Part shown: piece by piece, positions 1-64,000 of the stretch
How positions within the stretch are numbered: position 1 is the stretch's first letter
How the letters are laid out: each line of letters begins with the position of its first letter
From: a virus
Virus record (IMG/VR): IMGVR_UViG_3300032249_000480
Span: 32,001 to 96,000 of that record
Reading direction: 5' to 3' (one strand)
Length of the DNA: 64,000 nucleotides
Translations under genes and position numbers: made by a program
Notes under the pieces: generated by a model
What the model was told of the DNA's origin: nothing
The model's database searches: none
Seen by the model: only the letters and a program-made list of their open reading frames with translations

Positions 1-51
1 CATATTACAGCACATTACAAAAAAACTACTTGGCAAAGGAAAAGATACTAA
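1..51 (+). CDS. 3' end of a CDS truncated by the window start
   Basis: Frame 1 reads HITAHYKKTTWQRKRY then TAA at 49-51, just before the ATG at 54. Confidence 0.55.
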   Translation, partial: HITAHYKKTTWQRKRY

Positions 52-53
52 AA

Positions 54-713
54 ATGAATAATGTTATAGATAATAATAAAATAGTTTATGATAAATCACA
101 TAAATTTTTTGAAAGAATTTTAGATATAGACACAAATAACTTAGCGTCTTATTTAATTGCACAATATGAAAGCATTAAAAATTTAACATTACCAGGAATT
201 ACTCAAATCAATAGACAAGATGTTTGGCAAGAGTCTGGAAGTCTATCTACAATAAAATGGAGAGAGTATAATGTATTTCAATTTTTAAATTCAGATATGT
301 ATAAATTGTATAAGACAATTTCAGAAGTTACAAAAGAAGCCTGTGAATATTATGGTGTTGATTTTGAAAAACAAGAATATGTAATGCAAGGCTGGTTTAA
401 TATTAATTATACAAAGTCTGGAAAGTTAGACTGGCATGATCATGGTATTCCTTATGCTCCAAATTTTCACGGGTATTATTGTGTAAAAGCAGAACCATCA
501 ACTACACATTATAGATTATTTAATGATATAAACCAAGAAATTGAAAATAAAAATATTGATAATAGAATGATCCTTTCTGAAATGGGGCATCCGCATGCTC
601 AGGCAGATTGGGACTGGGAAGGCCCAAGAATTACAATTGCTTATGATGTTGTTCCTTTAAAATACTTAATGGGCACAAAGACATCTGAGCAGCATTGGAT
701 TCCACTTATATGA
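54..713 (+). CDS. Putative 2OG-Fe(II) oxygenase (TIGR02466-like)
   Basis: WFNINY..GKLDWHDH, FHGYYCV, distal H (HPH) and RITIAYD match the HxD/H...H...R layout; ATG 54 preferred over TTG 30. Confidence 0.7.
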   Translation: MNNVIDNNKIVYDKSHKFFERILDIDTNNLASYLIAQYESIKNLTLPGITQINRQDVWQESGSLSTIKWREYNVFQFLNSDMYKLYKTISEVTKEACEYYGVDFEKQEYVMQGWFNINYTKSGKLDWHDHGIPYAPNFHGYYCVKAEPSTTHYRLFNDINQEIENKNIDNRMILSEMGHPHAQADWDWEGPRITIAYDVVPLKYLMGTKTSEQHWIPLI

Positions 714-1525
714 TAAAGATTAAAGTTTTTATACATTCTTATAAAAATAAAAATTTATTAGATTTTTGTGAAAACTTACAAAAAAATGCTTTTCATGAAG
801 TTGCAATTGATGTTTATGATCAAAACACTATTGATAGGTCAGAAGCGTTTTACAATAAAAAAAATATAAACTATAAACACATATTATGGGATGATAGAAA
901 AGGAATTTCATACTATAGAATGTTGAGTTTGCATGGAAGGTTTGACTATTTTTTATCAATATCTGATTTAACAATTTTTAAATCTGGGTGGGACTTAGAG
1001 TTAATAAAAGAATGTACAGATATGAATATAGTATCTGGCAAGAACTTGATATCTTTAAAGATAGATAATTTTTTTATTTTACAAGAAAGCGAAATATCTG
1101 AAAAAGTTTCTGAATCTCAATGGATAAATAAAGATTTTATATTTTTAAAAATGTCAAATGCTGTTTTGTTGTCTAAGTCTAAATTTTTAAAAAAATATGG
1201 TGAAAGTTTGTTTTTTTCAATATTGTTTTCAGAACTTAATTTTAAAATAAAAAGCATGTACAATTCCTTCTATGATAAAGAAATTGAAGAAGAAAAATAT
1301 TTGCCATATTCAAAATATCACGGATATAATAAGTTAATATCAATGATAAAAAATAAAGAAATTAAATATAAAAAGTTTGAAGAATATCATAAACTTGATT
1401 TATTAAAGTTAAATCTTTTGCCATTTGAAACTGATGATGTTTCATATTACAAGCCAATTTTTAATATAGACTTTGAAGAAGAAACTAGATTTCATCGCAA
1501 TATAAAAAAAATAGAGATTGTGTAG
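710..1525 (+). CDS. Degenerate GT60/GlcNAc-transferase-like protein
   Basis: Aligns by eye with the ORF at 63198 (VFIHSYKN / KGISYYR / DYFLSISDLTIFKSGWDL / GESLFFS) but lacks the DSH motif; ATGA overlap at 710-713. Confidence 0.6.
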   Translation: MIKIKVFIHSYKNKNLLDFCENLQKNAFHEVAIDVYDQNTIDRSEAFYNKKNINYKHILWDDRKGISYYRMLSLHGRFDYFLSISDLTIFKSGWDLELIKECTDMNIVSGKNLISLKIDNFFILQESEISEKVSESQWINKDFIFLKMSNAVLLSKSKFLKKYGESLFFSILFSELNFKIKSMYNSFYDKEIEEEKYLPYSKYHGYNKLISMIKNKEIKYKKFEEYHKLDLLKLNLLPFETDDVSYYKPIFNIDFEEETRFHRNIKKIEIV

Positions 1526-1528
1526 GAT

Positions 1529-2128
1529 GTGATGATGCATAGAATTACTATAGTAGATAATTTTATAGAAAAAGAAGATGCAGAAATATTAATTAGTGAA
1601 CAAAAAAATCCATCTGATATAAATCCATATCCAGAATATTATAAGAAAAGATATGGAGGAACTGCTTTCCCATATAACAATACTGTTATGAATATATTAA
1701 AAAAATATTCTATTAGTGCAAATCAAAAACATAAAGAGTTGAATGGTTTTATTAATCCAATATATACTTTTAAGGCTTTTGGATCTCACTGGCAAGCAGG
1801 AACAAAGGGAGATTTGCATTTAGATGCACAGGGACCAGAACCTTGGATTGAGTTTAGTACTATAATCTATTTGAATGATTCATCAGAATACAGTGGTGGT
1901 AAAATATATTTTCCAAATCAAAACTTTATGTATCAACCAAAAGCATATTCAGCAGTATTTTTTCCAAGTGCTGGATCAGAATATATTCACGGTATAACTG
2001 AAGTTACAAGTGGACACAGACACACTGCTTTATATATGCATACGAGTATTCCAGATAATGCAGATCCAGACTTTCTTGAAGAAAATACAATGCTAAGATG
2101 GGAAGCACAATATCATGGATTTAAATGA
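1529..2128 (+). CDS. Prolyl-4-hydroxylase-like 2OG-Fe(II) oxygenase
   Basis: HLD, IIYLND..YSGGKIYF, FFPS, HGITEVTSGHR. Confidence 0.85.
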   Translation: MMMHRITIVDNFIEKEDAEILISEQKNPSDINPYPEYYKKRYGGTAFPYNNTVMNILKKYSISANQKHKELNGFINPIYTFKAFGSHWQAGTKGDLHLDAQGPEPWIEFSTIIYLNDSSEYSGGKIYFPNQNFMYQPKAYSAVFFPSAGSEYIHGITEVTSGHRHTALYMHTSIPDNADPDFLEENTMLRWEAQYHGFK

Positions 2129-2789
2129 AATTGATTTTGAAATTTTAGATTTAGGACTTGTTTATTATAAAAATATAATAAAAAACCCACAACAATTAAT
2201 ACTAGATATTGAGTCATTAGATAAAAGTTTCAATGAGTCAAAAATTTCTTTCTCTGAAACTTCTGTAAGGCCATGGACTCCTTGGAAAAATGAAAGTGGA
2301 AATAAAGAAACATTTTGTTTACAAAAACTTATACCACAAGTAAAAGATATACAAGAAAGCGATATTTATAAAAATGAACAAATAAATATCTCTTCTCAAC
2401 TATTTGGCGCATTAGAAAATACTTTAAAACATTACTCAACAAAAATATATCCCTGGGCAGAAAAAAATATTAAATCAAGAGAGCAAAATATGCATTTATT
2501 AAGATATGATTATTCTGGATATTTACCAGCACATCAAGATCAAGGTATTAGTACTAGAGTTTTGTCTGTTTTACTTTATTTGAACGATGATTATGAAGGT
2601 GGAGAGATAGAGTTTAGGCACTCAGAAGTTAAGATTAAGCCAGAACCAGGAAGTGTATTATTTTTTCCATCCAATTTTTTATATATTCATGAAGTTCATC
2701 CAGTAACAAAAGGCCCTAGGTATGCTTTGCCAAATTGGTATCATAATGTACAATTAGATTTTCTGAAGCGGTCAACTGGGCAAGAATAG
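2115..2789 (+). CDS. Prolyl-4-hydroxylase-like 2OG-Fe(II) oxygenase
   Basis: LLRY, HQD, LLYLNDDYEGGEIEF, FFPSNFLYIHEVHPVTKGPRY. Confidence 0.9.
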   Translation: MDLNEIDFEILDLGLVYYKNIIKNPQQLILDIESLDKSFNESKISFSETSVRPWTPWKNESGNKETFCLQKLIPQVKDIQESDIYKNEQINISSQLFGALENTLKHYSTKIYPWAEKNIKSREQNMHLLRYDYSGYLPAHQDQGISTRVLSVLLYLNDDYEGGEIEFRHSEVKIKPEPGSVLFFPSNFLYIHEVHPVTKGPRYALPNWYHNVQLDFLKRSTGQE

Positions 2790-2812
2790 AATATAAATAA
2801 GAAAGGGAAAAC

Positions 2813-3439
2813 GTGAGCAATTTAAATAAAAGAGAAGACTATATTATAGAAGATGATAATTTTTTAACTTTGCAAGATCAACAAAATTTTGTTAATAAAA
2901 TTTTTATGAATAATGGACATAATGAAAATCCAGTAGCCAAATGGAGAGTTACAAACGGAACAGAAATTATTAAAAATTTAGAAGAAGGAACTTTTCCATA
3001 CAGAGACACTCCTTTAGCCTTTAATAATGAAAAATCAAAACCATTTTTTATGGTTTTAGGTGATTTAGAATTAGAAGACTTTAAAGATATTTTTGATAAA
3101 TTTTGTAATAAACATAATATAAAATATGACAAAATTTTAAGATCAAGAATTGCAATTACTGGAATGAACAACGATGATTATATGCATTATGCACATGTAG
3201 ATACCATAATTAAACATGATGTGTTTTTATATTATCTACATGATGTAGACGGAGATACAGTGTTTTATGATAAGTGGCTTGGGGATTCAATGGAAGATCC
3301 TAAGATTATAAAAAGAGTGTCTCCCAAAGGTGGAAAGGCTATAAGGTTTGACGGACACCAGTTTCACTCAAACTATACAACTAATCTAAAACAATTTCGT
3401 TGTGTTTTGAATGTATGTTACACCTTAAAAAAAGATTAA
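2813..3439 (+). CDS. Putative 2OG-Fe(II) oxygenase
   Basis: HVD, FLYYLHDVDGDTVFY, PKGGKAIRFDGHQFHS, RCVLN. Confidence 0.7.
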   Translation: MSNLNKREDYIIEDDNFLTLQDQQNFVNKIFMNNGHNENPVAKWRVTNGTEIIKNLEEGTFPYRDTPLAFNNEKSKPFFMVLGDLELEDFKDIFDKFCNKHNIKYDKILRSRIAITGMNNDDYMHYAHVDTIIKHDVFLYYLHDVDGDTVFYDKWLGDSMEDPKIIKRVSPKGGKAIRFDGHQFHSNYTTNLKQFRCVLNVCYTLKKD

Positions 3440-3440
3440 A

Positions 3441-4160
3441 ATGACATATCCAAAATATAATGATTTAATAGAAACAATTAGTCACTTACCATATAAAACT
3501 ATTTTGGTAGATGGGCCTAGAAGGTGTGCAACTAATTATACTAGAGCAAGCATAACATCTATGGTAAAAAATAATATAGTTTTTAGTCATTCAGACGCAT
3601 CTCATGATCCAAAAATATTTATTAAAAATAATAATTATTTGCATAGTGAAAATGTCTTACACATAATTCCAATTCGTAATCCAAAACAAGTTTTTATTTC
3701 TGCATTTATTATGTATGGTTACAATGATACAGAATATATCTTACAAATTTATAAAGGATTGTTAAACCAAGAAATTTTAAATTTTAAGAATTATCTTAAT
3801 TTAGAAAAAAAATATAAAAATACAGTTTTGTGTCCCATAGAACTTTTTAATAATAATGAAAATACAATATTAAACATTATTAATAAACAATATGATTTAA
3901 AATTAACAATAAGTGATTTTAATAAAGAAAAAGTTTTAGAAAGTCTTTCTTTATTTGAAGAAAAAGAATATGGTAAGAATGGTTTAATAAAATTTCACTC
4001 TTACCCAATCAAAGAACAAAAAACTGAAGAGTATAAAAATCAAATAAATTTTATGTCAAATCTAATTAATGAAGATAAAAAATCATTAAAAAAAATAGAA
4101 TTTCTTTCTTATGAATATGATTTATTTTTTGCTAATCAAAAAAAAGAGTGGGGCTTGTAA
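3441..4160 (+). CDS. Sulfotransferase-like P-loop protein
   Basis: GPRRCATNY resembles the 5'-PSB loop (PRSGT) and IRNPKQVFIS resembles the 3'-PB motif (RNPxDxxxS). Confidence 0.5.
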   Translation: MTYPKYNDLIETISHLPYKTILVDGPRRCATNYTRASITSMVKNNIVFSHSDASHDPKIFIKNNNYLHSENVLHIIPIRNPKQVFISAFIMYGYNDTEYILQIYKGLLNQEILNFKNYLNLEKKYKNTVLCPIELFNNNENTILNIINKQYDLKLTISDFNKEKVLESLSLFEEKEYGKNGLIKFHSYPIKEQKTEEYKNQINFMSNLINEDKKSLKKIEFLSYEYDLFFANQKKEWGL

Positions 4161-4201
4161 AATTGAATTGAAAAACTTATAACTAGATACTTTAAGAAAA
4201 T

Positions 4202-4236
4202 AAAAAAGAACCCCTCCTAAGAGGGGTCCTAATTTT
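4202..4236. terminator. Probable bidirectional intrinsic terminator between convergent genes
   Basis: ACCCCTC-ctaa-GAGGGGT stem (4210-4227), A-run on the left and T-rich on the right. Confidence 0.75.
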
Positions 4237-4241
4237 ATATA

Positions 4242-4790
4242 TTACTTAGGAAATTTAGACATCCACATTCTGGTCTTTGGGGTAATGCCCTTCCAAGAAG
4301 ACCAATCATCTCCACCCTTTGTCATGTAGTATGCAATCTCTGCATTCTTAACGGGATTGAATAGTTCAGCGTTAGACTCAAGATCAAACTTAGTTCTACG
4401 ATCAGGACCAAGGTTATCAATCATATTAATTTGAAACATGCCATAAGAAGAGTCCCCAGTCTTATGGTTTCCGTTGAAAGCCAATGGTCTACCATTAGAT
4501 TCTTTTTTTGCTACAGCCCAAGCCACTACAAGGTCATTACCCTTAAAGCCAACAAGAGACAGCAACTGTTTTAGTTCTAAATCAGTAAGATGAGTTTTAT
4601 TTTCAAAACTACTTAACATTTTTTCCTTAGAAACCAAAAAAACCGCCTCAGCGGTTGTTGAAACAGCATTCGTTTTAATACTTAGATTATTTTTAGTAGA
4701 CAAAGCGTTAGCATTGGCTGCTCCTACAACTGCAGTAAAACCAAGCACGGATGCGAGTACCCCTATTAGAAATTTTTGATCATTTTTCAT
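4242..4790 (-). CDS. Secreted lytic transglycosylase / lysozyme-like protein
   Basis: Signal peptide; catalytic ES (KKESNG), SYGMFQIN, LFNPVKNAEIA, WSSW; AGGAGG before ATG 4790. Confidence 0.8.
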   Translation of the reverse strand: MKNDQKFLIGVLASVLGFTAVVGAANANALSTKNNLSIKTNAVSTTAEAVFLVSKEKMLSSFENKTHLTDLELKQLLSLVGFKGNDLVVAWAVAKKESNGRPLAFNGNHKTGDSSYGMFQINMIDNLGPDRRTKFDLESNAELFNPVKNAEIAYYMTKGGDDWSSWKGITPKTRMWMSKFPK

Positions 4791-4836
4791 AGTTTCCTCC
4801 TTAGAAAACAATAACACCTGTTTGGTGTCATACTCT

Positions 4837-4865
4837 AGTATAACATCTCAAAAATGTTATGTCAA
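4837..4865 (-). promoter_or_regulatory. SigmaA-type promoter of the transglycosylase gene
   Basis: Minus strand TTGACA (4865-4860), 17 nt, TATACT (4842-4837) with TG extension. Confidence 0.8.
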
Positions 4866-4910
4866 ATGACTTTACGCATAAGTAGAAAACTTTTTTAATT
4901 AATTTGAGCG

Positions 4911-4919
4911 TGGTATAAT
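4911..4919 (+). promoter_or_regulatory. Extended -10 promoter
   Basis: TGGTATAAT 9 nt before ATG 4929; no -35 consensus. Confidence 0.65.
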
Positions 4920-4928
4920 AGAAATACT

Positions 4929-6125
4929 ATGGCTACTGGCTCTACTTCAATATATAACATACCGTATCCTTTGTCAACTGACCCTGTAAATGTTCATTCA
5001 GATATGCAGCAAATGGCTACAACTCTTGAAACTATTTTTGGTGTTTTTAATGTTTCTCTTTCTTTTCCAAATACATGGACAAACTGGAATGTGTTTGAAA
5101 CAGTTTCTACACAACCTACAGTTACTATTACTCAGGCTGGAACTGGACATGCCTTATTAGTTCAAGATGGACCATCTGATACTACGCCTTTTATTATTGA
5201 TAGTTCTGGCAATCTTGTTATTGGAAAAACTACAGCAGCAGGAGCAAAATTAGATGTTGTTGGAAATTCAATTTTTACTGGATCAGTTACTGCAGGTTCT
5301 TTTATAGGTACAACATATTTGGGAACCACCGAATTATCTTTAAGCAGATCTTCAGCAAATCAAGGACTTACTGGAATATCTAGCATTCAGTTTCCAGGAT
5401 CAACTTCTGGAACAATAACACTGTCTTCCTCAGCAATTGCTGGAACAACGGCCATAACGCTTCCAGCAACATCTGGAACACTTCTTATAAATCCTATGAC
5501 AACCGCTGGAGATATTATTTATGGCGGAGCATCTGGTGTACCAACAAGACTCCCTGCTGGCTCTAATTCACATGTTTTAACATATGATAGTGCAACAAAT
5601 GCTCCTAAATGGTCAGCAGTTGCAGCAGGATACTCTGCACCAACTATAGGTTCAACATCTATCGGTTCTGGAGCAACAGTTACAACAATTGCTGGACTAA
5701 CTTTAACAACACCAGTTATAACTTTAAACACAACATCTAATAATGCAACTGGAACAATATCATGGGATTCAACAAACAGACTAATTCAAGTTGGAGATGG
5801 ATCTGGTGTTACAAATATTGCACCATTTATAGTTAATCAAGTTGCTAAAACAGGAAACTACACATTAATTCTTTCTGATGCAAATACATTAATTCAAATG
5901 AATGGTGCTTTTACATTTACTGTTCCTCTTAATGCCACAGTGGCATATCCAATAGGAACAACAATCAGCCTTATAGCACTTACAACTGGTGTTCAGGTAG
6001 CCTTTACTGCAGGAATTACATCTTATGCTACGCCAGGACTAAAACTTAGGGCTGCAGGTTCTATGGCAACATTAATTAAGTTAGGTACAAATACTTGGGC
6101 ATTAACTGGAGATTTAATAGCATAG
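4929..6125 (+). CDS. Tail fibre / minor virion protein
   Basis: Gly/Thr/Ser-rich beta repeats, IPYPLSTDPVNVHSD-type N terminus, MTTAGDIIYG motif, C-terminal WALTGDL. Confidence 0.7.
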   Translation: MATGSTSIYNIPYPLSTDPVNVHSDMQQMATTLETIFGVFNVSLSFPNTWTNWNVFETVSTQPTVTITQAGTGHALLVQDGPSDTTPFIIDSSGNLVIGKTTAAGAKLDVVGNSIFTGSVTAGSFIGTTYLGTTELSLSRSSANQGLTGISSIQFPGSTSGTITLSSSAIAGTTAITLPATSGTLLINPMTTAGDIIYGGASGVPTRLPAGSNSHVLTYDSATNAPKWSAVAAGYSAPTIGSTSIGSGATVTTIAGLTLTTPVITLNTTSNNATGTISWDSTNRLIQVGDGSGVTNIAPFIVNQVAKTGNYTLILSDANTLIQMNGAFTFTVPLNATVAYPIGTTISLIALTTGVQVAFTAGITSYATPGLKLRAAGSMATLIKLGTNTWALTGDLIA

Positions 6126-6167
6126 TTTTTATGCTATACTTTAATAATAAAGAAAAGGGGTAATAAG

Positions 6168-6392
6168 ATGGCAATTGATTTTGGATCACTGCTTACTACT
6201 GAACAAAAAATTGATATCATTCAACAAAGAATTAATCAATTTGCTTCTGAGGCGTATCAACTAACTTTAAACAAAAAGTCAGCAGAAATCATTGGAAGAG
6301 AAGATCAAATTGAAGTAATTGAAAATAATCTTCTTTTACTTGAATCAGCAATATCTGTTCATCAAAAAGAAATAGAAGAACTTTCAAAATAG
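6168..6392 (+). CDS. Small helical protein, possibly tail-fibre associated
   Basis: ORF with RBS and upstream TGCTATACT (6132), directly after the fibre gene. Confidence 0.55.
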   Translation: MAIDFGSLLTTEQKIDIIQQRINQFASEAYQLTLNKKSAEIIGREDQIEVIENNLLLLESAISVHQKEIEELSK

Positions 6393-6429
6393 TTCTTAAA
6401 TATTGAGACAACTTTAACTAACTTAAAGT

Positions 6430-6460
6430 CCTATACCTAAATAAAAGGTATAGGCTTTTT
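6430..6460 (+). terminator. Intrinsic terminator
   Basis: CCTATACCT-aaataaa-AGGTATAGG followed by CTTTTT. Confidence 0.8.
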
Positions 6461-6489
6461 GTTTTACGTTTGTTATTGATTTAAATTGG

Positions 6490-6498
6490 TGGTATAAT
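6490..6498 (+). promoter_or_regulatory. Extended -10 promoter of nrdJ
   Basis: TGGTATAAT. Confidence 0.6.
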
Positions 6499-6558
6499 TA
6501 GCAAGTACTTTACAAAACTAAAAGTACCTAATCTAATTTACTTGAAAGGTAACAACAA

Positions 6559-8589
6559 ATGTCAGATTTCTTTTCTTTTCGTCTTGTAGACGACTTTATT
6601 AATAAATATTCAGAGGTTCCAGCACCTTTTGGATTTACAGATGCAGGAGGAAACTCATTAGGAGAGATAACATTTATTCGTACGTATTCAAGAGTAAAAG
6701 ATGATGGTACAAAAGAAAAATGGTATGAGGTTTGTAAGCGTGTAATTGAAGGTATGTACTCAGTTCAAAAGAATCATGCAAAAGAAAACCGTCTTCCATG
6801 GAATGACAATAAAGCACAGAAGTCTGCACAAGAAGCCTTTCAAAGAATGTTTGAACTAAAGTGGACTCCACCAGGTCGTGGTCTTTGGGCATTTGGAACA
6901 CCAATGGTTATGGAAAAGCGCAACTCTGCATCACTTCAAAATTGTGCAATGGTTTCTACTCGTGACATTGATAGAAATGATCCAGGAGCATTGTTTGCTT
7001 GGACAATGGATGCTCTTATGCTTGGTATTGGTGTAGGGTTTGATACTGTTGGACAAGAAAAACAAATGTCAATTTATGCACCAACAGAACCAGTAAATAC
7101 CTATCAAATTCCTGATACTCGTGAGGGATGGGTAGAGTCTGTTCGTTTGTTAATTAACTCATTCCTTCGTCAAAATCAATCTATTCAAGACTTTGATTAC
7201 AGTTTGATTCGTCCACTAGGAGCGCCCATTAAAGGTTTTGGCGGGGTAGCCAGTGGACCACAACCATTGATTGACCTACATATAAGAATTAGGAAAGTTA
7301 TAGGGTCTAGAGCGGGAGAGATTCTTGATGCTCGTGCAATTGTTGATATTGTTAACCTTATTGGAACATGTGTTGTTTCTGGAAATGTTCGTCGTTCTGC
7401 AACACTTGCATTAGGTGCTGCTGGTGATGAAGAGTTTATGAATCTTAAAAATGGAGAAGTATTTCCAGAAAGAAACTCGTTTGATCCAAAAAATCCAGGC
7501 TGGGCATGGATGTCTAACAATTCTATTTCAGCATCAATTGGAACAAGATATGAAGATTATGTTGATGTAATCTCTGATAATGGAGAGCCAGGGTTTATTT
7601 GGCTTGATGTTGCTAGAAACTATGGTCGCCTTGCAGATTCTGCAGATGGCAAGGACTATCGTGTTATGGGTTTTAATCCTTGTGCAGAGCAGCCATTAGA
7701 ATCATATGAACTATGCACACTTGTAGAAGTTCATTTAAATCGTCATGAGTCTAAAGAAGATTTTCTTAAGACATTGAAATTTGCTTATCTTTATGGAAAA
7801 ACCGTTACTTTAATGCCAACTCATTGGCAAGTTACAAATGGAATTATGCAAAGAAATCGCCGTATTGGAACATCTCTTACTGGTATTGCATCGTTTGCAG
7901 ATACTCATGGATTGCCAACAACCCGCGAGTGGATGGATGAGGGATATCAAAAGATACGTGCCTATGATCACAGTTATTCAGAATGGCTATGTGTTCGTGA
8001 ATCAATTCGTGTAACAACTGTTAAGCCTTCAGGATCTGTATCACTATTGTCTGGTGCAACTCCAGGAGTTCACTGGGGTCCAGGAGGAGAATTCTTTTTA
8101 CGTGCTATCCGTTTTGGAGAGCAAGATCCAATGCTTCATTTATTTAGAGCAGCAGGATATAAAATTGAAAAAGACGTTGTATCAGCAAATACACAAGTAG
8201 TATATTTCCCAGTTCACTCAGGACACCCTAGATCTGAAAAAGATGTAAGCATGTTTGAAAAAATTGGATTGGCAGCAACTGCTCAAAAATATTGGTCTGA
8301 TAATGGTGTTTCAGTTACATTATCTTTTGATAAAGAAACGGAAACTAAATTTATTGCTCCAGCACTACACATGTATGAGGGACAATTGAAGGCAGTATCT
8401 TTTCTTCCAATGGGTAATAAAACATATCCACAACAACCATACACTCAAATAACCAAAGATGAATATAATGACTATGTTGGAACTATTGCCAAGATTGACT
8501 GGAATGCTATTTATAATGGTGTAGAAAATCTTGAAGCAGAAGGAGAAATGTACTGCACCACAGATGTTTGTGAGATTAAAATAAAATAA
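6559..8589 (+). CDS. nrdJ: Class II (adenosylcobalamin-dependent) ribonucleotide reductase, monomeric RTPR type
   Basis: RTYSR, PPGRGLW, LQNC, GNVRRSA, NPCAEQ..ELC, TTVKPSG, C-terminal CTTDVC. Confidence 0.93.
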   Translation: MSDFFSFRLVDDFINKYSEVPAPFGFTDAGGNSLGEITFIRTYSRVKDDGTKEKWYEVCKRVIEGMYSVQKNHAKENRLPWNDNKAQKSAQEAFQRMFELKWTPPGRGLWAFGTPMVMEKRNSASLQNCAMVSTRDIDRNDPGALFAWTMDALMLGIGVGFDTVGQEKQMSIYAPTEPVNTYQIPDTREGWVESVRLLINSFLRQNQSIQDFDYSLIRPLGAPIKGFGGVASGPQPLIDLHIRIRKVIGSRAGEILDARAIVDIVNLIGTCVVSGNVRRSATLALGAAGDEEFMNLKNGEVFPERNSFDPKNPGWAWMSNNSISASIGTRYEDYVDVISDNGEPGFIWLDVARNYGRLADSADGKDYRVMGFNPCAEQPLESYELCTLVEVHLNRHESKEDFLKTLKFAYLYGKTVTLMPTHWQVTNGIMQRNRRIGTSLTGIASFADTHGLPTTREWMDEGYQKIRAYDHSYSEWLCVRESIRVTTVKPSGSVSLLSGATPGVHWGPGGEFFLRAIRFGEQDPMLHLFRAAGYKIEKDVVSANTQVVYFPVHSGHPRSEKDVSMFEKIGLAATAQKYWSDNGVSVTLSFDKETETKFIAPALHMYEGQLKAVSFLPMGNKTYPQQPYTQITKDEYNDYVGTIAKIDWNAIYNGVENLEAEGEMYCTTDVCEIKIK

Positions 8590-8621
8590 TCTTACTATGG
8601 TAAAATAGGGATAGGAGATAA

Positions 8622-11600
8622 ATGAAAAGCCTATCTAATCTTTATATAGAAAAAGTGTTATCAGAACACCCTATTTCAACATGGGTGTTATCTGATGATC
8701 TTGGTTATATTTCTTTAATTTCTGAAGAAAATAGAAAAAATCATGATTCTGGTCAATGGGAATTAACCAATGCAACATCATCACTAGAGTCTTTTCCACC
8801 AGTCAATGTTCCATTTTCAAGTTCTAACACAAGCAAAATAATTGGATCTGTGCCAAGTTTGTCAACAATGACTATTGATGCAAAAAGCGTATTTACTTTA
8901 AATGAATCAAACATTAATGAAGATTTTTCTAGCATCACTATAGGATTTTTTATTTATATAGATAATCCTTATACAAGATCAATTTCTGTTGGATATGAAT
9001 ATTATAATCTTGGAACTTTGTCCTATGTTAAAAACATAAAAACAGTTGATGTAACATCTGCAAATTCTGATTCTTGGATTTTTGTTTCTGGAACATTTAA
9101 TTTACCAACAGTTGCATATGAAGACATTAAAATTGTTATTGAAATGGATACAATTAGTGGAGGAACTTCGGGAGATTATAACTTTTACATTAATGGATTA
9201 ACAGTAGGACAATGGTCTGAAGAATTTAATCTAAAATCTTTAGGAATAAACACAGAAAGTATTCCAACAAATATTTCTTTGCCAAATACATTTAAGGTAG
9301 TTCCAGCCAAACAGTATTCTATCAATCAAAGTAATGCCTATTATTTATCTAATGACTCTACATTATTTGCTAAAAATTTTGGAATACCCCTTGCCTATGG
9401 CTCATCTAATGTTACAAAAATTTATGAAAACGTTGTTGGCGATGTAACATATCCTTCATTGATTTTTCCAGGAAGTGGATTTTTAAACAAAAGGGGTCAA
9501 TATAACACATATACAGCAGAAATGTGGATTAGACTAAATACTGATACAAATACACCTAGAAAAATATTTGGTCCAATTTCTGATAAAAATGGATTATATG
9601 CAGATGGATCATTTTTAACATTTGTTATAGGAAACAATATAGGCTCCCACTACATTGGTGAATGGAGTAGGCCTATGTTAATTGACATTAGGTTTATAAA
9701 AAACAATATAAGCGTTTTATTAAATGGAGAACAAGTAATAAATATTAATATAAATGAAAACGACTTATTGTTTCCATCAGAATTTGACAGTAATGGAAAA
9801 AGTCAAGACTGGCTAGGATTTTATACTTATAGTGATATTGGTTTATTTGAAATAGATTCTTTTTCCTTGTATTCTTATTCTGTTCCAACAGAAGTTGCAA
9901 AGCGTCGTTGGGTATGGGGACAAGGAATACTTCCACCAGAATCAACCAACTATTCATTAAATGCAAAAACCGCATATAATGATTATTCTTTTGCAAATTA
10001 TTCTTCAAACTATAACTATCCAAATTTTGCAAATTGGAATCAAGGGTTTTTTAGTAATATAGATACTTCAAAAGAACTTTTAAAAATACCAGACTACAAA
10101 CTTCCAGAATTTATATTAGATAATTTTTCATATGATAAATGGATAACAGATATTAAAGATTCACAAGAAGCAAATGCAACTAAATATTTTACCTTTAGAC
10201 CAAGTGAAGATTGGGATTCAAAAAATTGTTATATTTTCTTTAAAAATATGAACATTATAAATGAAAACTTAAAAATGTTTTATGGTGTTTTTAAATCAGA
10301 TACAACATCTAATAACGAAACTTTATTTAAAATAGTAAATAATGTCACAAAAGATTATTTAAAATGCACAATTAATGGAAGCACTATAACTTACTCAATT
10401 AATCTTTCAGGAGCACAAAGTGTTATAGGCACTAAAACAATTACTGCAAATGTTAATTTTGTCTGCGGAATAGATATAGGTAAACTCTCTAATCTTTCAA
10501 TTAATGGAATTCGTAGTTTTTTTGCAACCTTGTCAAATTTATCTTTATATATTGGAGGAGAAGAAAGTAATACCTATACTGGCTTAATGCTTAATTTTTC
10601 TTTTGATGCTGAATATAATAGTAAAAAAATTAATACTTCTTCAATTGATTCAAATGGACTATTTAATATAAATAGTAGCATTGGAAATACTATAGCCCAA
10701 CATACTGCAAACTATACTCTTAAACTTTTATATAAGTATGATATTTTGTTTGTAGATATTGCTTCTGCTGGCTATTGGGAAGACTATATTCCATTGTCAT
10801 ATTTTGCAAAAACTACAAAAAATTATGAAGGTAAAGAATATTATGACCTTGATTCAATTCAAATTAATTTAGACTACCCAGAGCCACTAGAAAGATCATC
10901 GGAAGAGTCTGTTGGTTTTTGGACATATCAAGATTTAAAAATTAGATACGAAACTCTTAATGGTTTTCAATATGTACAAACATACGGACAACTTGATAAT
11001 AATATATATAGTGGTTGGGAAGATTATCAAGATATGTCAGAAGATTCTGAAAAATATTATAACTTTAATACAGAAAATAATTCAATTAAGTCATACATCT
11101 CTTTTCAAAAAATTACTAATGGATCAAATAAAAATTTAATTGATTTTCTTAGTGTTGAGATAGCACCAGTTTCTGGCGTTATTGAGCCAGACTCATCACG
11201 TAATGAATGGGAAGATACGGCATTTGAGGTGTTTGATGGAACAATAATTTATGCACCATCAAAAAATAAAAATTTGGCCACAATAGATTTTAATAACTAT
11301 GCAATTGTTACACATCTTGACTTTATTTCAGATGGAATTTTTCATAATCCATTAAAGTTTAAGAGTCTTCAATATGCATCAAAAGTTTTAGAAAGAAATG
11401 ATTTTTCAAAAATGGGAACAAAGTTTGGAACAAATCTATACCTATATAGAAAAACTGGAACATATTATGATTTTAAAGGACACAACCCTGTTGCTACATA
11501 CAAGGGAAGCACACCACACCTATTTTTAAATAATAATTCTGGATGGAAACTTAAAGGAGAGGCGTCTACTTTAATTGAAAGAGGTTTGTCTATGCCAGTT

Positions 11601-12308
11601 AACTTTGAAAAAGGAATTAATTATAAGGTCAGTTCTATTCAAATGTGGTTAAGATATTCTGAACGAGTGTTTCCTACAGTTGGATCATTAATGTTATCAG
11701 TTAATCACAAAAACTCCATATACGATTTTTATCTTGAGGGCGATTCAAGCACTCAAAGAGGATATGTATATGGTATAGATAGATATAGTGGTAATCCATT
11801 AACAAATGTTATATATTCTATTAATGGAAATATTGTTGATACGCCATACATTGTTAATGAAAATTGGTCAGTTTTGGGAATTGGTTTTTCTGATTTATTA
11901 GATTTTAGTGAATATAGTGGAACAATAAATGTTACTGGCAACATTACATTTAATAATTTATCATATTATTTATCAGATGATTTACAACAAAAACAAAAAA
12001 TAAAATCAAGGCTATGGTCAGAAGTAAAAGATGGTTCTAAGACTTGGACATATTGGGAAACACCACTTGACATTAACTCTGATGGAGATTATTCAGATGC
12101 TGGCGAACTTGACGGAACCTGGAGAAGTATTTACGTTATAGAAGATTCAACGTTTTATAATATAAATCCAAATATTGTCTATAATGGCTATGTCGGTATT
12201 GATAGAATTATTGTTGATGATTCCGTAAATGGGATTATGGTTGATCCAGAAAAATTTAAGGTATATTCTAGTCCTGCTTGGTCAACATTTACAAAGACTC
12301 CTGCATAG
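8622..12308 (+). CDS. Large virion structural protein (beta-rich, LamG/concanavalin-like segments)
   Basis: 1228 aa, aromatic/Asn/Ser rich, YTAEMWIR and VLLNGEQVI LamG-like strands; upstream TGGTAAAAT and AGGAG. Confidence 0.6.
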   Translation: MKSLSNLYIEKVLSEHPISTWVLSDDLGYISLISEENRKNHDSGQWELTNATSSLESFPPVNVPFSSSNTSKIIGSVPSLSTMTIDAKSVFTLNESNINEDFSSITIGFFIYIDNPYTRSISVGYEYYNLGTLSYVKNIKTVDVTSANSDSWIFVSGTFNLPTVAYEDIKIVIEMDTISGGTSGDYNFYINGLTVGQWSEEFNLKSLGINTESIPTNISLPNTFKVVPAKQYSINQSNAYYLSNDSTLFAKNFGIPLAYGSSNVTKIYENVVGDVTYPSLIFPGSGFLNKRGQYNTYTAEMWIRLNTDTNTPRKIFGPISDKNGLYADGSFLTFVIGNNIGSHYIGEWSRPMLIDIRFIKNNISVLLNGEQVINININENDLLFPSEFDSNGKSQDWLGFYTYSDIGLFEIDSFSLYSYSVPTEVAKRRWVWGQGILPPESTNYSLNAKTAYNDYSFANYSSNYNYPNFANWNQGFFSNIDTSKELLKIPDYKLPEFILDNFSYDKWITDIKDSQEANATKYFTFRPSEDWDSKNCYIFFKNMNIINENLKMFYGVFKSDTTSNNETLFKIVNNVTKDYLKCTINGSTITYSINLSGAQSVIGTKTITANVNFVCGIDIGKLSNLSINGIRSFFATLSNLSLYIGGEESNTYTGLMLNFSFDAEYNSKKINTSSIDSNGLFNINSSIGNTIAQHTANYTLKLLYKYDILFVDIASAGYWEDYIPLSYFAKTTKNYEGKEYYDLDSIQINLDYPEPLERSSEESVGFWTYQDLKIRYETLNGFQYVQTYGQLDNNIYSGWEDYQDMSEDSEKYYNFNTENNSIKSYISFQKITNGSNKNLIDFLSVEIAPVSGVIEPDSSRNEWEDTAFEVFDGTIIYAPSKNKNLATIDFNNYAIVTHLDFISDGIFHNPLKFKSLQYASKVLERNDFSKMGTKFGTNLYLYRKTGTYYDFKGHNPVATYKGSTPHLFLNNNSGWKLKGEASTLIERGLSMPVNFEKGINYKVSSIQMWLRYSERVFPTVGSLMLSVNHKNSIYDFYLEGDSSTQRGYVYGIDRYSGNPLTNVIYSINGNIVDTPYIVNENWSVLGIGFSDLLDFSEYSGTINVTGNITFNNLSYYLSDDLQQKQKIKSRLWSEVKDGSKTWTYWETPLDINSDGDYSDAGELDGTWRSIYVIEDSTFYNINPNIVYNGYVGIDRIIVDDSVNGIMVDPEKFKVYSSPAWSTFTKTPA

Positions 12309-12326
12309 TCTGGTATACTTGTGGTT

Positions 12327-12722
12327 ATGGATGGATTAATTAACCCAAAAACTGGTAAACCTATTGTAGAAAATGTTCGTCGCCAAGTCATTGATAAGCA
12401 CTATGACTGGGGACTTTATGTGTATAAAAAGGCTAGTGGAGCCTATTTCACAGATGGCGAAGGAAATGTTCTAAATATTCCTTCTAATAAAAACGATATT
12501 GGTCAAATTAATAAGTTAAAGGCAGCAGCAATTTATCATGGAGATCCTGGAGACGGCAAGGCCGTTTTTGTTCCAGGGCTTACAAGAGTTACTGAAGAAG
12601 AATACTCAGAACAACTAGATAGAATGAAAGCAGGATTAATTCCTTCAATGAACGACCTTGGTGCTTGGAAGGCTGCACAAGACACTGTTGATAAGTATGG
12701 AAGAGGTATTTTAGATGAGTGA
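12327..12722 (+). CDS. Hypothetical protein upstream of portal
   Basis: ORF; ATG 12327 lies 7 nt after TGGTATACT (12311-12319). Confidence 0.65.
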   Translation: MDGLINPKTGKPIVENVRRQVIDKHYDWGLYVYKKASGAYFTDGEGNVLNIPSNKNDIGQINKLKAAAIYHGDPGDGKAVFVPGLTRVTEEEYSEQLDRMKAGLIPSMNDLGAWKAAQDTVDKYGRGILDE

Positions 12723-14355
12723 TGATTTTGAGTTTCAATATGTTTCCGCAGCACTAAATACTCAAGAAAAAGATGAGAATCCTTTTAAGAAAAGCGATCC
12801 ATTTAATCAAGACTGGAACAACCTTAAAGATCTTTTAGGACTTGAGCAGAACTTTAAACGCCGTACAGCAAGAACAGTAACAAAAGCAGTTGATACATAC
12901 AACTCTGCGGTAATGACTCAACAGCCTGCTCCAACTGATCAATATCTTGCAAATGCTAGAGCGAGTCAAGTTGGAGATGGTGCAGGATCAAAAACAATAA
13001 ATCCTGGAACTGTTTATCGTAATGGATATGGAATCTTTGACGTAATTACACCACCATACAATATGTACGAACTAGCCAATTTTTATGATACATCTTTTGC
13101 TAATCATGCTGCTATTGATGCAAAGGTAGAAAACGTTGTTGGTCTTGGATATCATTTTGAAATGAACGCTCAAACAATGATGAAATTATCTGCATCTACT
13201 GATGAAGCAGCAACAGAAAGAGCAAGAAGAAGAATTGAAAGACTTAAGATTGATGCAAAAGAATGGATTGAAGGCTTAAACACAGATGATAGTTTTACAA
13301 CTATTATGGAAAAAGTTTACACAGATGTACAGGCAACTGGTAACGGATATCTTGAAATTGGTCGTAAGGTAAATGGAGAAATTGGATATATTGGTCATGT
13401 TCCATCTACTACAATGCGTGTACGTCGTTTGCGTGATGGATATGTACAGATTATTGGACCACGCTTAGTTTATTTCCGTAACTTTGGGGCAAAGAATCAA
13501 AACCCATTAACATCAGATAATCGTCCTAATGAAATTATTCACTTTAAAGAATACTCTCCGCTAAATACATATTATGGAGTACCAGACATTATTGCTGCTA
13601 TGCCATCTCTTATTGGAGATCAACTTGCTTCTCAGTATAATATTGACTACTTTGAAAACAAGGCTGTACCAAGATATATTATTACTCTTAAAGGTGCAAA
13701 ACTCTCTCCTGACGCAGAAGATAAAATGTTTAGATTCCTTCAAACTGGATTAAAGTCTCAATCTCACCGCACTCTTTATATTCCGCTTCCTGGAGATTCA
13801 GATACTAATAAGGTTGAATTTAAGATGGAGCCAATTGAAAATGGTATTCAGGATGGTTCATTTAAAGAATATCGTAAGCAGAATCGTGATGATATTCTTA
13901 TTGCCCATCAGGTTCCAATCTCTAAGTTGGGTGGGGCAGACTCAGGTATCGCTGCAGCCCTTTCACAGGATCGCACTTTTAAGGAACAGGTTGCTCGTCC
14001 AGAACAAGAAAAAATTGAAAAGTTTATTAGCAAAATTGTCAAGGAATTTACAGACATTGTTGAACTTAAATTCAATGAATTAACCCTTACAGATGAGATT
14101 GCTCAATCACAGATTCTTGAAAGATATGTTAAGAATCAAATTATGTTACCTAATGAGGCTCGTGAGATTTTAGATCTTCCACAAGCACCTCATGGAGACA
14201 AGCCTTTAGAATTAACTGCTAGAGCAGCAGCAGATGCTAATGCTAACAATGCAAAAAATAGATCAAGAGATGCCGAAAGAACAAACAACTCATCCGATAG
14301 CCCTGCAACAGTTGCTGGTAGGAATCCAAAAGGCACTGGTAGATCATCTCAATAA
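12715..14355 (+). CDS. Portal protein
   Basis: GNGYLEI, NEIIHFK..YYGVP, YFENKAVP, DILIAHQVP; position before protease and capsid. Confidence 0.9.
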   Translation: MSDDFEFQYVSAALNTQEKDENPFKKSDPFNQDWNNLKDLLGLEQNFKRRTARTVTKAVDTYNSAVMTQQPAPTDQYLANARASQVGDGAGSKTINPGTVYRNGYGIFDVITPPYNMYELANFYDTSFANHAAIDAKVENVVGLGYHFEMNAQTMMKLSASTDEAATERARRRIERLKIDAKEWIEGLNTDDSFTTIMEKVYTDVQATGNGYLEIGRKVNGEIGYIGHVPSTTMRVRRLRDGYVQIIGPRLVYFRNFGAKNQNPLTSDNRPNEIIHFKEYSPLNTYYGVPDIIAAMPSLIGDQLASQYNIDYFENKAVPRYIITLKGAKLSPDAEDKMFRFLQTGLKSQSHRTLYIPLPGDSDTNKVEFKMEPIENGIQDGSFKEYRKQNRDDILIAHQVPISKLGGADSGIAAALSQDRTFKEQVARPEQEKIEKFISKIVKEFTDIVELKFNELTLTDEIAQSQILERYVKNQIMLPNEAREILDLPQAPHGDKPLELTARAAADANANNAKNRSRDAERTNNSSDSPATVAGRNPKGTGRSSQ

Positions 14356-14377
14356 CTGAGATGTGTGTTAAAATCTT

Positions 14378-14386
14378 TGGTATAAT
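14378..14386 (+). promoter_or_regulatory. Extended -10 promoter of the head operon
   Basis: TGGTATAAT, no -35 consensus. Confidence 0.65.
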
Positions 14387-14395
14387 AGGAGAGAT

Positions 14396-15706
14396 ATGAA
14401 TATCAATAAAGCCCACTGGTCAACTGAAGGAACAAGTGTTCGTCTCTCAATGCCTTTTGCTAAGGTAGACGCAGAGCGTAGAATTGTATCTGGTTTTGCA
14501 ACTTTGGATAACCTAGATAAGCAAAATGATATTGTTACACAAGAAGCAAGCGTTGCCGCATTTGAAAAATTCAAGGGTAATATCCGTGAAATGCATCAAC
14601 CATTAGCAGTAGGCAAACTAGTATCATTTAAACAAGATCGCTATTTTGATCCTAGCACAAAAAAATTTTATAACGGAGTATATGTTTCTGCATATGTTTC
14701 AAAGGGGGCACAAGATACTTGGGAAAAAGTACTTGATGGAACCCTTTCAAGTTTTTCAATTGGTGGAAATATCCACAAGTGGGACGATGCAATTGATGAA
14801 GCAAGCCAAAAGTCAATTAGAATTATTAAAGACTATGACCTTTTTGAATTATCTTTAGTTGATTCACCAGCAAATCAACTTGCAAATATTTTGTCTGTAC
14901 AAAAGAATGCAGATGGACAAACAACCTTTACTGGATCTTCTTCAGAGGTTGTAGTTGAGAATGTATTCTGGGATTCTACAAATGGTATTGTTTCTTTATC
15001 TCAAAATGATTCAGAAGTGAGTCCAGTTGATGGAACACAAATGAAGAATATAGGCTTTGTTGAAAAAAGTGACAATGAAAAAGCAGAAATGATAAAATTC
15101 TTAGTTGATAGTGCAAAAGGCATTAGTACAATTAAGATGACAAAGGAGGAAAATACAATGACAGAAGATACAAACACAGTCGCTGATGCAGAGGTTGAAA
15201 CAACAACCGCTGATGCACCAGTTGCAGTAGAGTCAGTCGTTGAAGATGCTCCAGAGACAACATCAGAAGAAGTTACAAAGACAGTTGATGAAGTAATTGC
15301 TGAAGACTCTGTTTTGGAAAAAGCAGATGAATCAGTAGATACAGATATTGTTAATGTAGAAAAGTCTGATGAGGCAGTCGCCACTGCCGTTACAGAGATA
15401 AAAGAATCTCTCGCTAATGCCTTTGGAGATTTAACTTCAACAGTTAAATCAATCAGCGACGTAGTTGCTGAATTAAAGAAATCACTTGATAATGTTACAG
15501 AACAAGTTACATCAGTAACTAAGGAAGTATCAGATATTAAGGGTGGAGTAGATGAGTTTGGAAAGAGAGTAGATGCCGTAGAGCAAGATACCGCTTTCCG
15601 CAAGTCTGGCGATCTAGGCGAGATCGTGCAGGAGTTTGCAGAAATGCCAACTCAAAAATCCCTATGGGGCGGACGTTTCCTCAAATCATCCGACCTATTT
15701 AACTAA
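14396..15706 (+). CDS. HK97-type prohead protease fused to an acidic coiled-coil scaffold
   Basis: RIVSGFA, REMH, SFSIGG, ELSLVDSPAN; acidic heptad C terminus. Confidence 0.88.
   Translation: MNINKAHWSTEGTSVRLSMPFAKVDAERRIVSGFATLDNLDKQNDIVTQEASVAAFEKFKGNIREMHQPLAVGKLVSFKQDRYFDPSTKKFYNGVYVSAYVSKGAQDTWEKVLDGTLSSFSIGGNIHKWDDAIDEASQKSIRIIKDYDLFELSLVDSPANQLANILSVQKNADGQTTFTGSSSEVVVENVFWDSTNGIVSLSQNDSEVSPVDGTQMKNIGFVEKSDNEKAEMIKFLVDSAKGISTIKMTKEENTMTEDTNTVADAEVETTTADAPVAVESVVEDAPETTSEEVTKTVDEVIAEDSVLEKADESVDTDIVNVEKSDEAVATAVTEIKESLANAFGDLTSTVKSISDVVAELKKSLDNVTEQVTSVTKEVSDIKGGVDEFGKRVDAVEQDTAFRKSGDLGEIVQEFAEMPTQKSLWGGRFLKSSDLFN
15158..15706 (+). CDS. Nested in-frame scaffolding protein
   Basis: Internal AAAGGAGG (15142-15149) before in-frame ATG 15158 at the domain boundary. 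Confidence 0.65.
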   Translation: MTEDTNTVADAEVETTTADAPVAVESVVEDAPETTSEEVTKTVDEVIAEDSVLEKADESVDTDIVNVEKSDEAVATAVTEIKESLANAFGDLTSTVKSISDVVAELKKSLDNVTEQVTSVTKEVSDIKGGVDEFGKRVDAVEQDTAFRKSGDLGEIVQEFAEMPTQKSLWGGRFLKSSDLFN

Positions 15707-15741
15707 AAAATATATATAAAAATCACTAGGAGGTGAAATAT

Positions 15742-16866
15742 ATGTCAGAACAAAACACAGAGATCGTAAAGAACTATCCGTCGTCAACTTCACCAGCAGG
15801 AGCATTTAACTCCGAAGGTACTTTTGCGTCAGGTGGTATCGGATCAGTATCTTCTCCAGCAGGAGGGATACTAGGTAACACAGCCACAGCAAATATGGGT
15901 GTTACTACTGGACCAAACGCCGTTAGCCCAACAGGTGCACTAGGAGGAATCCTATTGCCAGAGCAGGCTCGTCGTTTCATTGACTACGTGTGGGATGCAA
16001 CAATTCTCGCCCAAGATGGTCGTAAGGTTACTATGAGAGCCAATACGATTGAACTTGAGAAAGTCAACGTTGGTGAGCGTGTAATTCGTGCAGCAGCACA
16101 AGGCTCAAACGATTACACAAACGCTGGTGCTACATTTACTAAGGTGGAACTAACAACCAAGAAGATTCGTCTTGATTGGGAAATTTCAACTGAAGCACTT
16201 GAAGACAATATTGAAGGAGGAGCACTTGAAGACCACATCGTTCGCTTGATGACTAATGCTTTCGGAAACGACATTGAAGATCTAGCAATTAACGGTGATG
16301 GTGCAACAGGTAACTTCCTTTCAATTATGAACGGTTTCGTAAACCGCACAAAGGCTGTTGGTTCAGGAGCACACGAGTCAATCGTGACTGTTTCAAACAA
16401 CGCATGGACAACTGATGTAATGCAAAACATTATCTTGGCAATGCCACGTAAGTATCGTGCACTTAAGTCAAACCTTAAGTTCTATGCAGGTACAGACGCA
16501 TTCCAGGGTATTATCAAGCACAACGGAACACTTGCTGATGCAGTTGCAGAAGCATTTGCTAACCGTCCAGCGGGTACACCTGCAAACCGTCAGAACTATC
16601 TTGATGGAGTTGGACAGACATTCGGTGGAGCACGTACAACTCGTGTTCTAGGAATTGATGTTCAGGAAGTTCCTTACTACCCTGCAGGATTTGTAGATCT
16701 TACATTCCCACAGAACCGTGTATGGGGATTCCAAAGAGATATCACTGTAAACCGTGAGTACAAGCCAAAGAAGGACACTGTAGAATACACAGTATTCGTT
16801 CGTTTCGGCGTACAATGGGAAGAACTTGATGCAGTTGCTTACGCAGATGCAATCGCAGAATCCTAA
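15742..16866 (+). CDS. Major capsid protein (HK97 fold)
   Basis: GGILLPEQARRFID, EISTEALEDNIEG, AINGDG, MPRKY; AGGAGG RBS; strong codon bias. Confidence 0.93.
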   Translation: MSEQNTEIVKNYPSSTSPAGAFNSEGTFASGGIGSVSSPAGGILGNTATANMGVTTGPNAVSPTGALGGILLPEQARRFIDYVWDATILAQDGRKVTMRANTIELEKVNVGERVIRAAAQGSNDYTNAGATFTKVELTTKKIRLDWEISTEALEDNIEGGALEDHIVRLMTNAFGNDIEDLAINGDGATGNFLSIMNGFVNRTKAVGSGAHESIVTVSNNAWTTDVMQNIILAMPRKYRALKSNLKFYAGTDAFQGIIKHNGTLADAVAEAFANRPAGTPANRQNYLDGVGQTFGGARTTRVLGIDVQEVPYYPAGFVDLTFPQNRVWGFQRDITVNREYKPKKDTVEYTVFVRFGVQWEELDAVAYADAIAES

Positions 16867-16892
16867 AAAATAGTTCTTAATTGAACCTGATT

Positions 16893-16922
16893 GGGGGGGC
16901 GGATAAAACCGCCCCTCCTTTC
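16893..16922 (+). terminator. Intrinsic terminator after the capsid gene
   Basis: GGGGGGGCGG-ataaaa-CCGCCCCTCC then TTT. Confidence 0.8.
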
Positions 16923-16938
16923 CACTTTAAGGAGAAAT

Positions 16939-17184
16939 ATGTCATATTCAAGTACAAATCCAAATCAAACATTAAATGCAGATGGTGCATTGGCAATTGG
17001 TAATGTAGGTGGAGTTATTATAATGGGTACGAATGGATTAATTACTCAAGATAATGCATTAGGGAATATTAATGGAGATGTAATTTTTGGGGATACAACA
17101 GGACCAAATGCAGTAAATCCATCAGGAATACCATCAGGTGGCAAAAAACCACAACAAAATAATTTTATTAGTTATAAAAGATAA
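16939..17184 (+). CDS. Small protein similar to the capsid N-terminal arm
   Basis: AAGGAG RBS; GDTTGPNAVNPSG versus capsid GVTTGPNAVSPTG. Confidence 0.7.
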   Translation: MSYSSTNPNQTLNADGALAIGNVGGVIIMGTNGLITQDNALGNINGDVIFGDTTGPNAVNPSGIPSGGKKPQQNNFISYKR

Positions 17185-17216
17185 GCATTCTGGTATAATA
17201 AACACAGGAGGATTCA

Positions 17217-17438
17217 ATGACAAATTCAAAAACAGTTAAGCCTGTTAAAGAAGAAATAACAAACAAAGTTAATGAAACAGTAGCAATATTTTCTTCTAGA
17301 AATTTATATTGGAACGAAGTAGGATCTTTGATTATTGGCTATAACATTGTGTCTTCAGAAAATTCAGAAAGATGGCTGCAACATAAAGCAGTACGCTTGG
17401 CTAGTCCAGAAGAGGTGGCGAAAGCCTACGGTAAATAA
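17217..17438 (+). CDS. Hypothetical head-module protein
   Basis: AGGAGG RBS and TGGTATAAT at 17191. Confidence 0.7.
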   Translation: MTNSKTVKPVKEEITNKVNETVAIFSSRNLYWNEVGSLIIGYNIVSSENSERWLQHKAVRLASPEEVAKAYGK

Positions 17439-17440
17439 AT

Positions 17441-18403
17441 ATGATAATTAATAGACAACCACCATACCCAATTAGCATTGTCTACGATGTACCATCACCA
17501 AATGTAAGTTATCGCTTTACAATTGAAAATGATAAAGGTACTATTGCAAAAGATGTACTTATAACCTCAAGTGCAAGTTCAAAGATAACTTATGTTTTAA
17601 CTGGAGATTTTCTTGCATACGATCATGATTATGATGTTAATATTTATACAACAACAGGAACAGAAAAATATGCGGTTGTTCAAGATACATTAAATGTTAT
17701 TAGACCATATGTAGATGTAAGAAAACTAGTAACAACTGCATCAGAAATAGCAAAATATGAAGAAGACGAATTACTTGCAAGAACAATTATAAATTCAGTA
17801 ATTGGTCCAGATGGCTTTATGTTTCAAAAAAATATACTAGAGGTTGTTGGACAAGGAACAGACTATTTACCATTGTGGAATCGTGGATATAGAGTTCTAG
17901 GGGTATATGAAAATTCAGAACTTGTATATGACTTATCTTTAGAAGAACCAGCAATTACTGGATACACATATGGAGTAACAGTAGATGGATCAGCCATATA
18001 TAAAGATGACGCAAGTTTGGGTAGTTATAATCGTGCTGAGAAAAAACCACTAGAATATAGAAGGTCTGTATCAGATTCCTTTAATGCATATAGTGCTTTG
18101 GATACTCCAACATTTAGCGCAAACAATACTGGAGTTATGTTTCCAGAGGGAGTAGACTACGTAATTGTTTATGAAACAGGATATAAGGTTGTTCCAAATG
18201 ACATAAAAGATGCAACACTTAGATTGATGGATGACATTCGTTGCGGTAAACTAGATTATTATAAACGAGCAATTGAGTCTTATCAAACTGATCAGTTTAC
18301 AATCAAATGGGATAAGAGACATCTTGAGGGTACTGGCAACTTAATGGTAGATAAAACTCTAGAAAAATATACAACAACATTGCGTAAACCTTGGGTGATT
18401 TAA
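17441..18403 (+). CDS. Head-to-tail adaptor
   Basis: Synteny; YETGYKVVPNDIKDAT motif, C-terminal DKTLEKY. Confidence 0.65.
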   Translation: MIINRQPPYPISIVYDVPSPNVSYRFTIENDKGTIAKDVLITSSASSKITYVLTGDFLAYDHDYDVNIYTTTGTEKYAVVQDTLNVIRPYVDVRKLVTTASEIAKYEEDELLARTIINSVIGPDGFMFQKNILEVVGQGTDYLPLWNRGYRVLGVYENSELVYDLSLEEPAITGYTYGVTVDGSAIYKDDASLGSYNRAEKKPLEYRRSVSDSFNAYSALDTPTFSANNTGVMFPEGVDYVIVYETGYKVVPNDIKDATLRLMDDIRCGKLDYYKRAIESYQTDQFTIKWDKRHLEGTGNLMVDKTLEKYTTTLRKPWVI

Positions 18404-18404
18404 T

Positions 18405-18857
18405 ATGGCTACAGTTAATTGTGAAGCCACAGATTTATATTTTCCAATGCTTGCAGATATTTATTATCCAATAATTAGTCAAGGATCATATGGAGAAGTA
18501 AAAAAGGATTGGGTGTTTGATAGAACTATTGCACTTAATGTTATGCCATATTCCAAAAAAAATTCAGGAGAAATTAGTCCAGCAGTTTTTTTACAATATA
18601 AAGACATCTTAATTGGCAGAACAAGAACAGATTTAAGAGTAACCACAAGAGAAGTAAATGAAGCCTTAACTAACATATTATTGACTAATATCAGAACTGC
18701 TTCTGGTCAACTTATATACGAAGAAACTGCAGGACCTAGAAATGGCAAGGGTACAATATACGAATTAGCAGCATATGACCCACATCTTGCTCCTTATGGC
18801 AACATTGACTACTATGGATTTACAATTCGCAGATCAGAAAATCAAGCGGTAAATTAA
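18405..18857 (+). CDS. Head closure / stopper protein
   Basis: Synteny and size. Confidence 0.5.
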   Translation: MATVNCEATDLYFPMLADIYYPIISQGSYGEVKKDWVFDRTIALNVMPYSKKNSGEISPAVFLQYKDILIGRTRTDLRVTTREVNEALTNILLTNIRTASGQLIYEETAGPRNGKGTIYELAAYDPHLAPYGNIDYYGFTIRRSENQAVN

Positions 18858-19534
18858 TGAGAGTTCGCTTTGATACTAAAAAGTTTGATTCACAAATGCT
18901 TAATTTTATACAGTATTCAACTGGTTTCCTAGAAGGTATTCAAAAAGGTAAAGGTATATTTTTAAAACATTTATCTACTGGAACAATAGAAGGATTAAAA
19001 AGATATATTGATTCAAATGCAAGAGGAAATCCGCAAGCACTACAACATATGTATGAGTGGTATAAAACAGGAAGTCCAGAAGCAAGACTTTACAATATTG
19101 ACTACAGGATAGTAGGAGATGGAATCTCTATTAATTCAACATTTAGACAATCAACTTCAATAGCAAACGATAGCGAAGTGCCTTTTTATAATAAAGCAAA
19201 AATTATGGAAAATGGAATTCCAATAAGCATTAAGCCAAAAAATAGTTCAGTGCTTGCATTTAAGATAGATGGCGAAGAAATATTTACAAAAAGAGAAATA
19301 AGGATTCCAACACCTGGAGGTCCAGAAGCAAGAGGATCTTATGAAAAAATATTTGATGAATTTTTTAGATTATATTTTTCACAATCATTTTTAAAGGCTT
19401 CAGGACTATTTACCTATTTAGAAAATCCTATGGCATATAAACTTAATCTGGCATCTGGAGTAAAAAATGGAAAATCAAAAGGAATAGAAACAGGATATAA
19501 TTGGATCATTGATGCAAAGATTGGACTAGACTAA
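18857..19534 (+). CDS. Neck / tail completion protein
   Basis: Synteny; IMENG..IKPK..VLAF motif. Confidence 0.5.
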   Translation: MRVRFDTKKFDSQMLNFIQYSTGFLEGIQKGKGIFLKHLSTGTIEGLKRYIDSNARGNPQALQHMYEWYKTGSPEARLYNIDYRIVGDGISINSTFRQSTSIANDSEVPFYNKAKIMENGIPISIKPKNSSVLAFKIDGEEIFTKREIRIPTPGGPEARGSYEKIFDEFFRLYFSQSFLKASGLFTYLENPMAYKLNLASGVKNGKSKGIETGYNWIIDAKIGLD

Positions 19535-19535
19535 T

Positions 19536-20084
19536 ATGGGTAAAACAGTAGCAGCATTGCCATATCCACCAAAGTGGATCAACAAATATATTTTTGATGA
19601 ACTTGCAAAGTATGATGATATTGGAGTAAGTGCTGTTTCACAACTAACTCCTATTTTTGCTACAAGCCCAACAAACACAGAAGAAATATATAAAAATGTA
19701 GTTCAGGCTACATCAATATCAGAACCCCTAGTAATTATATATGACAGACTAATAACCTTTAGACCATCAGTTTTTTACCCACACAAAAGAGAGCAACTTC
19801 TTTACTACCTATACAGCACAAGCCTAGCAAATGTAAATAATGCAAATATCGTCATATCCCAACTTTTGGATAGAGAAGACGCAGCAGCCCAAGACCTAAA
19901 TGCTTTCTGTGCAGCCAATACTGGTGGAGAAGACTTTAATGTTTTTTTCAGAAATATCAAGGTATATCAGGCTCAAGAAGCCAGAGACGTATTAGACCTA
20001 GCATCAGCAAGAACAATGTTTGTAAATAAACTCATTATTGAGTATGACTATCATGCTCAGTATAACGCAAATTCATATAAATAA
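19536..20084 (+). CDS. Probable tail terminator
   Basis: Position directly before the major tail gene. Confidence 0.45.
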   Translation: MGKTVAALPYPPKWINKYIFDELAKYDDIGVSAVSQLTPIFATSPTNTEEIYKNVVQATSISEPLVIIYDRLITFRPSVFYPHKREQLLYYLYSTSLANVNNANIVISQLLDREDAAAQDLNAFCAANTGGEDFNVFFRNIKVYQAQEARDVLDLASARTMFVNKLIIEYDYHAQYNANSYK

Positions 20085-20163
20085 AAACGCTGTTATAATT
20101 GATACTGAGGAAACAAATTTCGCCGTACAACTTAATAAAATCTTAATAGAAGAGGTGATATAA

Positions 20164-20799
20164 ATGGCTTATACACGTGGTAATAATCAAAACATTATCG
20201 TCGGTGCAGCATCATTCTTTATTGCTAACTACATTCTTGGTTCAGGTGGACTACCAGCACAAAATGCTAATACGTCTTATCGTGAAGTGTTGTCTAATGC
20301 AGGCAACTTCCGCAATGTTGGTTACACAATGAACGGACTTGACCTAACTTTCACACCAAACTTTGGTGAAGTTTCAGTAGATCAAATTCTTGATGTTGCA
20401 AAACTATACAAGCAGGGCATGGAAGTCAGTCTTAAGACTGCATTTGCAGAAGCCACTCTTGAAAACCTATTGGTAGCATTGGCTTACAATTCTGCAGAAT
20501 TAACAGGAACAAAGTTGTCTTCAGCAGGACAAACTATGGTTCTTTCAGCAGGAGACATTGGTGAGTGCCCAGTAGAGCGTGGTATCGTAGCAGTAGGACC
20601 TGGAACAGGTGACTGCGATGATTCATCACACATTGAACGTATCTATGCAGCATACCGTGCATTGTCAATTGACAACGTAACAGTATCAGCAAAGCGTGAC
20701 GCTCCATCTATGTTTGAAGTGACATTCCGTCTACTTCCAGATGATGAGACAGCATCATACGGAAAGATCATTGATCGTTCCTGGACTATTCTTTCATAA
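20164..20799 (+). CDS. Major tail (tube) protein
   Basis: NIIVGAA, VGYTMNGL, VDQ, FAEATLENL, FEVTFRLLP; own promoter TGTTATAAT (20091) and terminator. Confidence 0.85.
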   Translation: MAYTRGNNQNIIVGAASFFIANYILGSGGLPAQNANTSYREVLSNAGNFRNVGYTMNGLDLTFTPNFGEVSVDQILDVAKLYKQGMEVSLKTAFAEATLENLLVALAYNSAELTGTKLSSAGQTMVLSAGDIGECPVERGIVAVGPGTGDCDDSSHIERIYAAYRALSIDNVTVSAKRDAPSMFEVTFRLLPDDETASYGKIIDRSWTILS

Positions 20800-20818
20800 T
20801 TATAGTCTAATCAGCATT

Positions 20819-20852
20819 GCCCATCTCTTGTTGAGGTGGGCTTTGTTGTTTT
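20819..20852 (+). terminator. Intrinsic terminator after the major tail gene
   Basis: GCCCATCTC-ttgtt-GAGGTGGGC then TTTGTTGTTTT. Confidence 0.85.
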
Positions 20853-20869
20853 ATGGTAAAATTAAAACG

Positions 20870-21589
20870 ATGGCTACTTATATATATAAAATAAATAATG
20901 TCAAAACAATTGACGGTATGGATATAGAAATTATTCCATTAAAGATTAAATACATGCGACAGGTCATGGATGTTTTTGCATCAATAAAAATTGAAACAAC
21001 AGAAGATGAACTTATTGATATTTTATGTGAATGTGTAAGAATTGGAATGAAACAATATTATCCAAAACTATCTAACAGTATTCAAGACATATTAGATAAT
21101 TTTGATTTAAATACATTGTATGATATTTTAGAAATGTCAGTAGGGATAAAAATAAAACGAAAGTTTGATCAATTAGATGAAGATAAAAAGGTTAGCAATT
21201 CAGAGGATGATGCTAATTGGGACAACTTAGATCTTGCCAAGTTAGAAAATGAAATATTTTTGCTTGGAATATGGAAAGATTATAATGAACTTGAACTATC
21301 TTTATCTATGCCAGAATTATTATCAACCATAGCAAGCAGCAGAGAGTTAGATTATCAAGAAAAGAAATTTTTAGCAGCCATGCAAGGTGTTGACTTAGAA
21401 GAAAGTTCTAGTTCAGGCAAAGGTCAAAAAGAATGGGAAGACATGAAGGCTAGAGTATTTAGTGGTGGTGCAACAAATGATAGTAAGGATATTCTTGCAT
21501 TGCAAGGACAAAATGCAGTAAAGGCAGGGTTTGGAATTGGCATGGGATTAGACTATGAGGACTCTAGAAATCCTGCTGTTATGCTATAA
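20870..21589 (+). CDS. Tail assembly chaperone, long (GT-like) form
   Basis: First ~95 aa paralogous to 21619-21933, plus C-terminal WKDYNELELSLSMPEL domain; start reassigned to ATG 20870 after the terminator. Confidence 0.75.
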   Translation: MATYIYKINNVKTIDGMDIEIIPLKIKYMRQVMDVFASIKIETTEDELIDILCECVRIGMKQYYPKLSNSIQDILDNFDLNTLYDILEMSVGIKIKRKFDQLDEDKKVSNSEDDANWDNLDLAKLENEIFLLGIWKDYNELELSLSMPELLSTIASSRELDYQEKKFLAAMQGVDLEESSSSGKGQKEWEDMKARVFSGGATNDSKDILALQGQNAVKAGFGIGMGLDYEDSRNPAVML

Positions 21590-21618
21590 TTGACCTAACC
21601 TAATTAGGAGGGTAAAAA

Positions 21619-21933
21619 ATGGCAACAACAGTATATGAGCCAAAAAAAGTATCACTTATTGACGGAACACTGGTAGAAGTGCGTCCACTAAAAATCTCTC
21701 TTTTGCGTGAATTCACAAAAAAGTTTGAGGGAATTGAAGCAGTAGCAGATGACAACGATAAGTCTATGACCATTCTTCTTGAATGTGTTCAGATTGCAAT
21801 GAAGCAGTACAAGCCAGAACTAGCGTTGGATATTAAAGTCCTTGAAGACAATATTGATCTTCCAACAGTTTATCAAATTATTGAAGCAGCATCTGGTACA
21901 AACCTTGATGCTTCTGGTCAATTAAATATTTAA
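21619..21933 (+). CDS. Tail assembly chaperone, short (G-like) form
   Basis: Between tail tube and tape measure genes; AGGAGGG RBS; TGCTATAAT at 21582. Confidence 0.8.
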   Translation: MATTVYEPKKVSLIDGTLVEVRPLKISLLREFTKKFEGIEAVADDNDKSMTILLECVQIAMKQYKPELALDIKVLEDNIDLPTVYQIIEAASGTNLDASGQLNI

Positions 21934-21959
21934 AAAATAATGTAAAGAGGTGTTCATGA

Positions 21960-24900
21960 ATGAGTGATATTAATGCTAACATAGGGGTTAATTTTGACAC
22001 GGCCCAAGCATTAGCAGAACTCAAAAATCTACAACGCCAACTTTCACAATTCCATACATCTATATCTAGGACTAGTGAAAGTGCAGCCATTGCACAAAAG
22101 AATTTACAAACAAATCTTTTAAATTCTGTTAATGCAACAGGCAACTTTATAGCACAGATGGGTGTCATTAAGACATCAACGGAGTCGTTTACTCACGCAC
22201 TTGAAAACAATAAACTTTCTATGCGTGAGTATTTCCGTTATGCAGGCGGAGCATCTAAAACTTTTGGAAGATTATTTACCAATGAGTTTAATACAATTGG
22301 CAGGGTAGCGGAAGAAAGAGTAAAGAGACTTCAAACCCAATATATTAAAATGGGTCGTGATACAACAGGTGCAATGAAGGCTATGTCAATCATGCCTGCA
22401 ACTCTTGATATTAATAGCATGTCAACACAAATGCAAATATCAGCACAGAAGCAAGCAATCTTTAATCAGTTACTTAAGCAAGGATCTACTCAACTTCTTA
22501 ATTTTGGTAAAAATACACAGTGGGCTGGCCGTCAACTTATGGTTGGTTTTACAATTCCTCTTATTGCAATGGGATCATCAGCAACAAAGGCTTTCCAAGA
22601 TATTGAATTGGCTGCTATTAAGTTTAAAAGAGTATATGGAGATTTGGGAACAAGCCAACAAGAAACTGATGCAATGCTTGCTCAAATTAGATCTATTGGA
22701 GATGCATATACTAAATATGGAGTAGCAGTAAAAGATACAATTGCTCTGGCAGCAGATGCAGCAGCAGCAGGTTTTGCAAATCAAGATTTAATTGCACAAA
22801 CAACACAGGCAACTAAACTATCTGTTTTAGGACAAATTGATCAACAGCAAGCCCTTGAAACAACAATTTCTCTTCAGAGTGCTTTTGGTATTTCTGCAGC
22901 AGAACTTGCAACAACAATTGACTTTTTAAACTCAGTAGAAAACCAAACTGTTGTATCTCTTGACGACATAACAACAGCAATTCCAAAGGTAGCACCTGTT
23001 ATTCAGCAACTTGGTGGAGACGTAAAAGATTTAGCATTCTTTATGACTGCAATGAAAGAAGGTGGAGTAAATGCGTCAGAAGGTGCTAACGCTTTAAAGT
23101 CTGGACTTGCATCTTTAATTAATCCCTCAACAAAGGCAAGTGCAATGCTTGCAAGTGTTGGAATAAATATTAAAGAGATTGTTGAAAAAGATAAGGGAAA
23201 TTTAAAAAAGACAGTTCTTGATGTAGGTGCAGCACTTGATACGCTTGACCCATTATCACGTGCTAGAGCAATTGAGCAAATGTTTGGTAAATTCCAATTT
23301 GCACGTATGTCAACTTTATTTGATAACATTAATAAGCAAGGAAGCCAGGCGTCAAGAGTATTAGATTTAATGGGAATGTCAGCATCAGATTTAGCAAGCA
23401 TAACAGATAAAGAATTAGGTATTCAAGGAGCATCTTCACTTACAAAATTTAGAGCAGCAATTGAAAAACTTAAAGCAACACTAGCGCCAGTGGGCGAGTT
23501 GTTTATGAAAATATTTACACCAATTCTTGAAAATATTAGTGGTTTATTAGATAGATTTAATAATCTTTCAGATGGTGTTAAAAAAACAATCGGAGTAATC
23601 GTTGCAGTTGTTGCTGGATTAGGTCCAATCGTACTTATGACATTTGGTTTACTTATGAATGCTTTTGCAAATGGAATCAAATTATTTGCAACTTTACGTG
23701 CAGGATACCAAAGATTAACTGGTGGTTCAGTAGAACTTGGACAGCAAACTCAATATTTAACAATGGAACAACTTGATGCTGCAGCAGCAGCACATTCACT
23801 TGATCAATCTCATGCAAAATTAATACAAACATTTAATTTAGAAGCAGGTTCAGTAAATAGTCTAAGAAATGCATACTCTAATGCAACAGTAGCAGCAAAA
23901 AACTTTTCACTTGCTAATCCTGGGATGATATCTCGTACAGCAGTAAAGAGGTTTGCATCAGGAGGAGTTGTTCGTGGTCCTGGAACAGGAACTTCAGATT
24001 CAATTCCAGCAATGCTTTCAAATGGTGAAACAGTTGTTCCTGCTAAACAAAGTAAAAAATATGGTGGTTTGCTTAGTGGAATTATTGCTAATAATATCCC
24101 TGGTTTTGCGGGAGGTAGGATAGGATTTGATGGACAATCTTATGATATTCCAACTTCTACTGGTCAAAAAGCACTTGATGAAATTATTGGTAAATTCAGT
24201 AAAGATACTGAAGGATTAACATTTGCATTAGAAGCATTACAAGACAATGCAAATGAACTTGGAATGTCATTTAAAGTTAATGCAGATACACTTTCAAAGT
24301 TTTTAGATGAAGTTGGAGTACAAAGAAATAATCCTAAAGGCTCATCTGCAACACCATACAAAGGACAAAAGTATGTTGCTGCTCATGCAATGGGAAATTT
24401 ACCAGATATAACAGATCCTAAAGAACTTGAACGACTTGCTGCTGCTACAGACTCAGCAACTTTAGCAAAACTTTTACGTGCAGACGCTGCTGCTGGTAAA
24501 CCAGTTAAACAATTTAGCAATTTTGTAAATGTTTTGCCAGAAGAAGCAAATAAAAAGTCACGTGGCGGAAACTTTATTATGGGCAGAGATGAGATGGCTG
24601 GACTATATTCTGGTCCACAAAGTGATAGAACTTTAGCCATGGTTTATAAAACAATAATGGATAAAGAAAATTTAGCATTTCAAGATCTTATTAATGATCC
24701 AAATTTAATGCAAGGAATAACTGGTAGTGTTAGAAATCTTGGTAAATTAATTTCAGAAGAAATAAGTCTTCTTCCAGAGCATTTTGGAGAAGAAGAATTT
24801 TATGCTGCAGTAGACAGGGCCGTAAAAAGAGTTGATGTTGCAGATTCTAGACTTAGGGGAGCCGTTGATGATATGCAAAAACCAGCAATGCTTGCTCCTA

Positions 24901-27900
24901 CTGGTGCAAAAGGAAAAGCCCAAGAAAGAAAGGCTATTGGTAAAAAAGATATTGGATTAAAGTCTGCACTTGGTGTGCCATTATATGCTGAAAGTTATAA
25001 GAGTGAAGGAAATGAAAATCTTTTAAAACTGGCTGATAAAATTGGAAGAGAACAAGCACATGCAGAGGCTTTAGGATATGATGCACAATATAATGCAGAA
25101 GTAAAAGCAAGAGCAAATAAAAATGGAACAACACGTGCTCGTACTGAAGGTACAGCATATAATGCAGAATTAGAAAAAACAACAAAAGATCCTTATGTTG
25201 TAAGTCGTGATAGACAAAGCCCACACCCACTTGCATCACAAGATGGCAGAGATGATGCTGTTGCATATGATACTGCAGTTCAAAAATCAATAGCACGTAA
25301 TCAAAGAAATGTTGCTAAAAGAAGTGGTATTATTGGAAATTTTGGGGAAAGCAATGAAGTAAAGAGAACAACTACCAATCTTACAAGCCTTAATAATAAA
25401 CTAATGGGTGCTTCATTTGGACTAACTACCCTGGCATCAATGGGATCTATGGCAGGTGGCACTTTAGGCAAGGTATCAAACCAGTTAATGAAATATTCAG
25501 GAATACTATTTGGATTAATGTCAGTTACTCAACTAATGACTAAACAAGCATTGCTTAATTTAACTGTAGAAAGAGCAAAAATGGCTAGTAATGCAATGAG
25601 AGCAGTAGACATTGCAGCAGGTGGAAAAACTACAGGATTTCTACCAATTTTATCAAAACTTCTTTTTGGATTTAAAGCACTACTTGGACCAATTGGAATA
25701 ACAACGGGATTAATAACAGCAGGAGTTGTTGCTTATAAACTTATTGCAGCGTCACAAGAAAGAGCACGTATGGCAACAGAGGGCCTTGCAGATGCTATGA
25801 ATATGACTTCTGGTAAGGTTAAAGTATTAGATAGATTATTGGGACAAACATCTACAGCAAGGCCAGGTTCTGGCGCAACAATAAGTTCTATTCAATCAAC
25901 AACTTCTGAACAAAACAAAATAGACACAATTCAACAAGATGAAGAGTTTAAGACTACATTTAAAAAAGACATTCAGGCTCTTAAATCTGCAACTGTAAAA
26001 GAGGCTAGGATTGCATTCCAAGCAATTTCTTTAGATTTAGGTAGTCAGGGTTATTCAAAAGATGCAATTGATCTTTACCTAAAGGCTCTTGCAGAAGAAG
26101 CAGGTAAGACAAAAGTATTATTAGAATTTGAAAAAATTGATCTTAGCACAAAACAAGGTCGTAAAGAGGCAAGTAAACTTGCTAATAGTTTAGCCAAAGA
26201 TTTTGAAAAAGAATTTAAAAATGGAGTTAAAAAAGTTGCAGTTGGTGGAACTGTTGGAAGAGGTGGTAGTGGTCTAGGAGCAGTTCCAAAAGAACAACTT
26301 AGTGGAGGTCAACAGAAAGTATTAAATGAGTCAAGCCAATTTGTATCAGCCAAATTAGTTAACTTAACAAATTTATTTGCAACTCAAAAAATAAAAGCAA
26401 AAGAATATCAAGCAGCAATTGCTGATGTTTTTAAAGGAATGCCAGAAGGTGCTGATAAAATAAGAATTGTTGAAGCAGCATTAAAAAACATAAGTCCAGA
26501 GTTTGCAAAATCAGTAATAGGCATTAAAGATTATGAAACTAAACAAAAATTATTACGAGCAGCAGTTTTAGATACTGCTTTAGCACAAGAACTTCTTAAT
26601 GAATTAATGAGTGAAGTTCCAGGAGTTGCAGAAGCGGCTAGAGCAAAATTAGACAAATTAATTGCTGTACAAGACTCAGATGCTACACGAATTTCTTCAC
26701 TTCTTGGACTAAAAACTATTGATGATACACCTAAACAATTAAGCCCAATTCAACAAGCATTAAAAGATTTAAAAGAACAAAAGGCTGATACTATTGCTCA
26801 AACTAAAGCATATAAAACATTAATAAAAGCAGGGTATGATGCAAAAACAGCAGCAGAAATGGTTAACAATGTTAGCCTAGCAAAACTAATTAATAATCCA
26901 AAAGCAGCGGGATTATCATTTAAGCAATTAAAAAAACAAATAGATGAAACTGCTAAAGCACAAGAAAAACTTAATATGGCACAAGATCCATTCTATAAAA
27001 CAAAACAAAACATGGAAAAATTTAGCAAAGCATATGATGCAATGATGGAAAAATTTAGAATTCAAGAAGCAAGAGTTAGACAAAAATATGAGCCTGCAGT
27101 TGATAGAGCAAAAGAAACAATAGATAAAATTACTGATGATTTTGCAGCAAAATTAGATCCAATCAATGAAAGAACAAGTGCGTTAAATCATGACCTTTCA
27201 CTTATTGACAAACAGGCAGAGTCAATTAACAAACAGTATGATGATCAAGCAGCAGCCCTTGAGCAAATAAATAAATTAAATCAAGATGCTATTCAGCAAG
27301 GTAAAGCAAGAATTAGTATTGCAGATGCTCTTTCACAGGGTGACATCTCAGCAGCAGCACAAGCCGTACAGGATTCCAGAGCAGCAAGTGCAGCAAGTGC
27401 CGCACAAAGTCAAACAGATATGCTTGGAAGAGCACGTCAACAAGCACTTGATAATATTAAGATTAATGGATTAACTAGAAAACAAATTGAGCAAGAACTT
27501 TGGACACTTAGTCAGCAACAATATAGTCTTGAGTTAGAAAGAGATAAATTACTTAAAGCAGCCAATATAGAATTAAAAACAGCAGAAGAGACTCTCAATG
27601 CTCAATTAAAAGTTATTGAAAATGAAAAACTTGCTTGGGACAATGCACAACTAGCAATTGATGAAGCACAAAATGGATATGACACTATGAAAATTAGTCT
27701 TGAAGAGCAATTAGCACTTGTTCAAGCAATTGTTGCAGCATGGGCAGCAGCCGCTGCAGCCGCTGCAGCAAAACCAGTATCTCCTACACCACCTGGACTT
27801 GGTGCTGGTACAGACATGAACGGTGGTCGTGATGATTGGCAAAATAATAAAAAATCAAATACATCAGGGTCTACATCTGATATTATTGCAGCAAGAAGAG

Positions 27901-28331
27901 ACAGATATGGATACATATCAAAGGGTGGAATGATTCCTCAATATTTTGCAGATGGCGGTGGTCCAAAAGGAACAGATACAGTTCCAGCATGGTTAACTCC
28001 AGGAGAATATGTTATTAATAAAAAAGCAACAAGAGTATTTGGACCTTTACTAGAAGCAATTAATACTAACAAATTCCCATCATTTGAAATTGATAGAAAG
28101 TTTGGTTTGCCAACATATAATACTGGAACAGGTTCAAATATGATGAGTCCTGCTGTAATGCCTAGAAATGATGTACCAACTCAATCAGACAATAGTAATA
28201 CAGTGTATAATTATAGCCTAAGTGTAAACATGAATGGTTCAAATGTTAATCCAGACGATGTTGCAAATGCAGTATTAATCAAGATTCGTCAAATGGAAAA
28301 TCAAAGAGTAAGAGGACAGGTTAGATACTGA
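21960..28331 (+). CDS. Tape measure protein
   Basis: 2123 aa, Ala-rich helical, TP901-type core, hydrophobic segments, two GG..GPG.GTD.IPA.L..GE.V motifs. Confidence 0.95.
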   Translation: MSDINANIGVNFDTAQALAELKNLQRQLSQFHTSISRTSESAAIAQKNLQTNLLNSVNATGNFIAQMGVIKTSTESFTHALENNKLSMREYFRYAGGASKTFGRLFTNEFNTIGRVAEERVKRLQTQYIKMGRDTTGAMKAMSIMPATLDINSMSTQMQISAQKQAIFNQLLKQGSTQLLNFGKNTQWAGRQLMVGFTIPLIAMGSSATKAFQDIELAAIKFKRVYGDLGTSQQETDAMLAQIRSIGDAYTKYGVAVKDTIALAADAAAAGFANQDLIAQTTQATKLSVLGQIDQQQALETTISLQSAFGISAAELATTIDFLNSVENQTVVSLDDITTAIPKVAPVIQQLGGDVKDLAFFMTAMKEGGVNASEGANALKSGLASLINPSTKASAMLASVGINIKEIVEKDKGNLKKTVLDVGAALDTLDPLSRARAIEQMFGKFQFARMSTLFDNINKQGSQASRVLDLMGMSASDLASITDKELGIQGASSLTKFRAAIEKLKATLAPVGELFMKIFTPILENISGLLDRFNNLSDGVKKTIGVIVAVVAGLGPIVLMTFGLLMNAFANGIKLFATLRAGYQRLTGGSVELGQQTQYLTMEQLDAAAAAHSLDQSHAKLIQTFNLEAGSVNSLRNAYSNATVAAKNFSLANPGMISRTAVKRFASGGVVRGPGTGTSDSIPAMLSNGETVVPAKQSKKYGGLLSGIIANNIPGFAGGRIGFDGQSYDIPTSTGQKALDEIIGKFSKDTEGLTFALEALQDNANELGMSFKVNADTLSKFLDEVGVQRNNPKGSSATPYKGQKYVAAHAMGNLPDITDPKELERLAAATDSATLAKLLRADAAAGKPVKQFSNFVNVLPEEANKKSRGGNFIMGRDEMAGLYSGPQSDRTLAMVYKTIMDKENLAFQDLINDPNLMQGITGSVRNLGKLISEEISLLPEHFGEEEFYAAVDRAVKRVDVADSRLRGAVDDMQKPAMLAPTGAKGKAQERKAIGKKDIGLKSALGVPLYAESYKSEGNENLLKLADKIGREQAHAEALGYDAQYNAEVKARANKNGTTRARTEGTAYNAELEKTTKDPYVVSRDRQSPHPLASQDGRDDAVAYDTAVQKSIARNQRNVAKRSGIIGNFGESNEVKRTTTNLTSLNNKLMGASFGLTTLASMGSMAGGTLGKVSNQLMKYSGILFGLMSVTQLMTKQALLNLTVERAKMASNAMRAVDIAAGGKTTGFLPILSKLLFGFKALLGPIGITTGLITAGVVAYKLIAASQERARMATEGLADAMNMTSGKVKVLDRLLGQTSTARPGSGATISSIQSTTSEQNKIDTIQQDEEFKTTFKKDIQALKSATVKEARIAFQAISLDLGSQGYSKDAIDLYLKALAEEAGKTKVLLEFEKIDLSTKQGRKEASKLANSLAKDFEKEFKNGVKKVAVGGTVGRGGSGLGAVPKEQLSGGQQKVLNESSQFVSAKLVNLTNLFATQKIKAKEYQAAIADVFKGMPEGADKIRIVEAALKNISPEFAKSVIGIKDYETKQKLLRAAVLDTALAQELLNELMSEVPGVAEAARAKLDKLIAVQDSDATRISSLLGLKTIDDTPKQLSPIQQALKDLKEQKADTIAQTKAYKTLIKAGYDAKTAAEMVNNVSLAKLINNPKAAGLSFKQLKKQIDETAKAQEKLNMAQDPFYKTKQNMEKFSKAYDAMMEKFRIQEARVRQKYEPAVDRAKETIDKITDDFAAKLDPINERTSALNHDLSLIDKQAESINKQYDDQAAALEQINKLNQDAIQQGKARISIADALSQGDISAAAQAVQDSRAASAASAAQSQTDMLGRARQQALDNIKINGLTRKQIEQELWTLSQQQYSLELERDKLLKAANIELKTAEETLNAQLKVIENEKLAWDNAQLAIDEAQNGYDTMKISLEEQLALVQAIVAAWAAAAAAAAAKPVSPTPPGLGAGTDMNGGRDDWQNNKKSNTSGSTSDIIAARRDRYGYISKGGMIPQYFADGGGPKGTDTVPAWLTPGEYVINKKATRVFGPLLEAINTNKFPSFEIDRKFGLPTYNTGTGSNMMSPAVMPRNDVPTQSDNSNTVYNYSLSVNMNGSNVNPDDVANAVLIKIRQMENQRVRGQVRY

Positions 28332-29008
28332 TGGCGTCAAAAGATTATCTACTAGGTAGAAAAAAATGGTCAAGACCACAAGCAATGCTATGGTCAGACT
28401 CTGCTGGCACATTAGTTGATGGTATATGGGTTCCAACTGGATATGAAAAGTTGTCAGATGAAACTGGATTAAGCCAAAACCAATTAGACAACTCTTTCAT
28501 TATTTTGTCTGATCACAACCGTGGTGAAATTACTATTAATACACAAAGAATTGAACAAAGAAAAAGAATGATTAATGGAACAATGAGATCATATCACAAT
28601 GCAGATAAACTTGTTATTAATACTTCATGGGCTATGCTTCCATCAAGATCTCACTCAGTTCGTCCAAATTTTAATCAAAACACTGGACTCAGTATCTATA
28701 ATAAAGAAACACCAGAAAGACCAGCAGATGGCTCACCTTATACTCAACAAAATGAATATACTGCAGATGGCGGGGCAGGTGGAAATGAAATGCTTACCTG
28801 GTATCAAGAACACACTGGACCATTTTGGGTGTATTTAGCGTATGATAAATATAGTGAATTTGGCGATAATTCTGAATCATTTGGCAAATTAGCACAATAC
28901 AATCAGGTACTTCAAATGTATCTTGCTAGTTTTGACTATACAGTTGTAAAGCGTGGTGGATCTAATCATGATATGTGGAATATTTCAATAAGCCTGGAAG
29001 AGGTTTAA
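28331..29008 (+). CDS. Minor tail protein (distal-tail position)
   Basis: Directly after tape measure; RMINGTMRSY, WNISISLEEV. Confidence 0.65.
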   Translation: MASKDYLLGRKKWSRPQAMLWSDSAGTLVDGIWVPTGYEKLSDETGLSQNQLDNSFIILSDHNRGEITINTQRIEQRKRMINGTMRSYHNADKLVINTSWAMLPSRSHSVRPNFNQNTGLSIYNKETPERPADGSPYTQQNEYTADGGAGGNEMLTWYQEHTGPFWVYLAYDKYSEFGDNSESFGKLAQYNQVLQMYLASFDYTVVKRGGSNHDMWNISISLEEV

Positions 29009-29009
29009 A

Positions 29010-32000
29010 ATGTTTGAGAGTGATGAACTAAAAAATCATCTAGAAACTTCCAATACAATATCTGCTCAGTCTGCCATTGTTGCTGAATGGAATATGAATG
29101 TTCCTGGAAATATCTATAAATTAGGAAATTATAGATACAGATCAACTAGTACACAATACAGTGTATTGCCAGATTTTTTTGACAATAATGATTCTGGTAG
29201 TTTTTACACTGGAGCAACAGATTCAGATATTGTTGTTGACTATGGGTATGATGATGAAGATGTCCCACTTCTCTTTAGATCAAAAAAAACAAAGGAAAAG
29301 TTATATTACTCCTTAGAAGATTGCATTAAACCATTTAGACCAAGATCTGGAATTAATAAACTTTCGTATTTTAGTGGTAATTATATATCTTACCCTAATA
29401 AAGATATGTACACAAGGCCAAGATATTATATGCCACATAAAGATGATACCTTTAAATATTGGAGATCATACCGAACTGAGAGCGTTGTACCACCACCACT
29501 TAGTGAAACTAATGCTTTAATTCCAGTATCTATACAACAAAGTAATATTGAGTATGGTATTTCAAAAAATAGTAGTGATGGAAGATATTTAATTGAAGAT
29601 GCAAATCCATTTGTTGTATATAAAGAAGAAGTTCCAGCAAACAGAATTGTTATAAAAGTACAAACAAATGTTGGATCATCTGATCTAGGTCCTTTTAAAA
29701 ATACTGGTGGAACAACTTTTAACGATCCTTTTTATGGAAATTCAAATAAAACAACTCCTCAAAATTTTAAAATTCAATATCTAGATATTTATAATAAATG
29801 GCAAGATGCTTATTCATTTGATGAAGCGCCATTTATTGATGATTTACAAAGACCAACAATTCCTGATGATGGACATATTGAGTTGCAGTATGGTCTTGAA
29901 GTTCCAACAAGATATATTAATAATTTTGTTTTTAAAAGAATAGAGACATCAGTAAACGCATTGCCAAATATAAATATAATTGGCTCTGCTTATTTGATTG
30001 CAAACAATCCAACAGACCGTGGAACACTAGCAATTTATAATGGTTTTGGGTATGATTTTAGTATTCCAGTATATAAGTGGCAAGTTGGATCAGACTCAAT
30101 AACAAGTAATAGTACCTTTGTTAATGATTTTACAAATCCATCATATTTTAGGGAATCAAGCAGTCTTGAAAGAACATATAGAGAATTTGTTTGGGTAAAA
30201 GGAATAAGACTAGTTGTAACAACAATGAATAAGCCAGACATACCATTAGAGTTGATAGAAATGTCTCCAAGACTTATTGCAAATATAACAAATAATGTTT
30301 TAGAATTTGAAATAACAAAAGTTTTGTCTGATCTTGGAAACTCAACATTACCAGTTGGACAAGTTATGCCTGGAAGTGGAACAATATCTTTGTTTGATTC
30401 AGATCAATCTTTTGCTGAAACAAATATTTGGAATGGAGAATCTGGAAGTATTATTGCAAAGTATTTAAATAAAAACATAAAATTTATATTTTTTGAAGTT
30501 ATTAAAAATGTAAATGGAGCAGATTACTATGTTCCTATTAAAACATTGTATTCAACAAATATGCCACAAGTTGATCAAACAAATTCTAACATATCCATTG
30601 AATTAAGAGATTTTTATTTTCATTTTGAATTAACAAAAGCACCTCAAATATTTTTGCAAGAAGTATCATTAAGTCAGGCTATATGTATACTTCTAGATTC
30701 TATAGGCTTTTCTAATTATATATTTAAAAGATTAAGCAATGCAAATGATCCAATAATTCCAAATTTTTTTATTGCTCCAGAACAAAGCACGGCAGAAGTA
30801 TTAAACCAATTAGCAATTGCAACACAGTCGGCAATGTTTTTTGATGAATATAACAACTTTGTTGTAATGACTAAAGAATATGTTCTTGATAGTACTGGAG
30901 AAAGATCTGCAGATATAGTTTTGTATGGAAATAACAATTCTGGTAAATTAGAAAATATTATCTCCATATCATCTCAAGATAAAAAAGTTATTAATTCTGG
31001 AACAATAAATTATGTTGCTAGATATATTGCTAGAACATATGGAAGTTTTGCTCAATCTCAATATACAGATAAGTCATGGATATATAAGCCTTCTTTACTT
31101 TGGGAAGTTTCTGGATCATCTGCAACGACAACTCTTAATAATCAAACACAATCAAAATATGCTTTATCAGCAATGCCATTAAATACAGATTTAACAAATA
31201 ATATCCCAACTGTTTCTGGAAATGTTCTTATTAACAATAAAATTGATTTGGGTGAAAATGCATTTTGGATAACAAGGTTTAAAGGAATGCTTTATGCAAA
31301 TGGTGAAATCATTAAATATGATGCAGTTGAATATAATATAACTGGAACTGGAAATGTATGGATAAGCACTAGTCAAGAGTATCAAGATTATTTTTCAAAA
31401 CTACCATTTAACGGAAAAATTTATCCAACAGGATTAGTTAGAATTTATGCAGAGCCATACTATGAAACAATTAATGGATTTACAAAATTAAAAAATGGTC
31501 CAGTAGTAAAGCATGGTCGTGGACAGTTTGGTACAGAGATTGTTGCACACAATGCTGGATTAAATCCATATTGGTATGACAATAATTATGTACAAGGATG
31601 CGATATGGAATCACAGTACTTATATACTACAGAGATTCAGCCAACACTTCCAGCAACAGTGTCAACTGGCGCAGCAGGAGTAAATCAAACTCTTGCACAA
31701 AAATCAGAAAGAACTGGAATTATTAAAAACTTTATGTCTTCTAAATTTTTTAATGAAAGTGGTTTAAAATCTTTAACATCAGCAGCAGGAGGAACAATTC
31801 AGTCTTCTGCACTTGTAATAAATGGTCCAGGCTTTGGAACAAATGATGTTCCAAGAAACTTTATATCATATGTTTGGAAAAGCCTAGACAAACTTTATCC
31901 ACATATTGGAACAAGAGTTAGAATTATTGGCAAAGTTGAAGCATTAGGAGATATGTCTCAAAGCCCAGTAGGAGCAATGACATACTTTAACCTTCCTGGA

Positions 32001-33359
32001 AGTGATCCAACACAGAGTGTAAGCATTGGTGGCGGTTCAGCGGGTATTTCATTAGTTGATCCAAAAACTAATATTGGATATTACTTTGAAATTGCAGCAC
32101 TTACTACTGCAAATTTGCAAACATATTTAAAGATTGATTCAAAGACTGGCTTAAGTACTAATGCTATTAACAATATAATGTTTTATAAAATTCAAAAAGA
32201 GCCGTCATCAAGCAAGGCAATTCCTGTATCTCTTTGGGGTGGCGTAGGAAACATTATTGTTGATGATGGCAACTTTGCTGGACAATATAGACTGGCAAAT
32301 GAGGAAAATCCTTCAGTGTATGACTTATCTATGGAATATGTTGATGAAGGATCTAAAAGAATATTTTACTTATATATAAATGGAAAATTAGTTAAAACTG
32401 TTATAGATTCAACTCCAATTACATTGATTAATCCATCAATAGGACTTTTTGTTAGAGGAACAACAAAAGCAATGTTTGAAAATATTTATGCACTTGGTAA
32501 AAATTATGCAACAAATGCAGTGTTTGATTTAGATGCACCAATTGCATCAGTTTTTGGTGATGATAATAATAGCGTAAATGCAATAGAAGCATTAAATAAA
32601 TATGCAATTAGCGGTGTTATTCAAAAAACATATTTAACTGGAATTGGAACCACTAAAGGTATTCCATCTTATAATATTTATTTTGAAGAATTTGGAACAA
32701 TTTTAAGAGAATGTGCATATTTTAATATAAAATATGATAGAGCATACCCAGCACTGTATGCAAGAATTGCACCCACATTAAATAGGCTTAAAGGTTATAC
32801 AGTCTCTGGATTTACTGCAGATTCATATGGAGCAGAATTTTTAATTTTTAACAATACAGATACTATTTTAAATTTAGATGAGACTTCTGGTAATTTTTTA
32901 AGAATTCAGGGTGTAACATTTACTCAAGACACAACAAATACAATAACTATTGATGACTATTACAATAATAAAGGAAATGCATCAGATCCAGAACTGCTAG
33001 GAAATAATTTAGTAACATCACCATTTAGGATTAATGAAGAGTATGACCAAATAAAATTAAGCAGAATACTATATGGCAAAAATGAATTCTTTTTAGACAG
33101 TCAATATATTCAAGATTCAGACACTGCCAACGATTTACTTGGCTGGATAGCAAGTAAAAATTTAAAGCCTAAAAAGAACGTTGGTTTAGATATATTTTCA
33201 ATACCAACATTGCAACTTGGAGATATTGTAAACTTATCATATAAAGAAAATGGTATTGATGCAATAACATCGGATAAAACAAATTTTGTAGTATATAATA
33301 TTAACTATAAAAAATCTATTGATGGTCCAACCATGACTGTTTATTTGAGCGAGGTATAA
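29010..33359 (+). CDS. Large minor tail / baseplate hub protein
   Basis: 1449 aa; QSAMFFDEYNNF and C-terminal PTLQLGDIV hub-type motifs. Confidence 0.7.
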   Translation: MFESDELKNHLETSNTISAQSAIVAEWNMNVPGNIYKLGNYRYRSTSTQYSVLPDFFDNNDSGSFYTGATDSDIVVDYGYDDEDVPLLFRSKKTKEKLYYSLEDCIKPFRPRSGINKLSYFSGNYISYPNKDMYTRPRYYMPHKDDTFKYWRSYRTESVVPPPLSETNALIPVSIQQSNIEYGISKNSSDGRYLIEDANPFVVYKEEVPANRIVIKVQTNVGSSDLGPFKNTGGTTFNDPFYGNSNKTTPQNFKIQYLDIYNKWQDAYSFDEAPFIDDLQRPTIPDDGHIELQYGLEVPTRYINNFVFKRIETSVNALPNINIIGSAYLIANNPTDRGTLAIYNGFGYDFSIPVYKWQVGSDSITSNSTFVNDFTNPSYFRESSSLERTYREFVWVKGIRLVVTTMNKPDIPLELIEMSPRLIANITNNVLEFEITKVLSDLGNSTLPVGQVMPGSGTISLFDSDQSFAETNIWNGESGSIIAKYLNKNIKFIFFEVIKNVNGADYYVPIKTLYSTNMPQVDQTNSNISIELRDFYFHFELTKAPQIFLQEVSLSQAICILLDSIGFSNYIFKRLSNANDPIIPNFFIAPEQSTAEVLNQLAIATQSAMFFDEYNNFVVMTKEYVLDSTGERSADIVLYGNNNSGKLENIISISSQDKKVINSGTINYVARYIARTYGSFAQSQYTDKSWIYKPSLLWEVSGSSATTTLNNQTQSKYALSAMPLNTDLTNNIPTVSGNVLINNKIDLGENAFWITRFKGMLYANGEIIKYDAVEYNITGTGNVWISTSQEYQDYFSKLPFNGKIYPTGLVRIYAEPYYETINGFTKLKNGPVVKHGRGQFGTEIVAHNAGLNPYWYDNNYVQGCDMESQYLYTTEIQPTLPATVSTGAAGVNQTLAQKSERTGIIKNFMSSKFFNESGLKSLTSAAGGTIQSSALVINGPGFGTNDVPRNFISYVWKSLDKLYPHIGTRVRIIGKVEALGDMSQSPVGAMTYFNLPGSDPTQSVSIGGGSAGISLVDPKTNIGYYFEIAALTTANLQTYLKIDSKTGLSTNAINNIMFYKIQKEPSSSKAIPVSLWGGVGNIIVDDGNFAGQYRLANEENPSVYDLSMEYVDEGSKRIFYLYINGKLVKTVIDSTPITLINPSIGLFVRGTTKAMFENIYALGKNYATNAVFDLDAPIASVFGDDNNSVNAIEALNKYAISGVIQKTYLTGIGTTKGIPSYNIYFEEFGTILRECAYFNIKYDRAYPALYARIAPTLNRLKGYTVSGFTADSYGAEFLIFNNTDTILNLDETSGNFLRIQGVTFTQDTTNTITIDDYYNNKGNASDPELLGNNLVTSPFRINEEYDQIKLSRILYGKNEFFLDSQYIQDSDTANDLLGWIASKNLKPKKNVGLDIFSIPTLQLGDIVNLSYKENGIDAITSDKTNFVVYNINYKKSIDGPTMTVYLSEV

Positions 33360-33362
33360 TAA

Positions 33363-34190
33363 ATGGCAACAGCAAAACCAGGTGATACCTTATCAGGTAT
33401 TGCAAAAGCAAACGGAACAACAGTTGCACAAATATTAACTGACAATCCAAAACTTGCTGCTCGTGCAGCAGCAGGTGAAACTGTATTATTTAGTGGAACA
33501 AATGTAAAAATTACAGCACCAAATACTGCAAGTAACCCGTATGGTGCAAATCAGTCTGGCAAGGGTGCAGGACTTGGAACAGCATCAGTTCCAATTTCTA
33601 CTGTTAACAGTGTTTTGGGTTCTTCTAATACATCTAATACTACTTCAACAATTATACCTAAGCCAACACAACCAACACAGCCACCAGAGCCTCCACCAAC
33701 AAATCCAATAGTTTATCCAACACCACCAAGCGCTCCGTCATCAACAAATACTACATCAACACCAGCAATTAAAACAGCCCCAATAGATACAGTATTATTT
33801 AATGATGACTTAATAGACAGTCAACTATACTTAGATATATTATTTGAAAATGTTGGTGGTCAAGAACTTCTAGCAATTTCAAGATATGATACTGTCAATG
33901 GTCAAAGTGTAAAATATCAACCAATTAAAAATCTAAAATTAATCCAACAAGAATATAATCCATTCAACCTAGTTAAACTGCAACAAACATCTGTAAATAT
34001 TTTTGATAACTTTTCTATAAAATTAAATGATAAAATCCCAACTTTAACAAATGATCCATCTGGAAATAATGCAAATGTTTGGGTAGATGTAGATGGATCT
34101 ATTGTGATAGAATTGATTAATATGCTTAATGATGAACAAGTTGAAGTTGAAATAGCGTATAATGGAACTATATATGAGGCAGGAATATAA
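33363..34190 (+). CDS. LysM-domain tail protein with Pro/Thr-rich linker
   Basis: KPGDTLSGIAKANGTTVAQILTDNP LysM; PKPTQPTQPPEPPPTNP linker. Confidence 0.8.
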   Translation: MATAKPGDTLSGIAKANGTTVAQILTDNPKLAARAAAGETVLFSGTNVKITAPNTASNPYGANQSGKGAGLGTASVPISTVNSVLGSSNTSNTTSTIIPKPTQPTQPPEPPPTNPIVYPTPPSAPSSTNTTSTPAIKTAPIDTVLFNDDLIDSQLYLDILFENVGGQELLAISRYDTVNGQSVKYQPIKNLKLIQQEYNPFNLVKLQQTSVNIFDNFSIKLNDKIPTLTNDPSGNNANVWVDVDGSIVIELINMLNDEQVEVEIAYNGTIYEAGI

Positions 34191-35500
34191 TGATAACTAA
34201 TATTGGCAAAGAAATTATTGCAAAGTACTTGATTGGAACTGCCCCTGCCTATGCATCATATCTTGCAGTTGGCTGTGGTGCTAAACCAAGAACAAATACA
34301 AATTCAATTGCAAGCGTTTCATCTTCTGGATCAACTGTAACAGTTTCCAGCACATCATCATTATGGGTTGGTGCTAAAATAACAATTTTAAGCGGTACTG
34401 GAACATTAAGCACAGTATCAGATACACTAGTTACAGCAATAACAAGCAGCACTCAGTTTACTGTAAGCCCTACGCCAACTGTTAATCTTTCTAGTGCTAC
34501 TATTTCAATAGAAGTTGATCCATCAAAACAGGTCTTAGATTTTGAAATGTTTAGGGTTCCAATTACTTCTACTGGATATGTCAATGACGATGGAGTAAAT
34601 AAACTTATTTTTACAGCAGAACTTCCAACTGAAGAAAGATACGAAATATCAGAAATAGGATTATTTTCTGCAGGATCAAATCCTTCTGCAACATCATACG
34701 ATAGCAAAACAATAACTGCATTTACAGGAACTGAAGGCTGGAAATATAATGACGGTTCAACAATTTCAAATCCAACAGTTATTACAGAAAAAATAACAAA
34801 TTCTTTAAATGTTATAACATCTGCTAGTTCTGCTATTCAAACAAACTCAAACAATTTAGGATTTATAGATGCTACACGTTCAGCAAGATATGAAAGATGC
34901 AGATATTTAAATAATATTTTAATGTTGAAAGGAAACACATCAAACCTTACATCATCTGGTGGAGTATTTTCTATAGGCTCTGGTGCAAAATTTTTACAAT
35001 TAACTGGTCAAACGGTAGACCTTTCAAGAAACTCTACCGCAGATTTATTAAAAGTAGCATTTTCATTAGTTAATGTTGATGGTGCTTCATTAACACAACC
35101 AGATACTGTGCGTGTTTTGGTTGAGTTTTCTAATAGCGATGAAACTCAATATGCTAGATTAAATGCAGAAATGACAAACACCATTGGAGATTTTTCAACA
35201 AATAGATATTTTGTTATATCAAAACGACTTGATCAACTGTCTTATAGTACTGGGTCAACATTTTCTTGGAACAATGTTTCAAAAATAAAAGTTTATGCAA
35301 GTGTATTGATAGGTTCAACACCATCAGCAAATTATTTTGTTGCTCTTGATGCACTTAGGCTTGATAATGTAGCAACTATCAATCCACTTTATGGAATGAC
35401 TGGATATTCTATTATACAAAATACAAATAAAGAAACAGTAATTAAATCTCCTAATACTAATAATTATATTGAATTTAGAGTCGTTATGGATGTAACATAA
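34190..35500 (+). CDS. Minor tail / baseplate protein
   Basis: MITNIGK..YLAVGCG..FTAELP..EIGLF tail-collar-like N terminus. Confidence 0.6.
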   Translation: MITNIGKEIIAKYLIGTAPAYASYLAVGCGAKPRTNTNSIASVSSSGSTVTVSSTSSLWVGAKITILSGTGTLSTVSDTLVTAITSSTQFTVSPTPTVNLSSATISIEVDPSKQVLDFEMFRVPITSTGYVNDDGVNKLIFTAELPTEERYEISEIGLFSAGSNPSATSYDSKTITAFTGTEGWKYNDGSTISNPTVITEKITNSLNVITSASSAIQTNSNNLGFIDATRSARYERCRYLNNILMLKGNTSNLTSSGGVFSIGSGAKFLQLTGQTVDLSRNSTADLLKVAFSLVNVDGASLTQPDTVRVLVEFSNSDETQYARLNAEMTNTIGDFSTNRYFVISKRLDQLSYSTGSTFSWNNVSKIKVYASVLIGSTPSANYFVALDALRLDNVATINPLYGMTGYSIIQNTNKETVIKSPNTNNYIEFRVVMDVT

Positions 35501-35922
35501 TGGCAGATGCTGGAATAAAACAAATAAGAATACCAAAAAATGAATTACCACCAGTTGATGAAAATAATTCATATACGCTTAGATATAGAGTAGTGTCTGA
35601 AGATAAAAACAGATCGTCACATTATTCTCCAATGGCTACTGTAGAGACTGTAACAATTCAAACAGTACCTGGAACTCTTGTAAAAAATGGAACATATTCA
35701 ACAGCCATTTGGGATGATGCAAACAATAATCCCAAATATGATATATTTGTTAAATTTGATGGAGGCTCTTATGTTTATCATGGCACTTCTCCAATTCACA
35801 CATATTCATTTTTAAATACAGGAACTGTAAGTGTTAGAGTATTAGTGCAAATTGAAAGTATACTTAAGGTCAGAAATGCATATTTGACAATATTTGAGTC
35901 ATCTGTGGTATCTCTGGTATAA
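35500..35922 (+). CDS. Minor virion protein
   Basis: Coupled ORF in the tail module; LRYRVVSEDKNRSSHYSP. Confidence 0.5.
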   Translation: MADAGIKQIRIPKNELPPVDENNSYTLRYRVVSEDKNRSSHYSPMATVETVTIQTVPGTLVKNGTYSTAIWDDANNNPKYDIFVKFDGGSYVYHGTSPIHTYSFLNTGTVSVRVLVQIESILKVRNAYLTIFESSVVSLV

Positions 35923-35939
35923 TTAAATAGGAGAATAAA

Positions 35940-36383
35940 ATGGCAAAAGTACCTTTACCAGAACGTGGTCAACCTATTGATGTAGCATACCTATATCAAA
36001 TGGCTAATGGCATTAACCAATTGTCTGATCAAGTATCTAGTGCAACATATAATTATGCAACTATAGACACAGCGTCCGCTGGACCACAAAATGTAAAAAC
36101 ATCTGAGATGAGAGTTGTAGGTGGATCAATTACTGTTCAAAATAACAGTACAGTTACAGCATCCTCAACAAAAACATTTACATATACATTTGCTGGAGAT
36201 TTTAAATATACACCAATTGTAACTGCAACCGCAGTAAACATTGGGAAAACTACAGCAGGAGAAAATGTATCTGTGGTAATTACAGATATAACAAGATCAA
36301 GTGTGACTGGACTAGTTAGATTTAATACAAGTGGAGACTTGTCCACTGTTGTAAATTTAATAATTATAGGAATTCCAAATTAA
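35940..36383 (+). CDS. Minor tail protein
   Basis: Beta-rich, FKYTPIVTAT, ends IIIGIPN; TGGTATAAT at 35915. Confidence 0.55.
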   Translation: MAKVPLPERGQPIDVAYLYQMANGINQLSDQVSSATYNYATIDTASAGPQNVKTSEMRVVGGSITVQNNSTVTASSTKTFTYTFAGDFKYTPIVTATAVNIGKTTAGENVSVVITDITRSSVTGLVRFNTSGDLSTVVNLIIIGIPN

Positions 36384-36576
36384 AAAATTAAAATGTTTAA
36401 AATGCAATGGAAGAATGTTTATAGATCGTCAATACACAACTGTTGACCATGTTGAAACATTTTGCATGATATGTGGATCAAGAAATTTTTATCATCCACC
36501 AAGTGAAAGCAGTGAGGGAATATGGCTACTTACACAAGAAAGACTACGAGCAAAGAATATAATGATGCCTCTGTAA
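36379..36576 (+). CDS. Zinc-finger protein missed by the ORF track; no canonical start before the first CxxC
   Basis: IKKLKCLKCNGRMFIDRQYTTVDHVETFCMICGSRNFYHPPSES...; two CxxC pairs; candidate ATT start. Confidence 0.6.
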   Translation: MKKLKCLKCNGRMFIDRQYTTVDHVETFCMICGSRNFYHPPSESSEGIWLLTQERLRAKNIMMPL

Positions 36577-37064
36577 TTAAGGGCAATCAAAAAGTTTGGT
36601 TCCTTAATGGAGATTTGGTAAGAGTGCATCATTACAATAGGTCTAATGGACTTATTTCTGTTTATAACATAATTCAAGATAGAATTGAAACTTGTTTAAT
36701 TAGTGATTTTAAACGTAATAGAGAAAAGGCATATACAGTTGGTGAGACTGCTAAATTAATTAATCGTCATAAAAAATATATGCCAAGTCTAATAAAACGA
36801 GGTGTTATACCTGGACCTATTGGTTCACAAAAAGGTGGTAAAACTGGATGGCAAGTAAGATCGTATTACTCTGAATCTCATGTAAAAGAGATACGTGATA
36901 TACTTGCAAGTATACATATGGGTCAACCAAGAAAAGACGGTTTAGTTACAAATAATATTACTCCCAATAGCCAAGAGTTGACAAGGCGTATGGGAGAAGG
37001 TATACTTACATATACGAGAACAGAAGATGGAAGGTTTATTCCAGTTTGGAATGAGTCTATTTAA
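36522..37064 (+). CDS. MerR-like HTH DNA-binding protein
   Basis: YTVGETAKLINRH....LIKRGVIP...RSYYSESHV. Confidence 0.7.
   Translation: MATYTRKTTSKEYNDASVIKGNQKVWFLNGDLVRVHHYNRSNGLISVYNIIQDRIETCLISDFKRNREKAYTVGETAKLINRHKKYMPSLIKRGVIPGPIGSQKGGKTGWQVRSYYSESHVKEIRDILASIHMGQPRKDGLVTNNITPNSQELTRRMGEGILTYTRTEDGRFIPVWNESI
36978..37006 (+). promoter_or_regulatory. SigmaA-type promoter inside the HTH gene, facing the replication genes
   Basis: TTGACA-17 nt-TATACT. Confidence 0.7.
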
Positions 37065-37079
37065 TAGAATGGGTGGAAA

Positions 37080-37289
37080 ATGGAAAACGATTCAACTAAG
37101 GTATCAGTAACACTTGGATACACGCTTAACCTTGGAAATTTTCAATCGCTAAGACTTGATCTTGGTGTTGTAGATTCTAAGCGAGATGGAGAAAATACAG
37201 ATCAGGCTTTTGATCGTGTATATAAGTTTGTTGAAGATAAACTAACTTCAAAAATAAAAGAAGCACAGTCAGAGGCTGCTGAAGGATAA
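37080..37289 (+). CDS. Hypothetical protein
   Basis: ORF, GYTLNLGNFQSLRLD; coupled to next gene. Confidence 0.65.
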   Translation: MENDSTKVSVTLGYTLNLGNFQSLRLDLGVVDSKRDGENTDQAFDRVYKFVEDKLTSKIKEAQSEAAEG

Positions 37290-37600
37290 TGGCAGACCGC
37301 AAAGACCGAATGGCTTTGCTTAGTCGCTACAGCAAGTTTTATACTGCAAAGTATGAGCAAAAGCCATCTTTAAATTTAAATGTAGAGCAATGGTCTGCTG
37401 ATGCCCTTATTGAGTCATATGGAATTAGTCAATGCTATGATCTTTTAGAATATTATTTTAGCGTTGCACCTTCACCAACATGGAACTATTTTGCATATAA
37501 CGCAGAAAAAATATTGCAGGCAATTAAAGATAAGAAACAAGATAATGAAGAAAGAGCACAACGCAGGATTATGGCAAGGGAATGGTTAAAGAGTGAATAA
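37289..37600 (+). CDS. Hypothetical protein preceding the helicase
   Basis: Coupled ORF. Confidence 0.65.
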   Translation: MADRKDRMALLSRYSKFYTAKYEQKPSLNLNVEQWSADALIESYGISQCYDLLEYYFSVAPSPTWNYFAYNAEKILQAIKDKKQDNEERAQRRIMAREWLKSE

Positions 37601-38819
37601 TACAGAAGCAAAATTACTTTCAGCAGTATTGGAAGACAAGCAGATCCATGTTTTGCTTCAAGCGAATGTAGACAACCTTCTCAGAACTCATAGTGACATA
37701 TGGCAGTTTATTCGTAACTATTCAGAACATAATGCAGCATTACCACCTACATCTTTAGTTGTTGAAAAATTTAGAGACTTTGAACCAATTAAAGGTATAG
37801 GATCAACAAAGCATCACCTTGAAGAATTACAAACAGAATATTTAAATGATAGTCTTAAGGATATTATTAGAAGTGCAGCATCTGATATTCAACTTGGTCA
37901 AGGTGGACAAGCACTTGAATCTTTAATTCAAAAAACATCTGAACTAAAAAAGAATACATCAATGATTCGTGATATTGATGTAACAGATCTTGAATCTGCC
38001 CTTGCTTATTATGAAAATGTAAAAGAACAGCAGGCTTTAGGTCATCGTGGAATTAAAACTGGTCTTCCAGGATTTGATAACTATTTACCTTCTGGAATTA
38101 TGCCAGGCCAATTAGGAGTGTTTCTTGCATATCCAGGTATTGGAAAATCATGGCTTGCTCTTTACTTTGCTGTACAGGCTTGGAAGCAGGGAAAGTCTCC
38201 ACTTATTATTTCTCTTGAAATGAGTGAAACAGAAGTTCGCAACCGTGTATTTACAATTATGGGTGAAGGTCTTTGGTCTCACAGAAAATTATCTAATGGT
38301 GAAGTTGAATTAGATATGCTGAAAAAATGGCATGCTGATAAACTTGAAGGAAAGCCTGAGTTTCATATTATTTCAAGTGACCAAGGAGGAGAAGTAACTC
38401 CATCAGTATTGCGTGGAAAGATTGATCAATACAAACCAGATTTTGTTATTGTAGATTATTTACAACTTATGAGTCCAAATCAAAAGTCAGATAATGAAAC
38501 GGTACGAATGAAAAATCTTTCAAGAGAACTTAAACTTATGGCTATTGGTGAAGAAGTTCCTATTATTGCTATTTCATCTGCAACACCTGATGATGTTAAT
38601 GATTTAAGTAGTGTTCCAACACTTGGTCAAACTGCATGGTCAAGACAGATTGCTTATGATGCTGACTGGGTTATGGCTTTAGGTCGTGCTACTAATAGTG
38701 ATATCATTGAATGTGCATTTCGTAAAAACCGTAATGGTTTTATGGGAGACTTTTTAGTTCAATGTGATTTTGATAGAGGATATTATCGCTACAAAGATTA
38801 TGAAGATAAGCAGGTATAA
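37593..38819 (+). CDS. dnaB: DnaB-like replicative helicase
   Basis: AYPGIGKS Walker A, SLEMS, VIVDYLQLM, IAYDAD, KNRNG. Confidence 0.93.
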   Translation: MNNTEAKLLSAVLEDKQIHVLLQANVDNLLRTHSDIWQFIRNYSEHNAALPPTSLVVEKFRDFEPIKGIGSTKHHLEELQTEYLNDSLKDIIRSAASDIQLGQGGQALESLIQKTSELKKNTSMIRDIDVTDLESALAYYENVKEQQALGHRGIKTGLPGFDNYLPSGIMPGQLGVFLAYPGIGKSWLALYFAVQAWKQGKSPLIISLEMSETEVRNRVFTIMGEGLWSHRKLSNGEVELDMLKKWHADKLEGKPEFHIISSDQGGEVTPSVLRGKIDQYKPDFVIVDYLQLMSPNQKSDNETVRMKNLSRELKLMAIGEEVPIIAISSATPDDVNDLSSVPTLGQTAWSRQIAYDADWVMALGRATNSDIIECAFRKNRNGFMGDFLVQCDFDRGYYRYKDYEDKQV

Positions 38820-38825
38820 TATAAT

Positions 38826-39152
38826 GTGCACAATTATCATCATAAACCAATTAAAAAATTTAATCTAAATGGATTAATTTATGATGAAGCAGCAACACCA
38901 AGACTAAAAAATGAATATATAAGATTAGTTTTATCGCAAATGAAACTTTTAGGATATGTGCCAAGGTTTGACATAAATCCTGATTTTACGGTAGACTATA
39001 ATGAGAAGAAGCAACACTTTGAGTTTAAACTCTCAGTTTATGGAATCTATATAGGAAAGAAGCAAACAGAATGTATACAAGGGATAGAAGGCAACAAGGT
39101 GATATATACACCGCCGAACAAGTTAAAAGAGTCCTCAACGGCTCAGGCATAG
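38826..39152 (+). CDS. Hypothetical protein overlapping the primase start
   Basis: ORF with GTG start after GGTATAAT. Confidence 0.6.
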   Translation: MHNYHHKPIKKFNLNGLIYDEAATPRLKNEYIRLVLSQMKLLGYVPRFDINPDFTVDYNEKKQHFEFKLSVYGIYIGKKQTECIQGIEGNKVIYTPPNKLKESSTAQA

Positions 39153-40015
39153 ACATTGCAAATGAATTAGATAATGACTACATAGTATTTTGTGTTTATC
39201 ATAATAACTATCGTACACCTGCTGCAGAAATATCAAAAACAAAAGGAACCTTTTTTTGCTTCTCTTGTCAAATAACTAAGACTCTTATTGAAGTTGTAAT
39301 GCATGCCTCTGCAAGATCTTATTTTGAGGCTGCCCGTTTTATTAAAGGAAAAGAACAAGAAAACAATATTGAGTCTGTAATTAATAAAGCATTATATGCA
39401 AAACCAGAATATGTACAATTTGATGAACTAGTTATTAAAAGACTTTATAACAATCTAACAACATATGAAAGAGCAAAGGATTACTTTAACTATCGCAAAA
39501 TCAGCATGTCTTCTTGTACAAAGTTTTCATTAGGATATTCAGAAAAGCAAGATATGGTTACTGTTCCAGTACACTCACCAGACGGAATGCCCCTTGGATT
39601 TGTTGGTCGCTCTATTGAAGGTAAAGAATTTAAAAATACACCAGGTCTTCCAAAAAGTAAGGTTTTGTTTAACTTACATAGAGTAAAATCATCTGATAAG
39701 GTATATATAGTAGAGTCATCATTTGATGCAATTAGACTTGATCAGGTAGGGTTTCCAGCAGTTGCTACCCTTGGTGCAAATGTATCAAACACACAAACAG
39801 AATTGCTTCAGAAATATTTCAATAATATAATTGTTATTGCAGATAATGATGAAGCGGGAGGAAATATGAAAGACAGGATAATTGAAAAACTTGGATCTCG
39901 TGTTTCCGTTATACAGTTAGAAAAACAATATAAAGACATAGGCGATATGAGTGATGAAGCAATTAAAACTTTAGAGTTTAAGTTTGACAATTCAATCATG
40001 TCTATGCTAAACTAA
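39071..40015 (+). CDS. dnaG: DNA primase (zinc finger + TOPRIM)
   Basis: CVYH...CFSC, GFVGR, IVESSFDAI, ADNDEAG, KDIGD. Confidence 0.9.
   Translation: MYTRDRRQQGDIYTAEQVKRVLNGSGIDIANELDNDYIVFCVYHNNYRTPAAEISKTKGTFFCFSCQITKTLIEVVMHASARSYFEAARFIKGKEQENNIESVINKALYAKPEYVQFDELVIKRLYNNLTTYERAKDYFNYRKISMSSCTKFSLGYSEKQDMVTVPVHSPDGMPLGFVGRSIEGKEFKNTPGLPKSKVLFNLHRVKSSDKVYIVESSFDAIRLDQVGFPAVATLGANVSNTQTELLQKYFNNIIVIADNDEAGGNMKDRIIEKLGSRVSVIQLEKQYKDIGDMSDEAIKTLEFKFDNSIMSMLN
39984..40013 (+). promoter_or_regulatory. SigmaA-type promoter of the SSB-polymerase operon
   Basis: TTGACA-18 nt-TAAACT with TG extension. Confidence 0.65.
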
Positions 40016-40043
40016 AACACACAAACAATAAAAGGAGAAAAAT

Positions 40044-40694
40044 ATGAGCGTAGTAAAGGGACTCAAAAATATTAATGCCCTGCTTGATAAGCCAAAATCA
40101 GAATCATCAGGTATCAAAGTTCGTTGGGTTAAACTAGCGGATGGTCAATCAGCAAAGATTCGCTTTGTTGAAGAGTTGGACTCAGATTCAGCACATTTTA
40201 CAGAAGATCGTGGTCTTGCTGTAGTAATTTCAGAACACACAAATCCAAAAGACTATAAGCGAAAGGCTGCTTGTACACAAGACTCGCTAGGCCGTTGCTT
40301 TGGCTGTGAGATGGCCCGTAAAGAGCCTAAGAGCGGTTGGAGAGCACGTTTGCGCTTCTACTGCAATGTTCTTGTGGATGATGGCACTGAAGAGCCTTAT
40401 GTAGCCGTATGGTCACAAGGTATCAGCAAGCAATCAGCATTTAATAACATTCGTGAATATGCCCTAGAAACAGGAAGTATCACAAATCTTAGTTGGAAGT
40501 TAAAGCGTAATGGTCAAGGAACTGAGACCAACTACACACTTCTTCCAACTGCTCCAGACGCAGAACCATACACATGGACTGTTGAAGGATTCAACCTAGA
40601 AAAGGTTGTTCGTGAAGTGCCATATCCAGAACAAGAAGCATTTTACTTTGGATTTGATACTCCATCAGTTACCTCATCAGATGTTCAGTGGTAA
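40044..40694 (+). CDS. Single-stranded DNA-binding protein (gp32-like)
   Basis: KIRFVEE, H..C...CFGC zinc site, KRNGQGTETNY, short tail ending in W; strong RBS. Confidence 0.7.
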   Translation: MSVVKGLKNINALLDKPKSESSGIKVRWVKLADGQSAKIRFVEELDSDSAHFTEDRGLAVVISEHTNPKDYKRKAACTQDSLGRCFGCEMARKEPKSGWRARLRFYCNVLVDDGTEEPYVAVWSQGISKQSAFNNIREYALETGSITNLSWKLKRNGQGTETNYTLLPTAPDAEPYTWTVEGFNLEKVVREVPYPEQEAFYFGFDTPSVTSSDVQW

Positions 40695-40698
40695 TTAA

Positions 40699-43600
40699 TT
40701 GAACTACGTTGGCTTACACGTACATACCCATTACTCACTATTTGACGGCGTAGCAACTCCACAAGAGTATGTTGATCGTGCTAGTGCTTTAGGTATGCCT
40801 GCAATCGCAATCACAGACCATGGTACGTTATCAGGTCATCGTGAGATGTATCGCATGGCTAAAGAAAAGGGTATTAAGCCAATTCTTGGCGTAGAAGGCT
40901 ATATGTGTGCAGATAGATTTGACAAGAGAGCAAAGGCAGATCGCACTGATCCTCTTGATATGGTCTACAACCATATAGTTCTTCTCGCTAAGAACCAATT
41001 AGGTTTAGAGAATTTAAATAAAATTAATGAAATTGCATGGACTGAAGGATTTTTTAGCAAACCACGTTTTGATTTTGAAACATTAGAAAAGTATCATGAA
41101 GGAATTATTGTTACTTCTGCTTGTCCTAGTGGAATAGTTGCTAAGGCAGTAGAACTAGGCGAACTAGCAATAGCAAAGAAAAACCTTGAGTGGTTTAAAA
41201 AAGTTTTTGGTGAAGACTATTATGTAGAAATTATGCCACACAACTCTGCTGAAATTAATAAGCAATTAGTTGAACTTGCTGATGAATTTAATATTCAAAT
41301 TGTAGCAACTCCAGACTGCCACCATGTTGATGAATCACAAAAAGAAATTCAAGAATTTAAATTGCTAATGAACTCTCATGCAAAGGTTCAAAAAAATATT
41401 ACATATGAAAAGTCTAAAAAGCAAGACGGAATGATGAAACGACTAGACTATCTTTATGGAGAAGATCGTCAAATGTCATTTAACAAGTTTGATATTCATT
41501 TACTTTCATACGAAGAGATTAAACTCGCTATGGAAAATCAGGGTATTGACAGACAAGACTTATACTCTAATAGTATTAGTATTGCAGATAAGATTGATGA
41601 CTATGATATTAAAGATGGACTAAACCTTCTTCCTGTTCAGTATAAAGAGCCAGGCAAACAACTAAAGAAATTGGCTCTTGAAGGTTTGGTTGCTAGAGGT
41701 TTTGGAGATAACCAAGAATATCTTGATCGTTTAGATGAAGAATTGAAAATTATTAATGATAAAAATTTTGGTCCATATTTTCTAGTTGTTCAAAGCATGA
41801 TTGCATGGGCAAAGAAAGAAGATATTATGGTTGGGCCTGGCCGTGGTTCTGCAGCAGGTTCATTACTTTGCTATTGTCTAAACATTACAGACATTGATCC
41901 AATCAAACATGGACTGCTATTCTTCAGATTTATTAATCCAGAACGTAATGACTTTCCAGATATTGATACAGATATTCAGGATACTCGTCGTGAAGAAGTA
42001 AAAGATTATCTTGTTAGACAGTATCGCCATGTTGCATCTATTGCTACCTTCCTTCAATTTAAAGATAAGGGAGTAGTTAGAGATATTGCACGAGTTCTCA
42101 ACATTCCACTTCCAGATGTTAATAAAGTTCTTAAACTTGTAGATACATGGGATGATTTTTGTAATTCAAAATCTACAAGAGAATTTCGTGACAAGTATCC
42201 AGAAGTAGAAATTTATGGAGAGCAACTTCGTGGTCGTATTCGTGGAACAGGTATTCACGCAGCAGGAGTTGTAACAAGTAAGGATCCAATTTTTAGATTT
42301 GCTCCAATGGAAACTCGTTCATCTCCAGGATCTGACGAAAGAATACCAGTTGTTGGTGTAGACATGTCAGAAGCAGAACGTATTGGTCTTATTAAGATTG
42401 ATGCTTTAGGTTTAAAAACTTTGTCTGTTCTTAAAAATACTCTTGATATTATTAAAGATCGTCATAAGAAAACCATTAATCTTCTTGAGGTTCCAATGGA
42501 TGACAAAAATGTTTATCAAATGCTTTCTGATGGATATACAAAGGGTGTTTTTCAATGTGAAGCAACTCCTTACACAAACCTTCTTGTTAAAATGGGTGTA
42601 AAAAATCTAGATGAACTTGCTGCTTCAAATGCATTAGTTCGTCCAGGTGCTGCTAATACTATTGGAAAAGATTACATTGCTCGCAAGCACGGTAAGCAAA
42701 ATGTTTCTTATAGTCATCAGGTTATGAAACCATTTACACAAGATACATACGGATGCATTCTATATCAGGAGCAAGTCATGCAGGCTTGCGTTCATCTTGG
42801 AGGAATGTCAATGTCTGATGCTGATAAAGTTCGTAAAATTATTGGTAAGAAAAAAGATGCTAAAGAATTTAATATATTTCAAGACCAGTTCGTTAAGGGT
42901 GCATCTCAATATATTAGTCCAAATGCTGCCTTAGATTTGTGGCATGACTTTGAAGCACACGCAGGGTATTCATTTAACAAATCACATGCCGTAGCATATT
43001 CAACATTATCTTATTGGACAGCATGGCTTAAATATCATTATCCATTAGAGTTTATGTATTCAGTATTAAAAAATGAAAAAGACAAGGATGCTCGCACAGA
43101 ATATCTAATTGAAGCAAAGCGCATGAATATTCCCATTAAATTGCCACATATTAATGAATCAGACACTGATTTTAAAATTGAAGGCAAAGGTATTCGTTTT
43201 GGATTAACTGGAATTAAGTTTATTTCAGATAACATTGCTTCAAAATATATTAAGGGTCGTCCTTTTAAATCATATAAAGAACTAGAAGAGTTTACTTTTA
43301 CAAAAGGTAACGGAGTTAATAGTCGTGCACTAAATGCTTTGCGTCTTATTGGAGCAGCAACATTTGCGGATCAACCAATAAATGAAAAAGAAGTAAAAGA
43401 AAATCTCTATGAGTTTCTTAATCTTCCAGAATTTAACATTACAATACCTTCTCATTATTATGCTTTTATTCAAGATATTGAAGAGTTTGAAGAGAAAGGT
43501 TCTTTTATTTTAATGGGAATGGTAAAATCAATTAAGCGAGGAACTGGATGGTCAAGGGTAGAAGTTTTAGATAAAACTGGAAGCGTAGGAATATTTGACG

Positions 43601-43968
43601 ATGAACAAACAACAATTGAAGCAGGTGTATCCTATCTTATTTTAGCCAATGACAATCGCATACTTAGCGCAATTCCTGTTGATAAAATAAAAGAGTCAAA
43701 TTCAGGGCTTGTAAAGTTTTTAAACTACAAGCAAATACCATATACAGATGAAGAAATGTTTGTGGTTTCTTTTAAGCCAAGAGTTACAAAGGCTGGGAAA
43801 AAAATGGCTTCAATTACAGTAGCAGATTCATCAAGAGAACTTCATTCCATTACGGTATTCCCAACTGCATTTGCAAAGGCATACATGAAGATTGAAGAAG
43901 GAAATGCTTATAAATTTAGTTTAGGAAAAACAAAAGATGGGACAACAATAATGGAGGATGTACAATAA
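40699..43968 (+). CDS. dnaE: DNA polymerase III alpha subunit (DnaE) with PHP domain
   Basis: HVHTHYSLFDG, ITDHG, GPGRGSAAGS, FPDIDTD, HAAGVV, YSFNKSHAVAY. Confidence 0.97.
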   Translation: MNYVGLHVHTHYSLFDGVATPQEYVDRASALGMPAIAITDHGTLSGHREMYRMAKEKGIKPILGVEGYMCADRFDKRAKADRTDPLDMVYNHIVLLAKNQLGLENLNKINEIAWTEGFFSKPRFDFETLEKYHEGIIVTSACPSGIVAKAVELGELAIAKKNLEWFKKVFGEDYYVEIMPHNSAEINKQLVELADEFNIQIVATPDCHHVDESQKEIQEFKLLMNSHAKVQKNITYEKSKKQDGMMKRLDYLYGEDRQMSFNKFDIHLLSYEEIKLAMENQGIDRQDLYSNSISIADKIDDYDIKDGLNLLPVQYKEPGKQLKKLALEGLVARGFGDNQEYLDRLDEELKIINDKNFGPYFLVVQSMIAWAKKEDIMVGPGRGSAAGSLLCYCLNITDIDPIKHGLLFFRFINPERNDFPDIDTDIQDTRREEVKDYLVRQYRHVASIATFLQFKDKGVVRDIARVLNIPLPDVNKVLKLVDTWDDFCNSKSTREFRDKYPEVEIYGEQLRGRIRGTGIHAAGVVTSKDPIFRFAPMETRSSPGSDERIPVVGVDMSEAERIGLIKIDALGLKTLSVLKNTLDIIKDRHKKTINLLEVPMDDKNVYQMLSDGYTKGVFQCEATPYTNLLVKMGVKNLDELAASNALVRPGAANTIGKDYIARKHGKQNVSYSHQVMKPFTQDTYGCILYQEQVMQACVHLGGMSMSDADKVRKIIGKKKDAKEFNIFQDQFVKGASQYISPNAALDLWHDFEAHAGYSFNKSHAVAYSTLSYWTAWLKYHYPLEFMYSVLKNEKDKDARTEYLIEAKRMNIPIKLPHINESDTDFKIEGKGIRFGLTGIKFISDNIASKYIKGRPFKSYKELEEFTFTKGNGVNSRALNALRLIGAATFADQPINEKEVKENLYEFLNLPEFNITIPSHYYAFIQDIEEFEEKGSFILMGMVKSIKRGTGWSRVEVLDKTGSVGIFDDEQTTIEAGVSYLILANDNRILSAIPVDKIKESNSGLVKFLNYKQIPYTDEEMFVVSFKPRVTKAGKKMASITVADSSRELHSITVFPTAFAKAYMKIEEGNAYKFSLGKTKDGTTIMEDVQ

Positions 43969-44285
43969 TGCTTAACGAACTAGCGGTTGAACTGCATAAA
44001 ACAGCAACAGATAAAGGCTTCTGGGATACTCCAGTAGATGATATTTTTATTGCCAAACAATGTATGATGATTGTTTCTGAAGTAACTGAGGTAATGGAAG
44101 CAATCAGAAAATCAAAGGGTAGTGAAGAGGTAACAAAAGAAGTTGCAGATATCCTAATTCGCACACTAGATCTATACGCTGGAATGTTTAACAATGGATA
44201 TGTAACTCATTCACTTGATGAGATGTTTGAAGAAAAAACTCAATTTAACACTACTCGTCCAGAAAAGCATGGGGTAAAATTCTAA
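43968..44285 (+). CDS. MazG-like nucleotide pyrophosphohydrolase
   Basis: SEVTEVMEAIRK...EVADILIRTLD. Confidence 0.8.
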   Translation: MLNELAVELHKTATDKGFWDTPVDDIFIAKQCMMIVSEVTEVMEAIRKSKGSEEVTKEVADILIRTLDLYAGMFNNGYVTHSLDEMFEEKTQFNTTRPEKHGVKF

Positions 44286-45304
44286 TGACTATGACAGTTG
44301 AAGATGTATTAGCACAACTAAACCCTAAGTTACGTAAAACTATCATGGTTGGTGATGCTTTGCCACCAACAGAATATGCTGCAACTCCTAGTTTTGGGCT
44401 TAACAAGGCTTTAAATGGTGGATTACCATATGGTCGTCAAATACTTGTTTGGGGTTCTAAATCATCTGCAAAGTCCTCTCTATGCCTTCAGATGATTGGT
44501 TTGGCACAGAAGGAAGGAAAAATCTGTGCTTGGATTGATGCAGAGATGTCTTACGATAAAAATTGGGCAACTAAACTTGGAGTAGATACTTCTAAGTTAA
44601 TTGTTTCACAATGTCGTACAATTAATGAAATGGTAGATATTGGAACCAATCTTATGAATGCTGGAGTTGATATGATTGTTATTGATAGTATTACTTCTCT
44701 TCTTCCAGCAATTTATTTTGAAAAGGATTCAGATGAACTTAAACAACTTGAAAATACAAAACAAATCGGTGCGGAGTCTAGAGACTTTAGTAATGCATGG
44801 AAAATGCTTAACTATGCAAACAATAAAGTTAAGCCAACTATGCTTGTTCTTATTTCTCAGTCTCGTAACAATATCAGTGCTATGTATACTAGCCAGCAGC
44901 CTACTGGTGGTCAGGCTACTAAGTTTTATTCCTCAACTGTTATTAAGTTATTTTCTTCTGAATCCGACAACCAAGCAATTAAAGGAAAGATTCCCGTTGG
45001 AGATAAACTTATTGAAGAAAAAATTGGTCGCAAAGTACTTTGGCAATTACAATTTTCTAAAACTTCTCCTGGTTTTCAGTCTGGTGAGTATGACTTTTAT
45101 TTCAGGGGAAATGATGTTGGCATTGATAGCATTGGTGATCTTGTTGATACGGCTGAACTCGCAGGACTAGTAACTAGAACTGGTGCCTGGTATCTTCTTC
45201 CAGATGGAACAAAGGTTCAAGGTCGTGAAGGATTTGTTAATAGAGTAAAGGAAGACTTAGATCTTCAGGATTTACTGAAAAGCCAACTGATAAATGTCTC
45301 ATAA
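44285..45304 (+). CDS. recA: RecA-like recombinase
   Basis: GGLPYGR, GSKSSAKS, WIDAE, IVIDS, TGGQATKFYSS, GAWY. Confidence 0.9.
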   Translation: MTMTVEDVLAQLNPKLRKTIMVGDALPPTEYAATPSFGLNKALNGGLPYGRQILVWGSKSSAKSSLCLQMIGLAQKEGKICAWIDAEMSYDKNWATKLGVDTSKLIVSQCRTINEMVDIGTNLMNAGVDMIVIDSITSLLPAIYFEKDSDELKQLENTKQIGAESRDFSNAWKMLNYANNKVKPTMLVLISQSRNNISAMYTSQQPTGGQATKFYSSTVIKLFSSESDNQAIKGKIPVGDKLIEEKIGRKVLWQLQFSKTSPGFQSGEYDFYFRGNDVGIDSIGDLVDTAELAGLVTRTGAWYLLPDGTKVQGREGFVNRVKEDLDLQDLLKSQLINVS

Positions 45305-45476
45305 ACCTTTTACTGTACATAAAGGAACATTCCTTTGTCAAGAGTGTAAGATAGAAGTTTACTCAATGAGATATTGGGGTGAAACTGGCAAAGCAAGTTG
45401 GATGTGCAAAGATAAACATTTAAGTGAAATTCAGTTAATATATGTGAAAGGTATGCATCGTGAGCGAAAAGAATGA
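45294..45476 (+). CDS. Small zinc-binding protein
   Basis: CQEC...CKDKH. Confidence 0.55.
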   Translation: MSHKPFTVHKGTFLCQECKIEVYSMRYWGETGKASWMCKDKHLSEIQLIYVKGMHRERKE

Positions 45477-45756
45477 GGCTAAAAGAATTGGCGCTAAACA
45501 ACATAAAAATTCTGGTCGTAATACTCAAAAAGGTGATGCAACTTGGAAAGGCTTTGTGGTTGATTTTAAAGAAGTCTCCAAGTCTTTTACCCTAAATCAG
45601 GATGTTTGGGCTAAGGTAACTACAGATGCAATTAAAGCGGGTACAGACAAAGCACCAGCAATTGTAGTAATACTTGGAGAAGGAAATACAAAGGTAAGAC
45701 TTGCTATAATTGAGATGGAAATGTTAGAACAGTTAACGGAGGAACAATATGAGTAA
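45460..45756 (+). CDS. PD-(D/E)xK nuclease, Hjc-type resolvase-like
   Basis: E..A, NSGR..KGD, VVDFKE. Confidence 0.6.
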   Translation: MSEKNEAKRIGAKQHKNSGRNTQKGDATWKGFVVDFKEVSKSFTLNQDVWAKVTTDAIKAGTDKAPAIVVILGEGNTKVRLAIIEMEMLEQLTEEQYE

Positions 45757-46288
45757 TAATATACTTCTTGATAATGTTTTATCAGAAGAACAGGTTGAAA
45801 GAATTAAGCAGAAATCATTTAAATATATGACAGAACTTACAACCTTTGTAGGTGATTTTGATAAGGATGGAGATAAAACAAAATTAACTAAAATTGTTAA
45901 TAGTTTTACTGGAAGAGCATTGGTTCATTGTTTTGAACTAGATGATGACATTATTGATTCTTTTTTAAATTGCCTTAAATTAAATGGGTTTGATCAATAT
46001 TTTTATATAAATTCTACATCATATGCAGAATATAGTTTAAAGTATGGAAATCCAAAACTTCCAGAACATAGAGATAATCCAAACACATCTGATCATATTA
46101 TTGTTGATTATCAAATTGATTCTAATATTAACTGGCCAGTAATAGTTGATGACAATGAATACATCATGAAAGACAACTCTATGTTAGTTTTTAATGGGAT
46201 TGAACAATATCATTCAAGACCAAAGATTATTTTCAAAGATAAAGAATTTGTTAAAGTTTTACTTATACGATTTGATAGGATAATATAA
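45749..46288 (+). CDS. 2OG-Fe(II) oxygenase-like protein inserted in the recombination operon
   Basis: LPEHRD, WPVIVD, FNGIEQYHSR; visibly more AT-rich than neighbours. Confidence 0.65.
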   Translation: MSNNILLDNVLSEEQVERIKQKSFKYMTELTTFVGDFDKDGDKTKLTKIVNSFTGRALVHCFELDDDIIDSFLNCLKLNGFDQYFYINSTSYAEYSLKYGNPKLPEHRDNPNTSDHIIVDYQIDSNINWPVIVDDNEYIMKDNSMLVFNGIEQYHSRPKIIFKDKEFVKVLLIRFDRII

Positions 46289-46593
46289 TGGAACAAAAAG
46301 AAACAACACTAGATATGGTAAATGGATTAGCAGAAATTGCTGATTATATGCAGGATGAGGAACTGACACAGGCATTAACTTTTATTGCTAAGATTATTAT
46401 AAAGCCTGATATTCCGAATCAGGTAGCAACTATTGAAATTGTTAGACTTCAGGCTATTGCTGCAAAAATGGCATTCAAGGCTACGTGGATGGCCAATGTT
46501 GATAAATCTGACAGAGGAAAGAAAAATCTATATTATACTGCTGCAGAATCAATTAACAACTTAGTTGCAGCACTCAAATACACAACACGATAG
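46288..46593 (+). CDS. Hypothetical helical protein
   Basis: Coupled ORF. Confidence 0.65.
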   Translation: MEQKETTLDMVNGLAEIADYMQDEELTQALTFIAKIIIKPDIPNQVATIEIVRLQAIAAKMAFKATWMANVDKSDRGKKNLYYTAAESINNLVAALKYTTR

Positions 46594-46629
46594 TCTGATA
46601 TACTTAATAAAACAGAAAAGAGTTTTAAA

Positions 46630-47442
46630 TTGACAAAAAATTTATTAAAAAGCGTAATGATTAAAACAGCAGAAAAGAAAATGACAATAGATAATCAGGC
46701 TTTAATTTCAAAGATTCAGTCTGGATATATTGAGGGACGTACTGCAAAGCATACACAAAAGAAAACTTTTGCTCCTTCTACAATTGCTTGGAGTCATGGA
46801 GAGTGTCCACGTTATTGGTATCTAGCATTTGAAGGTAATACCTTTGAAGATGATACAACTCCATATAGCGCAGCAAATATGTCATCTGGAACTATGGGCC
46901 ATGACAGAATTCAGGGTGCAATGATGAAGGCTGGCGTTGCTACAATATTTAAAGATGATGCTGGAAATGATACAACAGAGTTTAAAGTTTTTAATACTGA
47001 TCCCCCAATTTTTGGGTATGGCGATGTCATGCTTAATTGGGAAGGTGAGGAAATTGTTGGTGAAATTAAAACAATGATGAATGAAGCATTTGAGTATCGT
47101 AAAAATTCAGGCACACCTAAGTCTGGACACGTTATTCAGTTGCTTATTTATATGAAGATTCTTAAGAAAGCAAAGGGGATGCTTATCTATGAGAATAAAA
47201 ATAATCATGAACTACTAATCTTTGAGGTTGGTGTTAATGATCAGTATAGACAATGGGTAGACTATGCGTTTAACTGGATGCGAGAAGTTCGCAAATCTTG
47301 GGAAGATAAAGTTCTTCCTACAAAAAACTACAGATCTAATTCAAAGATTTGTAAAGGTTGCCCAGTAAAAGAAGCGTGTGGTAATGCAGGGGTAGGATCT
47401 GTAAAGATCGCATCTCTGGAGGAACTGAGTGAAACTATGTAA
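46630..47442 (+). CDS. Cas4/RecB-like PD-(D/E)xK exonuclease
   Basis: ECPR, GTMGHDRIQ, GYGD, EIKT, QLLIYM, CKGCPVKEAC. Confidence 0.85.
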   Translation: MTKNLLKSVMIKTAEKKMTIDNQALISKIQSGYIEGRTAKHTQKKTFAPSTIAWSHGECPRYWYLAFEGNTFEDDTTPYSAANMSSGTMGHDRIQGAMMKAGVATIFKDDAGNDTTEFKVFNTDPPIFGYGDVMLNWEGEEIVGEIKTMMNEAFEYRKNSGTPKSGHVIQLLIYMKILKKAKGMLIYENKNNHELLIFEVGVNDQYRQWVDYAFNWMREVRKSWEDKVLPTKNYRSNSKICKGCPVKEACGNAGVGSVKIASLEELSETM

Positions 47443-47725
47443 TTGGTGTGATGCATCATTCAAACCTGCAGTTTCTTATCAAATATATTGTTCTGAACAA
47501 TGTAGAGAACTTGCAACAAAAGAAAAGATTGCTGAACGTCATAAAGTTTTAAAAAGAAAGAAAAGATTTGGTAAAGAAAGAAAATGTCTTGGCGGATGTG
47601 GAACTTCTTTAACTGTTTATAATGATTCTGGGTTTTGTGCTAATTGCAATATTAACCCAAAAGATGTGAACAAGGCATTAAAAGAACTAAAAAGATTGGG
47701 AATTATAGAGTATGAGCAAGAATAA
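47429..47725 (+). CDS. Cys-rich zinc-binding protein
   Basis: CNWC, YCSEQC, CLGGC, CANC. Confidence 0.65.
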   Translation: MKLCNWCDASFKPAVSYQIYCSEQCRELATKEKIAERHKVLKRKKRFGKERKCLGGCGTSLTVYNDSGFCANCNINPKDVNKALKELKRLGIIEYEQE

Positions 47726-48299
47726 GTGGGGATTAGAACTTCCACCTAAAAATATTTGTGCAATTGATGCTAGCACAAATAGTCTTGCTTATGCTGTTTT
47801 TTCTAATAAGAATATAACCGAATGCGGAAAAATTAATTTTCAAGGTGATGATATCTATGCTAAAGTTGGAGATGCAGCAAGAAAAACATTAGCATATTTT
47901 GATGCAGTAATAGATGCAGATGCTATCGTTATTGAACATACTGTTTTTATGAATAGCCCAAAAACTGCTGCAGATCTTGCTCTTGTTCAAGGAGCACTAT
48001 TAGGGGCTGCTGCAATGTATGGAATAACAACTGTTGGCAAAGTGTCACCAATCACTTGGCAAAATTATATAGGTAATAAAAAGATATCAAAAGATGAAAA
48101 ATTTTTTATTAGATCTAAAAATCCAGGCAAGTCAGAATCTTGGTATAAAACTTATGAAAGAGACCTAAGAAAAGAAAGAACAATTAAGTTTATTAATATA
48201 AACTACAATAAGAATATTACTGATAATGATGTTGCCGATGCTTGTGGTATTGGTCATTGGGCTATTAATAATTGGGGAAAAGCAATAGGTTTAGCATGA
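47712..48299 (+). CDS. RuvC-like Holliday junction resolvase
   Basis: AIDAST, IVIE, DNDVADACGIG. Confidence 0.8.
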   Translation: MSKNKWGLELPPKNICAIDASTNSLAYAVFSNKNITECGKINFQGDDIYAKVGDAARKTLAYFDAVIDADAIVIEHTVFMNSPKTAADLALVQGALLGAAAMYGITTVGKVSPITWQNYIGNKKISKDEKFFIRSKNPGKSESWYKTYERDLRKERTIKFININYNKNITDNDVADACGIGHWAINNWGKAIGLA

Positions 48300-48475
48300 G
48301 AAAACTTTTTTCTTTTAAAACTTTAAAAGCGCCAGTTTCTTTAGTAGTTAAAACTAAGTGTCCATCTAAGTGGCTTTTAATTGATAGAGAAACTGGACAA
48401 ATGTTTCAAGGTAGTGAAACTGGATACTGGGACAGATTAGATCCAAAAATAAAAACAAACAAGGAGATAAAATAA
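48296..48475 (+). CDS. Hypothetical protein
   Basis: ATGA overlap; TKCPSKWLLIDRETG. Confidence 0.55.
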   Translation: MRKLFSFKTLKAPVSLVVKTKCPSKWLLIDRETGQMFQGSETGYWDRLDPKIKTNKEIK

Positions 48476-49119
48476 TGCCAGAACTAAATGCAAATATACC
48501 CCCAATAAGTTGTTACGTAAGGGGAAACTTTTTAAGAGATCAAGAAGATAGCCATGATGAATATTTTCCATGTGTTATTTTTGGAGTATCAAGTATTAAA
48601 GGAAGAAGTCCTTTATTTCATTTTTTGATGGAAGACGGTGGACTCTGGTGGAGAATGCCAATTAATGCATTCTGTACTAAGCCAGGAGTTCCTGAAGAAC
48701 CTATCTATAACCTTATACTATGGAATTCATTTTCTCCACACATTGCTGTAACTAAATTTCAAAACCTAACCAACATGAGAATGTCATATCTTAATAGAGA
48801 AAAAGAAAGCATTCCTGGTAAGTATCTGTTTACACTTGACTGGCACAATCCAGAATCAAATATATTAGACGATGGATATTCAGAAAGTCCAGCAGACCAT
48901 AAGTGTGGCCACGTTATACAAAGAGATGACGGAAACTTTGCGATTCAGCCTAATAATAGAGTTAAATTATATGAACCATCATTTGTAACAAAGCAAAGCC
49001 TATTACTTCACAGACTTGTAAATACAAACAAGTGGGATGTTGAAAGTTATGATAAGTGGGTATTAGAAGATTCAAATGCATACAACTATGATATTTTTGA
49101 GCCAGAGGTTGACAAATAA
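48475..49119 (+). CDS. Hypothetical protein
   Basis: AAGGAG RBS; GKYLFTLDW, HKCGH, GNFAIQPNNR. Confidence 0.7.
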   Translation: MPELNANIPPISCYVRGNFLRDQEDSHDEYFPCVIFGVSSIKGRSPLFHFLMEDGGLWWRMPINAFCTKPGVPEEPIYNLILWNSFSPHIAVTKFQNLTNMRMSYLNREKESIPGKYLFTLDWHNPESNILDDGYSESPADHKCGHVIQRDDGNFAIQPNNRVKLYEPSFVTKQSLLLHRLVNTNKWDVESYDKWVLEDSNAYNYDIFEPEVDK

Positions 49120-49137
49120 CATTATGCCTGCTAAACT
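49109..49137 (+). promoter_or_regulatory. SigmaA-type promoter
   Basis: TTGACA-17 nt-TAAACT with TG extension. Confidence 0.6.
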
Positions 49138-49279
49138 ATATACAAGTGAGTCTTGGCTTCGTAAACGCTATGTTATGGACAAAAAGACTCCTGAAGACAT
49201 TGCTAAAGAGTGTGGATGCTCAGTGGAAACTGTATATGTATACCTTGCAAAATTTGGATTAAGGAGGTCTAGACGATGA
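49124..49279 (+). CDS. Small HTH protein
   Basis: WLRKRY..KKTPEDIAKECGCSVETVYVYLAKFGL. Confidence 0.7.
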   Translation: MPAKLYTSESWLRKRYVMDKKTPEDIAKECGCSVETVYVYLAKFGLRRSRR

Positions 49280-49389
49280 AAAAGTTTATAATTCTTGTAG
49301 GCATTGCTTGCTCAGTTGGTATGATGTATGCAATATCAACATTAAAAGGAATGCCTGATGCTTTTGATTGGGAATCTGACGATGAGTGA
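49276..49389 (+). CDS. Small membrane peptide (37 aa, not in ORF track)
   Basis: AAGGAGG RBS, ATGA overlap, MKKFIILVGIACSVGMMYAISTLKGMPDAFDWESDDE. Confidence 0.6.
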   Translation: MKKFIILVGIACSVGMMYAISTLKGMPDAFDWESDDE

Positions 49390-49624
49390 TAGTTTAAACA
49401 TTACCGTAGATCAGGTTAATCATCCACGTCATTACACAACTGATCCTTCTGGTGTTGAGTGCATTGAAATAACACGTCACAGAAACTTTAATATTGGTAA
49501 TGCTTTTAAGTATTTATGGAGAGCAGGACTAAAGGATGAGGCTAAAACAATTCAAGATCTTGAAAAGGCTATTTTTTATATTAAAGATGAAATTAATAGA
49601 CTAGAAGGAAAGTATGTCAACTGA
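49382..49624 (+). CDS. DUF3310-family protein
   Basis: DQVNHPRHY, ECIEI, GNAFKYLWRAGLK, DLEKAIFY. Confidence 0.85.
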   Translation: MSDSLNITVDQVNHPRHYTTDPSGVECIEITRHRNFNIGNAFKYLWRAGLKDEAKTIQDLEKAIFYIKDEINRLEGKYVN

Positions 49625-50150
49625 AGAAGAGTTAGTTAAACATCTTGATCAAGTCAATACTGTTGTTGCAGAATATTTAAAGGGCAATGATCCAACAAAA
49701 ATTTCTAAAGAACTTGCAATTCCAAGAGTTAAAGTTGTAGAACTTATTAATGAATGGAAAGTTATGGCATCTGCTAATGATGCTATTCGTGCACGTGCAA
49801 AAGAAGCCTTAGCCTCCATGGACGCACACTATGGAAAACTTATTGCCAAATCTTATGAAGTTATTGATGAAGCATCTATGACTAATAATCTTGGTGCAAA
49901 GACTCAGGCAATTAAACTTGTTATGGATATTGAAGCAAAGCGTATTGATATGTTGCAAAAGGCTGGACTTCTTGAGAATAAAGAACTTGCAGAAGAAATG
50001 CTTGAAATTGAAAAGCGTCAAGAAGTTTTAGTATCAATACTTAGAGATGTTGCTACAACTCATCCAGAAGTTCGTGACTTAATTATGCAAAAATTATCTC
50101 AGGTTGCCAAAGAAGGCGAAGTGATTACAATTGTCCACGAAGTTCAATGA
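49614..50150 (+). CDS. Probable terminase small subunit
   Basis: N-terminal HTH, helical body, overlaps the terL start. Confidence 0.6.
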   Translation: MSTEEELVKHLDQVNTVVAEYLKGNDPTKISKELAIPRVKVVELINEWKVMASANDAIRARAKEALASMDAHYGKLIAKSYEVIDEASMTNNLGAKTQAIKLVMDIEAKRIDMLQKAGLLENKELAEEMLEIEKRQEVLVSILRDVATTHPEVRDLIMQKLSQVAKEGEVITIVHEVQ

Positions 50151-51933
50151 TTTTTTTGAGGCACTTCAAGATAACAACTTTGAAGAAACCCCAGTAGATG
50201 CAAAAACATTTGTTGAGCATCCAGATTATTTAGGACAGCCACCACTATCAACTATTCAATATGACATAGTTGAAGCAATGAGTCAAATTTATAAAGAAGA
50301 AGACCTTAAAGCAATTATGGGGTATGAAAAGGGTGCTCAGTATTTTAAAAAATATACAAAGAATGAAATCATTTTGCAACTTGGCAAGGGATCTGGAAAA
50401 GACTTTGTATCAACAGTAGCATGTGCATATGTAGTATATAAACTATTATGTCTTAAAGATCCTGCTAGATATTTTGGTAAGCCAGCAGGAGATGCTATTG
50501 ATATTATTAACGTTGCTATTAACGCACAACAGGCTAAGAACGTTTTCTTTAAAGGTTTTAAAAGTAAGATTGAACGCTCACCATGGTTTGCAGGAAAGTA
50601 TGATCCCAAAGTAGATTCTATTGGGTTTGATAAATCTATTACTGTTTATTCTGGTCACTCAGAGCGTGAATCACACGAAGGTTTAAACTTGCTTATGGCA
50701 GTTCTTGATGAGATTTCAGGCTTTGCTTCTGAAGTTGGAACTGGAAATGATCAAGGTAAAACTGCAGAAAATATTTACAAAGCATTTAGTGGTACGGTAG
50801 ATTCTCGTTTTCCTGATCTTGGCAAAATTGTTTTACTTTCATTTCCCCGCTATAACGGAGACTTTATTTCTCAAAGGTATGAAGATGTAATTCTTGAAAA
50901 AGATATTATTGATAAAAGACATACTTATATAATTAATCCTGATTTACCAGAAGATGAAATAGGCAATACACTAGATATTGCTTGGGAAGAAGACCATATT
51001 ATTTCATATAAATACCCTGGAGTTTTTGCTTTAAAAAGACCAACTTGGGAAGTAAATCCTACTCGTAGTATTGAAGATTTTAAGATGGCTTTCTTTAAAG
51101 ATATGGGTGATGCAATGATGCGTTTCCTTTGCACACCAACTTACTCATCAGATGCATTTTTTAAACAAAGAGATAAACTTGAAAAATGTATGACACTTAG
51201 AAATCCTATTGATAATTTTAAAAGGTTTGATGAATCTTTTAAACCAGATCCAGACAAGGTTTATTTTGTTCATGCTGACCTTGCACAAAAACATGACAAG
51301 TGTGCGGTAGCAATTGCTCACGTAGAAAAATGGGTAAACGTACAAGTAATTAATAATTACGAACAAGTAGCACCAATTGTAGTAGTAGATGCAGTAGTAT
51401 ACTGGGAACCAAAAATTGAAGGCCCCGTCAACCTTTCAGAGGTCAAGCAGTGGATTCAAAACCTTAGAAGACTTGGCTTTAATGTTGGAATGGTAACATT
51501 TGACCGTTGGCAATCATTTGATATTCAGCAAGAACTAAAGGCTGTTGGAATAAGAACTGATACTGTTTCTGTTGGTAAAAAACATTATGAAGATTTAGCA
51601 ATGATGATTTATGAAGAGCGTGTAGCAATGCCACATATACAATTATTGCTTGATGAAATGGCAGAATTAAAAATAACAGATAATGGGAAAAGGGTAGATC
51701 ACCCACGCAAAAAATCTAAAGACTTAGCAGATGCTGTATGTGGAGCAGTCTTTGATGCCATTAGTTTTACTAATAAAGATACAAATCTTGAGATTGAAGT
51801 TCACACATGGACTAATACTAAGAAAGATACTCCCCTCTTTGTTGACAGCAAAGGGGACAATGTGATAGACTATAAAGGTAAAGAAATACCTGATGAGGTT
51901 AAAGACTACCTTGACAGATTCAATTTACTATAG
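50131..51933 (+). CDS. terL: Terminase large subunit
   Basis: GKGSGKD Walker A, VLDE Walker B, HADLA, TFDRWQS, DH..SKDLADA nuclease motifs. Confidence 0.92.
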   Translation: MSTKFNDFFEALQDNNFEETPVDAKTFVEHPDYLGQPPLSTIQYDIVEAMSQIYKEEDLKAIMGYEKGAQYFKKYTKNEIILQLGKGSGKDFVSTVACAYVVYKLLCLKDPARYFGKPAGDAIDIINVAINAQQAKNVFFKGFKSKIERSPWFAGKYDPKVDSIGFDKSITVYSGHSERESHEGLNLLMAVLDEISGFASEVGTGNDQGKTAENIYKAFSGTVDSRFPDLGKIVLLSFPRYNGDFISQRYEDVILEKDIIDKRHTYIINPDLPEDEIGNTLDIAWEEDHIISYKYPGVFALKRPTWEVNPTRSIEDFKMAFFKDMGDAMMRFLCTPTYSSDAFFKQRDKLEKCMTLRNPIDNFKRFDESFKPDPDKVYFVHADLAQKHDKCAVAIAHVEKWVNVQVINNYEQVAPIVVVDAVVYWEPKIEGPVNLSEVKQWIQNLRRLGFNVGMVTFDRWQSFDIQQELKAVGIRTDTVSVGKKHYEDLAMMIYEERVAMPHIQLLLDEMAELKITDNGKRVDHPRKKSKDLADAVCGAVFDAISFTNKDTNLEIEVHTWTNTKKDTPLFVDSKGDNVIDYKGKEIPDEVKDYLDRFNLL

Positions 51934-51939
51934 TAAAAT
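51842..51939 (+). promoter_or_regulatory. Two tandem sigmaA-type promoters in the terL 3' end
   Basis: TTGACA(51842)-18-TAGACT and TTGACA(51911)-17-TAAAAT. Confidence 0.7.
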
Positions 51940-51985
51940 AGAGTTATAGTCAAATGACTAGACACAAAACAATATAAGGAGAAAG

Positions 51986-52987
51986 ATGAATTCATTTAAG
52001 AAAGTATCGCTAATCATCGCTGCAGCCCTGACTAGCACAATGCTTGTAGCACCAGCAGCACAAGCAAATTCTGGAACTGTTACATTAACAGTAGCAGGAT
52101 CTGCAGCAACAGGTGGAACAGTAGTAACAACTCCTGTATCACTACCAGTACCAGCAGACAACAGCATTGATGCAGCAGATGCATTAAAAATTGCAGTTAC
52201 TGGTGTAGACACTGGAACTGTAGTAACAGCAGTTGCAGTAAATGCAACAATTGTTCCTGCTCTAGCAACAACTGGAACAGCAGTAACAGCATTTTCTGGA
52301 ACATCAACACTGTCAATTGGGACAGGAACTGGAACATCAGCAGACTTTTATGTATATACTAAAAGTACAGCAGTAGGATCAGTATCTATTACTCGTGCTG
52401 GAACAACAACAGTTTATTATGTTCAAGGTACCGCAGGTGCACTGAACTCAATTACGCTGACCGCTCCTGCATCAGCAGCAGCAGGTACATCACAGGTGCT
52501 TAAAGTATCTGGATTTGACGTGTTTGGTAATCTAAAGAGCGGAGCCACTATCAATACATTGGTTTCAAGTTCTGGAGCAGCACTTGTAACAGCGCTGACA
52601 ACTGACACAGCAACAGCAACACTTGGAACAAAAGAGCAGACAGTAACAATGCCTGCAACTGGTTCAGTAACAGTAGTTGCATATGCAACAGTAGCAACAG
52701 CCGTAACAGGTTTAGCAGCACCAGTAGGTTCTGTAAGTGCTACAATTGCAGTTCGTGATATTGCTGGAGAACTAGCAGCAAAGAATGCAGAAGTTGCTTC
52801 TTTGACGGCACAACTTGCAGCAGAAAAGGCTGGACGTGCAGCAGATAAGGTTGCATCAGATAAGGCGCTTGCAGATGCGAAGGTTGCATCAGATGCAATA
52901 ATTGCCTCTATCAAGAAGTCATTCAACGATCTTGCAAAGAAGTGGAATAAAAAGAATCCACGTGCTAAGGTTACACTTATTAAGTAA
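51986..52987 (+). CDS. Secreted Ala/Thr-rich surface (S-layer-like) protein
   Basis: Signal peptide ending AQA, beta-rich body, coiled coil and basic C terminus; biased codons. Confidence 0.65.
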   Translation: MNSFKKVSLIIAAALTSTMLVAPAAQANSGTVTLTVAGSAATGGTVVTTPVSLPVPADNSIDAADALKIAVTGVDTGTVVTAVAVNATIVPALATTGTAVTAFSGTSTLSIGTGTGTSADFYVYTKSTAVGSVSITRAGTTTVYYVQGTAGALNSITLTAPASAAAGTSQVLKVSGFDVFGNLKSGATINTLVSSSGAALVTALTTDTATATLGTKEQTVTMPATGSVTVVAYATVATAVTGLAAPVGSVSATIAVRDIAGELAAKNAEVASLTAQLAAEKAGRAADKVASDKALADAKVASDAIIASIKKSFNDLAKKWNKKNPRAKVTLIK

Positions 52988-53003
52988 TTAATACTTACAA
53001 TTT

Positions 53004-53032
53004 AGGGAGTCATTAATTTGACTCCCTTTTTT
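53004..53032 (+). terminator. Intrinsic terminator
   Basis: AGGGAGTCA-ttaatt-TGACTCCCT then T-run. Confidence 0.88.
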
Positions 53033-53096
53033 GTATAATAAAATGATATAATAAGCCTAGTAGTCATAACACCACGCTGATTACAAGGAGAAAAGT

Positions 53097-54530
53097 TTGA
53101 AAAAGTTATTACGTATAGCCCTAATCTTGACCCTAGCATTTTTCCCACTAGTTTTTGCTTTAGATAAAGCAGGGGCAGAAGAAACTCCTACTGTAACAAC
53201 TATAGTAACTCCTGGTGGAGACGATGTATCTTATCAAATCCCACTAACAGTAACAGTTGTTTATGACGGTGTTACGTATGAAAGGGTTTATGCTACGACT
53301 AATTCTGTTATCACATTTGGAAGACCTGATGGAACATACTGGGATTATCCATTAACTCCATCTATATCAATTGAATCTCGTGATTGGTGGGCTTTGCCAC
53401 AACAGATGCCAGATACTCATTTTATTATTAATGTTAGTGATGGTGGATTTCAAGTAGATGGTGCATATCGTCCTTATGGATCTTTTACTGGTGATGTAAC
53501 AAGTATTGTTATTACTGCACAGATTCAGACAGATAATACTGTTGCTTATACATATGCAGTTAATGGACCTTTACAAGGTAATGAAAGAACAGGTGCTCGT
53601 TTAAATAATGGAACAGTTGTACCTTTAGAACAAGCAAATATTATTGAAGTTGTTGTTCCTCCAGTTTTAGAGCCAGAGCCAATTGCTCCAACCCCTACGC
53701 CTACACCAACGCCTGAGCCTACGCCAACCCCTACTCCTACGCCTGAGCCAATCATTCCAGAACCACAACCAATACCAGTGCCTCAACCAGAACCTGTGAT
53801 TCCTGCTCCAAGACCTGAACCAGTTGTAATTCCTGATCCTCCTGCGGTTATTCCTGATCCACCAGTAGTGGAACCTGAGCCTCCAATTGTAGAGCCTGAG
53901 CCTCCAACAGAAGAACCTGAACCACCTACACCTATAGAAGAACCTCCTGCAGAAGCAGAAGAACCTCCAGTAGAGGCTGAAGAACCGCCTTTGGTGGAAG
54001 AAGAAGCCCCTAATTTAGTAGAAGAACCACCTTTAGTGGCAGATGAAAATTCTACTGATGAAGAAAAAGAAATTATTGCTGAGGCTTTAATAGAAGCAGC
54101 AAATGGTGAAGCCATTACTGCAGAGGATATAGCAGAAGCAGGTCTTACTTATGCTGACCTACCATCTCAGACTCCTGTTGAAGTTCGTCAAGATGAAAAT
54201 GGAAACGAAGTAATTATTACGGCTGAAGTTGCAGCAGCGCTTGTGCTACTAGAAAACCCAGCAGAACTAATAAGCGCAATTTTTACTGACCCAGCACAAG
54301 CACTTTTGGCTATAGGAAGCATTGGTGCAGATATGTCTGAAGAAGAGCGTGAAGAAGCAACAGAAATGGTTGTTGCAACAGTTGTAGCAGCAGGTGCAGC
54401 AATAAATGCCGCAGGTGCAGCAGCGGGGGCAGCAACATCCACTGGAGGATCTACTGGAAGTAATTCTGGCGGATCAGGTGGTGGAGGAGCCTCTGGCGAA
54501 TCCAAGGGAGTAAGGAGAAGAAAACCATGA
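53097..54530 (+). CDS. Secreted / membrane-anchored Pro-Glu-rich protein
   Basis: Signal peptide, globular N domain, PT/PEP/EEPP stalk, Ala-rich hydrophobic segment, basic RRRKP end. Confidence 0.75.
   Translation: MKKLLRIALILTLAFFPLVFALDKAGAEETPTVTTIVTPGGDDVSYQIPLTVTVVYDGVTYERVYATTNSVITFGRPDGTYWDYPLTPSISIESRDWWALPQQMPDTHFIINVSDGGFQVDGAYRPYGSFTGDVTSIVITAQIQTDNTVAYTYAVNGPLQGNERTGARLNNGTVVPLEQANIIEVVVPPVLEPEPIAPTPTPTPTPEPTPTPTPTPEPIIPEPQPIPVPQPEPVIPAPRPEPVVIPDPPAVIPDPPVVEPEPPIVEPEPPTEEPEPPTPIEEPPAEAEEPPVEAEEPPLVEEEAPNLVEEPPLVADENSTDEEKEIIAEALIEAANGEAITAEDIAEAGLTYADLPSQTPVEVRQDENGNEVIITAEVAAALVLLENPAELISAIFTDPAQALLAIGSIGADMSEEEREEATEMVVATVVAAGAAINAAGAAAGAATSTGGSTGSNSGGSGGGGASGESKGVRRRKP
53688..54032 (+). 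repeat. Coding low-complexity tandem repeats (PT, PEP, VIPDPP, EEPP)
   Basis: Near-duplicate CCAACCCCTAC..CCTAC..ACGCCTGAGCC units and repeated GAAGAACC. Confidence 0.75.
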
Positions 54531-54697
54531 TAAAAAAAATAGTAAAAGATATGATAGACCAATTGTGGACTCTACTTGGTATGTTTATTGCCTGGGTAGT
54601 CCTTGATGGTTCAGCAAAAACAATAGTAGGTTATGCAATTATAGGAACGTTAGTTGTTTGGGCAATAACTTATCCTATTAGAAATAGAGATGAATAA
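54527..54697 (+). CDS. Small two-TM membrane protein (56 aa, not in ORF track)
   Basis: ATGA overlap, AAGGAG RBS; DQLWTLLGMFIAWVVLDGSAKTIVGYAIIGTLVVWAITYP. Confidence 0.75.
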   Translation: MIKKIVKDMIDQLWTLLGMFIAWVVLDGSAKTIVGYAIIGTLVVWAITYPIRNRDE

Positions 54698-54733
54698 TAG
54701 TATATTTATATATATTATAGAAAGGAGATAAAT

Positions 54734-55030
54734 ATGACTAAGAAAAATATAGAAACAGTAGAGGCACCAACACAAGTTGGATCAGGAGCAATTGCAAGCA
54801 TTAATAATATTATTATGCGTATTATTGCTGTTTTTGCAGCATCAGGACTATCAGTTATTGGCGCTGGCGCAGTTGTTGGAATTGATACAATGAGTGCTGT
54901 TATTCTTGCAGGTACCCTTGGGGTAGCCACAGTAGTTGAAAAACTTGCTCGTGGGTTCCTAGATGATGGAAAACTAACAGTTGCTGAGATAAATGCAGCA
55001 TTCAAAACAGTAGACAAAAAGGCTAATTAA
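54734..55030 (+). CDS. Holin-like membrane protein
   Basis: Two hydrophobic helices, charged C terminus, AAAGGAG RBS. Confidence 0.5.
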   Translation: MTKKNIETVEAPTQVGSGAIASINNIIMRIIAVFAASGLSVIGAGAVVGIDTMSAVILAGTLGVATVVEKLARGFLDDGKLTVAEINAAFKTVDKKAN

Positions 55031-55046
55031 TCATTATTAGCCTTAC

Positions 55047-55105
55047 TTGACTTGCCTTCTCTATTGATGGTATACTTGAAATATACCATTTTGGAGAGGG
55101 CTTTC
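55047..55105 (+). promoter_or_regulatory. Promoter and RBS embedded in a long inverted repeat
   Basis: TTGACT-18-TATACT; GCCTTCTC..ATGGTATA-cttgaaa-TATACCAT..GAGAGGGC then TTTCT. Confidence 0.65.
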
Positions 55106-55106
55106 T

Positions 55107-55634
55107 GTGACTTGTATTGCTGTCGTAAAACAAGATCAAACAATTTATATGGCTGGAGATAGAGGTGCTTCAACAGAAGACTCTATACTAATACTTAAGG
55201 CTCCAAAAGTATTTAAAATAGGACCATATCTTTTTGGTTATGCAGGAACAATGGACGGAGAAAGAATTCGTCATAACTTTAAACCTCCAGTACCAAAACC
55301 TAATGTTAATTTAGATAAGTTTATGTATACAGATTTTCTTATTGCCTTGAGAAATTTTTATGAGGCATGGTGGGTAGACATATCAAAAGATTCTGATTTT
55401 GGAATGATAATTGCAATTAAAGGAAGAATCTTTGAGCATAATGCAGTTGACATGTCGTTAACAGAATACGAAGAAGAATATCTTGCAATGGGTTCAGGTA
55501 GTGATTTTGCTCTTGGATCTTTATGGACAACTCAAAATCAAAAAAATGGTAAAAGAAGAGCACAATTAGCAGTAGAAGCAGCAGTAAAATATTCAACATC
55601 TTGCATTGGACCAGTTGACGTAGTAAGCCTTTAA
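55107..55634 (+). CDS. HslV / proteasome-beta-like Ntn hydrolase
   Basis: N-terminal Thr (MTCIA), AGDR, KVFK, GYAG, AMGSGSDFALG. Confidence 0.8.
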   Translation: MTCIAVVKQDQTIYMAGDRGASTEDSILILKAPKVFKIGPYLFGYAGTMDGERIRHNFKPPVPKPNVNLDKFMYTDFLIALRNFYEAWWVDISKDSDFGMIIAIKGRIFEHNAVDMSLTEYEEEYLAMGSGSDFALGSLWTTQNQKNGKRRAQLAVEAAVKYSTSCIGPVDVVSL

Positions 55635-55649
55635 GGGTATAATTAAAGT

Positions 55650-55832
55650 ATGATCAATGATGAAGATTCTTTAGAGTTTGATATATGGTTAGAAAACGGA
55701 ATTAATCGTGGTTGGATTACAGAACCATTTTGTAATACTCATGATGGAGATCCTTTTATGACAGAAGAAGAGCAACAAGAATGGGAAGATGGTGGGGATC
55801 CCTGCCAAGTAGTATTTAAAATAAAAGAGTAA
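55650..55832 (+). CDS. Small acidic hypothetical protein
   Basis: FCNTHDG..EEQQEWEDGGDPC; TATAAT 6 nt upstream. Confidence 0.65.
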   Translation: MINDEDSLEFDIWLENGINRGWITEPFCNTHDGDPFMTEEEQQEWEDGGDPCQVVFKIKE

Positions 55833-55851
55833 AAGTTTGATATAATATATA

Positions 55852-55900
55852 TGTACTGCCTACGGGGGTACACTAACTTATTCGCTTGAAAGGGGAATAA
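55852..55900 (+). promoter_or_regulatory. Structured hsp20 5' UTR (candidate RNA thermometer)
   Basis: cUACGg-capped hairpin, then a GAAA-capped hairpin pairing the RBS via U-G pairs. Confidence 0.55.
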
Positions 55901-55901
55901 T

Positions 55902-56315
55902 ATGATGAACGATCCATGGGCCATTTTTAATGACCCTTTTTTTATTGGGTTTAATAGAAACCTAACACAACTAAACAATGTATATAAAACAAATAACCAA
56001 TCCTATCCTCCATATGATCTTCTTAAACTAGATGAAGACACATATGTTTTGTCTTTAGCGGTTGCTGGATTTTCTAAAGAAGACATTGATGTATCTGTAG
56101 ACAATGGATCTCTTGTTATTAAAGGAGAGACTGTAGAAGTTACTGATGCTGAAGTGGTTCACAAGGGTATTGCTAATCGTAAGTTTACTCGTACATTTGC
56201 TCTTGGTGAATACATGGAAGTAGTTGGAGCAGAACTAAAAGACGGTATGTTGACAATTAAGATTGATCGTATCGTTCCTGAAGAAAAGAAACCAAAAACA
56301 ATTAAGATAAAGTAG
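55902..56315 (+). CDS. hsp20: Small heat shock protein (Hsp20/IbpA family)
   Basis: YPPYDL, LAVAGF, HKGIANRKFTRTF, AELKDGML.I. Confidence 0.95.
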   Translation: MMNDPWAIFNDPFFIGFNRNLTQLNNVYKTNNQSYPPYDLLKLDEDTYVLSLAVAGFSKEDIDVSVDNGSLVIKGETVEVTDAEVVHKGIANRKFTRTFALGEYMEVVGAELKDGMLTIKIDRIVPEEKKPKTIKIK

Positions 56316-56327
56316 TATAATATAATA

Positions 56328-56414
56328 GTCCCCACACAGGACCTTAGTGATGGATTAGTTACCCATTTATAATGACCGTGGCCTACGTGCCTGAATTACC
56401 TGTGTGGGGCTTTT
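56328..56414 (+). ncRNA. Candidate small structured RNA
   Basis: 11-bp closing stem CCCCACACAGG / CCTGTGTGGGG around a 58-nt interior with sub-hairpins; TATAAT upstream, T-run downstream. Confidence 0.6.
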
Positions 56415-56440
56415 AATTATTCTGATATAATTAGTTTGCT

Positions 56441-56716
56441 ATGACTGACAAAGAGTTAGTTCAATATAATAAACAAGAGTTTAAGCAACGCCTAAAACAA
56501 ATAAAAGAAAAGTCTGGCTGTGTTGATTGTGGAGAAAATAATCATATTGTTTTAGATTTTGATCACTTAAGTAATAAAAAATATAATGTTTCAAGAATGA
56601 TTCATGATGGATTTTCTTGGGCAGCAATTAAAAAAGAAATATCAAAGTGTGAAGTTGTGTGTTCCAATTGTCATAGAATAAGAACTCACAACAGATTGAC
56701 AAAAAAAACTGCTTAG
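56441..56716 (+). CDS. HNH endonuclease (small)
   Basis: CVDC, LDFDH, CEVVCSNCHRIRT. Confidence 0.85.
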   Translation: MTDKELVQYNKQEFKQRLKQIKEKSGCVDCGENNHIVLDFDHLSNKKYNVSRMIHDGFSWAAIKKEISKCEVVCSNCHRIRTHNRLTKKTA

Positions 56717-56724
56717 TGTATAAT
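56696..56724 (+). promoter_or_regulatory. Consensus sigmaA-type promoter before the endolysin
   Basis: TTGACA-17 nt-TATAAT. Confidence 0.8.
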
Positions 56725-56749
56725 AGATTATAAGCATAGGAGGCTTAAC

Positions 56750-57382
56750 ATGGCAATTAAAGGATCAGTAGAAGCAATCATTGAAGTTGCAAAAAAAGAA
56801 GTTGGGACAATTGAAGGTCCAAAAGATAATGAAACAAAGTATGGTAAGTGGACTGGTATGAATTTTCAACCATGGTGTCAATCATTTGTTTCTTGGTGTG
56901 CATTTACATCAGGACTAGACCCAAAGAAATATCCAAAGTCTGCATCAACAGTCGCAGCATCTGATTGGTTTAAAAAGAATAATCGTTGGGCAGATGCACG
57001 TAATGATGATCCAACTCCAGGAGATTGGATTTATTTTGATTTTCCAGAAGATGGTGTTAATAGAATTTCTCATGTTGGTATTTGCATTAAGAACAATGGA
57101 GATGGAACCATTCAAGTTATTGAAGGAAACACTTCTGGAACTGCAAAGGGGGATCAGAGAAACGGCGGAATGTGCGTTGAGAAGACTCGTGCATATGTAA
57201 AGAATAATGGAAAGAAGTTAATTAATGGTGTTGTTGCTTGGGGTCGCCCAGTTTATGCTGGTGAAGAAAATGTTCAATTACTAAACAAGTTAGCAGCACC
57301 TGCTAAGTCTACATCTGAAACTGCTACTAAGAAGGCTGCTAAGAAGACATCTGGCAGCGGTAAAGTTAGTCAAGTAAAGTAA
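56750..57382 (+). CDS. CHAP-domain cell-wall hydrolase (endolysin)
   Basis: QPWCQSFVSWC, PGDWIYF, HVGI, IEGNT; Lys/Ala-rich tail. Confidence 0.88.
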   Translation: MAIKGSVEAIIEVAKKEVGTIEGPKDNETKYGKWTGMNFQPWCQSFVSWCAFTSGLDPKKYPKSASTVAASDWFKKNNRWADARNDDPTPGDWIYFDFPEDGVNRISHVGICIKNNGDGTIQVIEGNTSGTAKGDQRNGGMCVEKTRAYVKNNGKKLINGVVAWGRPVYAGEENVQLLNKLAAPAKSTSETATKKAAKKTSGSGKVSQVK

Positions 57383-57583
57383 ATGGAATCAACAAAGAGA
57401 ACATTGCTTAAAACAGCAAGTTGGGAAACTTTTCACCTTGTTGGTGTAGCAGGAGTAATTTATTTATTTACTGGTGAATGGGAATACGCAAGCCTTGGAG
57501 CATTACTATACATTGGTTGGGAAGCACTTGGATACTTTCTTCATGAAAGAGTATGGGCAAAGTTTGGTAAAAAAATTAAATGA
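57383..57583 (+). CDS. DUF2061-family membrane protein
   Basis: ESTKRTLLKTASW...YFLHERVW. Confidence 0.8.
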   Translation: MESTKRTLLKTASWETFHLVGVAGVIYLFTGEWEYASLGALLYIGWEALGYFLHERVWAKFGKKIK

Positions 57584-58212
57584 GCAATGTTCCAGATAAT
57601 ATTTACATAGATCATATAAAAAAAATTGGAAAAGATGTTAAAAATATAAATGTTTTTGAAAATTTTTTAAATGATGAAGATTATAATTATCTGTATGAAG
57701 AATGTTTAAATTCAGAATGGTCTGAAAATTACAGGCAAAATCTTAGAAAAGATAAAACAATTTTAAGCAATAACGCAAAACAAATATTTAAAAATGTTGC
57801 AAATATTTTAAGTAATAAAATAAAAGAAATTTATAATGTAGATGTTTCAATATCAAGTGAACCATTTTTAATAAGATGGGATATGGGTTCTGAAATGGGC
57901 GAACATATTGACGATTTTTCTGTTTTTCATTATCATTTTGCTGCTATTTTGTATTTAAATGATAACTACTCTGGAGGAGAAATATGCTTTCCAGATTATA
58001 ACCTTACAATTAAACCAAAAGGAAACTCTTTAGTTTTATTTCCTGGCAATAAATATTATTCTCATGAAGTATTAAAAAATACATCTGGAGAAAGATACAC
58101 TATGCCAATGTGGTTTAAGTTAAATGATTCTGATTTTCAAGGAACTGGAACTGCATTTAACCTTATAGATATAAACGATTATAAATATAATAATTGGGAA
58201 AACAAAATATAG
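57580..58212 (+). CDS. Prolyl-4-hydroxylase-like 2OG-Fe(II) oxygenase
   Basis: HID, ILYLNDNYSGGEICFP, FPG...HEV..TSGERY. Confidence 0.88.
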   Translation: MSNVPDNIYIDHIKKIGKDVKNINVFENFLNDEDYNYLYEECLNSEWSENYRQNLRKDKTILSNNAKQIFKNVANILSNKIKEIYNVDVSISSEPFLIRWDMGSEMGEHIDDFSVFHYHFAAILYLNDNYSGGEICFPDYNLTIKPKGNSLVLFPGNKYYSHEVLKNTSGERYTMPMWFKLNDSDFQGTGTAFNLIDINDYKYNNWENKI

Positions 58213-58229
58213 AAATGGAGAAATAAATA

Positions 58230-58373
58230 ATGGGAAAGCATAACGATAAAATTAAAAAGGCATTGGAGCAAAGAATTGCTGCAACTCCTAATAAAGGTGG
58301 CTACAAGATTCCAGGATCAATGAATAAAAAGAAAACTGGATATCGTGGAATTAAGGCAAACAACGCAAGATAA
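58230..58373 (+). CDS. Small basic protein (47 aa, not in ORF track)
   Basis: GGAG RBS; MGKHNDKIKKALEQRIAATPNKGGYKIPGSMNKKKTGYRGIKANNAR. Confidence 0.65.
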   Translation: MGKHNDKIKKALEQRIAATPNKGGYKIPGSMNKKKTGYRGIKANNAR

Positions 58374-58561
58374 TGCCTATATACGAATATAAATGCACTG
58401 GTTCTTGCAAAGGAATAATAGTAAAACAAAGATCAATCAAAGAAGATGATCCTGGTTATACTTGCAAAAATTGCAACTTACCACTAGAGCGTATATACTC
58501 TACTGTAGGAGCAATTTTTAATTCTACTGGATTTTATTCCACAGATAACAGAAAGAAGTGA
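58373..58561 (+). CDS. FmdB-family zinc-ribbon protein
   Basis: MPIYEYKC...C, CKNC, GFYSTD. Confidence 0.85.
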   Translation: MPIYEYKCTGSCKGIIVKQRSIKEDDPGYTCKNCNLPLERIYSTVGAIFNSTGFYSTDNRKK

Positions 58562-58562
58562 G

Positions 58563-58820
58563 ATGACTAAGTTAATGACAGAAGAAACCTTAGAACTTAA
58601 AGAATGGCAATTAAAGGCAACAGATAGATGTGATTCTTGTAATGCAGAAGCATTAGTTCAGGTTACTGGAATTGATGGCTCATTAATGTTTTGTGGTCAT
58701 CACTATAATAAAATCATGGATAATCCAGAAGGATACAAAAAAATGATGTCTTTTATGATTAGTATTATTGATGAACGTGATAAATTAATTGAAAATAAAG
58801 CAAAAGGAAAAGATTACTAA
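58563..58820 (+). CDS. Zinc-binding hypothetical protein
   Basis: DRCDSC...LMFCGHH. Confidence 0.7.
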   Translation: MTKLMTEETLELKEWQLKATDRCDSCNAEALVQVTGIDGSLMFCGHHYNKIMDNPEGYKKMMSFMISIIDERDKLIENKAKGKDY

Positions 58821-59227
58821 TGTACGAATATCATGTTAAATCTATTACAAATGTAGTAGATGGGGATACTATTGATGTTGATATTGATTTAGGATTTGAT
58901 ATTTCATTTAGTTCAAGAGTTAGGCTGGCTGGTATTGATACACCAGAATCTAGAACAACTAACAAGGCTGAAAAAGTTCTTGGTCTTGAGTCAAAAGATT
59001 ATTTAAAGAAAAAACTAAAAGATGCAAAGTCTGTTATTATTAAAACTGAAAAAATGGATTCATCTGAAAAGTATGGTCGTATTCTTGGCTGGCTTTACAT
59101 TAATGGAGATACCGTTTCAGTAAATGATCACATGATTAATGATGGCTATGCTTGGGGATATCTTGGTGAAACTAAAGTTAAAGATTTTGAAGCACTAGCA
59201 AAAGTAAGAGCAAAAGTTAAAAAATGA
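58820..59227 (+). CDS. Thermonuclease (SNase-like)
   Basis: VVDGDTID, RVRLAGIDTPE, KYGRILG. Confidence 0.9.
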   Translation: MYEYHVKSITNVVDGDTIDVDIDLGFDISFSSRVRLAGIDTPESRTTNKAEKVLGLESKDYLKKKLKDAKSVIIKTEKMDSSEKYGRILGWLYINGDTVSVNDHMINDGYAWGYLGETKVKDFEALAKVRAKVKK

Positions 59228-59985
59228 TTATTCAAATTATTGGTCTTCCAGGTTCTGGAAAAACAGAACTAGCAAAGGCACTTAAAGAACGTATTAACGC
59301 TATTCATCTTAATGCAGATGAAGTTCGTGCAACAGTTAACTCAGACTTAGGGTTTAGTCCAGACGATAGACTTGAGCAGGCACGACGTATGGGAGAAATG
59401 GCAAGACTAATTTCAAAGCAGGGTATTGCTCCAGTAATCGTTGACTTTGTTTGCCCTACAGACTTAACTCGTGCAGCATTTGGAAAGCCAGACATTTTGG
59501 TATTCATGAACACGATTGAAGAAGGAAGATTTGAAGATACTAACAAGATGTTTGAAATGCCAACAAACTATGACATTGCTTTTATAAGCCATGAATGGGA
59601 TGCAAATGAAAAAGCATCTGTAATCATTAATCAGTTTAGCCTACATGATTGGTCTGCACCTACAACTCTTATGCTGGGTAGGTACCAGCCATGGCACGAA
59701 GGCCACCACGCCCTTTATAAGGAGGCTGGTAAGAGAACTGACCAAGTTCTTCTTGGAGTCCGTAATACCTATAACACAAGTGAAAAGGATCCACTTAAGT
59801 TTGATCAGGTAAAAGAATATATTGCCAAAGATGAATTTATGGATGGAGCATTAGTATTAAGATTACCTAACATTACCAATATTGTTTATGGTCGTGATGT
59901 AGGATATAAAATTGAGCAAGTAGATTTGGGGGCAGATATTCATGCTATTTCGGCTACTGAAAAACGCAAGCAACTTGGTCTTTAA
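59224..59985 (+). CDS. Adenylylsulfate-kinase-like domain fused to an HxGH nucleotidyltransferase domain
   Basis: GLPGSGKT, LNADEVR..DLGFSPDDR, DFVCP, FEMP; then GRYQPWHEGH and ISATEKR. Confidence 0.8.
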   Translation: MIIQIIGLPGSGKTELAKALKERINAIHLNADEVRATVNSDLGFSPDDRLEQARRMGEMARLISKQGIAPVIVDFVCPTDLTRAAFGKPDILVFMNTIEEGRFEDTNKMFEMPTNYDIAFISHEWDANEKASVIINQFSLHDWSAPTTLMLGRYQPWHEGHHALYKEAGKRTDQVLLGVRNTYNTSEKDPLKFDQVKEYIAKDEFMDGALVLRLPNITNIVYGRDVGYKIEQVDLGADIHAISATEKRKQLGL

Positions 59986-60065
59986 ACAAATAGAAAAGTC
60001 TGGGGAAGTCATTAATGCTGCAGATGAAAGATTAATAGCATCAACATTTGAGGAAGAAATAGATA

Positions 60066-60275
60066 ATGAAAGTTACTAGATCAAGATCATTTGTTAAAGC
60101 ATTAAGTTATCGTATATGGGGCACACTTTCATCATTTGCTGTTGCCTATGTTATTACTAAAAATGCTACACTTTCAGGAGCAATTGCATTTTGGGAAACT
60201 GTAGTTAAAATATTTATCTATTATGCACATGAACGTGGTTGGAATTATATTCAGTGGGGAAGAAAAAATGGATGA
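60066..60275 (+). CDS. DUF2061-family membrane protein
   Basis: RSFVKALSYRIWGT...YYAHERGW. Confidence 0.85.
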   Translation: MKVTRSRSFVKALSYRIWGTLSSFAVAYVITKNATLSGAIAFWETVVKIFIYYAHERGWNYIQWGRKNG

Positions 60276-60609
60276 AGAAGAATTAGTAGATCAAACCATT
60301 GAAAGACTTATTCTAGATGGTGCTCTTGAAATAGGTGGGGTTGATGTAGAAAATGGAGAAATCCTATACAACTTTACTGATAAACTTAAAGACGTAATGC
60401 CAGAACTATACAATGAGCATTTAAATTTTGTAAATGCAGAAATTATGTATCTTTGGGAGCGTGGATTTATTTCTATAGAAGATTTTTCTGAGGAAAATCC
60501 AAGAGTAATGGTGACAGATAAGGCATTTAATGATGAAGAAATATCACATCTTCCTAAAGATAGACAAAGGTCTTTAGAAGAGATCAAACGAATACTAAAA
60601 GTGGTATAA
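60268..60609 (+). CDS. Acidic hypothetical protein
   Basis: Start reassigned to ATG 60268; LWERGFI. Confidence 0.65.
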   Translation: MDEEELVDQTIERLILDGALEIGGVDVENGEILYNFTDKLKDVMPELYNEHLNFVNAEIMYLWERGFISIEDFSEENPRVMVTDKAFNDEEISHLPKDRQRSLEEIKRILKVV

Positions 60610-60616
60610 TAAAACT

Positions 60617-61687
60617 ATGCCATATCAAATAGGTTCAAAAGGTTCTAACGGATGTTCAGGATTCCCTGTCGTAGATGACAAGGGTAAAGTAATGGGATGT
60701 CACCCAACAAAATCAAAGGCAGGACGTCAAGTTCGTGCACTATATGCTTCAGGGGCAGCAAAGAAGCAACTTGGAGATGCAATTAACTCATTAGAAAAAG
60801 ACATGGTTGCAGAAGGAGATTTTGTGCTTACAGTTTCTGAAGAAGAAACTTATGTTGGCATTGTTCAGTATGTTATGAAAGATGGAATGTTTGGTATTCC
60901 TGGATCTGAATATGCAAAAGAAGCATCATCAGAAAATCCAGTTATTCTTATTCGCACACTTGAATATGACGAAGAAGATGGTTGGGAAGAATCTGAATAT
61001 TTAATTGGATCAATGTCATCTGATGTAACAAAAATTCCTGCATTGCAATTAGAAGCAAAAGAAGAAATGCAGTCAGAATCAGACATGATGATGTCAACTG
61101 TTAAATCAGATTGTTGTCTAGATGAAGTTATTAAGCAAGCACCTTGTTGGGATGGATATGTGCAACGTGGTATGAAACCAGGCAAAGATGGAAAGCCAGT
61201 TCCAAATTGTGTTCCTGCTGCAAAAGCAGATGATCTTTATGAAGATGACGATGATGTGGTTTATGAAACAGATTTAGTATCAAAGGCTGAAGGATATTCT
61301 CCACCAGCGGGAGCAAGATCTGCTGCTCGTAGAGCAATTAAATTTAAAGAAGAAGGAAAAGCAAAAGGTGCAGGAACTATGGTTGGTTGGACTCGTGCAG
61401 GACAATTAGCAAGAGGCGAGACACTATCTCTTAGCACTGTTAAAAGAATGTATTCTTATTTCTCAAGACATGAAGTAGATAAAAAAGGTAAGGATTGGGG
61501 CAATAATGCTAATCCTTCTAATGGATATATTATGTGGCTTGCATGGGGTGGAGATGCAGGATTTGCTTGGTCAAGATCAATTGTAAATCGTGAAACAGAT
61601 AAAATGATATTTGCTAATTTTGGCAAAGAAATCACTCCAATTGAAAGATCAAACGGTATAAGAATTTTTAATCAGCCTGAAAATTAG
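60617..61687 (+). CDS. Modular hypothetical protein, probably head-associated
   Basis: Modules MPY..GCH, CWDGY..VPNCVP and TRAGQLARGE..RMYSYFSRH..WGGDAG; TGGTATAAT at 60602. Confidence 0.65.
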   Translation: MPYQIGSKGSNGCSGFPVVDDKGKVMGCHPTKSKAGRQVRALYASGAAKKQLGDAINSLEKDMVAEGDFVLTVSEEETYVGIVQYVMKDGMFGIPGSEYAKEASSENPVILIRTLEYDEEDGWEESEYLIGSMSSDVTKIPALQLEAKEEMQSESDMMMSTVKSDCCLDEVIKQAPCWDGYVQRGMKPGKDGKPVPNCVPAAKADDLYEDDDDVVYETDLVSKAEGYSPPAGARSAARRAIKFKEEGKAKGAGTMVGWTRAGQLARGETLSLSTVKRMYSYFSRHEVDKKGKDWGNNANPSNGYIMWLAWGGDAGFAWSRSIVNRETDKMIFANFGKEITPIERSNGIRIFNQPEN

Positions 61688-61695
61688 GGCATAAG

Positions 61696-62115
61696 ATGCT
61701 AAAATGGCTTCTTTTGGGCTTGACATTCATTAACCTTGTTGCTATACTTAAATCAAGAGTAAACAAAAAGTCTATTCTTAACAGGTATGTTCATAGACAG
61801 AGTACTGTGCATCAAGTAGCAAAATTAATTTTGCCAAAGAACTCAGAACTTTTATCTAAAAAACCTACTCAATATAAAAACTACATAAAGAATAAAACAA
61901 TTAGAGTTATTACTGCTCCTGATGGCAATGCTTATTGGGTTAAAGATAATAAATTTTATTGTGCAGAGTATGACAATAGCGGAGAATTTGATCCAACTCA
62001 AGCAAAAGAGATTGATGCGGGTTCTCTGTCAAAAAAAGAAATTAATAAACTCTTATTAATATTAGATAATTTGAACAGGGGAATAAGTAATGATAGTGGC
62101 AATTCAGGGCACTAA
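61696..62115 (+). CDS. Hypothetical protein with N-terminal hydrophobic anchor
   Basis: ORF; AYWVKDNKFY. Confidence 0.6.
   Translation: MLKWLLLGLTFINLVAILKSRVNKKSILNRYVHRQSTVHQVAKLILPKNSELLSKKPTQYKNYIKNKTIRVITAPDGNAYWVKDNKFYCAEYDNSGEFDPTQAKEIDAGSLSKKEINKLLLILDNLNRGISNDSGNSGH
61720..61748 (+). promoter_or_regulatory. SigmaA-type promoter upstream of the whiB gene group
   Basis: TTGACA-17 nt-TATACT with TG extension. Confidence 0.7.
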
Positions 62116-62440
62116 TGCCTTTGACGACTATAACGTTTTCTTGAGAGCAATGGGAGTTGCTATGTCTGGAATGCATGAAGAAGATAAAGAAATTTATTTG
62201 TATTCTGCTGGACCTGCAAAAGTTAACTCAATGGTTTCAGAATTTTCTAATCTTTCAGAGCGTGGGCTTAAGGCTCGTGGTAAAAAAATTAAATATTTTA
62301 AAGTTCCACAATATTGGTTAGAAGAAAACATTACTTCAATTAATTATCTTGCATTTTTAAGCAAGCCAAAGGAACCACTTTCAAAACTTGTTACTTCTGC
62401 AGAACTTAATTCTGTTGAAGTTGGCATTTTCCGATACTAG
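62090..62440 (+). CDS. Hypothetical protein, weakly SLOG/YspA-like
   Basis: MIVAIQGTNAFDDY N terminus, alternating alpha/beta pattern. Confidence 0.5.
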   Translation: MIVAIQGTNAFDDYNVFLRAMGVAMSGMHEEDKEIYLYSAGPAKVNSMVSEFSNLSERGLKARGKKIKYFKVPQYWLEENITSINYLAFLSKPKEPLSKLVTSAELNSVEVGIFRY

Positions 62441-62454
62441 AGAAAAGAAAAATA

Positions 62455-62661
62455 ATGATAAAAGATCTTGAAACAATGGAAAAAATTGTTGCTAACAATA
62501 GCAACCTTTCATGGGATGGGTGGAATGTTGTAGAACTTATTCCATCAAATTCTGCAATGTTTAAAACTGACGGGGCATTTGTTAATAACAAGTGGAACAC
62601 CAAGAAAGTATACTCATACGCAGAAGAAGGGTGGGCAATTCCTAAAAAGTATGTGAGGTAG
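62455..62661 (+). CDS. Hypothetical protein
   Basis: LSWDGWNVV. Confidence 0.65.
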   Translation: MIKDLETMEKIVANNSNLSWDGWNVVELIPSNSAMFKTDGAFVNNKWNTKKVYSYAEEGWAIPKKYVR

Positions 62662-62663
62662 CC

Positions 62664-62945
62664 ATGAAACAGCATTTATGGAAAGATGATGCAAGATGTT
62701 TAGACATGGATACTAATCTATTTTTTGAAAAGTATGAAGATGAAGAATCTTTAAGACCAGCAATAGATAGCATATGTAAACAATGCCCAGTATTAAAAAC
62801 ATGTTTTGCCGTAGGAATTTCCAATAAAGAGTGGGGAGTTTGGGGAGGAATCTTCATAGAAAATGGTAAAATATCTAGAGAATTTAATAAACATAAATCT
62901 AAACAAGATTGGGGAAACACGTGGAAATCCTTAACAATGGATTAG
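62664..62945 (+). CDS. whiB: WhiB-family Fe-S transcription regulator
   Basis: W...ARC....LFF, CKQCPVLKTC, WGVWGG. Confidence 0.92.
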   Translation: MKQHLWKDDARCLDMDTNLFFEKYEDEESLRPAIDSICKQCPVLKTCFAVGISNKEWGVWGGIFIENGKISREFNKHKSKQDWGNTWKSLTMD

Positions 62946-62958
62946 CAGGCTGCGCCTA

Positions 62959-63198
62959 ATGGCACTTGGCTATACAGATGAAATGCGTAAGGCTTTTCAT
63001 GCAATCCCAGCACCTAAAGGTTTTGGTGTTGATTTAATTGATAATACTTATTTTATTACAATTCGTATTGATGAAAAAGCATTTCTTTATTTAAATCATG
63101 ATCAAAAAATGGAAGCATTTGAATATGTTATTAAAGTTCAAAAGGCTTTAGAGGCTTCAGGGGCTGTTGTTCAAGTTGTTAGAAAACCATTAAAGTAA
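62959..63198 (+). CDS. Hypothetical protein
   Basis: YTDEMRKAFHAIPAPKGF. Confidence 0.65.
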   Translation: MALGYTDEMRKAFHAIPAPKGFGVDLIDNTYFITIRIDEKAFLYLNHDQKMEAFEYVIKVQKALEASGAVVQVVRKPLK

Positions 63199-64000
63199 TG
63201 TCAATATTTATTTCTGTTGCAAGTTATCGTGATCCACATCTTCAACTAACACTTAAAAGTGCTGTTGAAAATGCAAATAATCCTGCAGGTTTATTCTTTG
63301 GTATTGTTAATCAAGATACTGCTAGGAATGAAGTTGATTATTCCTTTTTGCCAGATTATTCTGTAATTAAAATGCATCCAAGAAATGCAAAAGGTGTTGG
63401 CTATGCAAGAAGCAAGGCAATGTCTTTATACAATGGAGAAGATTATTTTTTACAGGTTGATTCTCATACTCAGTTTTCAAAAGACTGGGATTTAAAATCC
63501 ATAAAACAATTAAAGACTGCACAGGAAATTGCAGGACATAAAAAAGTTATAATGTCCTGCTATCCTGGTCCTTATAGTTTAGATAATAATCAGGTATTCA
63601 TACATACAATATCTACAGAAGAACATCCTGTAGAGCCAATGAAGCATATTGCTAAACTAAGAGTTGACGATCAGTGGTCTGCAATCAGGGTTCCAATGGA
63701 TAGTCCAAATTCTGAAAGACCAGAACTTTCTAATACAGTTCTTGGAGGATATATTTTTGCTACTGGTAATATTGTAAATGAAATTCCATATGATGAAGAA
63801 ATAAGTTTTATGGGTGAAGAAATTTGTTTTGCAATGAGGGCTTGGACAAGGGGATGGGACATATATTCACCATCAATACCAATTGTTTATCATTTTTATA
63901 GAAGGCCAGGATATCCTAAAGTATGGTCTGATGATGTAGTTAGAGAACAGAACTGGGATCAACTTCAAGAAATATCAAAAGAAAAACAAAGAAAAGTTTT
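63198..64000 (+). CDS. GT60-type GlcNAc transferase ([Skp1]-hydroxyproline GlcNAc-transferase-like), truncated by window end; absent from ORF track
   Basis: Hand translation is open to the window end: MSIFISVASYRDP, KGVGYAR, YFLQVDSHTQFSKDWD, PYD..FMGEE, RAWTRGWDIYSP, VYHFY. Confidence 0.85.
   Translation, partial: MSIFISVASYRDPHLQLTLKSAVENANNPAGLFFGIVNQDTARNEVDYSFLPDYSVIKMHPRNAKGVGYARSKAMSLYNGEDYFLQVDSHTQFSKDWDLKSIKQLKTAQEIAGHKKVIMSCYPGPYSLDNNQVFIHTISTEEHPVEPMKHIAKLRVDDQWSAIRVPMDSPNSERPELSNTVLGGYIFATGNIVNEIPYDEEISFMGEEICFAMRAWTRGWDIYSPSIPIVYHFYRRPGYPKVWSDDVVREQNWDQLQEISKEKQRKV

Follow-up and report, generated by a model that had tools for sequence, protein, structure and literature searches.

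An uncultured phage with a 105-kb genome appears to carry two separable protein-tailoring modules, parts of which lie in the 64,000-nucleotide stretch analyzed here (the window, genome positions 32,001 to 96,000). We prefer this reading, with moderate confidence, to a single pathway in which a protein is hydroxylated and then decorated with GlcNAc. The host of the phage is probably an actinobacterium. Comparison with relatives delimits the gene sets: hydroxylases accompany a proline-rich tail-fiber protein, and a GT60 glycosyltransferase accompanies a sugar-chain operon, which is found also in relatives lacking any hydroxylase. Family memberships, catalytic residues, synteny, and co-occurrence were established here. 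What is new is the separability of GT60 from the oxygenases and the retention of a GT60-like gene without the DxH motif beside two prolyl 4-hydroxylase (P4H) genes.

Oxygenases of the phage genome

Eight 2OG-Fe(II) oxygenase genes were found in the genome, six within the window and two outside it (genome positions 30090-30683 and 101359-101970). The six, all on the plus strand, had been listed in a first-pass annotation, and all were retained: three by PF13640, one by fold, one by a language-model and structure match, and one as probable from its motif and profile. The PF13640 (2OG-FeII_Oxy_3) genes encode P4H-type oxygenases at 1529..2128 (31 bits, E 4.7e-7), 2115..2789 (66 bits, E 5.9e-18), and 57580..58212 (48 bits, E 2.6e-12; solitary), and these are also the three in which the previously reported pattern YLND..GG..F / H.V...G.R was seen. 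The product of 1529-2128 has the HxD..H motif and the arginine and clusters with one orthogroup of the oxygenase arrays (support 92/89). The top PDB sequence matches of 2115-2789 were the Bacillus anthracis P4H structures 3itq/5hv0 (E 5e-6), and the best match of genome 101359-101970 was 5c5t, the chlorovirus PBCV-1 vCPH (E 1.8e-5).

The gene at 2813..3439 encodes a PHD/P4H-like oxygenase without a Pfam match. H128, D130, H185, and R196 are invariant among 11 homologues, and an hhalign comparison with the P4H family gave 93% probability (E 3.5e-7). Its AF2 model (pLDDT 64) matched 183 PDB entries at E<=1e-3 with Foldseek, among them PHD2, PBCV-1 vCPH, OGFOD1, and P3H1. The product of 54..713, of the Oxy_5/TIGR02466 type, had no match in a Pfam search, but was grouped by the ESM Atlas with PF13759 (2OG-FeII_Oxy_5) clusters (score 0.96, structural TM 0.78) and matched phrog_2696 (E 4e-7). 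The gene at 45749..46288 belongs to an unnamed family with an HxD..HxR motif, in which H107, D109, H155, and R157 are invariant (75 homologues; hhalign 69% probability, E 4.3e-5). Its identity as an oxygenase is probable rather than proven, because no Pfam 2OG family was matched by any of the 75 sequences. Its paralogue is the gene at genome 30090-30683.

Across this phage and six relatives, the HxD..H motif and the R/K residue were invariant in 39 of 39 P4H-family proteins, which by these residues are predicted to be catalytically competent. The tree of the family resolves into at least six orthogroups, each with about one member per genome, and therefore indicates distinct specificities.

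Module A and the tail of the FN3 protein

Module A spans genome positions 27.2 to 36.2 kb, with its right half at window positions 54-4160, and is flanked by tail-fiber genes and by SLT lysozyme/RNR genes. It begins just upstream of the window with a gene for an FN3 protein (fn3 E 3e-10) whose C-terminal tail is hypervariable and of low complexity. Five oxygenases follow: two of the P4H type, the only PF13640 members of the module in this genome, one PHD-like, one of the Oxy_5 type, and one of the unnamed family (genome 30090-30683). The remaining genes encode two dUTPase-fold Cys proteins, the GT60-like protein lacking DxH, and two proteins of no assigned function. The last gene (3441..4160, plus strand, 239 aa) gave nothing significant in Pfam, PHROGs, or NCBIfam and is a singleton among seven genomes. 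The right boundary is an SLT-type lysozyme gene (4242..4817, minus strand; PF18896 E 6e-16) whose position is kept in relatives.

The FN3 gene directly precedes the oxygenase array, and its tail may be of the (PFFP)n, (FFAPPG)n+Hint, PF/GF, (PT)n, or Gly-rich type. In this phage it consists of a degenerate Pro/Phe/Gly tract (at most 9 Pro in any 30 aa) followed by a Hint-like domain, recognized by motif only and not matched in a Pfam search. Among 46 nonredundant IMG/VR loci, P4H genes lay downstream of FN3 in all six with Pro-rich tails and in none of the 40 with other tails (Fisher p = 1e-7, uncorrected for phylogeny). The Pro-Phe-tailed loci may represent few clades. P4H counts over whole records agreed: 7 and 9 where the tail is Pro-Phe, 1 where it is (PT)n, and 0 where it is Gly. 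The relative G020 has four P4H genes, only one of which is beside its FN3 gene; there the orthologue of 54-713 adjoins a P4H gene and the gene of a GF/PF-tailed FN3 protein.

The substrates, order of steps, sugar identity, and virion effects proposed for either module are predictions from sequence. The Fe(II)/2OG oxygenases of module A would hydroxylate prolines of the FN3 tail, and possibly further residues, in the host cytoplasm, and the genes downstream of FN3 would constitute a tailoring set matched to the tail. This FN3 protein, which the first-pass annotation did not name, is the best candidate substrate. The broader proposal that the phage hydroxylates its own Pro-rich proteins stands insofar as, for the P4H-type genes, no role has better support than action on virion-associated proteins, but the two substrates originally named, although present as described, fared less well. 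The Pro-rich linker of the LysM protein (33363..34190, plus strand; LysM E 4.8e-7) was Pro-rich in the P4H-bearing G000, G012, and G014 and not in the P4H-free G022 and G023, which slightly favors it as a possible secondary substrate, but it was not Pro-rich in G020 either. The PT/PEP-rich protein (53097..54530, plus strand), with an N-terminal hydrophobic segment resembling a signal peptide by eye, is an unlikely substrate; its orthologues are just as Pro-rich in G022 and G023.

A viral precedent is PBCV-1, whose vCPH takes Pro-rich repeats (PAPK) of viral proteins as its substrate. The systems share a viral P4H-type enzyme with viral Pro-rich repeat proteins as likely substrates, and vCPH is both the best PDB sequence match of genome 101359-101970 and a top fold match of 2813-3439. 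Unlike PBCV-1, this is a tailed bacterial phage with Pro-Phe rather than PAPK repeats, its relatives hold up to nine paralogues in arrays, and the candidate substrate is encoded in synteny with the enzymes.

The GT60-like gene of module A (710..1525, plus strand) had been described as a degenerate GT60 paralogue embedded in the oxygenase cluster. It is a distant GT-A homologue without DxH: it scored 22.2 bits with PF11397 (cutoff 21), aligned with the phage's own GT60 over 49 aa (BLASTP E 9e-7), and matched the GT60 family profile over 202 columns (hhalign 93% probability, E 3.5e-7). The embedding was likewise borne out, and the module is kept in a distant relative: an orthologue in G020 (28% identity, 261 aa, E 1e-27) belongs to the corresponding module, along with two P4H genes. 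In place of DSH, this pair has SDL or SPD.

GT60 and the glycan operon of module B

The GT60 gene (plus strand) runs from 63198 through the window end at 64000 to genome position 96115, 115 bases beyond the window. Its earlier recognition from sequence hallmarks was confirmed by profile search: the full-length protein of 305 aa matched PF11397 with 198 bits (E 4.6e-58), and SYRD, DSH, GEE, and GWDIYSP are present, with D88/S89/H90, E207/E208, and G219/D221/P225 invariant among 13 homologues. There are 447 homologues, many on phage contigs of about 100 kb.

Module B occupies genome positions 94.7 to 101.3 kb, from window position 62664. A WhiB-like regulator gene (62664..62945, plus strand; PF02467 E 5.8e-13) is followed by f16 (62959..63198, plus strand; 79 aa), whose stop overlaps the GT60 start, then by GT60, f17, and a divergent operon encoding GT4, a 253-aa protein, a GT47/RXYLT1-like protein, an FkbM methyltransferase, and a GT1-like protein. 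Family searches of f16, including Pfam, gave no match. In a survey of 80 related loci, f16 was near GT60 in 74 (overlap offset -3 in 37) and f17, likewise a small gene, in 77. Of the 31 loci that were 12 kb or longer, 29 contained WhiB-like genes, 29 GT4, 23 GT1_2, 18 GT47, 16 FkbM, and 5 P4H.

GT60 would most likely prime a protein acceptor with HexNAc, and the operon would extend and methylate the primed glycan. GT60 includes Ser/Thr pp-alphaGlcNAc transferases (PMC8724618), and its characterized enzymes are, according to reviews, polypeptide transferases (PMC8724618, PMC6939170); with Ser/Thr also serving as acceptors in the family, a GT60 assignment need not mean that hydroxyproline is modified. 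GT60 enzymes can modify Ser/Thr within disordered regions rich in Pro/Thr (PMC8724618), and this phage encodes several such regions. The enzyme shares its CAZy/Pfam family with the mucin-type GT60 proteins of Trypanosoma cruzi and Dictyostelium but, unlike those eukaryotic Golgi type II membrane proteins, is a bare catalytic domain. The passage of PMC11600133 citing Freeman 2023 describes mycobacteriophage operons of glycosyltransferases and O-methyltransferases that glycosylate capsid and tail tube. Module B resembles the cluster O/F operon as described there in combining several glycosyltransferases (GT4, GT47-like, GT1-like) with a methyltransferase (FkbM), a likeness in gene families and not gene-by-gene homology, and differs from it in having GT60 attached. 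By this analogy to the system in that passage, the best reading is that module B works comparably to cluster O glycosylation.

Coupling of the modules and alternative readings

In the Skp1 pathway of Dictyostelium and Toxoplasma, the prolyl 4-hydroxylase PhyA acts first, then Gnt1, a GT60 enzyme, and then further glycosyltransferases. The first-pass annotation proposed a similar relay here, in which P4H-type enzymes convert prolines of a phage or host protein to 4-hydroxyproline, GT60, perhaps with 710-1525, adds alpha-GlcNAc, and the operon extends the glycan as PgtA does. The enzyme families are as named, with intact catalytic residues, and as in the Skp1 pathway one genome holds cytoplasmic P4H-type oxygenases, GT60, and glycosyltransferases able to extend a glycan. 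Gnt1 is specific for hydroxyproline (PMC6939170). One P4H gene (genome 101359-101970) heads the glycan operon, a second (57580) is found 5 kb upstream of GT60, locus L011 has a PF13640 insertion immediately ahead of GT60, and G000 and G020 both keep the GT60-like gene next to two P4H genes. The two extra P4H-type genes inserted near module B may therefore provide a local link between the modules. However, canonical GT60 is uncoupled from P4H in relatives: P4H lay within 10 kb of GT60 in only 5 of the 80 loci, at varying positions. In G023 (94% complete), GT60 and the operon are present, but PF13640, PF13759, and the remaining oxygenase families of this analysis have no member, and in jumbo phage XacN1, which has a GT60-like gene, PF13640 was not found. 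Both P4H genes nearest GT60 are gene-sized insertions missing from the closest relatives (86-90% GT60 identity), where genome 89580-90228, holding the 57580 gene, is reduced to 3 bases (L008 and L009); by this comparison the insertions are apparently recent. The embedded GT60-like protein lacks DxH, GT60 has Ser/Thr-specific members, Skp1 was not found among the phage-encoded proteins, and the setting is a bacterial cytoplasm with many oxygenase paralogues instead of one. We therefore consider the relay unlikely and, as the best reading, regard module B as ancestrally independent of hydroxyproline. Its parts are themselves separable, as the operon occurs without GT60 in G022, and GT60 without the operon in G020 and G013.

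The acceptor of module B could instead be a host glycan. GT60 and the operon would then alter a glycan of the host envelope or a lipid-linked precursor, which could, for instance, prevent superinfection or help release, with no phage protein glycosylated. Module B lies among nonstructural genes beside WhiB, the hydrophobic N terminus of f17 resembles a membrane anchor by eye, and the operons of relatives are accompanied by sugar-nucleotide epimerase genes. The polypeptide acceptors of characterized GT60 enzymes and the virion proteins modified by the cluster O operon, the nearest phage precedent in the passage cited above, make this quite improbable. Hypermodification of DNA bases in the manner of TET/JBP, with the dUTPase-fold proteins acting on nucleotides, is very improbable. 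It would accommodate the dUTPase/dCTP-deaminase-like fold of phrog_7084 and a Tet_JBP match of 2115-2789 (21 bits), but the latter is below the cutoff of 34.9 in a protein scoring 66 bits with PF13640, and a genome search found no C5 DNA methylase, canonical dUTPase, or above-cutoff Tet_JBP match. To our knowledge, GT60 is not among the known DNA glycosyltransferase families. Doubtful, too, is a role of the oxygenases in tailoring a small peptide or secondary metabolite, or in hydroxylating host proteins or metabolites during takeover, rather than in hydroxylating virion proteins. Iyer, Abhiman, de Souza, and Aravind (2010, PMC2938197) assigned tandem arrays of phage dioxygenases that include a dUTPase-fold Cys protein, such as the array of Synechococcus phage Syn9, to the tailoring of peptides or secondary metabolites. 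Module A likewise combines tandem, mutually divergent dioxygenases with such a protein (phrog_7084, invariant C69), SDR is also found in the arrays, the solitary P4H genes lie among early genes, and PF13640 also spans PiuC/PKHD-type enzymes. Unlike in Syn9, whose host is a cyanobacterium and not the actinobacterium inferred here, the phage array showed neither a tryptophan halogenase nor a JmjC member, a GT60-like gene is embedded, and the array follows a Pro-rich-tailed FN3 protein at the fiber locus. No NRPS, ATP-grasp, or halogenase was seen among the minority of ORFs near the arrays to which a family match was assigned. Array size follows the Pro content of the adjoining FN3 tail, and protein prolyl hydroxylases top the matches by both structure and sequence.

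The virus and its oxygenases

The virus record (104,786 bp, direct terminal repeats, GC of ~35%), whose bases 32001-96000 form the window, is estimated to be complete and encodes a portal, a protease, a major capsid protein, a terminase, a DnaB-like helicase, and a class I RNR. Its capsid protein shares ~45% identity with the capsid proteins of Streptomyces siphophages, and a WhiB-family regulator is encoded at 62664-62945. These two features, the only basis for a host assignment, indicate that the host is probably an actinobacterium; a search of genome contigs for the host with the RNR protein returned no match. The first 20 kb of the window had no megablast match among GenBank phages. The capsid protein is at least 75% identical in more than 600 IMG/VR records, indicating that the phage belongs to a large uncultured lineage. 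A short ORF 3' of the capsid gene (16891-17184) groups with the capsid protein family in all-against-all clustering.

The first-pass annotation listed six 2OG-Fe(II) oxygenases, three of them with a prolyl 4-hydroxylase (P4H)-type pattern, and these families were borne out, with one gene (45749) only probable. The P4H-type family PF13640 (2OG-FeII_Oxy_3; cutoff, 27 bits) matched ORFs 1529, 2115, and 57580 with 31, 66, and 48 bits, respectively, and the same three carry the YLND..GG..F and H.V...G.R motifs. The HxD..H iron triad and the R/K for the 2OG C5 carboxylate are invariant in all 39 P4H family members compared. The best PDB relatives of the P4H-type proteins are P4Hs (3itq and 5c5t), and PiuC/PKHD-type enzymes match as well. 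Peptidyl-proline is the putative substrate of the three proteins, a reading supported by their P4H relatives and by co-occurrence with proline-rich tails.

ORFs 54, 2813, and 45749 matched no Pfam 2OG family. ORF 54-713 was grouped with PF13759 (Oxy_5) clusters by the ESM Atlas (score, 0.96; structural TM, 0.78). For ORF 2813-3439, H128, D130, H185, and R196 are invariant in 11 homologs, hhalign against the P4H family gave 93%, and the best PDB matches to the AF2 model were PHD2, PBCV-1 vCPH, OGFOD1, and P3H1. The family of ORF 45749-46288 has no name and numbers at least 290 sequences. H107, D109, H155, and R157 are invariant in 75 of them, none of which matched a Pfam 2OG family, and hhalign against the P4H family gave 69% (E value, 4.3e-5). 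Membership in the DSBH 2OG-Fe(II) superfamily is supported for all three, most weakly for ORF 45749-46288, which is probably a 2OG oxygenase. Two further oxygenase genes lie outside the window, at genome positions 30090-30683 and 101359-101970.

Five oxygenase genes of four families form a tandem array at genome 29.3-35.5 kb together with two phrog_7084 genes (L004:17356-18114, genome 29356-30114, and L003:21-752, genome 31320-32051). The gene order is phrog_7084, 45749-type oxygenase, a gene of no known function, phrog_7084, Oxy_5 oxygenase, GT60-like gene, two P4H genes, PHD-like oxygenase, and a second gene of no known function. Window positions 54-4160 are the right half of this remodeled cassette; the GC content of positions 1-4000 is 26.6% compared to ~35% for the genome, as would be expected of an island that is hypervariable or was exchanged recently. 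The phrog_7084 model (pLDDT, 83) has a weak fold likeness to dUTPase and dCTP deaminase (E value, ~1e-3), and the family has an invariant C69 and motifs resembling dUTPase motifs 1 to 4. The dioxygenase array of Syn9 includes a dUTPase-fold protein with a conserved cysteine (Iyer et al., PMC2938197). Like the Syn9 array, the array here combines divergent tandem 2OG dioxygenases with such a conserved-Cys protein, here phrog_7084, and it is therefore of the same type.

Proline-rich tails at the fiber locus

Relatives carry tandem arrays of 5 to 9 P4H-family genes at a fixed locus between the tail-fiber genes and the SLT lysozyme/RNR genes. In a maximum-likelihood tree, the 39 P4H family members fell into six or more orthogroups, each represented roughly once per genome, indicating that the paralogs are old and presumably differ in specificity. 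Directly 5' of each array lies a gene for an FN3 protein (fn3 E value, 3e-10 in locus L099) whose C terminus is a hypervariable low-complexity tail. By genome, the tail is (PFFP)n in G012, G019, G021, and G025, (FFAPPG)n with a Hint-like end in G013, PF/GF rich in this phage (G000) and G020, (PT)n in G014, and Gly rich in G022 and G023. The number of P4H genes follows the tail type: 7 to 9 with Pro-Phe tails, 1 with (PT)n, and 0 with Gly tails. Among 46 nonredundant IMG/VR loci with 4 kb or more of downstream sequence, P4H genes were found downstream of all 6 Pro-rich tails and none of the 40 other tails (Fisher P value of 1e-7, with relatedness ignored).

Few auxiliary metabolic genes of aquatic viromes are as abundant as the P4H-type genes, whose viral use has been called cryptic (PMC9301287). 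In this genome and hundreds of related contigs, they lie directly behind a fiber-locus protein, and a Pro-rich tail predicts their presence and rough number. The best-supported putative function of the oxygenases is prolyl hydroxylation of the phage's own Pro-rich fiber-associated protein, with the FN3 tail as a concrete candidate substrate open to expression and testing.

The FN3 gene of this genome (genome 28163-29320; L004:16163-17320) lies 2.7 kb before the window. Its product has a degenerate Pro/Phe/Gly tract, PFQPFGFTPFGFSPPPVFSFSPPGGGFSPGPGY, followed by a domain of ~150 amino acids with Hint-like motifs and a Ser at the expected Cys, and the G013 ortholog ends in a classical C...HN Hint-like domain; Pfam did not detect a Hint domain in the FN3 proteins. 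The fiber-locus protein of G014 consists almost entirely of (PT)n between Cys-rich ends. The G014 cassette, noted at L111:942-1775 and L111:5620-6642 (G014 40942-41775 and 45620-46642), comprises a single P4H gene, an NAD-dependent sugar epimerase/dehydratase gene (Pfam E value, 1e-35), and genes for three ~300-amino-acid proteins of no known function, and looks like a mucin-type variant.

Two other proteins had been proposed as substrates in the first pass. The linker of the LysM protein (33363) is Pro rich in P4H-bearing G000, G012, and G014 and not Pro rich in P4H-free G022 and G023, but G020 breaks this pattern, so that the case for the LysM protein is weak. The PT/PEP protein (53097), which is equally Pro rich in P4H-free genomes and has an N-terminal hydrophobic segment resembling a signal peptide, is unlikely to be modified by a cytoplasmic enzyme. 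In the array-rich genome G012, the linker of the LysM-protein ortholog (52696-53532; L122/L123 region) is extreme, PPYVAPYVPPYVPPYFPSTPPPPPPPPPPP, and forms a second Pro/aromatic tract away from the fiber cassette.

The GT60 gene and its neighborhood

The ORF at 63198, which extends 115 bases beyond the window end, was originally proposed to encode a GT60 glycosyltransferase, and the profile search upholds this. It matched PF11397 with 197.8 bits (cutoff, 21) over profile positions 1-43 and 101-349 of 352, and D88-S89-H90 (DSH, the GT-A metal-binding DxH) and E207-E208 (GEE, the C-terminal acidic motif) are invariant in 13 homologs of 24 to 74% identity. The ORF is thus clearly predicted to be a GT60 enzyme, whose putative activity is retaining alpha transfer from a UDP-GlcNAc donor to a polypeptide. 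No solved GT60 structure turned up in the PDB when GT60 was used as a sequence or profile query. The best 120 of its 447 homologs are all phage-like proteins without names. The GT60 family contains Ser/Thr-directed polypeptide GlcNAc transferases as well as the hydroxyproline-specific Gnt1 (PMC8724618, PMC6939170); membership therefore tells nothing of a hydroxyproline acceptor.

We examined 80 IMG/VR loci with GT60 identities of 47 to 89%, 31 of them at least 12 kb long. A 79-amino-acid gene whose stop overlaps the GT60 start (f16) is present in 74 of the 80 loci, and a 122-amino-acid gene (f17) with a hydrophobic N terminus resembling a membrane anchor is present in 77. The 31 longer loci encode WhiB (29 loci), GT4 (29), GT1_2 (23), GT47-like (18), a 253-amino-acid protein of no known function (18), FkbM (16), a sugar-nucleotide epimerase (13), and P4H at varying positions (5). 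NCBIfam, and Pfam searched at E values of ≤10, had nothing for f16, f17, 3441-4160, or genome 98042-98803, 30686-31336, and 104057-104587. The f16 gene (62959-63198) has a near-invariant Pro19-Lys20 within an IPAPKG stretch; its product may serve GT60 as a partner or as an acceptor. In one relative, two GT60 paralogs flank the glycan operon (L224:2662-3582 and L224:7230-8186). Two FkbM-type methyltransferase genes are present in the genome (both minus strand), one just upstream of the fiber genes (24928-25584) and the other inside the glycan operon (99637-100380).

The first-pass annotation had coupled GT60 to P4H in a Skp1-style relay, with P4H hydroxylating proline and GT60 adding GlcNAc. 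Gene co-occurrence speaks against this coupling for the canonical GT60. A P4H gene lies within 10 kb of GT60 in only 5 of the 80 loci. In close relatives (GT60 86 to 90% identical), GT60 and the operon that follows it are retained with ~88% DNA identity, and both P4H genes near GT60 are absent as indels, genome 89580-90228 corresponding to 3 bases and 101300-102060 to ~170 bases. G023 (94% complete) has GT60 and the operon with no PF13640, PF13759, or other oxygenase family member, and PF13640 is likewise missing from the Xanthomonas jumbo phage XacN1, which carries a GT60-like gene. Of the other near-complete records, G022 has the operon but lacks GT60, and in G013 and G020 GT60-like genes are present but the operon is not. 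Unlike the hydroxyproline-specific Gnt1 subfamily, which is paired with PhyA, the phage GT60 shows no genomic dependence on P4H, and unlike the Gnt1/Skp1 system, the phage genome has no Skp1 acceptor gene (no PF01466 match).

Judged by gene content, the canonical GT60 is part of a separate predicted glycan module, ancestrally independent of P4H. The test of the GT60-P4H link and the separability of the two modules are new; we found no prior description of phage GT60, or of P4H together with Gnt1 in phages, in the literature. The separation keeps a tempting, unsupported Skp1 analogy out of the annotation. GT60, previously known from protists, is widespread in this phage lineage and tied to a methylated-glycan operon, suggesting that virion or target glycosylation, so far seen in mycobacteriophages, reaches phages of uncultured freshwater actinobacteria.

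The GT60-like protein and alternative readings

ORF 710-1525, inside the oxygenase cluster, had been read as a degenerate GT60 paralog. Its PF11397 match covers just 75 residues, at 22.2 bits (cutoff, 21). The E value of a BLASTP comparison with the GT60 of the same phage was 9e-7, and hhalign against the phage GT60 family gave 93% (E value, 3.5e-7; 202 columns), so that the ORF is probably a distant GT60 homolog. The DxH motif is missing, DSH being replaced by S-D-L here and by S-P-D in the G020 ortholog, which is 28% identical and has no Pfam match. The block consisting of a gene of no known function, phrog_7084, GT60-like, P4H, and P4H is repeated in the more distant G020 (43% GC), indicating a conserved family under selection rather than a copy in decay. 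This conserved GT60-like/P4H block is a new finding. Among 79 fiber-locus loci and 80 GT60 loci, the DxH-less gene was found only in G000 and G020; it is therefore rare and no general feature of the arrays.

Of the hydroxylate-then-GlcNAc scheme, hydroxylation of the phage's own Pro-rich fiber-associated protein is the part best supported, and the canonical GT60, lying in a separate module, drops out. A hydroxyproline-GlcNAc step may exist in two cases only: with the rare GT60-like protein that lacks DxH, or in G000 if a local coupling arose there recently. It is conceivable, but in our view improbable, that phages of lake actinobacteria have swappable fiber-locus cassettes of substrate plus tailoring enzyme and that, in G000, hydroxylation of the Pro/Phe-rich tail is coupled to a noncanonical GT60-like enzyme without DxH, which would bind hydroxyproline or glycosylate it. 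If true, bacterial viruses would have their own counterpart of the hydroxyproline glycosylation of extensin or Skp1, and the abundant cryptic viral P4H "auxiliary" genes would gain a defined structural substrate.

The functions assigned to both modules are putative, and other targets were considered. Oxygenases and a glycosyltransferase could together hypermodify DNA, and a Tet_JBP match is indeed present, but it is below threshold; since the genome lacks a C5 methylase, a canonical dUTPase, and any Tet_JBP match that reaches the cutoff, this reading is unlikely and was rejected. The oxygenases may instead act on a small molecule or secondary metabolite, as proposed for the Syn9 array, but such a role does not account for the way array size follows tail composition. 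The glycan module, for its part, could target host envelope glycans instead of proteins. The only family clearly common to both modules is phrog_7084, members of which occur inside the oxygenase arrays and also adjoin GT60 in G014, G023, L241, and L246.

Follow-up and report, generated by a model that had tools for sequence, protein, structure and literature searches.

What does a phage gain from an 85-nt structured RNA lodged between an hsp20 gene and a small HNH endonuclease gene, and does its resemblance to ribosomal RNA mean anything? The question arises from a 64,000-nt stretch of DNA (the window; positions 32,001 to 96,000 of IMG/VR record IMGVR_UViG_3300032249_000480), where a first-pass annotation described a -10 box followed by a self-contained RNA of about 85 nt and proposed that its 16S rRNA-like loops might act as a decoy for an initiation factor, a ribosomal protein or an anti-phage ribonuclease, with a link to the HNH gene also possible. 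The sequence reads exactly as described, and the observation is confirmed. The interpretation is only partly supported: the RNA is undescribed, self-contained and linked to the HNH gene, whereas the idea of a 16S mimic is not supported. The features of the locus are the following.

55902..56315 (+), hsp20 gene (Pfam HSP20, E = 2.5e-20; PHROG 432); its stop codon at 56313-56315 abuts the -10 box of the RNA
56316..56326 (+), two overlapping TATAAT -10 boxes (56316-56321 and 56321-56326), the first placing the start near G56328
56328..56414 (+), the small RNA, about 85 nt
56330..56340 (+), P1, 5' arm of the closing helix, CCCCACACAGG
56341..56363 (+), conserved core, antisense to 23S rRNA helix 69 and its 3' flank; block 1 is 56341-56353, with one extra U at 56348, and block 2 (UAGUUACC) is 56356-56363
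56350..56366 (+), P2 hairpin, AUGG / 9-nt loop (56354-56362) / CCAU, with UAGUUAC in its loop
56380..56391 (+), P3, a small 3' hairpin, GGC / 6 nt / GCC
56399..56409 (+), P1, 3' arm of the closing helix
56410..56414 (+), C plus a UUUU run (56411-56414), a weak terminator tail
56423..56431 (+), TGnTATAAT extended -10 box of the HNH gene, 9 nt before its ATG, without a Shine-Dalgarno sequence (leaderless-type start)
56441..56716 (+), small HNH endonuclease gene (91 aa), probably a free-standing homing endonuclease

The first step was to ask whether the element is more than a chance fold. The single sequence has a minimum free energy of -29.9 kcal/mol and folds better than its shuffles (z = -3.6), and the 11-mer stem arms occur only here in the window, where 0.24 matches are expected by chance. 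Covariance model R1 hits 56330-56409 with 101.9 bits, and this is the only hit in the whole 104,786-bp genome, which carries direct terminal repeats. A search of Rfam 15 returned no match in the window at the gathering threshold, and at E up to 10 the only hit was a chance PhrS match on the other strand. ARAGORN detected no tRNA or tmRNA in the window, and the four tRNAs of the genome lie elsewhere. The Rfam search of relatives gave only tRNAs. The element is also not a simple intrinsic terminator: the GC-rich stem and, in this window, the U-run are present, but the stem encloses 58 conserved nt, for which reason a terminator scan does not list it. The U-run is weak or degenerate in most relatives. 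The -10 box is a consensus match only, although a TAcAAT/TATAAT box is kept at the same spacing in relatives.

Conservation and covariation show that the family is real and structured. An 18-mer from the hairpin hit more than 119 IMG/VR contigs, a lower bound, which gave 79 distinct versions over a 138-nt interval. Similarly, all 80 loci fetched through the neighbouring HNH protein carry the RNA about 30 nt upstream of the HNH start. The closing stem is proven by covariation: 8 of 11 pairs show changes on both sides, 99.5% of cells are paired, and no shuffled or slid control comes near. Across 27 stem types there are 14 G·U cells against 2 A·C cells, which puts the folded molecule on the + strand, in agreement with the upstream -10 box, the UUCG and GNRA loops of family members and Streptomyces-phage counterparts, and the U-tracts. 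P2 is less strongly supported, with one compensatory change, 11 G·U and 10 mismatches among 81 unique sequences. P3 shows no compensatory change; it is present in most variants as GGC-N6-GCY and is replaced by GGC-GCAA-GUC, a GNRA-capped hairpin, in the commonest subtype. A mutual-information scan for further pairs found only P1 and differences between subtypes. One relative holds a 5'-truncated copy (retrieved locus L258:2392-2468; L numbers denote retrieved loci throughout) in which the 5' arm of the closing helix and the joining strand are deleted and the rest is fused to the end of hsp20.

The resemblance to 16S rRNA was examined next. The 12-of-13 identity to E. coli 16S 785-797 is real (the 790 hairpin sequence is confirmed in PMC4613259), but it does not survive comparison. 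In a sample chosen through the HNH protein, and thus blind to the RNA sequence, the loop begins AU, UU, CU, AA, AG, CA or UA and is sometimes 10 nt long; the exact AUUAG start occurs in only about 40% of this sample, and only the last seven loop bases, UAGUUAC, are fixed. Of the 16S-like loop and its flank only UAGUUACC is invariant, so that the loop AUUAGAUAC closed by GG/CC is not kept across the family. The second proposed likeness, to the 16S segment before the 530 loop, rests on the 9-mer CTACGTGCC, which matches actinobacterial 16S in sense at a chance-level E-value and lies in the variable hairpin.

What, then, do the conserved bases match? A scan of bacterial genomes with the conserved motif returned, among other hits, the minus strand of a 23S rRNA gene. 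This hit (L300, labelled Parasphingorhabdus) is a 619-nt 23S fragment with a GGUGG-type helix 69. Two others (L299, L303) are true copies of the RNA on phage-like contigs binned with Methylococcus and Polynucleobacter MAGs, probably through mis-binning, and binning is not host evidence; the remaining seven show no flanking closing stem and look like chance hits. Following up on this, we found that the invariant 7-mer has exactly one perfect antisense site in E. coli rRNA, at 23S 1910-1916 in the loop of helix 69. Actinobacteria have a distinctive helix-69 stem, GGUGG/CCAUC, which was verified from the classical probe HGC69a (PMC4070681) and from an Actinomyces oris rrn operon. Against this version, the joining strand and the 5' arm of P2 complement the 3' arm of helix 69 and the CUAAGGU linker, while UAGUUACC complements the 5' arm and half of the loop. 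The two variable loop bases face the only non-matching centre. The connection to rRNA is real but of the opposite kind, and the RNA therefore looks like a binder of rRNA rather than a decoy that imitates it.

Over the whole 6.3-kb actinobacterial rrn operon, helix 69 is the top duplex site for all eight cores tested and the best gapped local alignment for nine of ten elements, with z of about 2 to 8. The element of this window scores 29 against shuffles of 19.9 +/- 1.9 (maximum 25). Conservation coincides with complementarity: in the set not selected on the RNA sequence, 19 of the 23 positions of the core are at least 95% conserved against 19 of 57 elsewhere in the RNA (p = 7e-5), and TAGTTACC is the only fully invariant run. 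However, the match is weaker for the variant in this window than for its relatives. Its complementarity is broken into runs of 7, 5 and 8 nt by a bulged U and a 2-versus-3-nt centre, its duplex energy at helix 69 (-28.0) barely beats the next site (-26.6) and is matched by the best shuffle, and ungapped BLAST does not single the site out. In the comparative model the loop (56354-56362) and the joining strand (56341-56349) are free while GAUGG/CC sit in P2, so that part of the complementary stretch is locked in the RNA's own stem, and the single-sequence minimum free energy structure folds the interior differently.

Related evidence comes from cultivated phages. The portal protein is 46% identical to those of Streptomyces cluster-BE phages, and the HNH protein is 45% identical to the HNH of Streptomyces phage Spilled. 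Upstream of that HNH gene, after the endolysin gene, lies an element with a TACAAT box, about 110 nt of sequence and a strong UUCG-capped terminator, which is conserved in 111 Streptomyces phage records (L281:2142-2309; ON970579.1 22151-22318 and others) and annotated in none of them. It shares the 10-mer CUUAGGAUGG and the ...UACC end with the freshwater RNA and extends the antisense to 26-28 nt, with scores of 33-35 and z of 6-8 in three phages. Its first hairpin has an invariant 16-nt loop (UAUGGAAAUGAGUCCG), and it has no 790-like loop. The scaffold is different, as there is no closing helix and model R1 does not detect it. Homology thus rests on the 10-mer, a second short motif and synteny, and is likely but not proven. 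An Rfam search of this element gave a weak rsmX-like hit (E = 0.018, 22.6 bits against a threshold of 56), which was set aside because the GGA motif is not kept in the freshwater family and Actinobacteria are not known to have CsrA.

Cofolding with a 52-nt 23S fragment suggests that the match is specific to the host type. The freshwater RNAs show a net gain only with the actinobacterial type (-2.7 to -4.4 against 0.0 kcal/mol with the E. coli type; about -3 kcal/mol for the RNA of this window), and for the Streptomyces elements the gain is about twice as large with that type (-13 to -16 against -6.6 to -8.4 kcal/mol). There are also signs of convergence. A scan of IMG/VR for the antisense of the standard bacterial sequence found 12 non-rDNA contigs in about seven unrelated phage contexts (among L307-L319), each with at least 19 nt of perfect antisense to standard-type 23S 1913-1935, and several have it at the apparent 5' end of a short RNA that ends in a terminator hairpin (for example L312 and L318). 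In contrast, the exact actinobacterial 21-mer antisense gave 0 hits in IMG/VR, and the standard-type pattern with both arms gave only an rDNA contaminant.

Other targets and identities gave nothing. A duplex scan of the loop alone against E. coli rRNA did not make helix 69 stand out, a misleading result because it left out the flanking arm and used the wrong helix type. A second antisense block, the P3 loop against helix 71, was rejected, since it appeared in 2 of 65 segments with scores equal to shuffles. Within the phage genome, matches to the complements of the conserved motifs are at chance level, and the genome has no other long rRNA-antisense stretch and no RNA antisense to the 16S 3' tail. 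Resemblances noticed by eye to the hammerhead core, k-turn or loop E motifs, RNase P CR-I and boxA are not supported by any search. Two freshwater metatranscriptomes hold contigs of relatives spanning hsp20, the RNA and the HNH gene, but these show no transcript ends and may be DNA carry-over, so they only place a relative's region in RNA libraries.

The HNH gene raises a question of its own. It matches PHROG HNH families (E = 2.7e-23), although Pfam gives no HNH hit. A TATAAT 7-9 nt before its ATG is conserved in relatives, and several genes of this phage (at 55650, 56441, 60617 and 4929 of the window) start 6-9 nt after a TATAAT box without a Shine-Dalgarno sequence, which fits an actinobacterial host. 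Of 103 RNA copies with enough downstream DNA, 97 are directly followed by the HNH gene, and the pair occurs after hsp20, after other RNA modules and after a tRNA array; in one relative (L004:8388-8810, -) the RNA directly follows four tRNA genes and precedes a longer HNH protein whose nuclease domain is 54% identical. On the other hand, the gene is present in five and absent in six of 11 Streptomyces phages examined at the same spot, all of which keep the element, and the RNA persists without it at L043 and L117. Spilled is among the Streptomyces phages with the HNH gene, and Karimac and Genie2 are among those without it. In some freshwater relatives hsp20 is followed directly by the endolysin leader, without the RNA or the HNH gene. 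We therefore read the gene as probably a homing endonuclease, its cleavage activity being inferred, that sits beside a conserved RNA gene and not as a partner of the RNA. In the small Streptomyces sample, phages with the HNH gene tend to have altered or expanded loops in the anti-helix-69 hairpin (such as ...UAUACGAUACC), whereas those without it stay closer to ...UUAUAUUACC; this may be target-site immunity, but with five against six related genomes it is not significant.

The hsp20-proximal region of relatives also holds other conserved, unannotated structured RNA modules between hsp20 and the next gene, each behind its own TATAAT box (L018:3729-3900 (-), L034, L137, L167, L195). One starts UUCCG...CGGA and contains a T-arm-like hairpin (GAAG-UCGAAU-CUUC), and Rfam finds nothing for them. 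A recurrent pseudoknot-like motif, GACCUGRRCA-GUC-...AAACUGYYC, occurs at L130:3405-3470, L132, L147 and at the 3' ends of these modules; it lies directly before the ribosome-binding site of the CHAP endolysin gene in relatives that lack the RNA and the HNH gene, and could be a riboswitch-like leader or a conserved terminator. A further module type after hsp20 (L169, L172, L179, L187) contains CUGCACC...GGGGAGUCGCAG and GUCGGGGGAGACAGCGAC hairpins and in L127 is placed in tandem in front of the RNA studied here, so the modules can be strung together.

Taken together, we favor, with a probability of roughly 0.55, an independently transcribed small RNA of a new family in a freshwater phage that most likely infects Actinobacteria. 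In this view the 11-bp helix probably stabilizes the RNA and helps to end transcription, and a hairpin that is the mirror image of helix 69 presents the invariant UAGUUAC, preceded by a single-stranded stretch. Together these bases complement 23S positions of about 1909-1931 of the Actinobacteria type, that is, the 5' arm and loop of helix 69, its 3' arm and the CUAAGGU linker. The RNA would kiss the exposed loop of helix 69 in free or immature 50S subunits, followed by limited strand invasion, and this would interfere with bridge B2a, and so with subunit joining or late 50S maturation, and reshape host translation during infection. The HNH gene would be a selfish passenger using the conserved RNA gene as its landing site. 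The analysis establishes the RNA family, its strand, the closing helix, the conservation pattern and the complementarity, while transcription as a discrete RNA, binding to rRNA and any effect on ribosomes are inferred, as is the host and with it the 23S sequence. Helix 69 itself is accessible to antisense: a 13-mer PNA is reported to invade it, block translation and stop growth (Kulik 2017, as cited in PMC10777018). Against the mechanism, the 1925-1931 linker is probably not free in mature 50S subunits, and blocking helix 69 would also hurt the phage's own translation, which leaves the benefit to the phage unexplained.

Among the alternatives, the one that survives best, though we consider it unlikely, is a structured RNA acting through a protein or another RNA target, with a three-way junction whose invariant joining strands form a protein-binding or tertiary-fold motif and an incidental complementarity to 23S. 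The joining strand tolerates a 1-nt insertion, which suits a structural motif, the energies of the freshwater variants are only marginally better than the controls, and unexplained RNA modules occupy the same locus in relatives. However, the conserved bases are exactly the complementary ones, the Streptomyces elements keep and extend the same antisense in a different scaffold, and unrelated phages carry perfect versions of it. Somewhat less likely still, the rDNA-like stretch might matter as DNA, being or deriving from the recognition site of the HNH endonuclease in a region of 23S rDNA that is a classic homing site, with the folded RNA as terminator and insulator of a mobile cassette. The tight linkage, the sporadic HNH gene and the varied upstream contexts speak for this; the persistence of the element without the gene, the anti-helix-69 contigs not found through an HNH gene, and the strand-specific G·U pattern and covariation speak against it. 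Moreover, a homing site is normally conserved because its host gene is functional, which brings the question back to the RNA itself. The 16S helix-24 decoy, for IF3, a ribosomal protein, a hibernation factor or a nuclease, is very improbable: although the 9-nt loop closed by GG/CC is the same and the seven invariant bases differ from 16S 789-795 at one position, that mismatch, at 792, is itself invariant in the family. An elaborate terminator or 3'-end stabilizer of the hsp20 transcript is equally improbable, since despite its position behind hsp20, its GC-rich stem and its U-run the element encloses the most conserved bases of the region, has its own conserved -10 box, also occurs behind other RNA modules and tRNA genes, and is missing behind many hsp20 genes of relatives.

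Several described systems offer partial parallels. The loop-presenting antisense RNAs of plasmids (CopA/CopT of R1, RNA I/RNA II of ColE1, Sok/hok) are likewise short and stable, have their own promoter, and can start pairing as a kissing complex that spreads into adjacent single strands, but they are made from the strand opposite their target gene and are fully complementary to it, whereas this RNA is encoded in trans, would target host 23S rRNA and has interrupted complementarity. The synthetic anti-helix-69 PNA shares the target hairpin but is an artificial 13-mer with a neutral backbone, and nothing natural of this kind was described in the papers searched. Trans-encoded base-pairing sRNAs of bacteria and phages also combine their own promoter, a short conserved complementary region and a structured 3' end, yet known examples act on mRNAs, usually with Hfq or ProQ, while here the match is to rRNA and the inferred hosts, Actinobacteria, are not known to have Hfq. 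In the stable-RNA clusters of T4 and T5, small RNA genes also sit beside free-standing endonuclease genes (T4 segB among the tRNA genes and RNAs C and D; T5 F-Tfl HNH enzymes), and in relatives of our phage the RNA lies next to tRNA arrays, but no rRNA complementarity has been reported for T4 RNAs C and D, whose functions are unknown. Guide snoRNAs of archaea and eukaryotes pair with defined rRNA segments, helix 69 among them, but no C/D or H/ACA boxes are present here, bacteria are not known to have partner proteins for them, and the predicted effect is blocking rather than modification.

Phage small RNAs are known to act on mRNAs, and we found no paper describing a natural RNA, from a phage or a cell, that targets the rRNA of the bacterial ribosome at a functional center. 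It is about as likely as not that phages of several unrelated lineages have independently evolved small RNAs that bind helix 69, each matching its own host's version, to control subunit joining or 50S maturation, an RNA-based takeover of the ribosome with no described precedent, of which this junction RNA would be the actinophage form that presents the antisense as a mirror-image hairpin. Helix 69 forms the central bridge between the subunits and is already a validated target for synthetic antisense antibacterials. A natural, widespread anti-helix-69 RNA would be a ready-made design for RNA-based translation inhibitors. It could also serve as a marker for host prediction, because the arms would follow the host's helix type, and for the phages that carry it, it would be a new mode of host takeover.
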